The notes below the pieces were generated by a model. That model made no database searches. It was not told the DNA's origin and saw only the letters and a list, made by a program, of their open reading frames with translations. This document shows positions 1-64,000 of a stretch of 64,000 nt of DNA, one piece after another. How positions within the stretch are numbered: position 1 is the stretch's first letter; each line of letters opens with the position of its first letter. Where the stretch lies: NCBI GenBank assembly GCA_977862235.1, contig OZ374560.1, positions 496,001-560,000 of the forward strand, read 5' to 3'. Origin of the DNA: Dudresnaya verticillata. Taxonomy: Eukaryota. Made by a program: the position numbers and the translations under genes.

Positions 1-16
1 CCCACAGTGGGAAAGG

Positions 17-1270
17 TCATTGGTGGCTGGAAAGAACGGGTTCAGGTGCTGTGTCCATGGGGGTGTCTCGAGGACAGTCATTGGAGGGCGAAGGGGGCGA
101 GATTGCAGGACGGCGAGGAACCAAGGCAGGGGCATCTACAGCATCACGATTCGAGCGACGAACCAGCTGGGACCCATCCGAATCGAGGACAGGATCTCCA
201 GAAGGACGGGATCGGGGTAACCCGTACCGACGTCGCTTGGCGGCGAGTGGAATCTCGCAAAGCGGGAACGCATGACCCTGTTGCGCCCGACCAGCCGTGA
301 CGAGCTTAGCAAAGAGAGCTTTCGATATGGCGCAGTGCTTCGGAGAAGAAGGGAGCAGGGCGCCAAGAACAATCAAGGGCTTCAAGTCGGGTGCTTTCGG
401 TGCGGAGAGAGGTAGTAATGGCTGCGATATCGTCTAAATCAGTCACGGAGGTCGCCAAATAGAGGACCGGCGACACCGAAATGGTCGGGACAACAACAGC
501 ATCAGCATCCTTCGCGTAGTCCAGAAATGTAGTATACGCGGGAGCAACATGAGGAAGGTCTGCGGCCCCCGCACAAACATAGAAAGCTCGTGCACTATCC
601 GTGGTGATGATTGAACAAGGGCCAGGAAAGCCCCCGACTTTCAGGGCAGAGCGGAAGTGAGCGGGGGAGTCGAAAGGACTAACGTTGGCGGCAGTGGAAA
701 CCTTAACAAAGCGCTTAGCGTGTGAGCCGACGAGGGTGCGGTTAATGCGGCGGACATCACTCTCCAGGCGACGAGAGATAGGCTGTTGAGACGGATGTGT
801 GGGAGCTTGATTTCCATGACGTCCAAGCATAGGAAGCTGGCCGACAGGACGTTTGGGCAGGTGAGTGGAAAGGGCGGCGAGATAGGGTCGAGGCGAATCT
901 GGGGAAGAGGCGGCGGGAGCAGCGGTGGGAGAGATGACATGGGCGGAGGGGTCGGAGATAATCGATAAGAGGCGCCGCCGAACTGGTTTCCCCGGCAAAA
1001 CAGCGGAATTAAACCTTGAACAGCTGGCAACGGCGTCAGGCTAGGAGCGAACTGAGCTATCGCGGTGTCGTTAGCAAGATCGACGGTCGACAACAAGGGG
1101 GCACTTAAGCTGAGGAAATCAATGACTGCATGTGTGAGGGCGGTGAATGTAACAGACTTAGAGCCCGGATGCGTAGGTGTGGAAGGGGCACGAGGGTTTC
1201 TGGCGGAATCGGGCATGTCGGAAACAGAAGCGCCCGAGAACTTCGGACAAAGAGGACAAGAAAGCGCCAA
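17..1270 (-). other. Degenerate GC-rich coding-like segment of unknown origin (overlapping frameshifted ORFs 641-1270, 306-998, 17-385)
   Basis: Three consecutive minus-strand ORFs in shifting frames; begins with CPLCPKF (CxxC); abrupt composition change at 1270/1271 where the Copia integrase stops. No domain recognised. Confidence 0.3.
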
Positions 1271-3214
1271 CTTTGACTCTATATAATTCTTGCTTGGACA
1301 ACGAGGTGGAGCAGGACGAAAGCTGATATCAAGCTGTTTGAGATAAGATTTAAAATCCGAGTTTTAAAGGCAAGATCACCTTGAACTGCTATTGGGGGCC
1401 CAAAGGCAGATATCCAACATGCCTCAAGAGAATATATTGCATCTTCCATATTTTTGGTCGTAAGGCATTGCTCTGAGGAATACCTGGACATCGAGTCCAT
1501 TATATGGAATACATTTAAATCCTGGGGGAAAATGATCAACAAAGACAAGACCATTAAAACCACGCGATAAATTATTTAGAGATACAGTACGAGCCTTTTT
1601 GGGCAGGTATGTAGAGTGACAGTCTCGACACGACTCAAGAATCTTCTACAAGTACGATGCACATTCATCATTCCATAGACTATTTCGTTCAAGTAAAGTT
1701 TTGATGTCATAGTAGTTGGAATGGTCACAGACGTGTGCGCGAACCTTGTCTATACTATGCTTCAAATTGTTCCATTGAATAGAGCTAGAACTACTGACAA
1801 GATTTTGAATAAGCTCATCATCAATATAAGGACTTTGGTTACAAGTATTATCAGATGATGCAGTTTGCACAAAGCGGTCAGCAGGAGATAGTCTAGTAAA
1901 TCTTCTTTCACGATACGGATAGAATCCTGTATTCCAGCATAGTTCTGAACTGGGAGTTGTGACAAGTTACCATTCATATGCATAATGTTACAGTGCTTCA
2001 TGATAGTTTTGCCAATGACCCATTGAGACGGCCCAGAAATAATAAGGTACCTGATATGAATAGTAATTCCGCAGTCATTTATTGCATTTAAATCCACGGA
2101 GACCAACATACGTCGGACTGAACTTGAATGGGGGCCCTTGCCATACTGCCAGAATGGGCGGTCAGATACAGAGTCAGGAAGTGGTCCTAAGGCACAAGAC
2201 CAATGGGGTAAAATTAGTGGTGAGAGCTCACGAAGCTGAACTATCTCCGTGCCAGAATATGGAGCTCCATCGTCAAGTAGTGGATTAGGAAGTCGGGAAA
2301 GAGTTTCAAAAAAAGGGCAACTATTCAGAGTTTCCACGCTGAAGTGTACTGTCTCAGTCTTAGCAGTGGTATTGCTGGTTTCAACCTGAGGTTGTTTCAC
2401 ATCGGTCGATTTGTTTAAAGGACATTCTGGATCAATAGACCACTGCCCTTTTCTTACATGCACGACACGTAGACTTATTCTTGGCTTCAATAGTTTCTGA
2501 TGGAGTCATGTCCGCAATCTCTTTTCTACGAGGAGACTTCGTAGAGTTTGGTGTAAAGCCACTACTGGAATTTAAAGTAGACTTGGAAGTTCCTAAGATA
2601 TGCTTAGGACGGTCACATGTGCGAATAATAGTGGTAACATCTTCGTACTTGAAAGTTTGCAGCATTTCAGCCGAAGTTCCAACAACCTCTCCCACGGCCC
2701 GACGCGGTGCAGCTGCTGCAAGGATAGATATACGTTGATTGGCAGTAGAAAGGAGCATGACGACTCCGGCAATGTTGACTCCGTGGCTGTAGCGTTAAAG
2801 CGGCTTAAAATAGCATCAAAACGCATTTCAAAAGTTTTAAAACCTTCTTGATCACCTCCTGTTGCACTTAGTAAAGATAAAAATTTCTGGAAGACATCAT
2901 TCACAACCGCCAGAGGATCGGCTTTGTGAAGAGATTTTGCTATTTCCATTGCACCATTCGCGCCATGAATAGTTCGAGTATCCAATTTCATAACAATTTC
3001 TTGAGCTCGACCACATAGCCGTGACTGCAGAATCATTCCTTGAAGCTCAGACGGAATCTAATTTGTATTGCTCTCAGGTAACTTATCATGAAACGTTGAC
3101 CATAACTTGACAGAATTTGGATAGCGTTCTTGGCTTCCATGTCAGTCGGTCCAGGGAGCATCCTTGATTGTCCATGAACATTTGGGACGAGAGGGCAAAA
3201 AAGCTAGGGCTCAT
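1271..3214 (-). pseudogene. Copia gag-pol remnant with stops and frameshifts
   Basis: gag: WTIKDAPWTD*..VKLWSTFHDKLP..QGMILQSRLCGRA; knuckle CRACKK(R)GQWSIDPECP; protease LLDDGAPYS; integrase HVCDH, FHIMDSMSRYS, WISAFGPPIAVQGD, RPAPPRCPSKNYIESK (ends at 1271). Confidence 0.85.
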
Positions 3215-3218
3215 AACC
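3206..3218 (-). promoter_or_regulatory. Candidate primer-binding site of the half-tRNAiMet type (GGTTATGAGCCCT), overlapping the gag ATG
   Basis: Minus strand reads GGTTATGAGCCCT, complementary to the initiator tRNA-Met anticodon arm, as used by Ty5 and copia. Confidence 0.55.
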
Positions 3219-3528
3219 TAATAAAAAGGAGGGAAACAAAGTATGGGGTAGGAGGATATTAAAAGACAGTATAGAATTGGTAGATCAAATAAGAAAGTGT
3301 AATTGAATGTGTTATAATAGTTCTTCTAGTTCTGATGCCTGAGATCAAGAGTGAACGAACTATTGAGGGTTCTTATAGACTTGCTACTTCTCAGCTTGAG
3401 ATAGTATTCTAGTAGTTCAGAAAGTCTAGAAGACTATAGATGTTACTACAGTACTAGTGGAAGTCTGATATTTTAGCAATACTGTATTGATCTGATATTG
3501 CATGCATGTAATGCAATAACTCTAAACA
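3219..3528 (-). repeat. Candidate 5' LTR of the Copia fragment
   Basis: AT-rich non-coding block upstream of gag; starts TG at 3528 on the minus strand, exactly where element A sequence is interrupted. The inner boundary is uncertain (3219, or CA at 3340 followed by a degenerate GGCATCAGAAC). No partner LTR in the window. Confidence 0.55.
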
Positions 3529-5273
3529 AATATCCGAAAAGGATACAAGTTAGATAGATAATGCCTTGAGCGGGATTGCCTCGCATGGACATCTCTTCGT
3601 CGATGAGCCACACCGGATTGGCGTCTTATTCCGATAAGAAGGAATCCGTACCACAGCCGGGGTGGGGCGGTGGGACGGAAAGACGTGGTCCTCCTCCCAA
3701 TGGTAGCCGATGAAACCAGGGGTCTTCTCCCAGCTGCTGTTCGCGTTGGCGTCGAATAATCTCTGCACGCGCTCCAATGGGTACTGGGTTCCCTCGACAA
3801 GCGCGGCAACTCCCACTTGGTGTATGGTCGAGATGGACTTACAGGGTAGCTCGAAGATACGACCACAGTCGCACCCTCCGGATCGATGCTATCCCTCGGT
3901 AACGCTCTCCAGTCAGCGGACATCTTCGTGTTAGCATGCACACCGCGATTGGTGACTTGCAACCACGAGAAGAGGACGAACATCGCTCACTCTGAGCGGA
4001 GGATTAACCCGAAAGCGGCCATCTGTGGGTGATCGAACGACTTTTCTCCATCTGGGTGTAACGCCTTCCAATTACGGTGTTGATGGAACCGGTAGGAAAA
4101 ATGGGCCACCACTGTTGGAGTCAGAACCGAAAGCCAGCGAGTGATCTCGTACTCGGCCCTTCACCCCAGTGCGATGAGGTAGAGGCTACGGTGCGACGAT
4201 GGCGACACCTGGAATAATTCATGCGTATTCCAAGTATGGAGCTGCTCCCTTCCCAACTGGCGTCCATTTCTCCCCTCAAACGGAGGAGGAGCTCCTTCCC
4301 CGCATCATCAGACCATCGCTACGGATTGCCGAGCCAGTGCAGACCCTGGTCTCATGGCCTAGAGCAGCACAGAAAGTCACCACCAACCGGACGATGCTGT
4401 AGCTGATGGGTTGAAGCCAGCAAACGGCACACCTTTTCAGCATAGCCCTCTTCTTCCTGACACCGGATCCAGACGACGTCACACCCCGATGGAGCCCGCG
4501 TCCGACAAACGGAGTGAATCCAGCGGGAATTCCACTTCTCGGCACGCCGATTCGGAAACCACTTGTGGTTGATCAGTCCACCCGACTCTGTCACGGCGTT
4601 ATAACGGCGACCCTCGCGGGTATCGCCATATTTCATGACGAACACCGACACGGGCATGGGGAGCTGGACATCTCGCGCTCCTCTTCTGTCCGTTGGCGTG
4701 GGCAGGCGCTGTGGTCATACTCCCGACCCAGCTATGTGGCCTCGTCAGTGTACTCAGTCGGACTAGCACGCCCGCGATACCCAGTCGGAGTATACGCGTG
4801 TGGACCAGAAGGAGTTGCGGTACCACCCATGTGGAGTGCAGGCGTCAGATGCATGCCCCCCGCAAGCCCATACGGGTGACTCGGCTCGAAGGCCTCTTGA
4901 CGGTCAGGCGGAGTTGCCCACTACTGTCGCAGTGCAACCGGCCTACTGCCCCACTGCCGCGGTTTGCCGCTGTCGCGGTACTCCATCTCGGTGATACTCC
5001 TTGAGGGGGCCAGGGCGATGCGTGCCAGGCCCCCTGCGGCGATCAGACACCGACGTGCCCATTGTCTGTCCAACACCCCTGACTCGGCGGCGTGGAACTC
5101 TTGGACTGGAAGTGCGTGACGGCATCACTCCCACTCCCGCTGGAGTCTCCGGTACTGTGTTTGTAGGCGCGCGTCTTATTCCTCAGCTTGCGCCTTCGCT
5201 GCCGGTGCCTCCACCGTTGCCTGCGTACGTCGCGTGGGCTAAAAACGGGCCCGCGCGCGGTCAGTGCTGCCAC
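3529..5273 (-). pseudogene. Antisense accessory ORF of element A (disrupted, truncated)
   Basis: Fragments FPNRRAEKWNSRWIHSVC, WLSVLTPTVVAHF, LILRSE*AMFVLFSWLQV and TPGFIGYHWEED align with B aORF VPNRRAFVWQSRWVHSYC, WLSVPTPSVVASF, IFRSEWAMLVLFSWLQV and TPSFLGYSWDED. The start is uncertain. Confidence 0.75.
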
Positions 5274-5435
5274 TCGTACATCGCCAGCGGCACACCGGAA
5301 TGGAGAAGCACGTTAGTAGACAGGCGTCAATATGAACCCGCTGGTGTTTCAGAAGACGTGTCGCGGTACACCTGGTTGGAGTGCCTACCAAATGCCCGGG
5401 GCGAACGAGGACATGTCGCCATTTAAGGGGGGGCC

Positions 5436-6072
5436 TGCGGTGATGTGACCGTTGTGGAGTCCCGATTGAGCCGACTCGCGACCGGCACATCGGTGAGCTC
5501 GCGCCAAAAGCCGAAGCGGAGTGCAGCGGCACAGAAGCACTGTATGCCTTGCTGTAACCTGCAGCGCCCAGCAATCTGAACCAAGTAGTTGATTTATTTT
5601 TAATTAGGTAACTATAATGATTATGTAAAGTAAGTAGTGTAATGCCGGCCAATAAGAATGCTGAGTATGTCCGCAACGGTGATTGGGACCAGCAGGGCAA
5701 GATCCAACCAGTGGACCAGACCCATCCGGGTCTGGCCCACACGGACCGGGGCGCGGGGTATACCTCACACTATTTAATGTGTGTCCACCACGGACCCTGG
5801 GCAGAGTCCTTTACCCTAAGCTTTACCCTCGTACTCCTTCACGGTTCCCCGCGCTAGTCCCGTCCACGGATACCCCTATCTTCGTCTCGGTGTAACTGCC
5901 CCGGCACTGTACCGTCCCTCTTGTCAGTTGCTTCCCTTTACTCCTTACAGGTGTTGCCGCCCGCGGTACTCCCTTCGGTCTACGAACTAAGCTCTACCAC
6001 ACCGGTTTGGTTCGAACACTCCCTATTTGAATTGCCCGATCAGCTCTCCTTACAGGTGTGCCTCTCACTACA
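5436..6072 (+). repeat. 3' LTR of element A (637 bp, TG...CA)
   Basis: Starts TGCGGTGATGTGACCG right after the PPT; ends TCACTACA; shares the GGACCAGACC..GGGTCTGGCCC.CACGGACCG block with LTR B. Confidence 0.8.
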
Positions 6073-6469
6073 TCTCATCTTCTAGCCAATCAGATCAGTT
6101 GAACGCATTCTTTAACACCTTTGTTAAGAGGATACGATGCCGATCTTCCGAGGTCAGTTTGTAGCGAGGCATGACTCTCTTCTCGGCAAGATCGACACTT
6201 TGAGATTGAAAGACGACCTAACTCAGTCCGTTGTGACTGCAGCCAAGTCTACCCTGCTATTCTTCGCTCCACAGTCTTTCACGGATGATGAAATCTCCGA
6301 ACCATTCACCCTTCCGGACATTAAGCCGTTGGTGAACACATGACAAGCCATTTGCTGCCTCCATCCGAGATATTCTCAGAAACGTTCTTCAAGATTCCGC
6401 TGTTTGCAGTCACTCTGCTCAGGGCTGTTGCCGATCTCTATGGTTTCGGTGAAGTCACCAGGGACTAGT

Positions 6470-6859
6470 GTACCGTATTTGGCTCACTGTTAGCATTATA
6501 GCTCTAACTGAGAGGGTAGTAACTTCCGGCTCCCACCGTATTTATAAGGCCCCTGAGGAGCAGGGGCCACGCATTAAACGGCCCGCGGTGTGTGCCTTGG
6601 GATTTTACCCTTTCTTACACTCCCATGGTATCACCGCTATATAACCCCTCTAGGCGTTTACAAGCCATGCTACCTACAACGACTTCTCTAAGCAGGATGG
6701 TTAGCCTTCCCCTTACCCCCTCTTGGTCAGGGCTCGCAGCCGTTTCAAAGTCTCTACCACCCCCTTCAGGAGCTACCAACCACGAGAGTGGAATTGGCTT
6801 CAGGACAGCTCTCGCGCTGTGTTGCCGTCTGTTTTCTGGCTTGAAGCCATTTTACTACA
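6470..6859 (+). repeat. LTR fragment D (3' part), related to the LTR of element C
   Basis: Shares GGCCCCTGAG.AGCAGGGGCC, TTTCAAAGTCTCTACCA, CAGGACAGCT and terminal TACTACA with 27672-28315; left boundary approximate. Confidence 0.75.
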
Positions 6860-7021
6860 CGGCGTCATCCCCGGTGATCGATCGCTCGAGTTCTCCCTTA
6901 CGCACATGAATACGTTGACACCCTGGTCCTTGGCGTCCGTCACCCGGCTATATCATGCTACCGCCCTATTCGGATTACTCCGTGTTCTTGTGTTTTGCTT
7001 GCAGCTGCGTGGCTTCTGTGG

Positions 7022-7710
7022 TGTAGTGAAAACCCACGAACTCCGTAACGGACAGCTGGCCTGACTTTCCTACACGGGACGAGGGCGACACTACCTCCAC
7101 GGGGTGGTAGAGCAGTTCGCATCGAGACGAGAGAACAGCGAGCGGCTAACCGAATCGGATATTGGGAAGCAGCAGACAAGGGGGTGGTACAAGTGCCGGG
7201 ACGGACCCCGTAACGGTGGTGGTGGTAGACCGCAACGGGCTCGGCGCGGGGAAAACCGTAAAGGAAAGAGTTACACTGGGATTGAGGCTCAAGGGTTGCT
7301 TGCCCGTTTACCCTAGGATCCGCTGCGGTGCCGCCCTGATATACAAGTCAGGTTGGCACCGAGCGGTCCGGTCCGTGGGGGCCAGACCCTAGTGGTCTGG
7401 TCCTATGGTGGAATCGGCCGTTTTGGTCCCAATCTCTGACATGGATATGCGCAGCAATCTCATTGGCTGGCGCACTACTCTACACAAATTACAGATATTC
7501 ACAAAAATAAAGAATAAATACCACAAATACTCCGCTATGATTGGTGCGCTCCACTTACAGTACAGTGATGCGTACCAGTGCACACTAATGCGCACACAAC
7601 CGAAACAGTTACACGTTGCCAGATCATCAGCGTGGCGTATCGCTACATCATCCGTTACGGTTGGCTCAACGTCGGTGCGCCGCATGCGTGCCACGGCTCA
7701 CTTCACCACA
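7022..7710 (-). repeat. 3' LTR of element B (689 bp, TG...CA)
   Basis: Minus strand starts TGTGGTGAAGTGAGCCG right after the PPT and ends TCACTACA; same termini pattern as LTRs A and C. Confidence 0.85.
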
Positions 7711-7845
7711 GACCCCCCTCGTTAAATGGTGCCACGTCCTCGGGCGCCCACCGTCACGGATTGCCATCCCTTCCACATCCACACATTCATCCGATATTGT
7801 TAACGCTCTCAACTTTCCCTTATACTTCGTGCGCCTTCTTCCAAT

Positions 7846-10692
7846 ATGGCAGGGGAGAAAAGCAAGCGCTCCCCCTCGCCCTTTCAACCGAAACGGCGTA
7901 CTCGCGCGAGCTCGGCGACGAGAGCGCCGGGCGCACATACCGTCACGGATGCTTCGACGCAAGCACAGGTCTCTTCCTCGGCGGCTGCGACAAGACCCAC
8001 GACGCGTGGCCGTGTGGACGTCCCCGCATCGGAAGCCGTGCAGGTACCATCAGCGGGCCGCAGCTGGTCGGTCTACGATCCGAATCGGTTTGCTGCTCGC
8101 GCAGCCACAAGGACCGCACGGACAGGGAATGCAGCGACCCACCGTGACGGAGAAGAGTCGCCCAAGGATGATGATGAGGAGGTCCGACGTGGTGGCGAGG
8201 TGCTCAAATTGGCGGACCTTCCATCGATTCCGTTAAGGTCGCCTTCAACACCGACATCAACGCCGGTGCGGAGTATGCGAGCGAGCCCGCATCCTGCTCT
8301 CAACAATCCGAGACGGTCGCCTGTTCCAGCGCGAAGTACTACGCCGGCCTCAAGCCCTTGAATGTCGAGGGCGCGTACCCGTAACGGTGAGGGCCCTGCC
8401 ATAAGTGGATACTGGCCGGGGCACCATTTCGATCACCATGCTGGGCGCCCGGCGAGATCCGATGCGGAACGGGCGAAGGTCACACCGCCGATGACAGTGT
8501 CGTACTTCATCGAGGATTACCCACCCGTTTTGGAAGCGCAACGATACCAAGCCGTTTCGGAGCAGCCATTCAAGGCAAACCAGCTAATTGGTTTCGTTCC
8601 CAACCGGCGGGCGTTTGTGTGGCAAAGCCGATGGGTGCATAGCTACTGCCAAGAGCGCACCACTACCGTTTCGGATTTGTTGTGGTACCGTTGCCACGGA
8701 GAAGTTGGGTATACCGCGAAGGTGAGCCGCTTGTTCTCCAAGGCGTTCCTTCTACGGGGTAAACCGATCGGGGTGCAGTTCATCTGCTTCGACCCACCGT
8801 ATGACCAATCGGTGTATTGGATCCGCTATGCCGACGGGTGGAAAGACGACACGGCAACGGCACACCGATTGTGGACGCGCTACCGAGACGGAATGCATGT
8901 GGGCGCACCCATCTTGCACACGTGGAATACCAAGGAGTTCTTCCACCCTCCGTATCGGATGCGACGTGAGCTCTACCTCACAGCTCCGTCGTGGTGGGAT
9001 AGCTATGCGGTAACCCGTTGGCTATCCGTGCCCACGCCTTCTGTGGTGGCGTCCTTCTCCGCGGACCTGTTCACTGAGCGGGAGTAGAATCGCTAACATC
9101 CGAACGGAGAGCGTCCCCCGAACCGAGATCAGCTTGACGTGCTTTGGCGTATCTTCCGATCCGAGTGGGCAATGCTGGTGCTATTTTCGTGGCTCCAGGT
9201 TGCCTACTATGGCGTACGGTACAATACCAAGTTATCCGACTGGAGGTGCTTCCCGCGTGACGAAGATGACCTACCCGGAGGAGATTCTGGCCGTTTTTCA
9301 ACTACCCGTGACGGTAATCGCCCTAATTCGCCAAGTCGGCGCATCCGATTTGGTGACGGGGTCGGCGTATCCCCTCCATCGGGTTGAGCTTCCTTTATCC
9401 GTACACGAAGAGAAGGATTGGCAACGCACTCCGAGCTTCTTGGGATATAGTTGGGATGAGGACCGTATCCCATCGGTGCCCCCGCTTAGGCCCGGAGTGG
9501 GCGAGACATATTTCCTTCGTCGGGAAGATCCTCGTCCGGAATGTTTGGCCTTAGAGGTGCAAGCCCATCGGGGTTATGCGCCTCACCAAGCACCAAGGGA
9601 TACGTACCGTGACAGTTTGGAAGGGGCTGAAGATTGGAGGAGTTGTCAGGAGACAACTGGGCTTTCGCGTGCAATCGAGCCGCTCGATTCCGGCACGATG
9701 AGGCAGCAAGAAGCTCGCCCTTCTTGGAAGAGCAGGAGGAGGTCATACCCGTCGCACCTATGGCAGTGGATGTTGAGAAAGTAGCCGCTCCAGTCCTTCC
9801 GGTGGTCGCTACACCCACGTTGCGCGATGTAAGCCGTGAGACTACTACTCCCGTATCGGATAAGGCCCCGACGCCCATAGACGTGGTTGCGCCTACTTTC
9901 GCGGTGCCCAAGCCCGCGGCACCATCCAAGAAGCTGGCTTCGAAGGAGCAGACCGCTTCGGAAGCAGAGCCGGGTACTGTGCCGGCAGCACTGGCTCCTG
10001 CGAAGCAACTGCATGCAGCCGCCGAATCGCTCCCCACAAGTGCTCCGCTGCCGGCACTCACTCCCGCACCAGTGGTGAGTGAGGCACCGATCACCGTACC
10101 GGAAGTGGCGCCAAAACGCCCAAGTACCGAGGCAATTGGCGACAAGCCTTTGGCTCCCTCGTTGAATCATGAACCGTTACGGAAAGGCGATATCGCCTCT
10201 CCAGAGAAGGATACGAATCCACCTCCGCGGAAGAAAATACCTTCACCCGAGTCGGGACCATCCGTAATGGTGGTTTCCTCAACGAAGCATTCATTCGAAG
10301 CCGGGTTTAGGGATAAGCCGTCGATATCCCCGAAGGTAGAGCTTCAAGAAGATGAGGATCCCACCGTCACGGTTGCAGCCCACTTAGGCGCTACGGAAAG
10401 CGGGTTACAGGTGCTACGGGGTATTTGCCGTACACAGCGCTTCCCGTTGACAGGATCCGTTCAGGAGGCGTTAAACTTAGCGGAGGGACTGATGGAGAAG
10501 GTGATTCATCTCCGCGCAGTGGTCCGTCGTCAGCGTTGGCGTATGGATAATGCGCTGCGCGCCTCGGGCGACAATACGCAGCGTGCATTCCAATCGGATC
10601 CGGCTGGAGAACCCGAATTACGAACTCGGCAGGGGGGCAACGAAGAAGATATAGCTGCCCCCGCTCCGAAGCGGCGTCACCGTGACTCTTAA
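7846..10692 (+). pseudogene. Antisense accessory ORF of element B (about 950 codons, disrupted by stops and frameshifts)
   Basis: ORFs 7846-8361, 8362-9087, 9139-9387 and 9634-10692 are in one frame; 9134-9784 supplies a frameshifted middle part. Trp/Tyr-rich core plus Pro/Ala-rich tail; homologous to the aORFs of A and C. Confidence 0.8.
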
Positions 10693-10792
10693 AGTTACAG
10701 TTCGACGATCTCCTTAACGGTTTCACGTGTACCCCAACCTTACCTTGCGATAAATATTGTACGTACCCATCCACTAGCACTCCAGCTGTCCG

Positions 10793-11131
10793 TTACGGTG
10801 AGCGACGTCTTGGATTGCCACGTCGCCGTAGTTCACCCTTAGCGGAGGTCCTTTTCTTTTGTTTCCAATACCGGTAGATGAAAGTTTTCGGCAACTCCTC
10901 AGCGGGCTCAAAAGTGCCCTGATCCGGAGGGTAACCATACCAGCGGACTTTATATGTCATCCGAGTGGGTTCGTCGCGGTGACCGACAATCTTGTCGATC
11001 AAGTATTCCGTATCGGCTTGCAATGGTTCCGTCGCGGAGGTAGTAATACCTTCTGACGGAGGTAATGCACTAATACCTCCTGGATGTGGTCCTACTTCTC
11101 CGTAGACGGTTGAGGGTGTGACAGGCGGCAC
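10793..11131 (-). pseudogene. Element B integrase C-terminal chromodomain
   Basis: EYLIDKIVGHR..YKVRWYGYPPDQGTFEPAEEL matches the chromodomain consensus. Confidence 0.9.
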
Positions 11132-11180
11132 CGCTACAGGTGTCGGTTGGACAGAGACTCCGATCGGAACTTTCGTAACA

Positions 11181-12553
11181 CTATCGATACTGACAGGGAT
11201 TAATACCCCTTCCTTGCGGATGGAACCACATGTTCTGCTGAGGATTCCACTTCATAAGGCCCCGTGCCTCTCGGAGGAGTTTCTTCATTTCCTGAACCAC
11301 CTTGCCCACGTTATCCGGTTTGCCTTCCAATCGGTCCCGTTGACGGCGTTCTGCAGGCCGCAAGTTATGGGGCGGCCGGTCGACATATAATTGACCTCCG
11401 CTTTGGATTATGGGCCCACAGCGCACCTTACGGTCAAAAAGTGCCTTGTCCTTTTTCTGAGCCACTGTCTTCTTCGTGCGCGCTGTCTGGGGCGCATACC
11501 GTAAACGGCGCATAGTGCTCCGCTTCTGTAGCACCGGGCTCATACGCCCTTCCGTAACGGTTTCTTGATGCTCGGCAGGAGCCCCTCGTACAACAATGTC
11601 CGATGGGTGGCATGTCAGCACCAAATCAAATGGTGTTGTTTCCGTAATACTGTTTACCTGCATATTGTAGGCATACGTCAACGGTTGCAGGTACAAATCC
11701 CAATCGGAATGATGATCCTCAACGTAATCGCGCAAACGCTGGGCGATTGTCTTATTGAATCGCTCAGCTTTCCCATTTGTCTGCGGATGGTAGGCAGCGA
11801 TGAGTAGATGCCTGACTCTGAGTAAGGAACGCACCGCATCAAAGCATTTAGCAGTCCACTGCGGTCCGTTATCGGTTAGGACAAACTGGGGTGCGCCATA
11901 CGCATACATCCAAAAGTCCAGAAAGGCGTTAGCCACCACAACGGCTGTTGTTGTCCGTAACGGAATACAGCGCGTCAGCTTAGAGAACCGATCGGTTATT
12001 ACCAAAACGTAGATATAACCCCTTTTTGTCTTCGGAAGTGGCCCGAGGATATCGATAGCGACAAACTCCAAAGGTCCGCTAGCGGGGAAAGTTTCATAAA
12101 CCTTTGATTCCGAAAGCGGGTTCCCTTCGTCTTGACGCACGAGCGACATGTCCGAACGGATTCAAATAAATCGCTGGCCATTTGAGGCCAGTAATAATCC
12201 TGTCGAAGTGTATAATACATCTTAATCCCTCCTGAGTGTCCCGACATCAGGGTGTAGTGGGATAAATACAATACCCGTCCACGGAGTTCGCTTGGCACCA
12301 CCTTCTGCAGAGCACCATCGAATTGGGACTTGCGCACCAATAATCCGTTACGGTCATAGTCAAATTGTGATCCAGGGGATCCTACCATATCGGCTTTGAG
12401 ACGACAGAAAGGGTTTCGGGCTTGTGCTTTGAGGCACTCCTCCCTGATTATTGTCTCATCCTTAACATCGGATTTTTGGATTACAGTAAACCGTGACGGT
12501 ATCGCGTCGGGCTTGTCAGGGGAGGCGGATGCACTTACACAGGAGGGCTCCAC
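11181..12553 (-). pseudogene. Element B integrase (HHCC zinc finger + DDE core), frameshifted
   Basis: SHYTLMSGHSG..CRSC; VAIDILGPLP, TDRFSK, LTDNGPQ, YHPQTNGKAERFN. Confidence 0.93.
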
Positions 12554-12659
12554 GGCGAATATTACGTCACTTTGCCGTAGCGGTTTCTTGTGATGTGGCC
12601 CAATCTGTTAAATGAACTCCATACTCATATAATCCGTCGACGGTATTTTCGGCGACAAA

Positions 12660-13140
12660 GCAAGGTATCTCTTCATCCAAAGGTAGGTCGTCACCGCCAT
12701 CCGTTCGGAGTCGCGACATCCCATCGGCGAGTTGATGCTTAATACCTGGACGGTATTACGCATCAAATTCAAATTCCGATAGGCGGAGCCTCCTGCTGGC
12801 CAGGCAGCCAGATGACTCTGCGAGGTTCAGGATCCATCGAAGAGCATCGTGATCCGTTCGGGGAATAAACTTGTCACCGTAAAGGTATGGTCGGAGTGTC
12901 AACATGCTCCAGACCACGGGTAAGAATTCCTTTTCGGGTTTAGTATAATTTTTCTCCGCATCGGTGAGGATCCGGCTCCAGTATCCAATAGGGAGGCGAT
13001 CGCCATTCGGTTGTTCCTACAAAAGGACACAGCCGACTTGATGGTCACCTGCGTCAGTATCCAACGTATATTTATATCCGTGACGCGGTAGAGACAATAT
13101 AGGTAGAAAGATAAGGCGTCTCTTCAGTTCCGTATGGGCT
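12660..13140 (-). pseudogene. Element B RNase H with in-frame stops
   Basis: Manual translation: LDTDAGDHQVGCVLL*..PIGYWSRILTDAEKNY..TDHDALRW..LADGMSRL. Confidence 0.85.
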
Positions 13141-13326
13141 TGTTAGAAACATTCGAGACCCAGATCCGAAACAGTTTGCTAGGTACAAATGTCCATAATA
13201 CCGTTAGCAATTAACGTAAGGTGCTTAAAAGCCGGCTTGGGATGATTTTGTAAAAACCATAACCCACCCGTGGGGTATTAACCGTTACGGAGGTTTGAGG
13301 CATAGGGGGAATAAGGGCAGATCTTG

Positions 13327-13875
13327 CTAAATGAATTTTCTGAGAAACCGTAGCGGTGGATAAAGATGAGGGCTGTAGAGTTGCGGCGGTACCCGTATTC
13401 GGATTTTTGGCTTGACCAACAAGGGATACCGGGGGTTAATGGTGAAAAACGACTTTCCGTAACGGGGAAGGATGGCCTTCACATAGCGGTCGATGAAGAT
13501 AGTCCCCAAAATACGCGGAGCAGCTAAGTTCGCGACCACGAGGAAGTGGAAGCGAGCACGGAGCTCTCCAATACGGAGGAAAATTTTGATCTGACCAAGG
13601 GGGCGGATAGCGCGATTAGATGCATCCCGTAGCGGAGGACTGGTGGCGGGGCGAATGAGGGGTAGCCATTGACGGGGAATTCGCCTGGCACTAATGAGAG
13701 TTGGCCCCGCGCTAGAGTCCAATACGGAGAGTATAGGAAGCATCACGCTATCTGTCCGTCCCACGGTAATTTGAATTTTATAATTTTGTTGTTGTATAAC
13801 ACTTATAGGATCATTGGTCTGAAAAGCCAATGGAAGTTCCGTAACGGTATTTCGCCGATCCCCGGGCGAGTCCAC
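13327..13875 (-). pseudogene. Element B aspartic protease (degenerate)
   Basis: LSVLDSSAGPTLI ... ILGTIFID, aligning with element C LSVLDTGAGPHLI ... ILGCTFID. Confidence 0.85.
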
Positions 13876-13919
13876 ACTCGCGAGAGGTGGAACGCTGTGA
13901 GGCGGGGATGGCGGCGCCC

Positions 13920-16328
13920 TTACGCGTCCCCCCTTGCGTTTTCCGAAATCAAGGGTGCACCAGTCGGATCCACCTTCATGTACTCGCGCAATTCCGCGTA
14001 TTTCACCCCGTCATGGTCCTCAACCGATAATATCGGGGCATTCCGTTGCGGAGGAGCCGTTTGCGGCTTGCCCCGATTCGCTTGCGGATTCGATCTGGTT
14101 CCCACGAGAAACCTGCGGCCTACGGGGTAGTACCTCTGGAAGTTGCGCTCACGCTCTTCCATGAGCTCGACCCGATCGGTGTCATCTATCCACGGGCAAA
14201 CGACATGTTCTGCAGAAAGACAGATGCGGCAATTGCTATTTCCGAAAAGGCGTCGGACCCGAGGATCCGACTCATCCCATAGCGGAGGCGCTGGTTGCTG
14301 CAGTCCTCGCCCATCGTGGGCATTATTTCCGTAACGGTGACTAGGCTGCTGTTGGGGGCCAGGAGCCCGGCGAGATGCAACATAGGGGGGACCTTGCGCT
14401 CGTGGCATCCTGGGCGGCGTAGGGTGAACGCTTTGCGGGGGTGAAGAGTACGGGGTTGAAAAGGTAACCCCCGTACTTGTTCCCGTAGCGGCACAGTGGC
14501 CTCTCTCGACTGCTAGCACTTGGTCATCTGGAGTGGAAATATTTCATTGCGGCTCGTAGTGTACATCCGATACGGAATCCAGCGATAATACCTTAGACGG
14601 GCGCGCTTTAGTGCGCCCATCAAAGACGTGAGCCGGAACGGTTTGGAGTCGAGGTGCCCGATGGGACTGACCCAGATCAGTCGCCTAGCGAGTGATGGCC
14701 TGTTAATCCAGCTGGGAATGCGTTGCAAGACAATTTCGCATCTGTTGACGCGTCCCAGGTAGGAGCCCCTCGACGAACAGTGACTTCAATGCCCGATCGG
14801 AAAATACAGTACCGCAGCGGAGAGCCTAAGCCCAGAGTTGGTTAGAGAACTGCTCTTCCGTCATGGCGGATGTTTGCCTGAAATTTCTGACATCCGTATA
14901 GGCTTCAGCGATCACTTCATCCGTAGCGTAAGTCCTCAGTAGGAAATTCACCACCTCGGAGTAAGAGCGGAGCATCTCAGCCTGCTCCACATCAACCGCC
15001 ATGGTACCTCCAGCAAGCCTAGCCTGTAGAAGGGCTTCGGCCTGTCCTTTTAGGAAAAACTGGAAGCACCAGACGGCAACCCCCTCGGCGATGCCATTGA
15101 TATTACAACCGTCACGGAACATGGCGAGAAATATCAAGACGGTAATAGGGTCCGTCCCATCGAATGTATGGGAGGACACCTGGACGTCGAGTTTCTTCCG
15201 TATACGGCTCATGTTCTGTGAGAACTTAGAGCCGTACGTCTTACTCCTCTTATCCAATCGGTAGGTGCGGTAGTACAGCGCCTTGACAAACTTCTCATGT
15301 AGCGGCCGGATTACCTTCACCTTTCCGGATTTGGCACCGTGTTTTCTGGCTCGGTGCCTATTCTCTCTATCCGTTAGGGAAGAACTATCTGAGCCTGATT
15401 CAGTAGAGGAAGAGGAGTCATGCCTTTTTCCGCGTTTCCGCGATCTTCTTTTTCTCCTTTTCCGCGAGCGATGTTGGCTATCTTCTGAGCTTGTCTCATT
15501 ACATCCCATACCGGATTGGTGGCGTCGTCGCTGGGTGTGGTCGCCCATGTGCGACCGAGGGGGCGGGTCAGAGCGGGAGTGTCGGGCATCTCGATTATGC
15601 CCACCTCGACCGGTCCTCCGACTCGGATGGGGTGAGCTGTACGCATCGCAGAGATGGTCGCTGCCTCCACCTGATCGAACCGGAACGGTATAGCGCTCTT
15701 GCTGATAGCGCCCTGGCGTAGGAACATCTACGTGTCCAGGAGAATAACGTAACGGTGGCTGAGTGCGTGTTGGTCCCGTAGGGTATTGATGTTGCGAATC
15801 CGTTACTGGAGCCGGTGGCAGTGGCCCAGAGAGTACTGTACCCGGCTCTAATCCTATAACGGCGGGTTGTTGCGGCTGCTGTGTTCTTCTCTCGACCGGT
15901 AAGTCATTCCGTAACGGTGGTTGCTCAGTAGAAGCTTCCGTAGCGGAAGGCCTTGCCAGGCCAGGAGCAGTCTGGCTCTCGAGCTCGGCGGCCACCTTTT
16001 CCTGTAGGATGAGAGCTTGCACCAACCGGGGAAGGTGCTGCTCCAAGTAGGAGTTAGGCAAAAACGGAACGGTTTCCGAGAGGGATATCTCCACCTCTTT
16101 CACCATTCCAGGTTGTCATTCCAATCGGAGATGCTCTAACACCCTGACAAGGACCTCCGACAGGACCCAGTGGTGTGGTGCAAGGGGGCACATTGGGAGT
16201 TCCACGTGGACAGAATCGCCCGTAACCCCGAAAACAACGGTTCTGAGAAGTTTGCCATCATAGGGAGACGTTCCCCGATAAGAGCAACCACAGGACCGAA
16301 TCCTACGTTTCAAGGTTGTCGATAACAA
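13920..16328 (-). pseudogene. Element B gag with several in-frame stops
   Basis: ORFs 16116-16328, 14826-16106 and 13920-14519 are in one frame; YRTYRL..FDGTDPITVLIFL aligns with C gag YRRYRL..FDGSDPVSIIGFL; degenerate knuckle CRICLSAEHVVC. Confidence 0.85.
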
Positions 16329-16341
16329 TCTCGTTTAGAAG

Positions 16342-19032
16342 ATGCCGACATATAACGGTGAAACCACCCGCCCAGGCTTAATGAGCCGGGGTGGTAGCCA
16401 TACCGGCAGCTTATCCTCCGTGAGGACCACGGGAGCAAGAACCCGTGCTGTAATAGCCGCTTTGGCTCGAGGTCCTACAGTAGGAGAAGCGGAACGCCCG
16501 CCCCGAATGGTGGGCGCACCAGGAGACGAAGACCCGTCTGCCCATGGAAAAGGACAGACCCCTGAAGGAGAAAATACGGCCCGGACTGCAGCCGCAAGCA
16601 CCGCCAAAATCGGTGCAAATGAGGGTCCGGACCCTACTATGCTGCCGCCGCCGCCGATGCTTCAAGCTGGTTACAGCCAGCATGACACAGGCGGACTGGC
16701 CTTAGAAGAAGAAACGACTTCATCGCTTCCTCCCGATATCGGAATGCCGATGAGAACGAAGGCAAACTCAAGCGACCAACGGTGCTTTACGGAGCGTGAA
16801 ATTGGTCACTTGGTCGAGACCGGCATCGAGAATGCTCTCGGCACTAGCGTATTGGCGCTGCTTGAAAGCCAGGCAGATGAAACCCTCACACGGGTGAAAC
16901 GCTATTTCGACGACGCCATCACGCGTCGAGACGACCAGCTACTGGCTAAGTGCCAAGAAATGGTCAGTTCTCGTTGCCAACAACGCCCCCTGAGGGGTTT
17001 AGATAAGGAAAGGGTCGAGACCCTACAAGCCCAAGTGGACTCAATGGGGGACCAGTTGGAATCGGTTCATCTTGAATTAGATGAAGCCACGAAGGCTGCC
17101 GACCTTTCCAGGACAGAAGCCGCAATGGCTATTGCGGACGTTCAATTTAACGTGGACAACGCACGGTGCGTTGAACAGGACAGAGCCATCGAGGTCCTAA
17201 GGAAAGAACTCGATGAGGAGAAGCGTCGTGTCGCTTTTCTAGAATTGCAGATGCGGCGCGTAACCCGCGAGAGGGATAATATCCCTGAAGTCATGAGACG
17301 GCGCTCACCAGTGCCTCGCGGTACGCGCGACAGGCGTAGGAGGCTACCCCATAGGGGGTCGGACAGTGGGTCCCAAGGTGAAGGAGATGGAGGCCGTTGC
17401 CAACTGGGTTGCAAGTGCACCAGACCAATTGGGTCTTCTGCACACCGCGACCAAGTTGATTCTCATCGTGACAGATATTCAAGTCATCGTCACGAGGAGA
17501 ATCCTCGGTCAGGGTCTCACCCTAATCCGGGTCCCTCGGATGAAGAAGGACCGGGTTCCCGTTCGCATTCTAGACCGTCATGGTATTCCTGGAGGGGTGC
17601 CCGACGTTCCGGTGTGAAGGAGCTGACTCCTGGGAATCCTGCTTTCATACAGGTGCTGTCCTATAGAAGGTATAGGTTATTGAACCTGGATGATTACCGC
17701 GGGCCCGAGGTGACCGAGGCGACCACGAAGAAAATCAAACGCGTCAAGTCCGCTATGCGGAGTCGCCGTTTTGACGGGAGTGACCCGGTGTCAATTATTG
17801 GCTTCTTAGTCACGCTGAAGAGGCAGCTCGATCAAGCCCATATCAACGGAGGTGCCGCTATACTCGTCATCCCCGAGTTCCTCGAGAAGGATGCGAAGGA
17901 TATGTTTGAAGCGAATTTTGACGCTGCGAGTGACGACAATGGTGGTTTCACCGAATGGCCCGAAGCCGTGAATTACCTTCTCTGGACCTATGCCAAGGAT
18001 GTCTACATTGAGAGGATTGCCTCTGAGATGGACACGATGGCGCAGGAGCCAGATGAGGACGAGGTTACTTTCTCGAGAAGGTTGCAGAACAAAGCGCGTC
18101 GAGTCGCTGGGGTGTACACCGAACAAGACTTGATAACCAGGTTTATTCGGGGGTTGTTACCAGCGGTGAAACCGCTTTTAAGTACGTCGTCCTTGGACCC
18201 AATGACTGCCAGACTGGCGGATTATGTCGAGCTTGCGACTGCACAGGGAGATTCCCATCGGGCGCTAGTAGGTGGCGGACGAACGCCAAAAGCGAATAGG
18301 ACGATACCAAGGAAGACCTTGAAGAAGGTTCGTACCCACAAGTCAGGACGGGCGCTCCTAATTCGCCAGGCGAAGGATACATCCGCCTCCGATTCGGATA
18401 CTTCAAAGAGCAGCGGCTCTGATGCGGAAAGCGAAGACGCAGTCGTGGCCACCATCGCTAACGAAGCGCCACCATGAACAGCGACCCAATCGGATTCGTG
18501 GTCGACACAGTATTACTACGACCAACCGTATCACGATGAAGTTGACGCGGTACTGCAGAACTACAGTAATAGGCTCCCCGCCTGGGCACAGCCAACCAGG
18601 ACTCAACGCCCTGGGTGGGTGACGGTTGAAGACCAACCTAATGATATCTGCTTCGAATGCTACGGCATTGGCCATAAAAAGCCCAACTGTCCACATTTGG
18701 CTCGAACCGATGAGCAGTCTTTTGAGACTTTAAAAAGAAGACAGTTTCATAAACTATCACACGAGCAAAAAGCGTGGCTGGCGACCGTTGGCCGACTGAC
18801 GGAGTTCGCTAACGAGCGAGTGCCCGCCGGGCCGCCCATAGGGCAACGGATGGATCCCCGTCACAATTTGGATGCAAGTCAAGGGGGAAATCGACAGGTT
18901 CAATTTAAACCTGCACTGAACCACCCCATTGACGCTCCGAGGTAAACGCCAAGGTCACCACGCCAAGGGCCTCGTCCCTTTCCACCACCTCCACCGCTAC
19001 CGCGGTCGCCCACAATGAAGGCAAAAAACTAG
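16342..19032 (+). pseudogene. Element C gag (in-frame stops at 18475 and 18943)
   Basis: 711-aa ORF continues in frame into the CCHC knuckle CFECYGIGHKKPNC and ends GCA AAA AAC TAG. Confidence 0.88.
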
Positions 19033-22000
19033 CGAGGGGGGAACAGGTTTCGGTACACCACATATCCCAGGTGACATCGGAACCCCCCGATCGGTACGTT
19101 GAATCCAGCTCCTCGAGCTACAGCTTCGAAAACTTCTCATCAACGAATCGACCGGTTGTTAGTGAATCTGTGACTTCTCTTCCCAAGAAGATCTTAGCGC
19201 GTCCTGTGGGCTTACCCCCCGGACGGAAGTATCACGAGTATTGTAAGGATCCCGTTTGCTCCTTGTCGCTCTACAATTATAAAGTAGCTGCGTCCATCGG
19301 GACTTCTGTTGACGATCTTACTCGTGTGCTCTCCGTACTGGATACAGGGGCAGGCCCTCATCTCATCCGCGCGGATGTTCTATCACCGAAAGACAAGAAA
19401 CGGATTTCTACAACGCGGTCAATTGTGAACTTGACCTCCGCGTCAAGTTACCAACTAACTACACTGGGAACAGTCTCCCTGATAATCAGGCTCGGGTCCT
19501 ACACGGTTCGGCAACCTTTCGTTATCGTAAGGGCATTGGCAGTAGATGCCATCTTGGGTTGCACGTTTATCGATACCCATGTGGAAGGGTTACGCGTCCG
19601 CCAACAGAACATGGTTCTTCGCGACGGGTCCATTCACCCAATTCTACGCCGCCGATGCGGTATACCTCGTGAGGGCAGGTCCGACGAACCAATGGACGTT
19701 CCCCCGTTACCTACCTCGCGACTCATTCGCGTCGCACAAACTACTAATTTACTGCCCGGCAGTGAGTCATGGGTTCCTGCTACCCGTTCTGCCAAAGGAA
19801 CACATTTCCTGGAATCCCTACCCCGCTTATACGAGCGCCGACAAGTCGTTTTGACGAATGGAATTTTCAACATTCAAGAGAACCGACTCTTTCACGTCAA
19901 GGTCGCGAACTTTTCTTCGCGTCCTCAACGGTTTTCCAAGAATCAAAGCCTTGGCAAGGCTGTACCGGCGCCCACGCAGACGCCGGTCTACACTGTCTCC
20001 ATCGAGGATAATGTTCCTGCCAGTGACACGCTTCCCTCGTCCCAAACATTTTCCGATTTAGGGGGGCGGGGCTTGCTGCTGGGCTTTCGGCTGCTCTGAA
20101 GACGGATATAGACTCTAAGCCTGGAATCAAAATCGCGACTTCAGCTTCAACCGCTATTACGGTCGATGACCTCGCGCTGGAACACCTGTCCACTTCGGAC
20201 CGGCGCCGCGTACGCAACATGCTTAAACCGTTCGCCGGTATGTGGGACGGAAAACGCGGCACCATCAAGGTGACCGAACACCGTATTGAGCTTCAAGAAG
20301 GTTCGAAACCAGTGTTTACTCAACCATATCGGTCGGGCCCTAAAGCCCGTCAAGCAAAACAGGATGAGGTCGACAAAATGCTCAAATAAGGCGTCATAGA
20401 GCCTGCACGCTCTGCGTTTGCGAGCTCCGTCGTTTTGGTTAAGAAGCCCGACGGGTCACTCCGCTTTTGCGTTGAATATCGCAAGCTGAACGCGATTACA
20501 GTGAAGGATACGTATCCTCTGCCGCGCATGGACGAGTATTTGGACTTCCTGCGCGAGGCCCAATGTTTCAGAACCTTGGATTGCAATTCAGGCTACTGGC
20601 AGATTCCGGTTTCACCGGAGGATAAGCATAAGACTGATTTTGCATGCCACGAGGGCTGCTTACAATTCTGCAGGATGCCCTTTGGGCTATGCAACGCGCC
20701 GGCGACCTTTGAGCGAACGGTTGACATCCTCTTATCAGGATTTCGATGGAAATCGTGCCTCGTATACCTCGACGATATTATCGTATTCTCTGCAACTGTC
20801 GACGGGCATATCACGCATGTAAGAGAGATTCTCTCAGTATTACAAGAAGCGGGGGTCTCCTTGAAACTTAAGAAGTGCAACTTCTTCACAAAGAGTGTCG
20901 ACTACTTAGGGCACGTCATCCGTCCAGGTTTATTAGAAGTGGAGACTAAGAATACGCAAGCCATCGAAGTCTTCAAGGAGCCGACCACCCAGACCCAGTT
21001 ACGGTCTTTCATCGGTCTTTGCAACGTTTACAGGCGATTTGTACCTAACTTCGCTCGCGTGGCAGCTCCGCTCAATGCCCTCCTGCAGAAGGAAGTGGGC
21101 TTTGAACGCCCGCAGTTCAATGAACGTCAGCGCGAGGCGTTCGGGTTGCTGAAGAAAGCGCTAATAGCGCCTCCTATTCTTAGGTTGCCACAAGAGGGTA
21201 AGGCCCTATCGGTGGATACCGACGCGTGCGACTACCAAATTGGTTGCGCGCTAATGCAAGCCTAAGAAGACGGGACTCGACACCCGATAGGCTTCTGGAG
21301 CCGAGGGCTGACGAAGGCAGAGAAGAATTACTCTGTAGGCGAAAAGGAGTGCCTAGCAGCGGTCTGGGCGGCACAATTGCTCAGACACTATCTAGAAAGG
21401 TCCCACTTTGACCTGTATACAGACCATCAAGCGCTGAAATGGATGATGAGTATGACAGATGCTTCTGGACGGTTGGCCCGTTGGAGATTACGCCTCCTGG
21501 AATACGACTTCACGGTCCAGTATCGAAAAGACAAAAAGAATCAGATTGCTGATGCCGTATCTCGGTTGCCCACGTATGGCTTCACGCCATGGGAACCGGA
21601 CCTGGAGATCCCGTGTCTAATCCTCGCGACTGATCCGAGGGACGAACCCTGCAAAAGGTCGCGACTGGAGCCCAATACGCGACCGTTGGAAGCGTGGGAA
21701 ATCGAACCCGTCGATGAGTCCGATTCGGATGACGAAATGTTCATCGCCCAAGTGGCCGAGAAGGAATCTGGACAAAAGGGACTATCCCTCATCACCACAG
21801 AAGAGTTGCTCCGTGAGCAGAAAACAGATGAATTCTGTATCTGGGTCCGAAGGAACCTCGAGGCCGGGAAGCCTGGTTGTTATCTCGAGGACGAACGAGG
21901 GCTCCTAGTCCGGAAGTCGTATATCGACAAGGCGATACAGGTTCTCATACCTCGTTCTCTTAAGGAAAGGGCGTTACACCTAGCGCACTACCCCGAGATG

Positions 22001-23451
22001 GCGGGACACCCAGGTGGAACCCGGATGTATCATAACCTGCGAAGACAGGTATATTGGCCAGAGATGGCATTGGATGTGAACGCCACCGTGTGTAATTGTG
22101 TCAAATGCGCGCAAGAACGGGTGAAGTTGCGGAAACATGCTTCACATATGAAACTCTTCCCGGCTACCATGCCTCTGGAGTTCGTAGGAATCGATATCCT
22201 GGGCCTGTTACCCCGCTCCGGGAAAGGAAACGAGTTCCTGTTGGTTATGACGGATCGCTTCTCAAAGCTGACGCGAGCGATACCGATGAAAACGGTAACC
22301 GCCTATACCGTGGCGAAGGCGTTTTGCGACCATTGGGTCTTTATCTATGGACCGCCCCGTTACGTCCTTTCAGACAATGGGTCTCAATTTGCCTCTAAGT
22401 TCTTTCTCGCCGTGTGCGATATCCTACGGATTCGGAATATGTTCACGTCGACATACCATTCCCAAACTAATGGGCAAACCGAGAGGTTCAACCGCACCAT
22501 CCTAGCGGGCCTTCGCCACTTCATAGCGGAAGACCAGAGGGACTGGGACGAGTTTGTAAGAGTCACCTCAGCGCTCACGTACGCTTACAATACGACAGTG
22601 CATCGCGCTACAGGGTTAGCCCCTTTTGACTTAGTTTTGTCAAATCCACCGACTTCCCTACTATTGGAACAAGCGGAAACGGTAGACATTGACGGGATAC
22701 CCGCTACGAACCTCAAGAAGCGCCTAACCGCTCGGCTGGAAATGCTCATGGATACAGATCTGCCGCGGATGCAACTAGCGCAAAAGCGCTATGAATCCAA
22801 CTTTAATAACCGCATTCGACCGGCTAACCAAAGGGTACGTCCTGGGTCATGGGTATTCCTCGAACGGGAAACCAAAGTGAAGGACGCTTCAGGTGTGGCG
22901 AGGGAAGGGAAACTGTTCCCGAAAGCCCTTGGGCCATATAAGGTTCTCGAGAGAGGAACCCATGTGGTGGTTCTCGACATCAAGGGCGACAGAGAAACAA
23001 TCTCTTTGGACCGAGTCACTTTGGCTCCATCGCCACACGAAGCGCCGCTGGCACTAGACATGAGTCCCACGGTAGTGGAAATGCCACCGGAGACAGGTGC
23101 AACACCTTCAAGTAGCCCAACTGGGCCAAATGACGGGCCCATCACAAACGCCACTGGGCCCCCGATGAATACCGCATCAGGCAGTAATGAACCGGCGCAC
23201 CCCGAAGACCGCCTGCACCGACAGTGGCGGAAGGGACGTCAAGCCGCAAATTCTCGCGCTTCAAGAAGGCGCCACCACGCGAACACGTGTACGAAAGGAT
23301 CGTTTCCTACGACCCCGACACATACCTCTATCGTGTGCGGTGGTTCCATAGCCCGGCCTCAAAGGACACATGGGAGCCAAATGGGCATCTCCCTCACAAT
23401 TTAGTTGCAAGGTATCACCGCCAAAAAGGGATACCTTTCTCTGATAATTAG
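19029..23451 (+). pseudogene. Element C pol (protease, RT, RNase H, integrase, chromodomain) with stops and frameshifts
   Basis: LDTGAG; MPFGLCNAPATF, VYLDDII; DTDACDYQIG, TDHQAL; GHPGG..CVKC, IDILG, SDNGSQF, ERFN; chromodomain YRVRWFHSPASKDTWEP (23224-23451). Confidence 0.95.
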
Positions 23452-23726
23452 CGAGGCGAACACGAGCGTTGAGTAAGGCACCGGGCCTATGAGTGGTCTC
23501 AAGAGAGCGCACCCAACCAAAACAGAAGTTAGGCTGTATGGAGTCGGATCTCCCGAATGTTAGACTCACCTCATATGAGTTGAGGTAGAACTTGGTTCTG
23601 GATTCCGAAGCCGACGCCCTCGCGCAAATACGAACGCAGCCTATGAGCTAAGGACGGCATTCACCGATTACCGAACACAGAAGCTGTGGTTAACCTCTGA
23701 AAAGATGAGACAATATAGATGGCTAC

Positions 23727-23885
23727 AGAAGAGTCAAGAATCTGGATAGATGAGGAAATGGATAGATGAAAGAAGAGTCAAGACTCTGGATAGATGTATA
23801 ACATGGATAGATGTTAGAAGGATTGGATCCTGGATAGGTGCATGGAAATGGATAGATGTGAACAAGAGGTGAACTCTGTAAGATA
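23727..23885 (+). repeat. Degenerate tandem array, unit about 44-45 bp, each unit with two TGGATAGATG
   Basis: TGGATAG(A/G)TG at 23743, 23759, 23787, 23804, 23831 and 23849; unit starts at 23727, 23771, 23816 and about 23861. Confidence 0.9.
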
Positions 23886-24827
23886 ATTTCGCTAAGGCGA
23901 GCGTAAGCTGGGGATTTAGGAGTCGATGCCTCGTCGGAAGAGCAACTAACGCTAGCGTCAGGCCAATACCTTGATGGGTAGAGTGGCCAGAACCTGGCTA
24001 CCTCAAGGGATCACTCCTGAAAGGCACAAGATATGGAGGCCTCGCTAGGGCTCTATACGGGTGATTTTTCAGTCTCGCTGACTAACTTATAATTTATTAT
24101 GACCATAACGCATAAGCGTTACGACGCTTCCTGGCGGCTGAACTGCCCAGAAGCAACACTACCGCTACAAACACGTTGGGATTGAACCCAGTAAGGGCGT
24201 AAGGCAAAAAGGCGCCTAACCCCAGACTCATGAGTCTTGATACCACCACCCCCACCTTTGGGTTGGGACAACTACGGGGAGACGCGTGAGAACCCATTTC
24301 ATCTGGGAAAATCAAGCGCATGGACGCTGAGAACTCGAGAAGCACGTTAAACCGTGACGGCGTCCAAGGAGGCTGCGTAAACCTAAGGGGCTCATGGCGC
24401 TAGCACCCAAATGGTACTCGTAACGAGAAACAAAAAGCCCCCGGAAAGGCTACAGCAAGGTGGCAGAGGGGTGTGACCAATTAACAGCCATAACGGCTTT
24501 CGCGCCGAAATACGCTACAGTGCGTCGCAATGTACTGTAGAACCACTGTGGACATTGCTGGCACGTTCTCAGGCAGCGATAGACGCTAGGGAGGCGTATT
24601 GGTCAGCCAATAATAGACTGTCCCACGGTACCCGAACAAGAAGGGGCACCACTGTCTCACTAGGAAGAACAGTGGCACCGGATGTGAAGGCTCGAAGCCT
24701 ACCAAAGCAGGGTGTTACGCATACAAGACGAAGTTTATTGCTAAGCGGTTAAGTCGCTGGAGTGGGCTTCTAGCTCCTATCAGGCTCGATGCCTCGAGGC
24801 ATGCCCCAAGACAAAGGCTCGACTCGG

Positions 24828-27146
24828 CTAATCCGATAGGACGTCAATGACCTCGTCATCGCCAAGGGGCGGTTTAGGTGCAGAAGGCGCCCGCGTCGTC
24901 ACGATGCGGCGCACCTCGCGGATGATCCGCCGACCCTGGCCACGAAGCGGTCCACGACCCCGGCGAGTACCCTCCATTGTCGTTCCTTGAGCCTCGTTGG
25001 CTGTCGTCGGGTCCACATCCATCGGCGCAACATCGCCCTCCACAGGAGCCAACTCCTCCTCTTCCTTGAGCACCAACTCAGTCTTCACGAGCACTTCGTT
25101 GGTAGGCTGCAAAGCCTCATCGGCTTGACTGGGAGCCAGCGGCGTAGATGCCCTCTCCTCCACTTGGGGAGAATCACCAGTCAAAGACTTAGCAGGCGTC
25201 TCGAGTGAAGCAGGTGCTGTGACAGATGCGGCCGAAGGGGGCGGCCCTGAGGGGACCCCAACAGGCACCTCGGCAGTGGGGCGGTTAGCCGATGCGGAAC
25301 CCGACTGTGGGTTATTCCCAGCGGGCGCGCCGCTAACGGTAGGAATCTGGCGTGGAACCACGGAGCGGAGTGGGACTCCAACTCGAGAAACCGATGGCAG
25401 GGAAGGAGGCGCCGTGACTCGCGGAGCGACGTTGGGCGCAATAGCACCAGCCGTGGCAAGGGGCTCCTCACGCGGAACCTTTGACACATCAGCCGCGGTG
25501 GATTCCCTCGCGTCGATAATCGGGAGGGGCGCTGAAGAGCCTTGGGCTGAAGAACCCGGCTTACCGTAACCGATGCCGCGGCGAACCTTAGAGCCAGGCT
25601 CTTTCTTGATTTCCACTCCAGGCTCACCTTCAGCCTTGATTCCGCCCAGCGGGGGCAACTTATTCAGGTGAGTCAAAAGGCGGTCAACCGGACCTGGAGT
25701 TCCTATGCAATGAGCCTCATACTCCGCTAGCGCGTCCTCAACCCAGTCAGCTAGACTGTTAAGGTTGAGGGAGTAGATGCCCCAATGGGCAGCAAGACGA
25801 ATAGCCAACCCACGGCGGCCAAATAGATCACGGATCTCGGCATCGGCCCGATGATGGTGTGTTAACACAGGCGCGTACGGACCTTGCGCTTCCCCGTCGA
25901 CAGTATTATCGAAAGGGGGCACCTCATCAGGGTGCTTAGGCCCTTCATCGCGCCAACGCACATTCACCCAACCCTTGGTGTAACCAGTCCGACGCTCGCC
26001 CTCATCCAGCTGGATGGGTTCACCCTCGGTGGGTAACGGTGCCATCAAATAGTCCGGAAGGACTGGGTGCCACTTGACGGCGTCGAAGTCAACCCAATCG
26101 CCGCGGTCGTACACCGGCGTCAGGTGGCCGGTGTTCTCAGGAAAATGCCTATTGCGTTTCGAGACGCCACTCCAGCGAATACGCTCGACAAATACCAAGA
26201 GTTGGTCCAAGTCTGAGGCGTCAGCCGAGTTGGCGGTGAAGGCAGCAGAGCCAATAGAACGGAGGGCCCCACGAAGTTGGACGCTGATGAAGTATAGAAA
26301 GCCCCGACGGGCTTCGTAGACGAATACTTGCGTCACTAACACAATCCACTCATGGCGGAAGATGGACCATAAGACGCTATCGTCTGCGTTGATATCCATC
26401 ATCTCCAATCCGAGATACGCAATGATGGTTGGCGTGCCGACGGGCATGGAGTAAGACACCTCCATCTCGGCATGGTCCCCTGCGACTTGAGGGTACTTAA
26501 CCCTATAGAACTCCGGACGGATAGAGGTCACCTCTTGACAGTGGGCCGGGACATAATTTCCCGTGCGATGTCGGTTGCGGCGCTCGAAGCGTATCAGGTC
26601 GGGCGGCAAGGCCGTTTGTGGGTTGTCCAGAGCGAACTTGAAATTGGACGCCTCGTCCCAACAGACCACACGAGCAGTGCTATAAGGGTAATTGTCCCTA
26701 CCGCCGCGGATCAGCGGGCGCTCGTGGGCCACCATGCCCAAGTCGAACTCACCAACGTTATGGACGTGTTGGATTTGCTCCAGCTCATAATTGAGCTTGT
26801 TACACAAGGTGGCTGTGTAGCGCACCTCGTGACGGAAGCGCGGGTGCGCTAAGTCCCACTGCCACGGACCCGTGAGGGCGGGCAGGCGACGGGTCATGCC
26901 GGTCAACAGCGCCAAACGCGCTCGAGCACGGGAATTCCAAGTGCGGCGTTGTGCCTGCCGAGCTCCATGCCGACGGATGTCGGTGCGATCAGCGCCAGCA
27001 CGCGCTTTGAGATGCGCGAGGTCGGTGCGCACTCGCCAGTCGCAGCTCTCCTTGATAGTGAAAGGCACTCCTGCCTCATCCACTTCAATACCGAGCACAC
27101 CGGTGCTTGAGCCAGCGGCCCCATAGGCCATGTGGCTATGGCTCAT
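24828..27146 (-). CDS. Intact 772-aa antisense accessory protein of element C, unknown function
   Basis: Uninterrupted ATG-stop ORF between pol and the PPT, opposite strand; shares motifs with the A and B aORFs. Confidence 0.85.
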   Translation of the reverse strand: MSHSHMAYGAAGSSTGVLGIEVDEAGVPFTIKESCDWRVRTDLAHLKARAGADRTDIRRHGARQAQRRTWNSRARARLALLTGMTRRLPALTGPWQWDLAHPRFRHEVRYTATLCNKLNYELEQIQHVHNVGEFDLGMVAHERPLIRGGRDNYPYSTARVVCWDEASNFKFALDNPQTALPPDLIRFERRNRHRTGNYVPAHCQEVTSIRPEFYRVKYPQVAGDHAEMEVSYSMPVGTPTIIAYLGLEMMDINADDSVLWSIFRHEWIVLVTQVFVYEARRGFLYFISVQLRGALRSIGSAAFTANSADASDLDQLLVFVERIRWSGVSKRNRHFPENTGHLTPVYDRGDWVDFDAVKWHPVLPDYLMAPLPTEGEPIQLDEGERRTGYTKGWVNVRWRDEGPKHPDEVPPFDNTVDGEAQGPYAPVLTHHHRADAEIRDLFGRRGLAIRLAAHWGIYSLNLNSLADWVEDALAEYEAHCIGTPGPVDRLLTHLNKLPPLGGIKAEGEPGVEIKKEPGSKVRRGIGYGKPGSSAQGSSAPLPIIDARESTAADVSKVPREEPLATAGAIAPNVAPRVTAPPSLPSVSRVGVPLRSVVPRQIPTVSGAPAGNNPQSGSASANRPTAEVPVGVPSGPPPSAASVTAPASLETPAKSLTGDSPQVEERASTPLAPSQADEALQPTNEVLVKTELVLKEEEELAPVEGDVAPMDVDPTTANEAQGTTMEGTRRGRGPLRGQGRRIIREVRRIVTTRAPSAPKPPLGDDEVIDVLSD

Positions 27147-27671
27147 CTTGGCACCACGGGGTGAACAGGTCTTCTATCCAGCCACAGTGGCTATTCTTGA
27201 CTATTGCGCACGTGACGGCCCGGCCGTAGGAAGAGGTGCACGGATGGCGACAGGGTACAGCGGGTCCCGCTACTGCAACGTGCACAGACCGCCGCAACCG
27301 AAGAGGGACGCGAAACCTAGATGGGTCGCCGAACAAAAGCACGAAGGTGTTGGAGATGGTAGTGCGAAGTGGGGATGTGCACAGGGCACGTGAGCGGACG
27401 CCGCTGTGATGCCGCTGAAGTATGCACCGCTTGGGGCTTTCCGCGCGAAGACACAAACGGTTCGGCACAATAATGAGACGGGCGCCGTCGAGACTGGGAC
27501 GGCCAAGCAAGTGATTTGTCACTACTGTGAATCGTTTCACAAACTGCCGCCTGTGGCGGCGGTTACAAGTGAGCCGTTGGCCCAATACCCCACTGGGATT
27601 TCAAGCTCGCCCAAGACGGGGCCGATAGAAACAGCCTTGCTGGCATCGCCTCAGCCTTAACGAGGGGGGTG

Positions 27672-28315
27672 TGTGGAATAATGAGCCGCAGCAGAAGTGC
27701 TGGCGCAGTTTAAGTCATTTGTGCGCATTAAGGTGTAAGACGCCCCCGTGCATCAAGCTGTAAGGCGCGCACAAGCGCCGTGCGCTGTAAGGGCGATGGG
27801 CCCCGCTGGCGTCCCTGGTAGCACCACAATTGATGGAAAATTGTCATTGGGTAATGTATTGTGGCCGGTCACGCGTCCTGACGCGGTACTACCACTAATC
27901 CGTATTTGTGACTGACAACAGTACAATTAGATTAATAAGTACAGCTAGAATAGCTTAGAATAGCTCATGGAGGTTAGAGCATTTTCGGCTCTGTATACTT
28001 AATAGGCCCCTGAGTAGCAGGGGCCTCCTGAATAGAACCCACGGTGGGTTTCGGGTCTTTACCATTTTTCTGAAATACACGGACTCACCGTAACCTCCTT
28101 TTCAGGTGGTTTACGAGCCTTGCCTCCACATGACGGTTGCTCTGTGCGAGCTGGGTGGCGCCGCCCCTTTTCCCCTTTTCCCTTAGGCTCCGTGCCTTTC
28201 AAAGTCTCTACCAATCCCCTTTTCTCGAGCTACCTAAGCTAGTGTGTTGTGCACCGTCAGGACAGCTGTCCTTGCCGGTTGGCGGGTTTCTGCCTTGACG
28301 GGCCATACTACTACA
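27672..28315 (+). repeat. 3' LTR of element C (644 bp, TG...CA)
   Basis: Starts TGTGGAATAATGAGCCG after the PPT and ends CTACTACA. Confidence 0.87.
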
Positions 28316-29144
28316 GATACATAATGCGTACTCTAAAGCGTTTATTGCTCCAACAATAATTGCAGGATTTAAGAAAAGTGGCGTTTGGGATGCCAGTTTG
28401 GGCAAGACCAACATACGGCCGTTGATAGGGAAGGTCACCATCAATGCGGAAAGTAATGCGGTTAGTCTGGCCAACTACTCATGTAGTTCAAGAATAAGGG
28501 TAGAACACTGCTTTGAGATGCCAACGTGGAGCACGAGGGCAGGATTCGCGTTGAGACACGTCGCGGTGCTCATTTGACCGCTGATCTTGTTCTACGCGCT
28601 CTCGAGAAGCGTGAAGAGAAGCGCAGGCGTGAGATGGATAAGAAGGCCAAATCAAGCAATCATGATACCGATGACGACGTCAGAGAGCCAATCGCTGATG
28701 TCAGGCGTTATGCCGAACTGGCTGACAAGCGTTTTGAGCAGCGAAAGCGGCTGCGGGACTCTCGAGCAGGCTGCAGAGTTCGAAGGAGGACTGCCGTTGC
28801 GGCAGGAGCAGGCAGAACCAGTTGCGCGACGAGCCACGGCGCGCGTGAAGCGCCGGGCGCCTGATATAAATTGGATATGTTTTGCGGGCCATGGAGAATC
28901 CGTTTGTTGTCGATTTTGGCAATCCTTCGTTTCTGACCCGCAAAAGCTCATTGCAATAGTAAACTTCATGGCCGTGCTATTCATCCTATCCATGAGCTTC
29001 TTGTATATGCATAACATGATTGTGTTAGCTTTTTAATGCACTTAAAAAGGTAAACATTGAGGCATTACTTGCTGAGATATGGCTCCTTTCCTGCCAAGGA
29101 CGCACAAAAGAGAGATTTCTGTCGAATTAGGAGTTGGACTTTTA
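28316..29144 (+). mobile_element. 3' half of a pogo/Fot1-like (Tc1-mariner, DDE_1) DNA transposon, interrupted by element C
   Basis: Immediately after the LTR: IHNAYSKAFIAPTIIAGFKKSGVWD (end-of-DDE_1 motif), then GAHLTADLVLRALEKREEKRRR (typical charged tail); candidate terminus ...CTGTCGAATTAGGAGTTGGACTTT-TA at 29144. Confidence 0.65.
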
Positions 29145-30046
29145 CCAGCGGTTGGAACAGAAACGTCCGAGCTGGGCAGGATGGAAGGAATAATGATTTG
29201 AGGGGTTTGGCAGCGCCCTCGCTGTGAATCGTAGAAGTCCAGTTTCTTCTGGCCTCCCAGTAGTCATCAGTGGGTAAGTAGTTAGGGTTTCCTGCGGTTC
29301 GTCTTGCTTCAACAAAGTTGTGGTGATGATTATGAGCGTTTGTTGAAAATCGCTCCTTCTGAGGCTGAGGCTATCGCATTTATCTTGCCTGACATACCCC
29401 GGGCTGGGTTGAGCAAGTGAAGGTACAGCACCCGTAGGATGTGCAGTAGAGGTTGACTCGTCATGGGATTTGCATTGATTGCTGTGGATCTTCCAGCTGA
29501 GACTTACTTGGAAGAACACGACCACAGCTTCTAAACGAAGATGCTGTACTTGGGTGTGGTGGGGAGACGATGATCGGGAGTTGGGGGTCGCTCAGGTGGT
29601 CGGTGAATCAGTGCCGTCGTTGCGCGGGAAAGGGAAGGTGCACCGAAGGACCCGCGAAGACCCCAGAATATCTCTCGGTCACGCCTTTCTACGCAGTAAG
29701 CCGTACATTACAGCGCGCTCCGGAAATAGCGCCTCTCGAGAGGCAGTCAAAAACTGCGGAGTGAGAGCGGCGCTGCCGGGGCGAAAGCCGCGCCGGTCGT
29801 CCACGCACACGCCGCGCGCGGTGGCCACGGACTTCCAAAATGTCGCGCTTGCATGGCCCGAGTCTTTGCGTTCAGCCCAAGCTCTCGCTGCCCTGCGTGC
29901 GCCTCCCTATTTAAGCCATCGCGCATCTCTCGCACCAACCTTTTCGTACCCCTCCCCGCTCCCCACCCCACATCACAACATCCCCCGCGCACAAGACGGA
30001 CGCGCCCTCCTCCCGCCCGCCACCGCCACCTCTCTCGCACCCGTGC

Positions 30047-30835
30047 ATGTCTGCCTCGCGCATCTCTCGTGGCGGCCGCCGGGGCGTCCGCGCCACAGCC
30101 AAGAAGCCCGCTAAAGCACCGTCGCTCGGCGATGAGGTCGAGATCTTGTGGCCAGCCGAGGACAAGTTTTTCCGTGGCGCATTGGCCCGCGCCAACCAGG
30201 TCCTGCCCTACTCCTTTGTCGTCGCGTATCGTGACGGCGACCGCGAGGTCGTCGACCTTGACCGCGAGACCTGGCGCTATGCCGGACACACCCGCCGCCG
30301 CTCCTCCATCCTTTCCTTTGCACCAGGAGATGCCTCACGTCTTTGGGGTCCCGTCAAACTTGATACCCGCACGGCCTGGCTCACAGCTGCTGCTGCTAGG
30401 GCCCGCTCCGCTCTCGCCGTGGAGAAAAGGGAAAGTCAAGATGGCCCCATCTCAAGACCCGGAAGGAGTGCCGCTGCTGACAAAAAACAGACGGGGGCTT
30501 CTCGCGGAAATAGTGCCTTGAGGACGAAGAGGGCGTCCAAGGTCGGCAGGGAGGGCCCTAGGGTCGCAGCCGCACAAGGTAAACGGAAAGTCTCGTCACC
30601 TCCCACCTCCAGTTTGGAAGTGGGTGTCAGTAGGTCTGTGAGGAAGAGCCGTTCGAGAAGAGTTATTTTTGTTCCGGATAAGATGCAACAAGTCGCAGAT
30701 GAATGCGAAGACGAACGAGATAATGGCAACGGGGTTTCACTTTCAATTGATGACGTTGATGAGGAGAAACAGGATAAAATACTCCCGATCAAGGCCAGGC
30801 TAAAGCGATGTTCCATTGGATCTTGCCCTCGCTGA
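30047..30835 (+). CDS. Tudor-like domain protein (PDS5/MSH6-type Tudor) with basic disordered tail
   Basis: LGDEVEILWPAEDKFFRGAL..FVVAYRDGDREVVDLDRETW; TATA-like TATTTAA at about 29908. Confidence 0.75.
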   Translation: MSASRISRGGRRGVRATAKKPAKAPSLGDEVEILWPAEDKFFRGALARANQVLPYSFVVAYRDGDREVVDLDRETWRYAGHTRRRSSILSFAPGDASRLWGPVKLDTRTAWLTAAAARARSALAVEKRESQDGPISRPGRSAAADKKQTGASRGNSALRTKRASKVGREGPRVAAAQGKRKVSSPPTSSLEVGVSRSVRKSRSRRVIFVPDKMQQVADECEDERDNGNGVSLSIDDVDEEKQDKILPIKARLKRCSIGSCPR

Positions 30836-31489
30836 GCCTTGCTCTATAACTACCTTATGCATGCTGTGTCCATCGAGGCTGCTCGAGTTGCTGACTGATC
30901 AGTTCTTGGACCGCCCCCGTCTCTCTGCAGATGCATGTCAATCCCTACGAGGGCTTTTCCAAATTTATGGCCTCCTCGGGCCAGCATGTTTGAGTTTGTA
31001 TGTCTCAGCCGTCACTGGGATACATCGTGCGATAGTTGTGCTTGTGGCGTTGAATGCATGCATCATCATCGGAACATGGCTACTTGGAAAACTCACGTGA
31101 AGCGATCAAAAAGATCTTTCTGATGCCTCCACTTACTTTCGGGTTGGTCAGACGGTGGTGCCGGAACTACACCAACCATAGTGGTCTGGAACACGAACAC
31201 GGATTGGAGGTTCAGGACGATTGATAAGGAGTGGGACCAAGGATTGTGCTCATCCGCAATGAGGAAGTGGAACAAGTGCCATCGTACGTTTTGCTTCATT
31301 TACTTCAGGCTTCGCAGCTAGTGGACTCAGCAGTACCGTTCGTTATGCTGCTTTCCCTGCATGTGTTTACGGAATTACTGGACATCTGCTGCATTCACGT
31401 CTGGTCTCTGAAGCCTGGCAACTGAAGCCTGAGTACTGAGTGCATATGTCGTGCTTTCCAAGATTCATGGAGATGCCTCAATCTTGGAT

Positions 31490-31714
31490 TCGAAACATAT
31501 GCTCGTAGCACCTGTTGTCAAAGCATCATGTTTTGCTTGCTACAGTATTGTGAGCAAGAAGTCGACAGACGTATGTCAACTTGATCACATGAGAATCTCG
31601 AAATTATTGCTCGCAGCATCGATTGTCAGAGCATCATGTTTTGCTTGCTTCAGTATTGCGAGCAATAAGTCGGCAGGCCTATGTCGACTTGATCACATGA
31701 GAATCTCGAAATCA
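31490..31714. repeat. Two-copy tandem duplication, unit about 108 bp
   Basis: AGCATCATGTTTTGCTTGCT...ACTTGATCACATGAGAATCTCGAAAT occurs twice in tandem, followed by (GA)n. Confidence 0.9.
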
Positions 31715-34659
31715 GGTAGAGAGAGAGAGAGAAGGTCGGCATGAAGCCGAATGGGCGATCCCTACTCTCTTTGGGATCGCCAAATCCAACGATGGGATTT
31801 CTGGTCTCGGAAGCTATGTCTGCTTTCGTACTATTGTTTCCATTTCTGGCAATGGCACAGCAATGGCACAAGCTTTTGGGTGGACGGACAGCCCCGCCCC
31901 GGAAAATTACTGAGTTCGAGAATCTCACTCTGTCTGGCGGTGGATGTGAACTGGACACCCACGTTTATTTTTTTGAGCATGCATGCAGATTACTCAAGGA
32001 TACGTTAATCATGGACCCCATATCTCACCATGGGCTTGACCTGGATGAGCTGGTATTGGTGTTTCTTTGCGCATAAGACGAGGACAGGCAGTCGGGCCTT
32101 CTGACCTACAATGACGAAAGCTCGTCCGATGTGTGCAAATCATCGGTCGATCCCTGTACGCCGGAGTAATCGGATTCACTCTCTCATTTGTTCCAGAGTC
32201 GACTGCTTGATTAGAGGGTCACAGAGTTTGAGGAAGCCTATTAACACGTTTGATGATTTACCGTCGTCTTCCTCAGTAGCCTTGGGAATAGCATGATACT
32301 GCTGCTTGATTTTGCTTCCAGCTCGGTTCTCGGTGGTCAGCTCTGCCCCGCAATCGAATTTGGAGGAGAAGAGGACGCGAACGACACTTCAACCGCGTGA
32401 TTTGCCGAGCCTCTGCTTTGTTGGCGACAACTGTGAACATTGAAAGCCTGGAGCGGAACATATCGTTCAGTGCGTTAACACCATACAAGAGTATGTGTGC
32501 GGGCGAGATTGCCGCTATGTTGTTTACAATTGTCAAAGACAATGCCATTCGTTCTCAGCAATTCCCCGTTGGGACTTTGTTTACGAAGGGTATGCTCTTC
32601 GAGTAGCTCGGGTCGAGCTGGATCCTTTGGACGCAGGGAAATATTTTCTCTGCGTATACGAACAGGGCGGGGTGACTGCTAACAAAGAGAGAGAGAGAGA
32701 GGGAGAGAGAGATCAACTTTACCCAGGAATGTCAAGCATGGTGGGATTGGTCCCCCTTCGCTTGGCAAGGAGCGGAGCGAGCTGTTGGAAGGCGGTACGG
32801 CATGCCGGGTCGATGCTGTCCACCGTGAACGTGGAACCAAAGCGGATGAAACGTAACAGAATGTGGTACTTGAGGCGCTTGTTCCTCTCGGCGACTTGAG
32901 AAGCGTCTGGCGCACGGGCTTCCAGAAAGTTCCAAAGCGGGAAAATCAATAATGATTCATGATGCCTCTCACAACAGCCACTTGTCTTCCCAAAATTACC
33001 GTTTTCCAACGTTATGGAGTTTTCCATTACGTTGGAAAATCTCAAGTTTCAGTTCTCAGTCGATCTCACCCTTGCATCACCTGTGTGGGGAGCCGAAAGG
33101 GGGTCGCATAAGGGGACGAGACTACAAGGACTGGGGGCGCTGAGCAGGCGCCGACGGTTCCAGGGCTGCATATTGGAGCACAAACGAAACTAGACGAGTG
33201 AGGAGAGAATTATTCGCGCCTTTGTTGTCTTGTCTAGCCGTGCCGAAGGGTAGGGTGACTCGCCGGGAAGTTGCTTCATTGTTTGTTTAGAGCGGTTCCT
33301 GTCCAGCTACCTAGCCGGGCCAAGGCACACACTGTTCTACTATGGCTCAAGGTAGCGCACACCGCACACTGTTCAAGCATTACTCCGGGCATGGTTCTAC
33401 TAAGTACGGTTCTTAGGTAGTGTCTATTCAGGGCGACAAGGATGGAGGCTACTACGCTTCCGGGGAAACAGAATTTATTATTTGGGAATGTACACGTAGG
33501 AAGACGTTGCTGCCCGTGCTGAGGACCAACATCGCAGCATCAGCGCCACTGCTTAACTTAACTTCGATGGGGAACTTTATGGTAGGGTTCGTGACATGGG
33601 CGTGCGACGCAGCCAGCATACCAGTGAACGGGAAGGATACCGTCACTGCTCACAGTAAAAACTGTACTGTTCGCCATGCCACAACCGCAGAGTAAAAGGT
33701 AAAAGGGTGTCTGTAGATACCTACTGAAGTAGGATGTTAAGTAGGGAGCATCACAGCACTACACCAAGCAAAGCCACACTGAAGCGGCAATAGCTTAGTG
33801 GTTTCTTTTTGCTTGGTCCGCCATGGAGGTCGTGGGATCGGGTCCCGCGGGTGTGTGCACGTGCGAAGCTGGAGAGTAGTCTACAGTGTCGCAGTCGTTT
33901 GCGTATCCAGTGGGTCCACCCAAGCTCCCTCCGGGGTCCCGGAGGACAACTTCATCCAAGATCACAGAGCGTTCTACACTGCTGATGGCCGCTCGGCGGC
34001 TGCAATCTCTGCTCAGATTACGAGGCGAGGGTGCTTTTGCTTACTGACCAATTTGACCGACACGTTCTGTCATCTTAAACATTCAATTGGTACAATGTAA
34101 ACATGTATCTTCGATATATTTCATTAAAGGTCATTGAAACTATGTGATGCAAACTCTTGAAAATAGCTGCGTTGTTAAACTGTATGTTTGAGCGACTAGG
34201 TTGTTGAATAGACGTGAGTTGTGTGATGACGTGCCAGCAAATCCCAAGAAGCAGTTCTCGTGTACACATTTTTGTCGGAATCTGTCAAGAAAGGGGCACA
34301 TCATTTTTGCCAAGTCCGGAATGATTCACGGAATAGAATATCTTTCGGACTGACTGTACGACGGGTTCCAGGATGTGCACTGACAAGTCACCGTCAACGA
34401 AATCGGCATTTCGGTCCCGTCCCGCTGTGCTCTGCTCATACTCGATGCTGGAAGATTTACGCCTTGGACGACCAGGATTTTGTGTACGGAAAAGGACATA
34501 TACATCGCGGGTATTTCTCGCCCTGCTGCGTTGCCAAGCTGAAAAGGACTACGTGACATGTCCTCCTAGCCCTCCGCAGAACCCAAAAGGCCTAATACAC
34601 CGCACCTAAGCTATCCTTCTCACCCTCGATCTATAGCAGGCGCGCTTTCGTATTCAAAA

Positions 34660-35766
34660 ATGTCGTGTCTACCTGCTACCCGACATTCTTTTAAACGCCA
34701 ATTCTCTCTGAGGGATTTCATTGAGCAACAACATCCACATACTATTATTCTGTCCGGGTTTTCTGTTGACCAGAGCTACAGAAATCGCACCGGCGGGTAC
34801 AGGCCAAAGCACTCCTGTATTCCAGAGAGACGAAGCAATGTCAAGCGGGCCAGACCAGCAGAATGTAAAACGAGAAAAAACTGGACCAGTTATGGAACGA
34901 GGTTTTGCCCGTTCGGAACGGCAAGAGCCGATGATCGCCGAGCTAAAAAGAAACCAAGACTTTCGGGGCAGCATCAAAGGCCTTCAAAGCCCTCCAGGAT
35001 TTCCCGAGAGTATTGCGAAGATTTCAGGAAGCGGATGCAAGCGTTTGGGAAGACCGTCAGAAGTGACAAAAAGAATGAGGGAACTACTCTTGCGCACGTT
35101 TCACGGCGCTTGCGTACACATCTTATCCCTGCTATCAACTTTAGCAATGAAAGGAAAGGAAAAGAAAAGAGCTTTGTCGGAAGCCCAAGCTCGAATGAGA
35201 ATGCCAACAGCAAGATATCCAACAGGAACTACAACGAATCTACAGCAAGGAGGTTAGGTAGTCTTGGAAGGCTTCCTCACAGTACACACTCCAGTCTTCA
35301 CAATAGAAAGCTAAATCAAACAGCGCCTGAAGCAAAACCGGTTATTGTGCGAAAGTCAAAAATCCATGGACATGGGCTTTTCGCACTTCAAAACATTCGA
35401 AAGGACGAGTTTGTCATTGCGTATGGAGGCAAAGTCATCAGCGTGGCAGATGCAGATGCTATAGAAGAAAAATACAAGGAAATGGGCATAGACGAGTGCT
35501 ATTTGTTCAGCCTCAATAACGAGACCATCTTGGATGCAACGACAAGCGACACACCTGCCAGGTTTATCAACCATTCTTGTTCCCCGAATCTTGAGGCAAG
35601 GGTGACAGGCTCCTCAGATAATCCCGAGTTGCATTTCTTCAGTTTACAGAATATTGAGAAAGGGAATGAGCTCTCAATTCGATACAACTTTGAAATATCG
35701 AGTGACGGGCAGAGCAAGGTTAAGTGCTTATGTGGTCATCCGAATTGCGATAAGTTTCTTGACTAG
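34660..35766 (+). CDS. SET-domain histone lysine methyltransferase, SET1/Trithorax-like C-terminus with post-SET
   Basis: KSKIHGHGLFA, YLF..DAT, ARFINHSCSPN, ELSIRYNF, post-SET CLCGHPNC; GTARAD resembles the G-x-ARxE (WIN-type) motif. The 5' end is uncertain. Confidence 0.9.
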   Translation: MSCLPATRHSFKRQFSLRDFIEQQHPHTIILSGFSVDQSYRNRTGGYRPKHSCIPERRSNVKRARPAECKTRKNWTSYGTRFCPFGTARADDRRAKKKPRLSGQHQRPSKPSRISREYCEDFRKRMQAFGKTVRSDKKNEGTTLAHVSRRLRTHLIPAINFSNERKGKEKSFVGSPSSNENANSKISNRNYNESTARRLGSLGRLPHSTHSSLHNRKLNQTAPEAKPVIVRKSKIHGHGLFALQNIRKDEFVIAYGGKVISVADADAIEEKYKEMGIDECYLFSLNNETILDATTSDTPARFINHSCSPNLEARVTGSSDNPELHFFSLQNIEKGNELSIRYNFEISSDGQSKVKCLCGHPNCDKFLD

Positions 35767-36853
35767 GCAGCTTAGTTCTTCTTGTAGACAGAAAAAACTA
35801 CCACAGCACATTTGTCGATCTCGGCTTCCTTGCTTCAGCTATCGTTCGGTTCTTCTTTGGCCTTGTGAGTATGCGCTCAAATGATCTCTTCGAATGGCCT
35901 CATCAAGCCCCACATACGGTGCGCAAGATACCAGCTACTTGCTCGAGGATTTTCATCCTAGATTGTTAAGCAAAATAGATATCGTGTTCGTGAGAAAGAT
36001 CGTTCCTCTCCCCGAGGAACCTCAAGCAATAATGATCGGTTCTACTTTTCAGAATCCAGAACATCTATGTCCGTAAAAGCAGGAACACCTTTAAAAGAAA
36101 TAATGGCTTGTCGCCACGTTGCATTTGCAGTGCGACTTTGAAGTAGAAATGCGTTTTCCATGGCAGAGCTCCGTCGTATTGGTGGAGCACTGGAGACAGG
36201 AAAAAGTCTATCTGGTCTTGCCTTGTTGAACTATTCTATCGAGCAGCGCCGTCATGATCTTCTATAATGTGCTGACGGTTGAAAGAACATTCGATACAAA
36301 ATCGCTTGAGACTTATCGAACATAAAGGTGCTTATCGATAACCCTGGTTTAATACACACTTCTTCGAAGCACACGCCATGAGAAAAAGCTTAAGAGGGTA
36401 TCTACTGGGATAGCATGCCTTAGATGTGTAGGCCTTCTGGTCTGCTGCGCTGCCAGACCCATTCACTACAGGAATTTTGGCAGGGTTTAGCGTACTAGAA
36501 TATTTAAGATTGGTTTGGCGCACACAAAGCACAGCAAGGAAAGACACGCTATGTCCATCATCATCCAGAGCAACAAATATCGTTTCCCCTGTGTTTCCGG
36601 ACGGATATCTAGAGGGGGGTTTACAGCTTCATTCAAAAAGAGGACCTTGGGGTACTTCTGATTTATGTTTCTCGTGTGCAACTGCATACCCTTGCTGGCT
36701 GAGGAAGATAGGCTCTCCAGCTACCTAAAATTCCGTCCCTCCACACTCTCAGAAGTTAAAGAAGTATGGGGAGTACATGTGATCTAATACTTAGGTCCTG
36801 TCACAGGGTCCGTCCATGAAGAGAAAGAATAATCGTTCTCTTTCATACCTGTT

Positions 36854-38100
36854 TTAAAACCCTATGGGTGATTGCTCTACGGTCATGTCTATATGGCATG
36901 GCCAACGAATAGCACTCAACAGATACAGGATGAGTGTATAGGGTGCAGTATGCTGGTGTTTGTTTGGATGATGTGTCGGAGTACAGTCCTGTCGGGATGA
37001 ATTGTTGAGTAAGTGCTGGGTTGGCGGGGCAGGAGGGGCGAACAGAAGCAGTCTCAGAGAGTGCTGATTCTGGGATTCTGAAGCTGCGAACAGGCATAGG
37101 ATGGAGAGAAGTCTGCTAGTCGGTAGCTCTCTGGCTACACAGCCAGTCAAACGGTTGATGCAGAAACGTTCATTGCTTGTAATCAGGGGCATATCCGCAA
37201 CAATGTAGTGCCCACGCAGTGCCGAGTCGTACAAACGAGATTGCGCAGGTTAGCTTTTGTTACGGTAGAACGTATTGTCGCGCATTTAGCAATGATTACC
37301 CTTCTGACCACTTAACAGTGTCATGGAAACAGATGGCTTTGGGTGGACCAGAAGGCTCAAAAATGGGTCGTAGGAGCCGAATGCGGCGCGCGGTTCTTGG
37401 ATTAGAGGGAGGGATAGGGAACGTCCCTAAATGCCAGCGTATTATCAGCATACGATGGACGGGGCACAGCGGTTCTATGGCAGGTATGAAGTAGATCTGG
37501 GCGTACACAGGGGCCGGCCATGCGCGGGCAAGCGCGAGGCGCCAGGCTGTAATCTGAGCATGACGAAGTTGGCGGGGTGATTGTGGGTAGAGGATTGCTC
37601 CCCACAAGCCAGGTGTCGTCAATAACTTGCCAGCGGCGAGCATCGATGAAGCTGCACAAGACTTCGGTATCGCTGCTGCAAGAGAGTTGCCGGACGTGGT
37701 AGGTTAGGGCATGCTGGAGCTGCTGACGTCGATGCGAGTGGATAGCCATTCGAAAGAGGGCTCGCAGTTTGCGGAGCCTACTAGGAGGCATGTACGGTGT
37801 TCGTTGCCATATAGCAGTCCGGAAAAATGTAGTCTGCACGCTGTCCAACATTGATTCGAGTTCTGGCGTGAGGGGGTCAGCGCCAGGGCGTACTCGACAA
37901 TGGGGCCGTTCGGTAAATAAATCTTGCTGCGCGGGTGGGCATTCGGGGTGTGAGATGGCCAGCGGTGGCCAGCATGCGACAACTTGCTTAGCGGTCTTTG
38001 CCCGGTTGATCATAGCTTGGGAACCAATGCCAAGACTGGTGAGCACCATGCCGTTTGAGAGTGTGGGGTGTGTGCTATGCAGGCCACGAAATACAATCAT
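36854..38100 (-). CDS. Hypothetical protein or decayed gene (ORFs 37402-38100 and 36854-37234)
   Basis: 232-aa ATG ORF with protein-like composition followed by a second ORF; no recognised domain. Confidence 0.3.
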
Positions 38101-39770
38101 GGATGCCTACGCTGTACTTGTCATGCGCCGGTCACAATGAATAACCGGAAGCTTTGAAAAAGGTCAATAGGGTCTCTACGAAGCCTCTTGAAGGATTGAA
38201 AAGTGAACCGATAGCCGACGTAGGCTAGCTCCATCGCTCCCATTCTTCTATAGAATCGTGAATTGAACATCGGGGGATCTTGTCAAATGAAGGTGGCGTG
38301 CTGAAATTCCACAACAACTCTGCATATCCCGCAAGGTACATACTCGTTGAATGTCATACGACTTGACGTCACATGTTGGCAGTTTTGCATAGTTGGGCTG
38401 ATCTAACCTTCAAATAAGTTTAGCACCTGGGAAATGCTGAGGACAGAGAGATGGTTTGCCATGCAATTTTCTTGCCTATATGCGCAACTGCCGGCTGTTC
38501 CATGCTCGGAACGGTAGCGAATGTTCAGTTTACAGGATTCGCAAATGGGTAGAACAGTGGGCATCAGCGATAAGTCACCTGACTAGTGGTGCGACAGGAG
38601 GGCGGCTTGATACAACTACGACACACATCAATAATGGTAAGCAAAGAAGTGGGGCCATTTTTCGGTTACCTGCGTATGGAGTAATAGTCCTGGAAAGTTT
38701 ACACTGGGCGTGAAGTGCTGTCCCTTGAAAAGAAGATTGTGAGTTCATATCCCGTGGTGATGAAAGACCAAGTTGGACAAGTTACAGCTGCCAGGGAAGC
38801 ATTGTGTGGTATGCGTGACAGTTAGTCAACAGAAGGAGAGTGGATGGGCCAAGCAGTGCAGTTCTGTCGGAGGGGTGAGAGTAGAGGCAACAAAGATTGC
38901 AGCACATTAAAAAGGCGAATGGTTGTTGAGATGGCGTTGACACCGAGTCGCCGCTATGGTGTGTGCTCCTCTGCCATTGTTTGCTCTCTGTGTGTGTCCA
39001 TGAAGTTGTTGCGGAAAAAGTACCGAACAATAGCCGCAATGTAACCAATCAAGCACGTCAATGTTTTAGTACCACTCCCTTTCTGGACGGCTTTGTGGGG
39101 CCAATCGCTGACGTGACCACGGAGACCGCTGCGCCGTGCTGCACCAGTTCCGTACACCGTCATGATTGGCTGAGACCACTCTTCCTCACCCAATGGCTTT
39201 GCTCGATTCCAATCTTGACTGCTTCTCGACTTAAAACTCTAAAAGCTGTTCTTCGGGCCTCCAAAAGCCCAAAAGCTATTGTTCTTCGCACATTCGCTCC
39301 GACCCCCCGAGCACTTGTACCATCTTCTTCAGAGTTACGTGCCTCCTTACTGCTGATGCTTGCCGTCCCGATCGATCCGCTTGCCCCCGTCGAAGTACGT
39401 CATCTCCTTGAGGTCCCGGACGAGCAAATCAAAACACTCAAGGCACACTTAGATTGACCGGCCATTCTGCTAACAGCACTGAAAACGATCTACCCGACAG
39501 CCCCTCACAATCATCACAGTAATTTGCCGGAAACGCTTGACGGGAACACATCTCATCGACTATGTTGCTGCCTTCAAACTGTGTAGAACTGTAAACGACC
39601 AAATGAGAAGGCGCTTTCGTCTGAAAGGAATCGCTCACGGCACATGCGTCAGGAGCCCTCCTTTAATTAGTTCTCATCCACTTCTACGCGTATAAGTAGT
39701 CTGCTTCCTCAGCGGCTTCTCAACGGTGAGCAGAACAAACGCAATTCTCATATATCTACAGAGATATGGT

Positions 39771-40262
39771 ATGTCCCATCGAGAAACGGTCCCGACGGAG
39801 AAAAGACCACGTTCACCAACGACAGACATGCAGGACAACGGGACCGGCCCAGAAGGAAAGCGCCTGCGTCCCATACTACCAAGTCCTCAAGAAACTCAGA
39901 ATACGCCTGAGGGAGAAAGCTCTGACGCTTGTGCCAGGTCGGGTGCCAGCACCGCAGCTGCGGGTGATCTTCCGCAAAGCGTGCGCAACATGCCCACCGA
40001 GATGCGTGTCGCTATTCGACGGAGGCAGAATAATGCTAGTTCGAGACGAGCAAGGGAGCGGAAAAGGCAAGAGGATGCCGAATTGAGGGAGATGGTTGAG
40101 ACAAATATAGAGAAAATTGATCAACTTGAGAGACAGGTCCAGAAGCTTGAACAAACGTTAAAAGAAAAACGGGAGAAGAAGAGTAAGGATAAGGATGGCA
40201 GTAGTTCACGAGGGCAGGGGTCCCGACGAGGAACAGGCTCTGGCTCTAGCTCTGGCAGTTAG
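39771..40262 (+). CDS. bZIP transcription factor (C/EBP-PAR-like basic region)
   Basis: RRRQNNASSRRARERKR (N-x7-R) followed by the heptad LREMVETNIEKIDQLERQVQKLEQTL; first ATG at 39771. Confidence 0.85.
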   Translation: MSHRETVPTEKRPRSPTTDMQDNGTGPEGKRLRPILPSPQETQNTPEGESSDACARSGASTAAAGDLPQSVRNMPTEMRVAIRRRQNNASSRRARERKRQEDAELREMVETNIEKIDQLERQVQKLEQTLKEKREKKSKDKDGSSSRGQGSRRGTGSGSSSGS

Positions 40263-42224
40263 AATTATTGTTTCACCTCTAGCAGCAGTTTTGTGAAGAA
40301 TTGTTTCGTAGCTCCGTGCAGTGTAAACCTCACTGCGCTTGAATTAATGAAGAGAGATCGCGGGCTTTGCAATGCCGGAAAGGGAGTATACTAACTTGCT
40401 GGAAAGGGCTAGTATGCTAATTTGGAAAGGAAACAAACGGTGATTGACAGTATCGGCGACATACAGAGCCACGAAAGAAACCAATCGAGTGAGAGGCGAA
40501 GGAATTTCAATACCGGGCTTGGTACGTTGTCTATAGGCGAGAGAATCAGAGAGAGAGAGTTTGTGGATTTTACGAAGTGCCTGTCTTTGGTGGTCAGCCG
40601 AGAAATATGAAACCGCACAAGAATCGTTGTCTGAGAGAGTTCGTATCGTCTACTGGGACCAGTCTGAGAGAGAGAGAGAGCGAAAGATTTTGTGGAACTT
40701 TACTGGGACCATTGAGAGAGACACACAAGAGCGAGAGAGAACTTTATTCAAGAGCAAAGAGAGGCCACTTAAGGGCTTAGGAACCAGAGCTACCATAAAG
40801 ATGCGGCGGAGCTGGCTTGCGGCGATTGACACTCACCGCGACATATTGGAGACGTAAAGAGAGAAAACGAGTTGTGAGGCGAAGTTTCTCCGTAGATGGA
40901 GAGGTCCCGAACTTTCTGGCAATGAAATTAGCAAAACATGCATTGGGGGCGAAGTTCAAAGCCGGATCCAATACGGCCATAGACATCTACAAGCATAGGA
41001 TAGAGAATCATGTCCAAACTAACACTCGATATCCGTGCGTTTGACGCGTTCGCGGGTTGCAATTGCTTGGTCAGCAGCGCGACCAGTGGAGCCATGAATA
41101 GAATGGGGGCTGACGACCGAGACATCAAAACCATGGGGGTGCGGGGCAAAGCCACGATCAACAATATTGTGTGGACCTTTGCCGAACTAACAAAAAAAGC
41201 CAAACGCAACCGCAAATACCCATAAACATAGGGTGACAACGGATGAGTTGCGACTGACAATCGGCACGGGTGACGAAGTCGCGGACGGCGTAAGTGTAAT
41301 AGTAGCATTTTTTGTAGTCTGCAACACCTCGTTGCTTAATAGTAAGACTGTTTTTGTCTTTGAAGAATGGGCTGCATGGAGAGACTCCGTGTTGCATTGA
41401 AAGTGTGCTTTAAGGGAACAAGTCTTGACAATGAGAAACCTGCTCTCATCATTAGCCGCATAGCTGTAGCGGTAAGTCAAGCCGCTAGCATTGGGTACAG
41501 CATTCATCCCGCGAAAATGATCATTTTGTTACGTTGCGTGTTCGCAGCAGCAAGGGAAACGCATGTAATGCTATTGTTCGTTTTATGTTCCTTAACAGTA
41601 TACGCACGCAGGCCAAGAGCTGGGCGGACATCGTCCGATCTGTCCCTTTAGCGGCGCTTTCCAACCACGTTCTGCGACCAGCCGTATCAAACGAGCACAG
41701 GTCGACCTCACACCCGCTGTCCGCTTCCATCCAATGCGCATTCCCTATCGCGCTACGCCAATACCGCACCAGCGGACACAGGAGCGCAGAGACGACGCCC
41801 TGCGACGGCAGTGTAACCGACCTGCGCTGGAGGCAAAGCAACCGAAAGTCGTGCAAGCCGCCATGAGGCCAGGCTGGTAATTGGACCAATGAGCGGGCGG
41901 CGACGCATCCCGCGCTGCGGCACACGAGACAAATGTGCCCAATCAGCACGCGAGAAGGGCAAATCGATTCAAAATTCCCGCTTTTTTTCGCGCTGCGTGG
42001 GCCGCCGCCACGTTTCAACGGCTCGCTTGGCCCCTGCGCTTCTCGAAAACCGCCGTCATTCGCCGCAGAATCGCCCCTTCCGATTCTATAAATCCCGGGC
42101 CCCTGCGCCCCGACGCACCCACCCTCCACCCCCTCCATCCCCCCCAACCCCCCCACCCCCGCACCAAGGTAGCTCCACACTCTCCTCCGCCGTGCCTAAG
42201 GTACCATACCACCTACCCTTTAAC

Positions 42225-43025
42225 ATGCGCCCCTCTCCGCGCACAACTCGCGCCCAGCCCTCACCGCTCGCACCCGTCGCAACCATCCCCTCCAAGCCAC
42301 TCCCAAAAGTTGGCGACACCGTTTCCATCCGCTGGCACGACCACGGGCTCTTCTTCCCCGGTCGCCTGTGTCGCCGTCTGCAAGACCTGGGCGCCTTCAT
42401 CGTCGCCTACGACGATGGCGACCGCCTTTTGGCCCATCTTGACGACATGTACTGGCGTCTCCACACCCAAAGCTCCACTCACCACAATCACCACGTCATC
42501 ACCTACGAGCCCGGCGAGCTCACAACAATCGCTGCTGCTGCCGCAACCTTAAGCCCCAAGCATCCACCCCGTGTCAAGCCCCGGAAACCCCGATCGAAGT
42601 CCCAGCTCGGGCGCAAGCGCTCCCGCAGCGGCGTTCAGCACCGTCAAGCTGGTCTCAACATCAATTCTGCTCCGGCGGGTATGCTCACGTATACCCCGCA
42701 CCTACCTCCACCGTCACTGTCTCCCCAAGAAGAAAATCTTGTTTCATCCGGAAAAGTCGTTCGCTTTCCTGCAAAACAGCGCTACAAGTTGCTCCATGGT
42801 ACAAATCTTGAGGTGTCCAAGAAGCCGGTGACTGGACGTGTCAGCAAGTCCGCTCTAGAACGTAAACCCATTACTGCGAGAAAAACGTTCATTCGAGGTC
42901 AGGAGAAGATTGCCAGTAAGGTCCTCGAAGAGAACTCAAACGGACTTGCAGTGGAACAAGACACAGGAGAACAGCTTTGCCTTGGGTCGTTTGTATCGGA
43001 GGATCCCGGACAAGAGTTTTGCTAG
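42225..43025 (+). CDS. Second Tudor-like domain protein
   Basis: VGDTVSIRWHDHGLFFPGRL..FIVAYDDGDRLLAHLDDMYW; TATAAA at about 42087 favours ATG 42225 within the longer ORF 41889-43025. Confidence 0.72.
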   Translation: MRPSPRTTRAQPSPLAPVATIPSKPLPKVGDTVSIRWHDHGLFFPGRLCRRLQDLGAFIVAYDDGDRLLAHLDDMYWRLHTQSSTHHNHHVITYEPGELTTIAAAAATLSPKHPPRVKPRKPRSKSQLGRKRSRSGVQHRQAGLNINSAPAGMLTYTPHLPPPSLSPQEENLVSSGKVVRFPAKQRYKLLHGTNLEVSKKPVTGRVSKSALERKPITARKTFIRGQEKIASKVLEENSNGLAVEQDTGEQLCLGSFVSEDPGQEFC

Positions 43026-45140
43026 CTTCGTAGGACGCTTTTCGTTAAACTGTGTTTGCATATGAGTTTCGGAATACTGTATGTATTTGCTTTGTATCTA
43101 CCTCTCGCAGGCAACCATCTCTTCATGACTCGCTTCCTCGTAATGATTTCTGTCTGCGAAGGCATATCAAAGCGCTATTTCTATCCTGTGGGCTCTACCT
43201 TTGCTTCCCATCGCGATAACCGTCTAAGATATCTGCATTGTTTGTATCTCCAATAGCAGATGCTCCACGCCAGACTCTTCAGAACTAGACTTGCATTGGA
43301 AGGACTCCGTTTCCGTTCGAGCTCTGATACATTCTATAAACCCAAAACAAGCCAGAAGCTGATTCAAATGTCGCTTGCACTCTGAAGGGGAAAGCTCTTA
43401 GTTTCTTAATCGAAGAATAGGGCGCACTGCGTGAGTCTCAAGACACAATACGTTGCCAGACACCCCTTTTTAGGATCAGGCATGTGTGTATCGGCAAACC
43501 CGGTTATCCTCAACGAGAAAACAGAGATGGGGACTTCATAACATGGAAACTAGGCGCGCTACTACGCGCCTTCGTTCAAACTCTGTCGTGAAGATGGATG
43601 CCACCGTGGTTCACGGTAGGGGCTTAGTACGAGAAATGATGTGGCTGTTTCGAGGTGTTTTTTAAGTGTCCGACAGGTGGCATTACGAAAGACTCTTCAA
43701 TCTGTACAAATCGACACTATGCAGAGCAAAACCTTTTAGATAGCCTTGCACAACAGCAAAACACTTTGGAGAAAAGTGAACTGCTCATTTGTTGAAGCCA
43801 ATTTCTGTCCAGGAAGGAACTCGTAGCAAGGAACCACTTGGGCCTTCCCATACACGCAGTAGCATTGCAGAAGGCACCTATTCTAGACTTCTAGCTACAG
43901 AGATAAATACGAATTATACTCTCTACTGCAGCCGTTTCAGAGGAAATTAGTTGCGTTGGACGGACTGGGAAGTGTTGGGCTGGTTCTGAAAGCAGCTTCC
44001 TAGCAGATCCCACGGCTTCCATCCTTCGTCCCATTTCCGTCCCCCACACAATAAAGTACTAAAGCCGGGACATCATGACATGCCCTCCGCACCCACGCCA
44101 ATCTCTGTAGCTGACAACCGCCATACCTCCTGCCCAATTACCGCTCCATTGCGCGACCAGATGTCCTCCGTTTAAGCCCCATGCATACCCTTCCACGTCC
44201 CTGCCGGCATTCCTCCGCAAGCGTCCCGCACCCGACACCCCCGCCAGGCGCGCACAACCGCAAGACTCGTAGATACCTCGCGCTGGTTGGTGCACTTTCG
44301 AAGCATTTTTACCTTTTTTGAAAGTGCACCAGTAGTGTTGCAGAACGGCCCCTAGCAGCGAACCAATGAAAATGCGTCTTGAACTCGCCTTGACACACAG
44401 AGGGAGAAGTGGGACTTCAATCATTCACGAAAGAGGGCTGGGACATGCCCTCAAAAAGAGGGCAAGTCGAGGCGCCAACAGTTAATTTCCATAGCGGTAC
44501 CTTGCAGAGCCTGTGAGCCGAGCTTGGCGAAGATGACATCGCGTTCTATTACCTGCCAGGTTCCCCGTCGAGCGAAATAAAGTCTACAACCCCCCGTAGT
44601 GCAAACATTCGCAGCCAATTCAGACAGTAATCGGTCACTCCCACAATCATGAGGCGAAGGATGCAGAGCGGAGAAAATTTTTAGGCTCAATAGCTTTGAC
44701 CCGAAGCAGAGCCAGTTGGAACCCATTCGGGACCATGGGCAACTTGTATTTCCTTCATCATCGTCATCTGTATCAACAATGGCCCAGACTAGTAGGATCT
44801 TTCTATTTGCTCTAATGTAAACCGTGCCGACAAATCCCTTCTCCTGAGAAGTACCAAGATATCTTAGCTCTTCAGGGCAACCGTAAACACGTAGTAATAG
44901 CTGGCCACGACTGTATCTAGGCCCCTTTTCATTTCTTCACGGAAAATGTGAACATTTAGAATCCCCGGGTGCCATCGTCGGGTAGAAAATGTTGGCGGGA
45001 AGCAAATATTTGCTGATACCGATACATTTCGCACCCCACTGGAAAGGGCGGAGAAAGCATTCTTATACCACTCAAAGCCGACGTCCGCCACAAGACAGCC
45101 ACCCTCACCTTCCTGTTTCATCCCTTGTTGTTACCCCAGA

Positions 45141-46001
45141 GTGCGAACCGAGGTCGCGCACTACAGGTTACTTGTTCTGCCACCAGTTTCAAGCATTCCG
45201 CTTTGCGTCAGAATGTCCCAGTGCCGCAACCACAGGGCGGTCTGGAACCAGCAACGCTGGCTGAACAATCTCGGCGAGTGCACGATAGCGACACGCGGCG
45301 TTCGTGACTGCCATCAAGACTCAATTTTGGAGAACAGGAGAGAGATTGCTCGCTTGACTTCGCGCAAAGCGGGGAAACGAGATGCGCGAGTCCAGGAGCT
45401 AGCGGTATCGGCCATCAATCACCGTCGAGTTGTGTTTGGGATCCAGGAGCTCCTGAAAATGTTCCACGTGTTGCTGGTGTGTCAAGTTTCTTTCTCAAAG
45501 CTCCGGTCGATTGGCAGCATCGGCATGAGGCACCGGGGCAGCGTTGTGAGTCTTATCGTTGCGGAACGATTTCTGTCGCTTTCCCCATTGACAGAGGCAG
45601 TTCGCCTTCTTGCGAACTACTTCGGTAGAGATGAGATTGAAGGTATCCGATCCGGAAAAGGGCCATTGTATGAGGCGGTACCGTCCATCATCAAGGAATC
45701 ATTTGATTCAGTCGCGGTGGGCACTGAAGATACATCCGTGGAGATAGACAGCGCTGTTGCCGCTTACGATCGTTTTGGACGCCAAACGAGGGCTCAGCAT
45801 ACAGCCCCTTCTACTGAAGTTGCTGTTCGTGAACAACTTGGAATGAGTAGCAGAGGTTTCTCGGCCTTTAGACGCCAACTCTCGACACGAGATGCCACAA
45901 CACCGCAGTTGGATAGAAATGATCAGCAGACGTTAGAAGATACTGATGAAATGCTAATCGGAAGGTATGAAGACTTGAGATGCTTTCCACGCAAAGGTTG
46001 A
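45141..46001 (+). CDS. Hypothetical protein (286 aa)
   Basis: Long ORF in otherwise stop-rich sequence, helical composition; no recognised domain; start uncertain. Confidence 0.45.
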   Translation: MRTEVAHYRLLVLPPVSSIPLCVRMSQCRNHRAVWNQQRWLNNLGECTIATRGVRDCHQDSILENRREIARLTSRKAGKRDARVQELAVSAINHRRVVFGIQELLKMFHVLLVCQVSFSKLRSIGSIGMRHRGSVVSLIVAERFLSLSPLTEAVRLLANYFGRDEIEGIRSGKGPLYEAVPSIIKESFDSVAVGTEDTSVEIDSAVAAYDRFGRQTRAQHTAPSTEVAVREQLGMSSRGFSAFRRQLSTRDATTPQLDRNDQQTLEDTDEMLIGRYEDLRCFPRKG

Positions 46002-49000
46002 GAGGGATTAACCTCGCTGCGTCAAGGTTGAGAGGGATAACTTTAGCTAATCAAGTCATTTTGTCACATAGCCTAACTGATTTCAGCGGTGCTAGCTGCT
46101 TACCGCACGCGGAAGATGGAAGAGAAGCAAGATATCTGATCTAATGCTGTTATACGTTGACAGCCGGCCTCACCAGTCTGCAGAACTGAATCTCTTTTTC
46201 TAGTCACGTTAGGTCTCCCCACAGTAAACTTCTAATCTTTGCAGTGATAGCACGCTGCTCTGTTCTGTATCTCATCACATTAGCTATAGTAGTGGCTTAG
46301 TAGCTATAGCTGTCAGGTATGGTAAACACGGCCGAGAAGACATTCTGGGAACTGTAGGGAACAAGGTTGAAATATCTCATCGGCAAGCGTGTTCCACCCT
46401 TCTCCAACTAGCAATACCCTCCATTGAAAACCCTTACCCACTTGGCGTCCAGTCCGCCCTAGAATAAGACCCGCTGGTAGCTAAACTGCTTGTTTATCGC
46501 CAGGACTATTATGACGTTCACTTCAGCCCTGTTTCGCTACCAGTGCATATGATATTCCTGGTTCTCTTCGTACCAATGCTTTAACCAATGAGGGGAATTT
46601 GGCTGCTAACAGCAGCTAATGGCTGTCCAAACATTGCGGTAAGAAGGCTGAAGAGAGACAATTTCGCAGGGTCGGGGGAAATGAGGTATGCTTTTAAAGA
46701 AGCATTCTCTTCCTTAAGAATGGAGAGTTTGTCAAATGGCTGGATGCCCTTCTGAAAGGTAAAAGCACCAATTCCATCATAGAGAGACTTTTCTTTCAAA
46801 AACAAGACAGAATCCCGTTAAGGGGCGAAGAAAATATAACTACTGTGAATACGAGGGGGGGTATGATAGCTTGTTCGATTTACGCCCATCGCAACGCACT
46901 GGAGAACTAAATATAGAACAAAATAGTAGGATGAGTCCCCATGTGGGCGGAGAGGAACCATGCTTGCTCAAAATGAAGTTGGATATGCGCTGGGTTCCAC
47001 GGTAGAAGCCGGAGAGAGACGGGGAACTTTGGGGTTAAAGCCGGAGCCAACAAGGTCATAGATAATCCGAACCAAAGAATGAAGAGCCATGCCCAAACTA
47101 CAGCACACACGGCGGAAATGAGAGTGTTTGAAGCGTTCGCAGGCGGCCTTAGCTTGGCCAGCGACACAAGCATGGAATCATTAATGAAATCAGGACTGAC
47201 GACTGTGAGTGTCCTAGCCACGAGCATCAACATAGATGGTACCTGCTGACCGGCCTGCTTATTGAAGTCGGTTCAATAGTGGGCACACCTGCCGATACTC
47301 TGTGTTGTGGTATCTTTACTCTTTCCCTTAGCTGCTTTCTTATGCTGTATACGCATGCATGTTCTTTTTCTCTAACAGTGTTCATCCTCCAAGTTGCATT
47401 AGTCAAATCGTACAGTAGGCTGCCAGTTGAGTGGTGTCTTACTCCTCAATCCATCGCCTTAGTCAACAGTACATGATGCACCAGTCTCACCATGACAGTG
47501 CTCCATTCTACGATACGATTTAATTGTTACAGCCATAGTAACATTACTGGTCTCACCACAATCGCTTCTACTGCGATAGGAAGATGTTGCCATATTGTAT
47601 TGTATCCCAACACTGCCTGAGTCCAAATTGGCCATTTTCCTTCTGCGGCCCACAACAGGAAATGAGATCGCCTGCCAATCACGCAGGGAGACACATTCTC
47701 CAGACAGAATGGGTAAAAGGGATTAACTCTTACACGGATGCACGGGCATCCCCTGTGGACTACTACTGTTGTGTTATGTTATTTCATGTACTGTGCTAGC
47801 AGTTGAAGGATATGAAAAGGCATAGCTGGCTAGCGGTGCCGTGTAGCAGCTAGCTCGTAGCGTAGCAGTTAAGGTGGCGTGTTGTTCGTTTTAGTGAGAA
47901 AATATGCATCAGCAAGTACCTGGACAATTCCTGTTGATGAAGGTAAAGCATGTCACTACTACCGAGCCTACCACTCTCTCACAATGGGGGAGACGGCATA
48001 GTCCTCCCACCAAATATGGTGCTGTTTGATTGTTTTTGCTTGTTCCGTGCGGTCCGTAGTCACAGCCATTTTCACAAGAGAAACGCCGTAGCATCAGTCA
48101 ATTTTCCTGGTCTCCACAAGCCGAACCACAGGGCTCGTTTTAAGGCCCCCAGTTATTCTGGGTAAGCTGGTAGCGGAGCACTTGAACGCCAATGCGCTTA
48201 AAATCAGGCTCGTCAAAGTGTAAAAGTTAACATCGCTTTAAAGTATGGCCAGCTGCGCTGCGAGTGCACGATGACACCCATGCTTGAGAAGATGTTGATA
48301 GATATTGATAGATAGTCAGTCATAAGGGCCTCCGGCACATATTTCTTTACCAGTTGAAAGTGTTCCCAAATTTTCCGTAACGACAATGCAAACCGGCCGA
48401 GGTAAACATCTTCGAAGACTGTCTGCTTCTCAGCCCATCTTTGCGTGGCTTCAAGTCCTTCCTCAAGATGGTAGAGAACGGCATTAGAGAATCTCGACAG
48501 CGCATTGCAGCGGGATGCATGGATGATCAGCGTGGCCTAGGCCCGGGTATCAGTTTGACGAGGAAATGGAGGCTTTTGCCACCGTTTCCTTGTAAATAAA
48601 GTGAAGTTTCCCCCGCGTGACCTTTTCTGGTCTATGACTTAAGGGTCTTCTCTCTTGTTCTTTAAAAAAGGTCTCTCTCTCTCTATCTCTCTGATCTATG
48701 CTATTTTTTATTCACGTACTAGTGCCAAATATCGCTTCCATGCCCTGTTTGTTGTTCTTCCTTTAAATGCCCTCACGTTGTGAATTCCTATTGCGTTGTC
48801 TGCCACGCATCTCAAAACTGTTTCAATCTCAATAAATGCGAGCTGCTTTGTGCTAACACCGCTCTTCAGAAACACAGCTTTCGAAATCATGCCCGTAATA
48901 GTTTCCCTTCGACACCAGAAAAATTTGTTTACGCGCAGTTCAACCTGAACGTGTCCAGTACTTGATAACGGCCGTCACATTCCCCATAAATTGTTAGTTC

Positions 49001-49072
49001 CTTTTAGTCATGCTTCATGTTTCAAGTCAAGTTACCATGCTAGGTTAGTTAAAAACGCCTCATCGCTATGCT

Positions 49073-49522
49073 CTAGAAAGGATCTCCAAAGAACTTCTGC
49101 TTCTCAAAATATTCTCCCGATTGCGTTGCACTCCGCCTAGGGCCGTTCTCCATTCTTCCGCTCTTTTGCCTCGTCCGCTTCTCCTTTAGCTTATTCTCAA
49201 GCTCATTAACTTGTTTCTCGAGGCTGCCAATGATTTCCGCATTTTTCTTCACCTTCTCCCTCAAGTTCTGCTCCTCTCTACGGCGACGATCGCGTACCCT
49301 TTTTGCACTTTCGTTGTTCTTCCTGCGGCGTTCTGTGATATATTTATCTTCATGTGGGCTATGCGCGCTCCCAAATATCCCGTTTCGTGAATTCGAGGCA
49401 CTGGGACCTGCTCCGTATCCCGTATACAGCTCCGAGTCACTTTGTACAGCAGTTGGAATCATTGGAAGGATTGGAGTGGCTCGCTTTCGCTGGATGCGAG
49501 ATTTGCTACCCGAAGAACTCAT
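49073..49522 (-). CDS. bZIP transcription factor
   Basis: RRRKNNESAKRVRDRRR + zipper IIGSLEKQVNELENKL; C-terminus GEYFEKQKFFGDPF. Confidence 0.88.
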   Translation of the reverse strand: MSSSGSKSRIQRKRATPILPMIPTAVQSDSELYTGYGAGPSASNSRNGIFGSAHSPHEDKYITERRRKNNESAKRVRDRRRREEQNLREKVKKNAEIIGSLEKQVNELENKLKEKRTRQKSGRMENGPRRSATQSGEYFEKQKFFGDPF

Positions 49523-51762
49523 CTTGGTGTTTTCTGTGACCGAGAAGTATCTTCAGGTGTTTCTCAGATTGCAGTTGCAGCACTGATGAAGACTTGAAGA
49601 ATCGTTGTTAATCTTAGTATGCCATAGACCGACATGCGAACGGAGTGAACTCTTTATAGTCTTCGTCTAGAAGGGAAATTGGTGAGAGTGCTGGGTAGGG
49701 AAAGGACCAGCAAAGATGCTTGCCATGCGAAAAAGGTCTCGGAACAAAAGCAGAAGATGAAAGTGTTTAATGTCTGACTTTTCATTACTGCTGACTTGAG
49801 GACACAGGTGGTGCCTACCTGGACCCAGCTTAACTTCATAATGCATACCCCCAGTGGCGCCAATGTTTATGACCACCAGAAACCTACTTTCGAGGCGTCT
49901 ACTAAATTGCTGAGTTCGCTGTGCAGTTGCTCGAGCGCAGTATGACTGGGCAGCAGAACGATCAACTCCTTTGGATTACTCAGACGCACAGCGAAGACTA
50001 TCAAAGAAGTGATTACGTGCTGAATACCGGGTCATGTTCCACGATGTTAACGATATGCGGTGAAGGATTTGGGAATGTGGGGGGCGCTGCATTGCTACCG
50101 ATGAGTAGCATGAACCTCACAGGGCGGTTTATGTCGGACTGACGTAATGCAGAGTTCGCAAAGCAAGTACAACACAACACGGCAGGAGGCCTAAAGGGAG
50201 CTTCCGGAAACGATGTGCATGGTGGGCACTAGTCAGCACTTGTGAAAGAAGAGCAGTTGCGCACAGTCGGACGCAGCCATGATCACAGTCCATGGTTGAC
50301 CCGTGCACCTTCGCTGGGCGCAAGCCATTCTTGATTGCAAATGACGCTCGTTGACGCGTGCGGCGCACGATGCGAGGGGGCTTTTGGAAGAAAGTGCGGA
50401 TCAGGCAGCTGGGAGCATAGACGGGAAGAGGAATCGCGCTGTTAGACGACATTCTGCGTCATCAGCCGTCGTTATGGCAAACGGTTGTGAAGGTCATGGC
50501 TGCTTTGAATGCCACTGCAGTGCGCGCGGAGCAGTGATGAGTGAAGAGTGCTGAGAGAGGCGCACGGCGCGGCGCGACTGTCCGGAGAGCGTGTTTTTCT
50601 TTTGCAGAAATTGGGTATTACCGGTCGGAGCCGCCGTCCCAAGATAGAGAATAATGACGTGGCCCCTTCGCGCGGCGCCTCCTCCTCCTCCTCCTTCCCG
50701 CCTTGCGCAGCCTTTTCAGTAGAGTTTGGTGCGGAATGACTTCATGGAACAGCTCCTCCACTCTCTCGTTATTTAAAGATAGGAACAAGCATCTTGTACT
50801 ACCTGCTTCAAGCAGCAACGAATGTGACCTTCACTCCACCTTTGTGTAAACAGCCCAGGCAGGACGCTTACAACGTCTTGACCGACCTCCACCGTCTGTC
50901 AAGAAATAAATCCTCTGTGATCGCTCTGTACTGTCAACGGATGCCAGCGCAAGTGCTTCAACGGTATTTTTGCTTTTGAGACCGTCGCCTCAGTGAGGAG
51001 AGCCTCACTGACCAGACCTGTTGCGTGCTGGAAACTGCTCCGGCAACAGAACGCCACCTGTGACACCATTCATCCCGCCTCCCAGTTCCCCCTCCGCTGT
51101 CCTTTTTACAGGCTGCTAAAACACTCCACTGCTGTGCCAGGAAGCTCCTGCCAGGTGTTTCGATAGCGGTCAGAAGCTGACGTAATGCAGAAAGAGGAGC
51201 AAGGCTCGGCATATGGGACGGGGTTTTACAGCGTGAGTAAATATTTCCGTCCCGCCTTCACCTGCATACGGTTTACTCCGCATCATATTCCGAAACGTTT
51301 CCGTCAAACATCCCATTCTTAGTATGCATCACTCCCACTACTTTTGTGTCTTTGCTGTCAGTAGAGAAGTTGCAACTTCCTCCACAAGCCTGGACCCTTT
51401 ACTGCCAGAAAAGCAGTTCCGTATTCTTTTTCAATGAGTCCAGTTGATTGAATGAATGATTGCCGTAAATTCTTTCCCTCGCATGCGATTCATTCTCAAG
51501 CACGATACCAACATGCTTCCGCAGAGTCCCAATAACACGTTGCAAATCCGCATACATCCACACCACAAACTAGAGCATGAAACTCCAATATAGCAGAAGG
51601 AGTTTCTGTGGCCGTAGAGAGAAGGAAAAATATACCTTGGAGCGCTATCAAGATTAATTGAGTACCCCGACTTGACCTCCACATCCAGCTCAAACATGAG
51701 AAATTTTTAGTGTACTACTACTTTGCCCTCATGTTTTGTAAGAGGCATCCCTCCCCTCAGGC

Positions 51763-52200
51763 CTAAAACGGATCTCCAAAGAAATCTTCATCCTTAAAGA
51801 ACTCACCAGGAGCAGAGGCAGCTCTTGAAGCCGCAGCTGGTTTGGATTTTAACTCTTTCCTTTTCTTCCGTTCTTGCGCGGCAATTCGATTCTTCTTCAG
51901 CTTTTCCTCAAGCACAGCGACTTTCTTCTCCAGAGACTTGATGGTTTTATCATTATTTTCCAACAATTCCTTCCTCCGTTCCCTCTCCTGCTTCTGTGCT
52001 TTCCTCCTGTTAATCTCTGTCAATCTTTTCCTCCTACGAGCGGCCTCCTTAGGTGACACAAGTTCAACCGGCGGCTGCGCCGGAATATTTTGAGGGGGTT
52101 TCGTTTTTATCAGCAGTGAGCGTTGGGGTTGGGGCAGGATAAACTGAGAAGAGCGCGGTGGAAACCCTGCTCCCTGGCCCAAATTGTTGCCGTGCTGCAT
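51763..52200 (-). CDS. bZIP paralogue with degenerate basic region
   Basis: Zipper TIKSLEKKVAVLEEKL and C-terminus GEFFKDEDFFGDPF match 49073-49522; first ATG at 52200. Confidence 0.82.
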   Translation of the reverse strand: MQHGNNLGQGAGFPPRSSQFILPQPQRSLLIKTKPPQNIPAQPPVELVSPKEAARRRKRLTEINRRKAQKQERERRKELLENNDKTIKSLEKKVAVLEEKLKKNRIAAQERKKRKELKSKPAAASRAASAPGEFFKDEDFFGDPF

Positions 52201-55200
52201 CTTTCCTTGCACTTAACGTGTTTTGAGGCGTGTTTTTACCGACTGTTTTTGATCTGCTCGTGTACGAGGCTGTGCAATCGAGGAGCGGAGCACGATTTGC
52301 AGAGAAAACACGGGTGATGTCGTTTGACCAAGTGGGTTTGGTGGGTGCGTTAGTTGTTGTCTTCCTTCGTATGGGAATGGGTACCAAGAGATCATGAGGA
52401 AGCAACAGCGGCTGCTGTCGGGGGGGCTTTTAACCTTACTAAGCTACGCTACGTGAAGTTGAAGGATGCGGCAACGAGGGTTACCGGGCGAGTATGAGAG
52501 ATCATGTAGTGGGGACGATGTGATGGCGCTGTTGTTTCCGGCCATTTTTCGGGGCATGTGCGTGGCGAGCTCCCGAATTTTGGCCCGGTTTCGAAAGAAG
52601 CTATCTGAAGCACGCCGCGCGGCAGACTCTGCCGGGAAAGCGGTCAGCACAACGTGGCAAGCATCATAGTACCTACTCACATAAACCATCATACAGTTTC
52701 TTGACAGTCGGGGCCTCAGTCGGGGCCTCATTCGGGACCCCGCAAGCTTGTTGTCGGGTTAAGATACCAGGGTTAGTCAAAGTCTGACTAAGCCCGATAA
52801 ATGCATTTTGAAGATGACGAGTTGTTTTGTACAGTTGCCGTCGTCAAAGAAATATTGCATTGGAGACGAATTGCGCAATACCTGAAGCTAGAACCGCACA
52901 GCAATTTCTTTAACTCAAGAACCAATCTTATGGAGGGAGCTACCGTGGAAAAAGAACGCTGGTAGTTTAGATGTACAGGCGTATGTAGCCACAACGGGCT
53001 CTTCGAGAAGCCTACAGACTGTTTTGTAGTTGTCCCCAAAACCCACTATGTGGCTTGAAGATGTCTTTTTCAAGCACCAAGAAAATAGTATAGCGTATAG
53101 CCTATACCAAACCGGAGAACTATTTTACTATCTTAGATAAAGGAAGTGCTTTAGAATTAATGAAGAGAAGCCTAGATTGAGCAACAAATAGGTCTTCTTT
53201 CGATTTCTTTCAAGACTCGGTGCGAGAACAAACTTGTTGAACTTTACACGCATACATGCAATATGAGATGAGATCTACGTCTCGTATTGGGCCCTATATT
53301 CACTTGTTTCTCTTCTTGAAAAGACTTATCAGGACTCCACTATGAGATTACGCTATTCCATCTGGATTCTGGCTTTTCAAGGAACGAAGATAATTTAGCA
53401 AAAGAATGAAGCTGCGAGAATTCGCTCCTTTGGTGGGAGCTCGCCGTCATGCTACCGCTCGAAGGGTGGGAGTTGAGGGGAATTTCATGCAGTCTTGAAA
53501 AGTTTCTCGCAGTGTGCTAGAGTGAAGCTGCTTGACAAGCATCGTGCAACCTTTGGGCCACTCTACCACACTCATGACGCTTCTCCCGCTTACCATGTGC
53601 TTTTTTTATCCCACCCACCCGTGCATCTCTCACGGAGATCAGGAACACTCGAACGACAGATTCTGGTTCTAAGCCTTGGAGTGTTGAGAGCTTGACTAAC
53701 TGCTGGGAAATATTTCAAGCAAGCCCCAGAATACCGACTAGTTTAGCTTAGTTGTTATAATTCTATCGCGATAGGCCTAAACTGCTACATGTGATGTAAC
53801 ATAGCAGGGAAGCCTCTAAGCTTCTGGACAAGTGCGCAAGTACACAACGTGTACTCGACAAAGAGAACGGAGCAGTTCCACGTTCCTTCATTCAGCAGTG
53901 CATATATCATGGCCAGTTAGAATGGCACAGCACTCCATGGTTTTTGAGAGGTATTACCAAGATCCCCCGCAACATAGTTGTATAATGGGCGATAAGTAAG
54001 GGTGGTTATCACTCTGGCTGAAGGGACAACGTGAGGCTGAGGGGTGATGTTCGGCCTGAGGCTTGCCGATGTCGCGCCGCGGGTATCGTCCCTGCCTGCA
54101 GGGACAATCACTTTATTTGCACTGAGCACGAAGTGATAATGACACATACTGTCTGTAGATTGAAAGGAACCGGCTTAACCTAAGAAGAGAGGATATTCCG
54201 AAGCAGGTTCGGTTGATCGAACGCTAGCTGGTGATCACTGCTAATTCCTATTGAGACACAAAGCTGGAATAGTGAGAGCACTTTCGAGTGTTGTAGTGCA
54301 GTTCTTACATGTATACTCGTAGAGCTCATACTAATAACACGCGAGCTGCACTCCTTGAACAAGAAGATTTTGCCAACCAGGAGCTGTATAACAAGGATCT
54401 CCTGGTAGTATGTATAACTATCGTAACGTACCAAACGCCTTGCATTTTCAGGAGAAAACGGTTTACCACTGTAGATACCTATTGCAAGGGGATATCATGT
54501 GTCCAAGGAACAACAACAAGCAAAGCCACAAGAGGAGCTCCCGTTCCTCAACGGTTTCTATCTGCTTGGTCCGCCGTGGACGTTGCGGGTTCGCTCGATC
54601 CGTCGAGCCTGCGGGAGTGTATGTGCGCACGTGCTGGAGAGTGTCCGTTGCCACACCGTACAAATAGATAATAGATGTTGCCAACGTCAAGCACAAAGAA
54701 CAAAGGTAACAGAGTGTTGAGAACAGCGCTGAACAAGGCACAAGAGTGTTTTCGAGTGTTGCAACTCAACTCGAAACGAGTGGTATTGAACGGATGTGAG
54801 CTAAACCGGAACCTCGTGGCGCAAGTCGTGCGCGCGGTGGCGGCGTCGTCGCGACCGCGCGCCCATGGCCTTGTTGCGGCGATGCGGGCGGTCGAAACGT
54901 CGCGGGCGCACGGCACGGCGAGCGGCGCGCCATTGCTGCACGGCGCGCGCGGAGCCAATGAGCCTCCACGATCTCGCCGGACGCGTGCCACCTTGGAGCT
55001 TGCGCGGTGCTGCGGCGCCGCGGCGTCGTCGGCGCAGCGCGAGCTCGCACGCGTTGAGACCGCGTCGAGTTCGAGGCCAGGGCTTCCATGATATCGGGTC
55101 GGGCTTGCGGTGCGCGGGGTCGAGGTCGCGTCGTTGTGTCGCGGTCTGTTGCAGTGTGCATTGTTGCGAGGTGTTTTCATACAACGTTGCTGAAATAGGT

Positions 55201-56195
55201 CTGACTTGTTTGCTTGGCACGACTGGCGCGTAGGTGCGACGGAACATTCTCAGCTCAGTCTACTTTTTCTCCGAGCATGAGACACCCACCTGTTGTCCCT
55301 CCCATCCCTCCTGGAAAGAGGCCGGAAGATTCTTTTATTTTCCGTCTTGCTTCATGCACGCACACACATACCAATCCACATAGACACTTTTGTTTCTTGA
55401 AGGATGCTGAATTGAATGCAAATTATGAACGCCTTCCACCACAGATCTCCAACCGAGTTAACAATGTATAAAGCAATCATATACCACACCTTGCAACTCT
55501 ATTGCCCCGCCTTCCTACTGAGCCCAGCTTTTGAAATGACTGCATATCTCGCCTTATTTCATACACATCTAGTATTTCTTGCCTCTCCTTAGGAATTGAA
55601 AGTTGAAACTACACGTCTTGGTGGCTTCCCGAGGTCATACAAATAGATCCCGAAAAGCAAGTAGTGCTTTTGAGAGTTGTGGCTAAACTCCAGCCCCTGT
55701 TCAGATAATAATCTCCCTTGAACAATTCCACACACACACATACACGTATCTAATGAGACTGTGCACCCTCATGGTTGAACGTAAAACTCATGTATGTTTT
55801 TGTCCCTTAACTTCCAGGGGAGAGAAGTAGGTTGAACTTTGTCTTACCCTAAATACAAGGTGCGAATTCCATGGATCACTGTTGCATACATCAACTATTT
55901 TTGGTCTTCTTTAGAGCTTTGGGGAGGTAGACTACCTTATCTTCCCTTGATACCGCGTGGAACTAATATTGTAATAGATGGAATGCAAGACACTTGTTTC
56001 TTGCATTGTTAGTCTTCGTTGAGATATGTGGACGAAATTCAACGTTCTTCTGTGCACTTTTAAGTCGTAATAATCATTTCATAAGTTAGATTTGGACCGA
56101 GCAGGTGAGAGAGTTGTATTGAAACCGCTGTCATAGATATAGTTGTTGCTATCTGTAGACTCGTGTTTTCAGGCTGGTGACGAGAAAAGAAGTGG

Positions 56196-57775
56196 TCATT
56201 GGAAGTCTAAATCTCGAATGGCTGTCCGAAGTCTTTCATTTTCTTCACGCAAAAAATCCCTTCTTCGCTCAAGCGATTCTAACCCTAGTCTTGCCCTGTG
56301 TAGTTCGAAGGAGATGGCAGAGAGAGACTCAAAGAAGTACTCATCGTCAATACCTACGTTTTCAACATCTTGAAACTCAGAAACCGCAGCACTGCTTCCC
56401 AAAGTCGCCATGTCGGTATCATGAGGGTCTATTATAGAAAAGAGGCAATATGCAAAAATGACATGAAGAGGTAGAGTTTTTCTCCTTGTGAGGTTGTCAG
56501 GGTTGAGCTTTTTTTTCAAAACAAAACGAACAACTCAGATAGAACCGTGAATTCTCATCTTCGTCTCGCTGAAGAGCGATGGTGGCGGTGAGATGATGGT
56601 CTCTTACCTCTGCTGCCTACAATGTCAGAATACCGAGAGCTGCTGCCACCCCCTCTGCTCCTTTCCAGCTGTAGACACTGTTCTCTGAGACTGTTGAGGA
56701 TATCGGCGGCACATTCGCCCTTGTTGCGAGCCGGATATCCTGGTCCTATGGAGGCGTCGCCACGCCCGTTGGTGTTGCTGCTTCCATTTGTTGTCGCTGT
56801 CCTTGTGAGGTGGCAGAGCTCGGTGACGCTGTTCTCATCGACGGACACGGAAATCTTGCATCTCGCTCGACGGGCGGGGGAGCGGACGAGAACTCCGTGT
56901 AGGGAACGCTTCCATGAAGTCCTCGTGGTAGCAAAAGTGCCGCCGTACAAGACAAAGTTGGGAGCGAAGGAGGAGAAATCCATGGGATGTGCGGGCATCC
57001 TGGTATCGGGGACACACGAGCACGGAGTGCTGCAAGTCGTGGCGGAGCGCGAGCAGACAGAGCAAGAGATCCTGTCTTCGTCGTACAGATCGCAGCTCAT
57101 GAGGGCGTTGAGCAAGAGCGGGGCGGAAATCTTGCGCTTGGCGGTGAGGTCTCGGAAGCTCTGACGATGGAGCTGAATGAGGGAGATGCATCTGCCGGAA
57201 ACGGTGCCTTGGGACATGTAGGAGAGAGCGGTGGTGCCGATGGAGGGGCAGCTCTCGACTGTGAGCAGCGTGGTGTCGCGGTTGTCGAAGACGAAGCGGG
57301 CGCAGGAGACGATGTAGGGCGTGGTGGTGGTGGCAGGCGGGTGGGTTGGGAGAAACCTGACCTGCACGCCGATGGTGACGGGGCCGCGGGAGAAGACCGG
57401 CACGAGGGCGAAGCGCTCCGTGTGGGGGAGTTCGGGGTCGAGCGGGTGTGCGAGCGGGAGCGCGGCGGCGGTCGGAGTGGGTGCAGCTGGTGCGAAGGGC
57501 CGGGACTGCGGAGGGTGCGGCGGAAGCGGCGGCGAAGCCGGCGGAGTGGACGCATGCGGGAGGCAGACCAGGTCGACCAGCGGGGCGGACGCGTTCTGCA
57601 CGCCGGAGATGAGGTCGTGCACGGCGAGCGGGTCGGACGTGAACAGGAAGTCGGCCACCCAGACGTGGGCGTTGGGCAGCGCCAGCGCGCGCGCCAGCAC
57701 GGAGATGGCGCGCGTGTACGGGCCGGACGGGTCGGAGCGGTGGCGGGGGGGCGCGGCGGGGCGGGCGCGGCGCAT
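56196..57775 (-). CDS. Two-exon hypothetical protein with a Cys-rich motif and C-terminal coiled coil (exons 57775-56608 and 56428-56196)
   Basis: GTAAG donor at 56607 and TAG acceptor at 56429 (179-bp phase-1 intron) join the two ORFs in frame (..GSR-D-PHDT..); CSVC..CSC..PAHPMDF; LERRRDFLREENERLRTAI; TATAA at about 57890. Confidence 0.7.
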
Positions 57776-57795
57776 GCTCTGGCATGCGGGCGGGC

Positions 57796-57821
57796 GGGGG
57801 GGGGGGGGGGGGGGGGGGGGG
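57796..57821. repeat. G26 homopolymer
   Basis: Direct reading of the sequence; lies about 20 bp upstream of the minus-strand ATG at 57775. Confidence 0.95.
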
Positions 57822-60800
57822 TTGATGCGAGGGAGTTGGCGGCGGCGGCGGTGGCGGGCGAGCGGTGGCGGGGAGACGTGCGCGGTGTTATAGCGCGGGG
57901 CGCGGACGCGGAGGTGGCGCAGTGACGAGGAGGCCGCAGCCACGGGCGCACGGCGCGCGTGGACGGGTTGCGCACGGCACGGCGCGCGCCGCAGAGCACA
58001 CCGACTCTGCGGCTGCGCCCTGCTGGACGGTCGCGCTCGCAAAGCCGCGCGTGTGCGTTGCTCGCCGCGCCATTCCCCGACCCGCCGCGCCGCGCCGCGC
58101 GCGCCGCGCCCCGACCCGCGCCGCCGCGCTTGTTTACAGGACATGTGCCCGCTCGCGCGCGCGAACCGCCGCCGCGCGCGGAGCTCGGCAAACGGCCGGC
58201 GCTTCCACCGCAGTTCAAAGCCCCCCGCACCCTCTGCGGCGTTTGGGCGCGCACCCGGCTAACAATTGTTCACAACTCATCGTCTTGTCCCTCCGCGCAG
58301 CCGCGCCCGCCGAGCACAGCTCTCGCGCCTTCCTGCGCGGCAGTCTCGACGCCAACTGCTCCGAGATTTCTGCATTTCGCGCAAGGAGCACACATCAAAT
58401 CATTCGCGCATTTTCGATGACGTTTCAGAACCCCCTCGGTCGCCGCGCGCGTAAACCTATTCTCGCCCAACTCGCACACTCTTCCGTCCCATTCCCCCCG
58501 CCTCAACCTCCCCTTACAAACCTGCACGAGTCCGTTACACTTCTGTTTCTTTCCTTTTTAGTCGCGCACTTACAAAACTCCATGCTGCTTGTGCTTGCTG
58601 ATTTCCCTCACGGAAGCGCGTCCTTGGCAAAACTTTCGTATTACGCTCAGCCTTTGTTGCGGTCCGCCTCCAGTCTTGATCGTTTCCTAAAGGCTGGCGA
58701 AAACTTCATCTTCTTATCACCAACTTGACAATATCACAGTCAGTGCTCATGCCTCACCAGCCTACCCATCAATTTATTAGCTACTGCAACGTCTATGAAC
58801 AACAAGTCTCAAATATGTGCCCATCTCGTCTTCTTGCTTTACCACGGTCCCCGCTCACTCTCCTATTCTTCACAGAAATTATTCTCTCTCTAGTTCACAG
58901 CTAATCCCAAGGACTCTATCCAAATCAATCCCCATTGCAAGATATAAAGCCCAATTGGCACCATGGGGAACTCTATTGTTCAATGTAGCAGGATTTTTTT
59001 AGTTCCCGGAAGGATTGTGATGATGTACATCACACAGTCAGTACTTTCATCGTTATATTGCGATAGAAAAGCCTTGGGTAATCTCTTTGCCCGGCGCTTG
59101 CTCTCTCTCTCTCTCTCTCTCTCTCCCTTCACAGGCACAGACACACGGAAGAGATACACGCCCTGAAAAGCGGGTACAAACTTGCGCCGGTCTGCGACGT
59201 CTCATAGTCTAGGGAATCCTACACATTAAACGATGTGCCGCCAGGCACCCGGCACTAGTGGGAGCTCAACTGCAGCAACAGCTTTCGACCACAGCCCGTT
59301 CTATCTCAGCGGCGATTCATCGCTGTTGCATCACGCTCTCCAGAAACGTGTGTCCATCAAGGGAGTGTGCGCAGAAGTGAGGAACGCTTGCACAGAGTCA
59401 GTCCCGTCGCCCAGCTCTCGCAGCGAGAAGATATTTGTTGCCGGTGACGGATGCAAGCGGGAAGTGGATTGTGATTGTGCGGAGTGGTGCCACGCGGACC
59501 AGTCGAGCAGTTGCAGCAAGGAGCAGTCCAGCGCGGCGGCGAAGGTAGCATCCAATGTACGCGCTTGAAACCACCGCGTGCGCGCTCTTTTTTCGAGGAT
59601 TTTTTTCCTGGATCCGCGCGGATCGTTCCACTCTGCTGACTGACTGTGAGTCAGCGCTGGCGCACGCAAACCACTGCTCCGAGCAGCCGGCCCTTTCCGC
59701 CGCCGCCCAGTCAGAGCTAACACGTGTCTTGCTTTGTCTTTTCTTCTGGCAAAGAGCCAAACTCGCAACCTCGTAACCTGAGTGCACTTCATTTCTTTTT
59801 GCGCCGGGAATGTGGAGACTCAGGCCGGGTCAAGGCCGTGAGTCTCAACACGCAAATGCGGCATTCGCGTTGTAACCTAACACCCACAGGACAAGCAGCT
59901 TAAAATGACGAGAAAACCAAAAACAGCATCTCGAGGGACCTTCCAGTTCGTTACAGTAATCAGCCTTCCCCCCTTTTCATGTGCACCATGACAGCTTTAG
60001 ATGCGTTCTGTCAACAATTTTCATCGCTCAACTGGTTTCATGTCCCTGTTTGCGTGCCAGTAGGAAAGAGTCATCTCTGGACTTGTTCTCCCTGTTTACA
60101 GTTGTTCTCGTCGCTGCTAGCAGTCGTTCTCTATCAGAAGCGCCGGATCATGTTCAGATCAGAATCAAAACAGCGGTCAACTGCTCACCCCAGCCCTTGT
60201 TACAGCTGATTTTCTTGTCTGCTTGCTCAAGAGAATTTTCGGCGAGATGCTACATATGCTTTTCCAGCTCAACATTGGGATGTCTCCAGTGATTTGTTTT
60301 GAAGCGATGCGTCCACGATATTTGCCCCTGAGGAACTTGAGAGGCAGTCTAGTTTGACCCGATACCGTTCCCCTCTTATAAATTAAGAAAACCGCTTTTC
60401 CCTATCATGTTTACTCCTGTTTTCCAACGCAACTGGTGGAATTTGATCCGTCTGTACTACAGTCCATTATCCCGAGCCGTGCACTTTTGCGAGTAATATT
60501 TATACCCCTCGAGGGATTCTGTCACTTTGGTATGTTTGCAAACTTTGTTTTTACGATATCGTACCTGCAGGGACTATCCAAAGAGCCATCCATGAAACAT
60601 TCTTGACAGTGGTGATACACACGATCCATTCCTCTAAGCTCTGCTTCTACATATTGGGAATCAATTATTCACATGTCCTGCACGGCGTGATTTCAAACCT
60701 TAACCATCATCTGGAGGCGGCTTTCCACAGTGAGGCCTCAAAATGTCACGATCCGTGCTTGCAAAAAGTAAAGAGAGTCGCACACTAACGCTCCGCGAAC

Positions 60801-61006
60801 GCAATCGCGCTCGCACAGGAAATAACAGCAATGCCTCGCCGCTGCAATCGCGCGTCGCGCGCCCGAGATCAGTTTATTGCCCACCGCAATGGGTCGGGGT
60901 TACCAGCGGCCGGCCCACCACCGTGTCGCTCGGACTCAGTCATCCTGCCCCAGAATCCAGGCTCTCTGGTCATGCTCCTACTGGGCGAAGCGACTTCCAG
61001 ACTCTA

Positions 61007-61077
61007 AACAAGATCGAATACTTTTTAGGATGGTCTCTAGAGTCCAGAGATCATTCTAGAAGGTAGTCGATCTTGTT
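61007..61077 (+). ncRNA. 71-nt hairpin, pre-miRNA-like candidate
   Basis: 32-bp stem (27 Watson-Crick, 4 G-U, 1 mismatch) with a 7-nt loop. Confidence 0.4.
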
Positions 61078-64000
61078 CTTCGTCCCCATGTGGTCCTCTT
61101 CTTCTCCCGTCCCCCTCTCCGGCTGACGGCCTCGGGGACTCCCTACTCATCAAGAGCCCGTTACGCTTTACCTTCCACGCTTGTAACGCATGGGACAGGG
61201 CGTCACTTGTCGTTTACAGAGATGGGCAACGGCTTAAAGTCTTCGTCCACACTGTTGATGAGGAGATGAAGTGCTGTGCATCACAGTGCCCCACGAACCA
61301 CATTGCGATGAGGAGTGTGGTTTGGTTAAGAAAATGTCCTGCTCTGAATCGAGTTGTCTCCAACCTTGGACAAAAAAGCTTTTTAGCCAAATGGCCAAAA
61401 AGCCACTGTGCAGCAGAACGAACGAGACATTATGATACCCCTGCTGCGACTTTGTGCGACGCACAGAGAAAACCTTCCCCAGCCAGTGATAAACCATGGC
61501 AGAGTTAAGGCAGGATTGGCATGGTTTGTAGCAACGGCATCTCTTTTCCAATATGCTCCCCGTGCTCCGTACCTGGAGCACTTGGTTTCATCTCGATCCG
61601 CAATGCGCCATTATGCGCCGTGCTGTTCTCGTTACACGACAGTTTCAAAACAGTTTGGTTGTTGCGATGTAGACGAAAATGGGGTTTCGGAAACGAACCG
61701 AGAATGCCCAGACGGATTGCTTTCCGCTTTCGGAGGGATCCATATCCATTAACCAGGGTCTTCCACTGGTGATATACATTCAGAGAATGGAAAGGTTTCC
61801 AGATCTCACAGTGATAGAGATAGGTTCAATAGGCACTCCGTCACAGTAATCTTGACGGGTGCTGCCATGCCGAGAAGAATGATTTGAGAACTTGTAACCT
61901 TAAAAACCGCAACGACGCCCCGCTTCTTGTAGTGTGGACAAGTAATGCTGGTACGACTGACTGAATACCTTGTCATTTTCAGTCAGGCTCGTGCAGGGCT
62001 TCAGCGAGTGGGCGGAGGGCGCCGAGCTTGGATGGGCATTTGAAAGATACCGGGAACGTGACGAGGTGTCACCGCACTGCAAGCTTCCCATCTTGATGGT
62101 CCGAGAGAAGGAGCGCTGGTGCGTAGCGGAGAGATGGGTAGACCGGCACAGCCCTCTGTCCTACCGCTGAATGCGCTCCATGCGTGGTTTATCTCGCACA
62201 CATTTTCCTTGTGCACGGGATGGGTGAGAAGAATCCTGAACTGCGCTACGGAGAGCGACGTTCGGGAACTTTGTGAGGCCCTGAAGTGTGTGGTCTGCAT
62301 GCAACGAAGCTGTTGTGTCCTTCGACCCTTCAACCGTTCGCAAACTTTCGACAAATTGCTGTTGCAGGTGTGCATGGCCGGCCTTCAGGGCCATCTTCCT
62401 GCCATTTCGACACTGCGTGCTACTCTCCTCTGCTCTTTTCACCCTCGACGACCTCTGTATCGCAGCAGCCAATCAAGCACAATACCTTGGCGATGAACTC
62501 CTGAACTCAGGAAAGTCTGGTATCGCCGAAAGTACAGCTCGCGTGACCAAGGCCAAAAGGCTATTGGAGGCTGGTTAGTTTTCCCCACGCATACCAGCTC
62601 GGCTTCTCGATATGTATACTATACGTTCGTGACAGCACTTCTGGAGTGCGGGCTGGCAATAACCCCATTGACCACCCACCCCTCCAAAATTTCGAGCAAT
62701 GGGACTAGGTAAACTCTCTCTTCTTTCGGATAGTCACAGTCATAGATCAAAAGAGTACGTACATGCCGACTTCACTACTTATTAATCTCCGTACTCTCTT
62801 TCGGGTTGTGGACATCAGGGACCCCCAAGTTCTCCTGCAACGTACCTTCTTCCACAAGCTTTGAAAGATTGTCCAATTTGGCAACCACAACGTCCGATGG
62901 GCAATCGACGTGACGCTTGTCGCGATACGCACTCTCACCACGTCTCCATCTCTCACGCCCTGTAATCCTGTCCTACTACTTCCGATGAAAGGGAATCCTT
63001 TCAGGAATAGGCGAGCTCCAGTCTACAATGCCGACAATTTTGCCTCGCCGTCCAAATGAAATAGCCAGTCCACAGCATGCTGACTGTCCGGTAGCGCCTA
63101 GCGACGTTCCCAATCCATCTTTTGAACCTTTCCAGATTTCAACGCGTGGGAACCCGCCGCCGCCAGGATCTCCAGGCCTTCTCCCATACGCATCCCTCCC
63201 GAAATACCGTTACAACCGTCAACGACGCAATTGAAGGTATCCGCCATATCCCCGAACGCTCGTGTCCTACGACCACGCACGTATCTCCAGAGTGATATAA
63301 CCACCTTGTAGCGTACTGTGTTTGCCAATAGACCCTAGCCGCAGAAAATGTTTGACCACCCCCAACTTCATTTCAAACCGTCTTTCCGAATGATGTGACA
63401 GTGCCAATGCACATAACTGAAGGCAGCGGGGTGAACATGAGAAAGCAGGCGGGGCAAGGGAGGGTGAAGACCTTTCTCACCGGGGTGTGGAAGGGCAACA
63501 TGTAGGTGAAGAAGATTGTGACGGAGCACTACTTTAGCCCATACAATGCGATGCAACGATGCATGTGAAGGCTCTCCGTACCACCAGTCAGCAATTATGC
63601 TTTGCCATGAGCAACATTGGTCTTATTTACTGATCGTTTTTCACGCGAAACTCCCGCATTGGAGACGATGAGGCACGCTTCCCCAGCTTATTGCCAACAT
63701 GCATTGCATGGTCTACTGCTTACGCAGCGCCGCACCGCGACCAAAGCTGTGGCCGACGTTTGCGCGGTTCGAATGACTAGGGCGAGCCGCCGAACCCGAA
63801 CTGGAAGGCACGTGAGTGTCGTCCGATGTACGGTTAACACCGGGAGTCGCCATGCGAGCCCGGTACGCCGGGCGCGCGCGGACTGGGCCAGCGGGTCCGG
63901 CGGCTCCGTTCATTCCCGGGCGATAAGTCGGGCGGAACGAGCCGGGAGCATTGGTGGACTTGTACTTGGAGTCTCCCTGACGACGGGACGGATAACGGCC

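Follow-up and report, generated by a model that had tools for sequence, protein, structure and literature searches.

An apparently undescribed antisense-encoded protein family and family-specific palindrome lattices in chromodomain-bearing Gypsy elements of Dudresnaya verticillata

Introduction

Antisense open reading frames (ORFs) located between pol and the 3′ LTR, termed aORF-3R, have precedents in several plant LTR retrotransposons, including maize Grande (gene23), rice RIRE2, Silene Retand (TRP28, PF04195) and PvRetro13 (PMC7264820; PMC11963269). The role of antisense accessory ORFs in LTR retrotransposons is described as an open question (PMC7264820; PMC11963269). An initial annotation of the DNA analysed here noted that such ORFs occur in plant Tat/Retand elements, which is so, but they are not confined there, as Boty of Botrytis is also listed in the relevant section of one survey (PMC7264820). 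Chromodomain-bearing Gypsy elements are likewise present in brown algae, where the part of the report consulted places their lineages outside the chromoviruses (PMC12477816).

Two further systems are relevant because of how an accessory protein is matched to its own element. According to the sections of the source paper used here, VANC21 binds a 9-base motif that is dense in its own family (PMC5735166). Similarly, PAG3 of Plavaka transposons is proposed, in the excerpts of the preprint that we used, to recognize arrays of inverted repeats that its own element carries (bioRxiv 10.1101/2025.02.11.637652). Herein we describe Gypsy elements that carry both a new protein family and a family-specific cis signal, which makes the question of accessory ORF function directly testable.

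Results and Discussion

Three Gypsy elements with an antisense ORF

The window is the whole 64-kb stretch of Dudresnaya verticillata DNA that was analysed (positions 496,001 to 560,000 of contig OZ374560.1), and all coordinates below are positions within it. The elements designated A, B and C have the following features:

3578..4669, − strand: A aORF remnant, consisting of blocks homologous to B; broken, with no tail and an uncertain start
5425..6072, + strand: A polypurine tract (PPT, 5425-5433) and LTR (TG at 5436 to CA at 6072), from sequence
7022..7723, − strand: B PPT (7713-7723) and 3′ LTR (7710-7022), from sequence
7846..10692, + strand: B aORF, broken by stops at 8359, 9085 and 9094 and by two frame changes
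10793..16115, − strand: B gag-pol, broken; gag, protease-like, RNase H, integrase and chromodomain, with most of the reverse transcriptase (RT) not seen
16342..23451, + strand: C gag-pol, 5-7 breaks; gag, CCHC knuckle, protease-like, RT, RNase H, integrase and chromodomain
23191-23451, + strand: C chromodomain (Pfam)
23727..23858, no strand: 44-bp tandem array, three copies, in the C pol-aORF spacer
24828..27146, − strand: C aORF, 772 aa, open from its ATG
27659..28315, + strand: C PPT (27659-27669) and 3′ LTR (27670-28315), from sequence

The gag-PR-RT-RH-IN order with a C-terminal chromodomain is found in C and in an outside locus, L004, and B has the same arrangement with its RT mostly missing. 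The chromodomain of B is a strong match to Pfam Chromo (E 1.3e-9), and that of C gives E 4e-5 at 23.9 bits, which is below the 25.1 cut-off. All three elements had been assigned to the chromodomain type. This holds for B and C, but A is an aORF remnant, PPT and LTR with no adjoining gag, pol or chromodomain. A different, Copia-like remnant abuts A, as judged by reading its translation (no Pfam match). No 5′ LTR adjoins B or C, whose gags lie head to head, and all 11 bases of the C PPT are identical to those of B. There are 0 Rfam matches within positions 1-30000, and no tRNA was found.

The aORF of C lies antisense between pol and the PPT, with its ATG ~510 nt from the latter. That of B is antisense behind a − strand pol that ends in the chromodomain, and it is ~120 nt from the PPT. 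Both therefore occupy the aORF-3R position, and antisense copies are also found behind pol in three outside loci (L003, L004 and L006). The initial annotation proposed an antisense ORF beside the PPT in each of A, B and C. The positions in B and C bear this out and the C copy is fully open for 772 codons as claimed, but the copies in A, with many stops and shifts, and in B are not open frames. A frame as long as that of C would arise by chance with a probability of ~4e-13, estimated from the local stop frequency. The proposed contrast between this open frame and the decayed gag and pol of the same element is weaker than it appears. Both conditions are seen, but an unbroken 2.3 kb has a P of 0.10-0.20 given 5-7 breaks in the 7.1-kb gag-pol of C, and so the contrast is no evidence of continued selection.

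An old protein family under purifying selection

The sequence motifs quoted as common to A, B and C are present and collinear. Pairwise similarity between C and A/B is weak (tblastn E 0.03-0.07). A hidden Markov model (HMM) built from 125 homologs, without any window sequence, makes the relationship clear, in that B scores 41 bits (iE 5.7e-14), the A and B pieces are collinear, and every non-C match across the 64 kb falls inside A or B. The reversed window yielded −2 bits at best. When each frame was compared with 150 codon shuffles, four of the five A/B frames scored above all shuffles, and the fifth (A, 3.1 bits) failed to do so. The idea that three divergent families are represented did not survive, because A and B belong to sister families, with 39-52% identity between their aORF blocks and, by blastn, 69-75% between their LTRs. 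There are thus two deep lineages in the window.

The 125 homologs of the C aORF are unnamed clusters with 23-45% identity to it, and the family has a median core identity of 27% and protein lengths of 400-900 aa. At an E-value of 0.01, none of 126 sequences matches any Pfam family, including TRP28 (PF04195), the plant mobile domain (PF10536) and Athila ORF1. For 16 members, NCBIfam returned a single chance-level match (E 0.064) and PHROGs returned 0. A PDB sequence search also gave 0 matches, no match to a methylase, SET, ParB or oxygenase protein was found, and ESM Atlas produced no usable match for C or P0024. Searches of a protein word index gave no match for C or a B piece and 1 match for the profile. 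No relatives were present in the viral contigs scanned, and 0 of 64 matches from an aORF-pattern scan of metagenome contigs were confirmed.

Identity at the first, second and third codon positions is 0.57/0.68/0.32 for the A/B aORF (295 codons). The corresponding values for L003/L004 are 0.70/0.79/0.35 for the aORF and 0.70/0.80/0.35 for integrase. The blocks were picked by translated alignment, which favours that frame, and pN/pS was used in place of dN/dS because synonymous sites are saturated. Since conservation is much lower at third positions than at the other two, the aORF is, on the evidence of these alignments, under purifying selection as strong as that on integrase. Conservation similar to that of core proteins is likewise a feature of aORF-3R genes. 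Among 13 outside Gypsy loci, all three with more than 1.5 kb behind pol (L003, L004 and L006) carry the antisense aORF, with L003 linked to the family only via L004; the other ten, which have ≤544 nt behind pol, are uninformative.

Taken with the 125 clusters and the lack of database matches, these results support the proposal of an old, selected accessory protein family of chromodomain-bearing Gypsy elements that is apparently undescribed. None of the outcomes named beforehand as refuting it appeared, be it a dN/dS near 1, the lack of a significant alignment between C and A/B, or a clear match to a characterised env-like or host gene. No description of the aORF family or of the palindrome lattice discussed below was found in the openly accessible literature searched.

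Predicted structure and tail motifs

The C protein is predicted to have a folded core (residues ~22-400), a small three-helix domain (427-480) and a disordered tail. Two AlphaFold models are confident, and the Foldseek search suggested by the initial annotation gave no PDB or BFVD match at E 0.001, where the PDB structure searches used whole models of >400 residues rather than the core alone. The best VIA-align results are at background level, with Z 4.5 for C 431-484 versus the Ddi2 HDD (rmsd 3.2, 52 aligned) and a second match at Z 3.6 (rmsd 4.0, 77 aligned). The protein is therefore best regarded as a candidate for a new fold, as absent structural matches do not establish one. A conserved helix with the pattern E-R-x-x-R-H/S-R carries a mean of 4.8 K/R versus 2.0 D/E (89 sequences) and is divergent in the B copy. 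Taken as a whole, the core has no basic character, its net charge having a median of −1 and extending from −11 to +11.

The tail of C has four psi-K-x-E sites and a C-terminal SIM-like VIDV. Of the 126 sequences, 69 were used for tail tests, 62 for charge and 93 for the tree. SIM-like motifs are found in 10 of the 69 tails (shuffle mean 2.6, max 8) and psi-K-x-E in 9 (shuffle mean 3.6, max 9), and the two occur together in 5 tails (Fisher p 0.002). NLS-like motifs are borderline (23 of 69 versus 14.0 expected, max 23). These tail motifs were chosen after viewing the alignment and are present in a minority of tails. The VAPM(A/D)VD sequence noted earlier in B and C is indeed in both tails, but it directly follows the core in B and lies towards the end of the protein in C. 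Its behavior is that of a short motif, which recurs in 12 of 69 tails.

A family-specific palindrome lattice

Short palindromic motifs are dispersed throughout B and C:

7043..15946, no strand: B lattice, 54 CCG-N3-CGG (14 exact CCGTWACGG) in LTR, aORF, pol and gag; mean gap 168 nt
16622..28272, no strand: C lattice, 53 AG-xyz-loop(3-5)-z'y'x'-CT mini inverted repeats; mean gap 224 nt

The C sites span gag, pol, spacer, aORF and LTR. The counts far exceed those of shuffled sequences for the B motif (54 vs 5.0 expected, max 16 in 2645 shuffles), the AG-closed five-base-pair hairpins of C (53 vs 2.1, max 8 in 1785 shuffles) and GG-x-N4-x'-CC of L004 (36 vs 7.7, max 18 in 2370 shuffles). A first description of the C motif as AG[GC]-N7-[GC]CT (38 vs 12.9) was superseded by the hairpin description. 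In coding DNA the excess persists under synonymous shuffling (B 40 vs 7.4; C 40 vs 2.2), with sites in all three reading phases. The B motif was also recovered on held-out blocks (51 vs 7.0; 42 vs 5.3). One host block, a GC-rich low-complexity stretch, passed the held-out motif test.

The motifs end at the element borders and host DNA is without them. As with VANC, each of B, C and L004 thus has a dense, family-specific motif that is rare elsewhere. The CGG-N6-CCG motif derived from L004 also occurs in L003 (5 vs 0.9) and L006 (5 vs 0.8), from which it was not derived. The A lattice is not significant (4 vs 1.3 in 2.7 kb), nor is regular spacing of the B sites (P 0.07-0.09). The CpG ratio is 0.92-1.09 in elements and host, and because CpG is not depleted, a VANC-like DNA-methylation target is not indicated.

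Possible functions of the antisense-encoded protein

The explanation we favor, which is tentative, is that the aORF product might be a nuclear, VANC-like self-recognition factor that reads the palindromes of its own family and keeps the element active. An antisense transcript would start in or near the 3′ LTR and its protein would enter the nucleus, where the core would read palindromes or mini-hairpins at the DNA level. Through its tail the protein could then engage SUMO-linked chromatin factors so as either to oppose silencing or to permit transcription, much as VANC does. Core and motif would diverge together, such that each family serves its own copies. A nuclear role is suggested by the SIM-like and psi-K-x-E tail motifs and the few hydrophobic peaks, and the conserved basic helix also favors the explanation. 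One difficulty is that the B flanks do not covary (14/54 vs 19.0) whereas the inner arms of C and L004 do, so that a single fold would have to recognize a sequence in one case and a hairpin in the other. The non-basic core, the divergent helix of B, the lack of a significant lattice in A and the small number of informative outside loci also weigh against it. The fuller version, wherein an antisense-encoded protein with a new fold reads a family lattice every 170-220 bases and its SUMO-linked tail lifts silencing from its own copies only, is more doubtful still. If true, no VANC-like system would precede it among retroelements, and it would offer a programmable module for chromatin targeting.

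The element carries the protein and the motifs alike, so the reader could instead be Gag, integrase or a host factor. Dispersed stem-loops serve as packaging signals in RNA viruses, and it is possible, though we consider it doubtful, that the aORF encodes a genuine accessory regulator while the lattice is read by Gag/nucleocapsid, as packaging or reverse-transcription signals, or by the integrase complex. The covarying arms of C and L004 behave as stems, folding of RNA windows predicts that those of C pair (mean pair probability 0.53), and C (3.4x), L012 (4.0x) and L009 (2.2x) all contain more generic five-base-pair hairpins than expected, which makes this trait lineage-wide. However, predicted folding is alike for the antisense strand (0.56) and for other inverted repeats (0.51), and the B motif has too short a stem. 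G-U pairs in C show no sense-strand preference (8 vs 3.0; antisense equivalent 11 vs 3.3) and are not favored over other mismatches (38 vs 13.0), a pattern more in keeping with DNA than with RNA. This strict Watson-Crick covariation without wobble would also suit an origin of the lattice as a mutational by-product of template switching in reverse transcription or repair, with the aORF a separate matter, perhaps a SUMO/chromatin decoy. The density of C sites is alike in coding and non-coding DNA (3.1-7.7 per kb), and residues often differ at the 5 sites for which homologous proteins were compared, both of which are consistent with such an origin. We nevertheless judge it unlikely, as the C stems break off abruptly at AG/CT, with the bases immediately beyond pairing less often than by chance (4/53 vs 14.3, P 0.0006), B uses one fixed word with generic hairpins at 1.01x, and the closing sequence is different in each family.

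The aORF could also be a captured gene of the host or of another transposon, such as the uncharacterised accessory gene PAG1 of red-algal Plavaka, that is either a passenger or an enzyme. According to the portion of the preprint consulted, PAG genes pass from one transposon family to another, and PAG1 lacks any known domain (bioRxiv 10.1101/2025.02.11.637652), and the invariant-like E, R, D and W residues of the aORF protein could form an active site. Selection equal to that on integrase argues against capture, as does the identity of the three informative loci, all of which are Gypsy elements. Furthermore, as indirect evidence, 0 of 30 homolog clusters looked up have a functional name and several are on contigs of 9-14 kb, the size of one element. 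We consider capture quite improbable. The explanation to which we give the least credence is that the aORF encodes an env-like or movement protein that serves to spread the element between cells. The aORF does occupy the slot between pol and the 3′ LTR, but env-like genes are defined by sense orientation and a transmembrane helix, and the aORF is antisense. In addition, the C protein has no membrane helix (peak hydropathy 1.33), only 7 of 125 homologs exceed 1.6, and the tail motifs are of nuclear type. Even if the aORF protein is not the reader, a lattice that shapes gag, pol and aORF is an unexplained constraint on retrotransposon sequence.

Comparison with known systems

Boty bears a chromodomain. 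Its brtn gene (Botrytis, Sclerotinia) is, like the aORF, an antisense extra gene in a non-plant Gypsy element, a likeness drawn from the descriptions in the relevant sections of two reports (PMC7264820; PMC8365987). The plant aORF-3R elements, as classified in the parts of the reports consulted, belong to non-chromovirus lineages, whereas the aORF studied here is in chromodomain-bearing Gypsy elements, and those same parts mention no element-wide palindrome lattice (PMC7264820; PMC11963269).

The preferred reading as a self-recognition factor is modeled on VANC of the Arabidopsis VANDAL (Mutator-like) elements, which, in the sections of the paper used, likewise pairs an accessory protein that has conserved and variable regions with a dense, family-specific short motif (PMC5735166). 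However, VANC belongs to a DNA transposon and acts on DNA methylation, and its motifs are mainly non-coding, non-palindromic and in tandem arrays, whereas those described here are palindromic, are present also in coding DNA and reside in a retroelement whose CpG is not depleted. VANC binding was demonstrated by ChIP and EMSA, and the reading of the motif by the aORF protein is a proposal from sequence. Plavaka PAG1-3 are also accessory genes in algal transposons, but Plavaka elements are EnSpm DNA transposons with tandem-array repeats beside the gene rather than a dispersed lattice, as described in the excerpts used (bioRxiv 10.1101/2025.02.11.637652). Relative to these systems, an antisense ORF at this position is of a known kind, and the aORF family and the lattice are apparently new.

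Antisense ORFs in a nest of Gypsy elements

The first 28.3 kb of the window is a nest of LTR retrotransposon pieces that includes the Gypsy elements A, B, and C, in which an antisense ORF (aORF) is found next to the PPT and 3′ LTR.

Features of the window
5425-6072: PPT and LTR of element A, which otherwise holds an ORF remnant and nothing more
16115 to 10793, minus strand: element B, gag to chromodomain; then aORF, PPT, and LTR (to 7022)
16342 to 23451, plus strand: element C gag, protease, RT, RNase H, integrase, and chromodomain
Beyond C pol, ending at 28315: spacer holding a tandem array (3 x 44 bp), aORF, PPT, and 3′ LTR
31500-31712: tandem repeat, two copies of 108 bp, 88% identical
34570-35766, plus strand: host SET-domain gene (Pfam E 5e-21)
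39696-40262, plus strand: small bZIP gene (Pfam bZIP_2)
49073-49552, minus strand: small bZIP gene (Pfam bZIP_2)

Both B and C lack an adjoining 5′ LTR. Their gags are arranged head to head across about 220 nt (16115-16342) with no 5′ LTR between them, and this arrangement suggests a deletion or inversion. A partial LTR resembling the C 3′ LTR (66.5% over 251 nt by blastn) lies between A and B (6491-6859, plus strand) and ends in ACTACA; its divergence is too great for it to have been the 5′ LTR of C itself. Near the C gag-pol junction, an AAAAAAC run followed by TAG (19021-19032) resembles a -1 frameshift site and is a candidate for one. Positions 1-3200 (minus strand) hold a degenerate Copia-like remnant with gag-, protease-, and integrase-like pieces, read from translation and without a Pfam match. 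Two plus-strand ORFs (29915-30835 and 41817-43025), also without a Pfam match, have in common the short segment W..D..F..G....V.Y.DGD, which is reminiscent of a Tudor-like domain.

A protein family under selection

The aORF protein family is real, is under selection, and is apparently undescribed. The C aORF is open for 772 uninterrupted codons, as the initial annotation claimed. Its contrast with the decayed C gag-pol is visible, but with 5-7 gag-pol breaks it falls within chance (P 0.10-0.20). The aORFs of A and B likewise exist, although their frames are broken, and A and B are sister families rather than two of the three divergent families proposed.

A phmmer search with C residues 1-484 against 1.84 billion cluster representatives yielded 125 matches at the cut-off (E ≤0.001), mostly across residues 175-390, with a median core identity of 27% (93 sequences). 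By tblastn, C is matched by 119 of these 125 homologs, B by nine, and A by one. The proposed likeness of C to A and B is weak pairwise (E 0.03-0.07), but a profile places both: an HMM built from the 125 homologs alone scores B at 41 bits, with A and B pieces falling in order, and reaches at best -2 on the reversed window. Four of five A/B frames also exceed every one of 150 codon shuffles. None of the 126 family sequences has a Pfam match, "hypothetical protein" is the sole name among 30 homolog clusters looked up, and literature searches found no published description of the family or of the lattice discussed below.

With blocks picked by translated alignment and synonymous sites saturated, codon-position identity between the A and B aORFs is 0.57/0.68/0.32, and pN/pS is 0.42-0.59 rather than near 1, in keeping with the selection originally proposed. 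The same comparison for two loci outside the window, L003 and L004, gives 0.70/0.79/0.35, equal to their integrase. These loci came from an integrase-pattern scan, blind to the aORF, that returned 13 loci, ten of which have ≤544 nt present behind pol. The remaining three each have an aORF, antisense to pol: L006 (32.8 bits), L004 (11.5 bits; blastp matches to 12 homologs, best E 4.5e-5), and L003, assigned through L004 only. At L006 1887-2356, a truncated aORF and a truncated integrase meet head-on, as an internal deletion could leave them. Behind the aORF core, L004 (3-902) and L003 (2090-2764) share some 115 further conserved residues that include Cys and His and have no counterpart in C.

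AlphaFold2 models C residues 1-484 confidently (pLDDT 81.7, pTM 0.77), as it does the core of the homolog P0008 from a separate 16-sequence alignment, and by eye the two helix patterns agree. Fold searches of the PDB and BFVD, using predicted models longer than the core alone, gave no match above background. Conserved residues are mainly W, Y, R, E, P, G, and D. A basic helix spans C residues 182-195, and the whole core is near-neutral in charge. The disordered tails show a post hoc enrichment of SIM-like (10/69), psi-K-x-E (9/69), LRSV-like (10/69), and M-x-V-D (12/69) words, the first two of which co-occur. The labels SIM and SUMO consensus follow general motif definitions.

An element-wide palindrome lattice

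B and C also carry a lattice of short palindromes or inverted repeats along the whole element, each family with its own type. All 14 exact copies of CCGTWACGG in the window lie inside B (0.40 expected). The relaxed form CCG-N3-CGG occurs there at 54 sites versus 5.0 expected, for this spacer length alone; the excess persists on held-out blocks and within coding frames (40 versus 7.4 under synonymous shuffling). Because its flanks do not covary, the B motif reads as a sequence site. C has 53 AG/CT-closed inverted repeats of five base pairs (2.1 expected), including 40 versus 2.2 inside coding frames. Their inner arms are variable yet complementary, whereas the bases just beyond the stem tend not to pair; G-U pairs have no advantage. 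In L004, GG-x-N4-x′-CC occurs 36 times (7.7 expected) and its inner pair covaries; the L004 form CGG-N6-CCG is elevated in L003 and L006 too. A has no significant lattice. The B and C motifs end at the element borders (4-kb bins), and neither the host blocks of the window nor the Copia-like remnant, used as a control, has a comparable top word.

Other outside loci also gave signals. In two members of the lineage, generic five-base-pair hairpins are in strong excess, at 57 versus 14.2 expected in L012 (1-2672) and 17 versus 7.7 in L009 (1-1845). L002 (1-1578) has none versus 6.4 expected, and has ACG-N3-CGT eight times versus 1.8, possibly a further family word of B's kind.

Possible functions of the aORF protein

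The elements have an aORF gene, selection acts on it, and lattices run through B, C, and L004. We tentatively suggest that the product could be a nuclear self-recognition factor: an antisense transcript would yield a protein that enters the nucleus, where its core might bind the palindromes of its own family and its tail might act on chromatin. Against this, a single fold would need to recognize two kinds of target, a sequence site and a hairpin; the core is not basic; A is without a clear lattice; and CpG shows no depletion. The main rival, in which the reader of the lattice is Gag or integrase, is somewhat less likely in our estimation.

A mutational origin of the lattice seems improbable. 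We give still less credence to a captured gene or enzyme. An env-like role is very improbable, and the C aORF protein has no membrane helix. The element-wide DNA signal, itself unexplained, makes aORF function testable.

Comparison with known systems

By position and conservation, these aORFs belong to the aORF-3R class as outlined in the portions consulted of PMC7264820 and PMC11963269. By Pfam, the protein is not a member of the TRP28, PMD, or Athila ORF1 groups. A plant survey, in the sections available, describes such extra ORFs as highly heterogeneous and covers no red algae (PMC6317226). An available portion of a red-algal study reports accessory genes of other kinds in transposons, one uncharacterized, and silencing of C. 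merolae transposons by H3K27me3 (10.1101/2025.02.11.637652). Our proposal may be likened to VANC in its way of working alone, as far as the sections consulted describe it (PMC5735166; PMC8616336; PMC13547354). Parts of PMC3350952, PMC12477816, PMC6431247, and PMC8365987 were also consulted. The aORF-3R position class is already known, and what is apparently new is this protein family and the element-wide lattice.

Follow-up and report, generated by a model that had tools for sequence, protein, structure and literature searches.

A palindrome dispersed through a decayed Gypsy chromovirus of the red-algal type: a candidate mark of family self-recognition

The window analysed here, a stretch of 64,000 nucleotides (64 kb) from Dudresnaya verticillata, holds three neighbouring elements, A, B and C (Table 1). 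On the minus strand of B, tblastn placed gag, protease, RNase H and integrase with a chromodomain in that order, and downstream of pol there follow an antisense ORF, a purine tract and one LTR, whose limits were inferred from its termini and the purine tract and which has no partner. Pfam matches were Integrase_H2C2, rve and Chromo, and the best named match of the integrase is a Chondrus crispus protein (60% identical), which suggests a red-algal host. Integrase lies after RNase H and carries a C-terminal chromodomain, the arrangement by which Ty3/Gypsy chromoviruses are recognized. A complete element has reverse transcriptase and paired LTRs; no partner (5') LTR of B was found, and about 460 Pol residues including the reverse transcriptase are absent (in Pol of an intact relative, residues 230-689 were unmatched). 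Judged by its sequence, B is a defective member of the red-algal-type Gypsy chromoviruses, not a complete one, and its family is known from this copy only. It shares its gene order with the chromoviruses of Chondrus crispus and Gracilariopsis chorda, but differs in that this copy has no reverse transcriptase or 5' LTR and in a motif that none of the fetched relatives shares at comparable density. An Rfam search of positions 3000-29000 gave no matches.

Table 1. Coordinates of the three elements and their parts, with the exact palindrome sites of element B
Feature	Position	Strand	Description
Remnant A	3500..6072	+	Accessory ORF on minus strand, purine tract, LTR 5436-6072
Element B	7022..16328	-	Decayed Gypsy chromovirus with internal deletion and no 5' LTR
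3' LTR of B	7022..7710	-	TG...CA ends; exact sites 7043, 7208, 7652
Polypurine tract adjoining LTR	7711..7723	-	Recognized by sequence
Antisense accessory ORF of B	7846..10692	+	Interrupted by stops and changes of frame; conserved domain ~8446 to 9500; C-terminus basic, NLS-like; exact sites 7940, 8142, 8379, 9306, 10174, 10364
Pol remnant of B	10793..14010	-	Protease 13785-13396, RNase H 13139-12645, integrase zinc domain and core 12484-11652, chromodomain 11011-10868; exact sites 11552, 11955, 12345, 12491, 13282, 13457, 13839
gag of B	13920..16115	-	In-frame stops; exact sites 14329, 15109, 15909
Element C	16339..28315	+	Gypsy element with gag-pol, 3' LTR and intact accessory ORF
Accessory ORF of C	24828-27173	-	Intact; distant member of the B/A domain family

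The antisense accessory ORF of B belongs to a wider family. An index-free search recovered 27 homologues, among them hypothetical proteins of Gracilariopsis chorda such as PXF39757.1, while a word-index search for longer proteins with the same ORF returned nothing. Iterated profiles delimited a domain of about 280 positions that is present in A, B and C and in 50 fetched loci, and in none of the 27 distant Gypsy loci. The accessory ORF of A is 38-48% identical to that of B in pieces, over 4669-3578, and its protein is the closest to B's among those compared (45% identity vs 35% or less, in comparisons of more than 50 columns). AlphaFold2 predicted a confident fold both for the homologue P0125 (pLDDT 88.8, pTM 0.88) and for B's own piece (pLDDT 83.4, pTM 0.81). 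Searches for a counterpart of the domain were blank: with 64 members and E values up to 0.1, Pfam gave nothing below E 0.006, and Transposase_28 and PMD were not among the matches listed; Foldseek found no match at E <=0.001 in the PDB and viral libraries; the best VIA-align Z was 2.8 for the homologue model, with nothing at Z >=2 for B's own piece; and the PDB sequence search gave 0 matches, the ESM Atlas no usable match and PHROGs none. The modelled fold thus appears to be without a match among the folds searched, although such blanks are no proof that the fold is new. Several Arg, Trp and Tyr are among the conserved positions, and the net charge of the domain is near zero in most homologues. 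The C-terminus is a basic stretch, which we take to resemble a nuclear localization signal, in the ORF of B and in 8 of 32 long homologues. A helix pair at the C-terminus, presumably similar to SAP, was dismissed, as it had no Pfam or homologue support.

The palindrome CCGTNACGG occurs 21 times in exact form within B and 22 times across the window, compared with a mean of 0.72 and a maximum of 4 in 100 dinucleotide shuffles of the window. All the copies listed in an earlier note on this DNA were recovered, including the sole one outside B (24352, in element C), as were its one-off variants, and the excess over shuffled controls that it had anticipated was borne out. The remaining 54.7 kb of the window, where the note had likewise seen one exact copy by eye, is at background with that single copy, and host DNA does not share the density of B. 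Allowing up to one mismatch, 83 sites were found in the window against 24.1 expected, 54 of them inside B. The fuller form of the motif is WCCGTNACGGW, with A/T flanks, and the broader CCG-N3-CGG occurs 54 times in the element vs 6.2 expected (other gap lengths 2-12). When all 256 palindromes of the form 4-N-4 were compared in B, CCGT had 21 copies and the runner-up 4, and the best spaced word reached log10 p -26.6, while the best in 15 shuffles reached -6.4; with a runner-up so rare and shuffles so much weaker, the post hoc choice of the motif cannot account for the count. The dyad itself is the enriched unit, half-sites outside dyads being only about 1.3-fold in excess (CCGT 104 vs 77-79).

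Exact sites were found in every region that the earlier note had named, with 3 in the LTR, 6 in the antisense ORF, 4 in the integrase region, 1 on the RNase H side, 2 on the protease side, 3 in gag and two in spacers. Its description of the sites as evenly spread held in part: of five site definitions, three gave a spacing modestly more regular than chance would produce (P 0.005-0.016; exact sites 0.016, one mismatch 0.005), and the other two gave P 0.07-0.08. No significant periodicity was detected (P ~0.3); gaps near multiples of 190 suggested a nucleosome-like period by eye, an idea that was dropped at P 0.27-0.41. None of the tandem repeats in B contains the motif.

Coding requirements are insufficient to explain the sites. 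In the 7,479 bases of coding segments, outside which 8 of the 21 exact sites fall, 13 exact copies were counted, while shuffling of synonymous codons left a mean of 0.71 (maximum 4 in 2000) and shuffling of codon order 0.17. These 13 sites are distributed over the three codon phases as 4, 4 and 5, in agreement with the earlier note, which had also argued that protein constraint does not account for them. Furthermore, 13 of the 21 peptide positions in B that would permit the motif carry it exactly, and the proteins of B themselves lean towards such peptides, with 21 vs 6.0 expected (3.5-fold). The corresponding values were 7 vs 6.5 in C, 23 vs 19.0 in 17 Gag relatives, 35 vs 26.7 in 33 integrase relatives (the closest, chosen from 120 listed) and 50 vs 46.4 in 39 accessory-ORF relatives. 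At gag site 15109, for example, B reads FRDGC, whereas FKMAC or FKTAC stands at that place in 8 of 16 relatives. Other sites lie in conserved peptides such as IPLRT or in variable stretches. The pattern in B is real and non-random and has likely been selected. There is good support for selection of dispersed recognition sites, and the sites were in all likelihood gained stepwise, one substitution at a time, under that selection.

The form in which the motif is read is a separate matter. The pair just outside the dyad is complementary in 4 of the 21 exact sites and 14 of the 54 broad ones, and hairpins of 5 bp are not in excess in B (35 vs 31.9 expected). The element is nearly strand-symmetric (T at position 4 in 29 sites and A at position 6 in 34; flanks A..A 11 and T..T 12), with the exception of the centre base, which on the genomic sense strand is T in 28 and A in 13 cases (P 0.03). 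Windows of B fold slightly better than their shuffles (z -0.87 and -0.55, host DNA ~0), and those of C gave z -0.66 and -0.96, values so close that folding energy does not tell B from C. With the sites of B placed in their RNA context, the mean predicted pairing of the arms is 0.36 for the sense strand and 0.23 for the opposite one. The earlier note had proposed a dimeric DNA-binding protein, and the part of this proposal that stands is a dyad enriched beyond protein constraint and not so in host DNA or in C. Its alternative of host Myb-type recognition is not supported. The Myb/MSA-type consensus is TAACGG or AACGG; outside the dyads TAACGG occurs 8 times vs 4.2-6.8 expected and AACGG 30 times vs 18-25, and 7 of the 21 exact sites are C/G-centred and thus lack TAACGG.

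The neighbouring elements carry signatures of their own. In A, which has no exact CCGTNACGG, the top spaced word is CACC-N5-GGAG, with 9 occurrences vs 0.32 expected (log10 p -10.2; best of 60 shuffles -7.9), a motif that rests on 9-13 sites in 2.6 kb. It is found 4 times forward and 5 times reverse, with both orientations inside one ORF, and neither of its true-palindrome versions occurs in A. An asymmetric word used both ways is most simply a site in duplex DNA. The core ACC-N5-GGA heads the ranking in A; in B it comes 8th among 22,182 words, and in C it comes 4793rd. The other top words of A rank from 57 to 19,042 in B, so that only the core is common to both. Since the arms in B do not extend into stems and A has a non-palindromic version in both orientations, sequence-specific reading of the duplex is favoured, and the substrate in B is probably double-stranded DNA. 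In C, short hairpins are abundant (127 vs 42.8 after synonymous shuffling), and the arms of the dyad AG[G/C]-N7-[C/G]CT covary, with 36 matched vs 1 unmatched; the loop base on the sense strand is C in 23 of 36 (P 0.06).

Relatives were examined in 142 fetched loci with an integrase alignment, namely the best 80 of at least 548 confirmed in a metagenome scan, 2 viral loci (IMG/VR gave 0, then these 2 distant ones) and 60 genome-bin loci that include about 18 weak or bacterial matches. They are at most 54% identical to the B integrase. The B motif is enriched in none of the 142 (110 have 0 copies, maximum 3), and the strongest dispersed word among the 136 sequences with a result is that of B. 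The 1.6-kb locus L001, which a FastTree tree of integrases, used without support values, places as the sister of B, has no motif, and WCCGTNACGGW has 7 scattered sites in genome G002 vs 13 for a control. Many relatives have more short inverted repeats of a generic kind than expected. Short hairpins reach at least twice the expected number in 55 of 87 red-algal-type loci, many of which are copies of four families and hence not independent, vs 2 of 27 distant Gypsy loci; in L023 they number 87 vs 26.8 after synonymous shuffling. G-U pairs in sense-strand stems are not in excess in most of the hairpin-rich red-algal-type loci listed, L091 and L092 being exceptions.

Several families have a dyad of their own, chosen in each case after inspection. 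Under synonymous shuffling, CTC-N6-GAG occurs 23 times vs 3.1 in L087 and 3.2 in L088, with covarying arms (inner pair 14/25 and 18/25), and GGC-N4-GCC 19 times vs 5.1 in L023. GGC-N5-GCC was counted 20 times vs 5.8 in L002, where the loop is C on the sense strand in 9/14 and 10/13, and 4 times vs 2.6 in its sister L003. In L112/L115, a distant Gypsy pair without the accessory domain, the dispersed 3-3-3 dyad CGTTCNACG occupies 10 and 8 coding sites vs 0.3 expected, and 0 when reversed. A strand-specific stem-loop with a shared loop is present in appearance in this pair and partly in C. Two further candidates were set aside: the excess of ACC-N5-GGA in L099 is a tandem repeat, and ACC-N4-GGA in the L007 family is weak as support, with a best log10 p of about -4 in the element region. 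The earlier note had suggested asking whether synonymous positions inside motifs are conserved among copies, and this held for the dyads of two other families. Fourfold sites were kept more often in arms than elsewhere in L087/L088 (8/11 vs 187/495) and L112/L115 (11/11 vs 165/508), but not in L002/L003 (1/3 vs 176/496), where the motif was lost or gained.

With a probability of roughly 0.4, we favour the reading that the B motif is a self-recognition mark of its family on integrated double-stranded DNA, read by the accessory protein and having an activating or anti-silencing role. The palindrome would cover LTR, gag, pol and accessory ORF as a family-specific mark on the integrated duplex, the candidate reader would be the element's own antisense accessory protein, and its binding may maintain transcription of the family or protect it from silencing. 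The accessory protein, in a VANC-like role, is tentatively proposed as the reader. It is the best candidate because the motif core is common to A and B, whose accessory proteins resemble each other most, and because three families in one host differ. Against it are the presence of the same domain in families with hairpins or without a clear motif and the near-zero net charge of the domain in most homologues; moreover, dispersed motifs do not need this protein, as L112/L115 carry CGTTCNACG without the domain. That the effect is activation or anti-silencing is suggested by analogy with VANC and is somewhat doubtful. It is also possible, if rather unlikely, that red-algal chromoviruses practise self-barcoding across the clade, with family dyads in coding sequence read by a co-evolving accessory protein. 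The motif would then be read in the duplex in A and B and as a defined stem-loop in C and others; such dyads would recur dozens of times in coding sequence, with amino-acid changes tolerated for their sake, and an accessory protein of undescribed fold may activate, protect or select its own family only.

The mild strand bias of the centre base in B and the slightly better folding of B than of its shuffles speak against duplex reading, and covarying arms in C and L087/L088 mean that single-stranded structure fits better there. Accordingly, the dyads could be dispersed signals in RNA or single-stranded cDNA, by which Gag or the accessory protein would recognize the family's own transcript for packaging, export or protection, with the B motif as a minimal stem of 3 base pairs and a triloop. 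RNA viruses do have multiple dispersed packaging signals (PMC6281560), and the contrast in hairpins between red-algal-type and distant Gypsy loci, their survival of synonymous shuffling in C and L023, the covariation, the sense-only CGTTCNACG of L112/L115 and the sense-strand loop C in L002 and C all agree with such a role. For B we nevertheless consider it unlikely, given arms that are fixed in sequence without extension and their predicted pairing in RNA, the asymmetric motif of A in both directions inside one ORF, and the lack of a sense-strand G-U excess in most of the hairpin-rich red-algal-type loci listed.

A sequence-specific dyad with A/T flanks is also what a dimeric DNA-binding factor of the host would select, and such sites could open chromatin or drive transcription, each family using a different factor. 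The dispersed motifs of the Gypsy pair without the accessory domain are in keeping with this, and motif-bound plant PMD proteins are described as opposing Polycomb silencing (10.1101/2024.09.27.615353). A host factor is distinctly improbable, however, in view of a motif at background in the other 54.7 kb, three signatures in three neighbouring families of one host, the difference between the sisters L002 and L003 in GGC-N5-GCC, and a Myb hexamer that by itself is barely enriched. Mutation without selection, through palindrome-perfecting template switching, tandem duplication or protection of CG sites, is the least convincing of these accounts and very improbable; the generic excess of short inverted repeats could come from palindrome-perfecting errors, but these cannot yield one fixed sequence in B (21 vs 4 for the next palindrome) or the non-palindromic motif of A. 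Neither is there a motif-bearing tandem array in B, CpG is undepleted (o/e 1.09), so that protection cannot give a ~150-fold excess, and fourfold sites in dyad arms are kept in two sister pairs.

The proposed self-recognition mark has a precedent in VANDAL/VANC, a sequence-specific anti-silencing system of Mutator-like DNA transposons in Arabidopsis (PMC5735166, PMC10398659), in which the 9-base motif bound by VANC21 is specific to the family that encodes it (PMC5735166). Judging from the portions of these papers available, the two share a short motif that is dense in a single TE family and scarce in the rest (here 21 copies in the single copy of B, at most 3 in each of 142 loci, 0 in A and 1 in C), different motifs in related families and an accessory protein beside the transposition genes. 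In contrast, B is an LTR retrotransposon; VANC motifs are described there as mainly non-coding, tandemly amplified and in one orientation, whereas B has 13 coding sites and no tandem array; and no sequence similarity of the accessory protein of B to a Pfam family was detected. If our inference holds, B would work like VANDAL/VANC, yet not be a member of that system.

Antisense extra ORFs are also found in plant Gypsy elements, where their function is called an open question and nuclear localization of the Grande GENE23 product is reported (PMC7264820). The B ORF resembles them in position, orientation and family-wide conservation, but belongs to a red-algal chromovirus, and neither Transposase_28 nor PMD is among the Pfam matches listed for its domain; the available part of that account mentions no element-wide motif (PMC7264820). 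The packaging signals of RNA viruses, as far as the consulted text describes them, are likewise many, short, degenerate and spread genome-wide through coding sequence, and are read by a protein encoded by the element, a description that C and L112/L115 fit well; they are strand-specific stem-loops, whereas the motif of A runs in both orientations and the arms of B are unextended (PMC6281560). In the literature searched, outside which lay subscription papers, Repbase reports and supplements, neither the motif nor such retrotransposon barcodes were found described.

Chromatin organization in red seaweeds is described, in the portion of the source available, as unexplored (10.1101/2025.02.11.637652). 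The window offers a testable pair, namely a defined motif together with a conserved domain whose fold is predicted with confidence and found no structural match, and the natural variants across families predict the motif that each accessory protein should bind. Even with Gag or a host factor as the reader, family barcodes at synonymous sites would change how codon use and self-recognition are read. If self-barcoding is true, it would be the first function for the antisense accessory ORFs of LTR retrotransposons and would reveal nucleic-acid-binding domains of a new class, whose specificity varies naturally.

Short perfect hairpins, with 5-bp stems and 3-4-base loops, were found to be abundant in element C, the Gypsy element neighbouring element B (z 13-15). 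This element also carries a dispersed dyad, AG[G/C]-N7-[C/G]CT, whose arms covary (36 matched vs 1 unmatched) and whose stems end at the outer A-T pair, extension being observed in only 3 of the 36. Among relatives retrieved by integrase alignment, and with the motifs chosen post hoc on data already inspected, the dyads differ by family: CTC-N6-GAG occurs 23 times in loci L087 and L088 vs 3.1 under synonymous shuffling and GGC-N4-GCC 19 times vs 5.1 in the L023 family, and GGC-N5-GCC is found in L002, where it withstands synonymous shuffling, and is absent from its sister L003.

Elements B and C meet head-to-head, and the 5' LTR is absent from each. Deletion, rearrangement or an assembly join may account for this arrangement. 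Further features of the region are listed below.

Features of elements B and C and their surroundings
Feature	Position	Location	Remark
LTR, 3' part	6400-6860	immediately left of element B	another LTR, similar to end of element C LTR
Head-to-head junction	16328-16339	elements B and C	
Hairpin-rich element C	16339-28315		
Short tandem array	23727-23874	between element C pol and accessory ORF	units containing GGATAGATG
SET-domain ORF	34570-35766	flanking host-like region	Pfam E 5e-21

Eukaryotic Gypsy contigs were also encountered inside several bacterial MAGs (GTDB bins, L083-L124), and these are likely mis-binned host DNA.

The distant Gypsy pair L112 and L115 carries a third, sense-oriented ORF, and no match to the accessory domain, the conserved part of the antisense extra ORF, was found in either locus. 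In both, CGTTCNACG is restricted to the sense strand, and fourfold sites within its arms are conserved in 11/11 cases vs 32%. The copies are candidate dispersed RNA signals.
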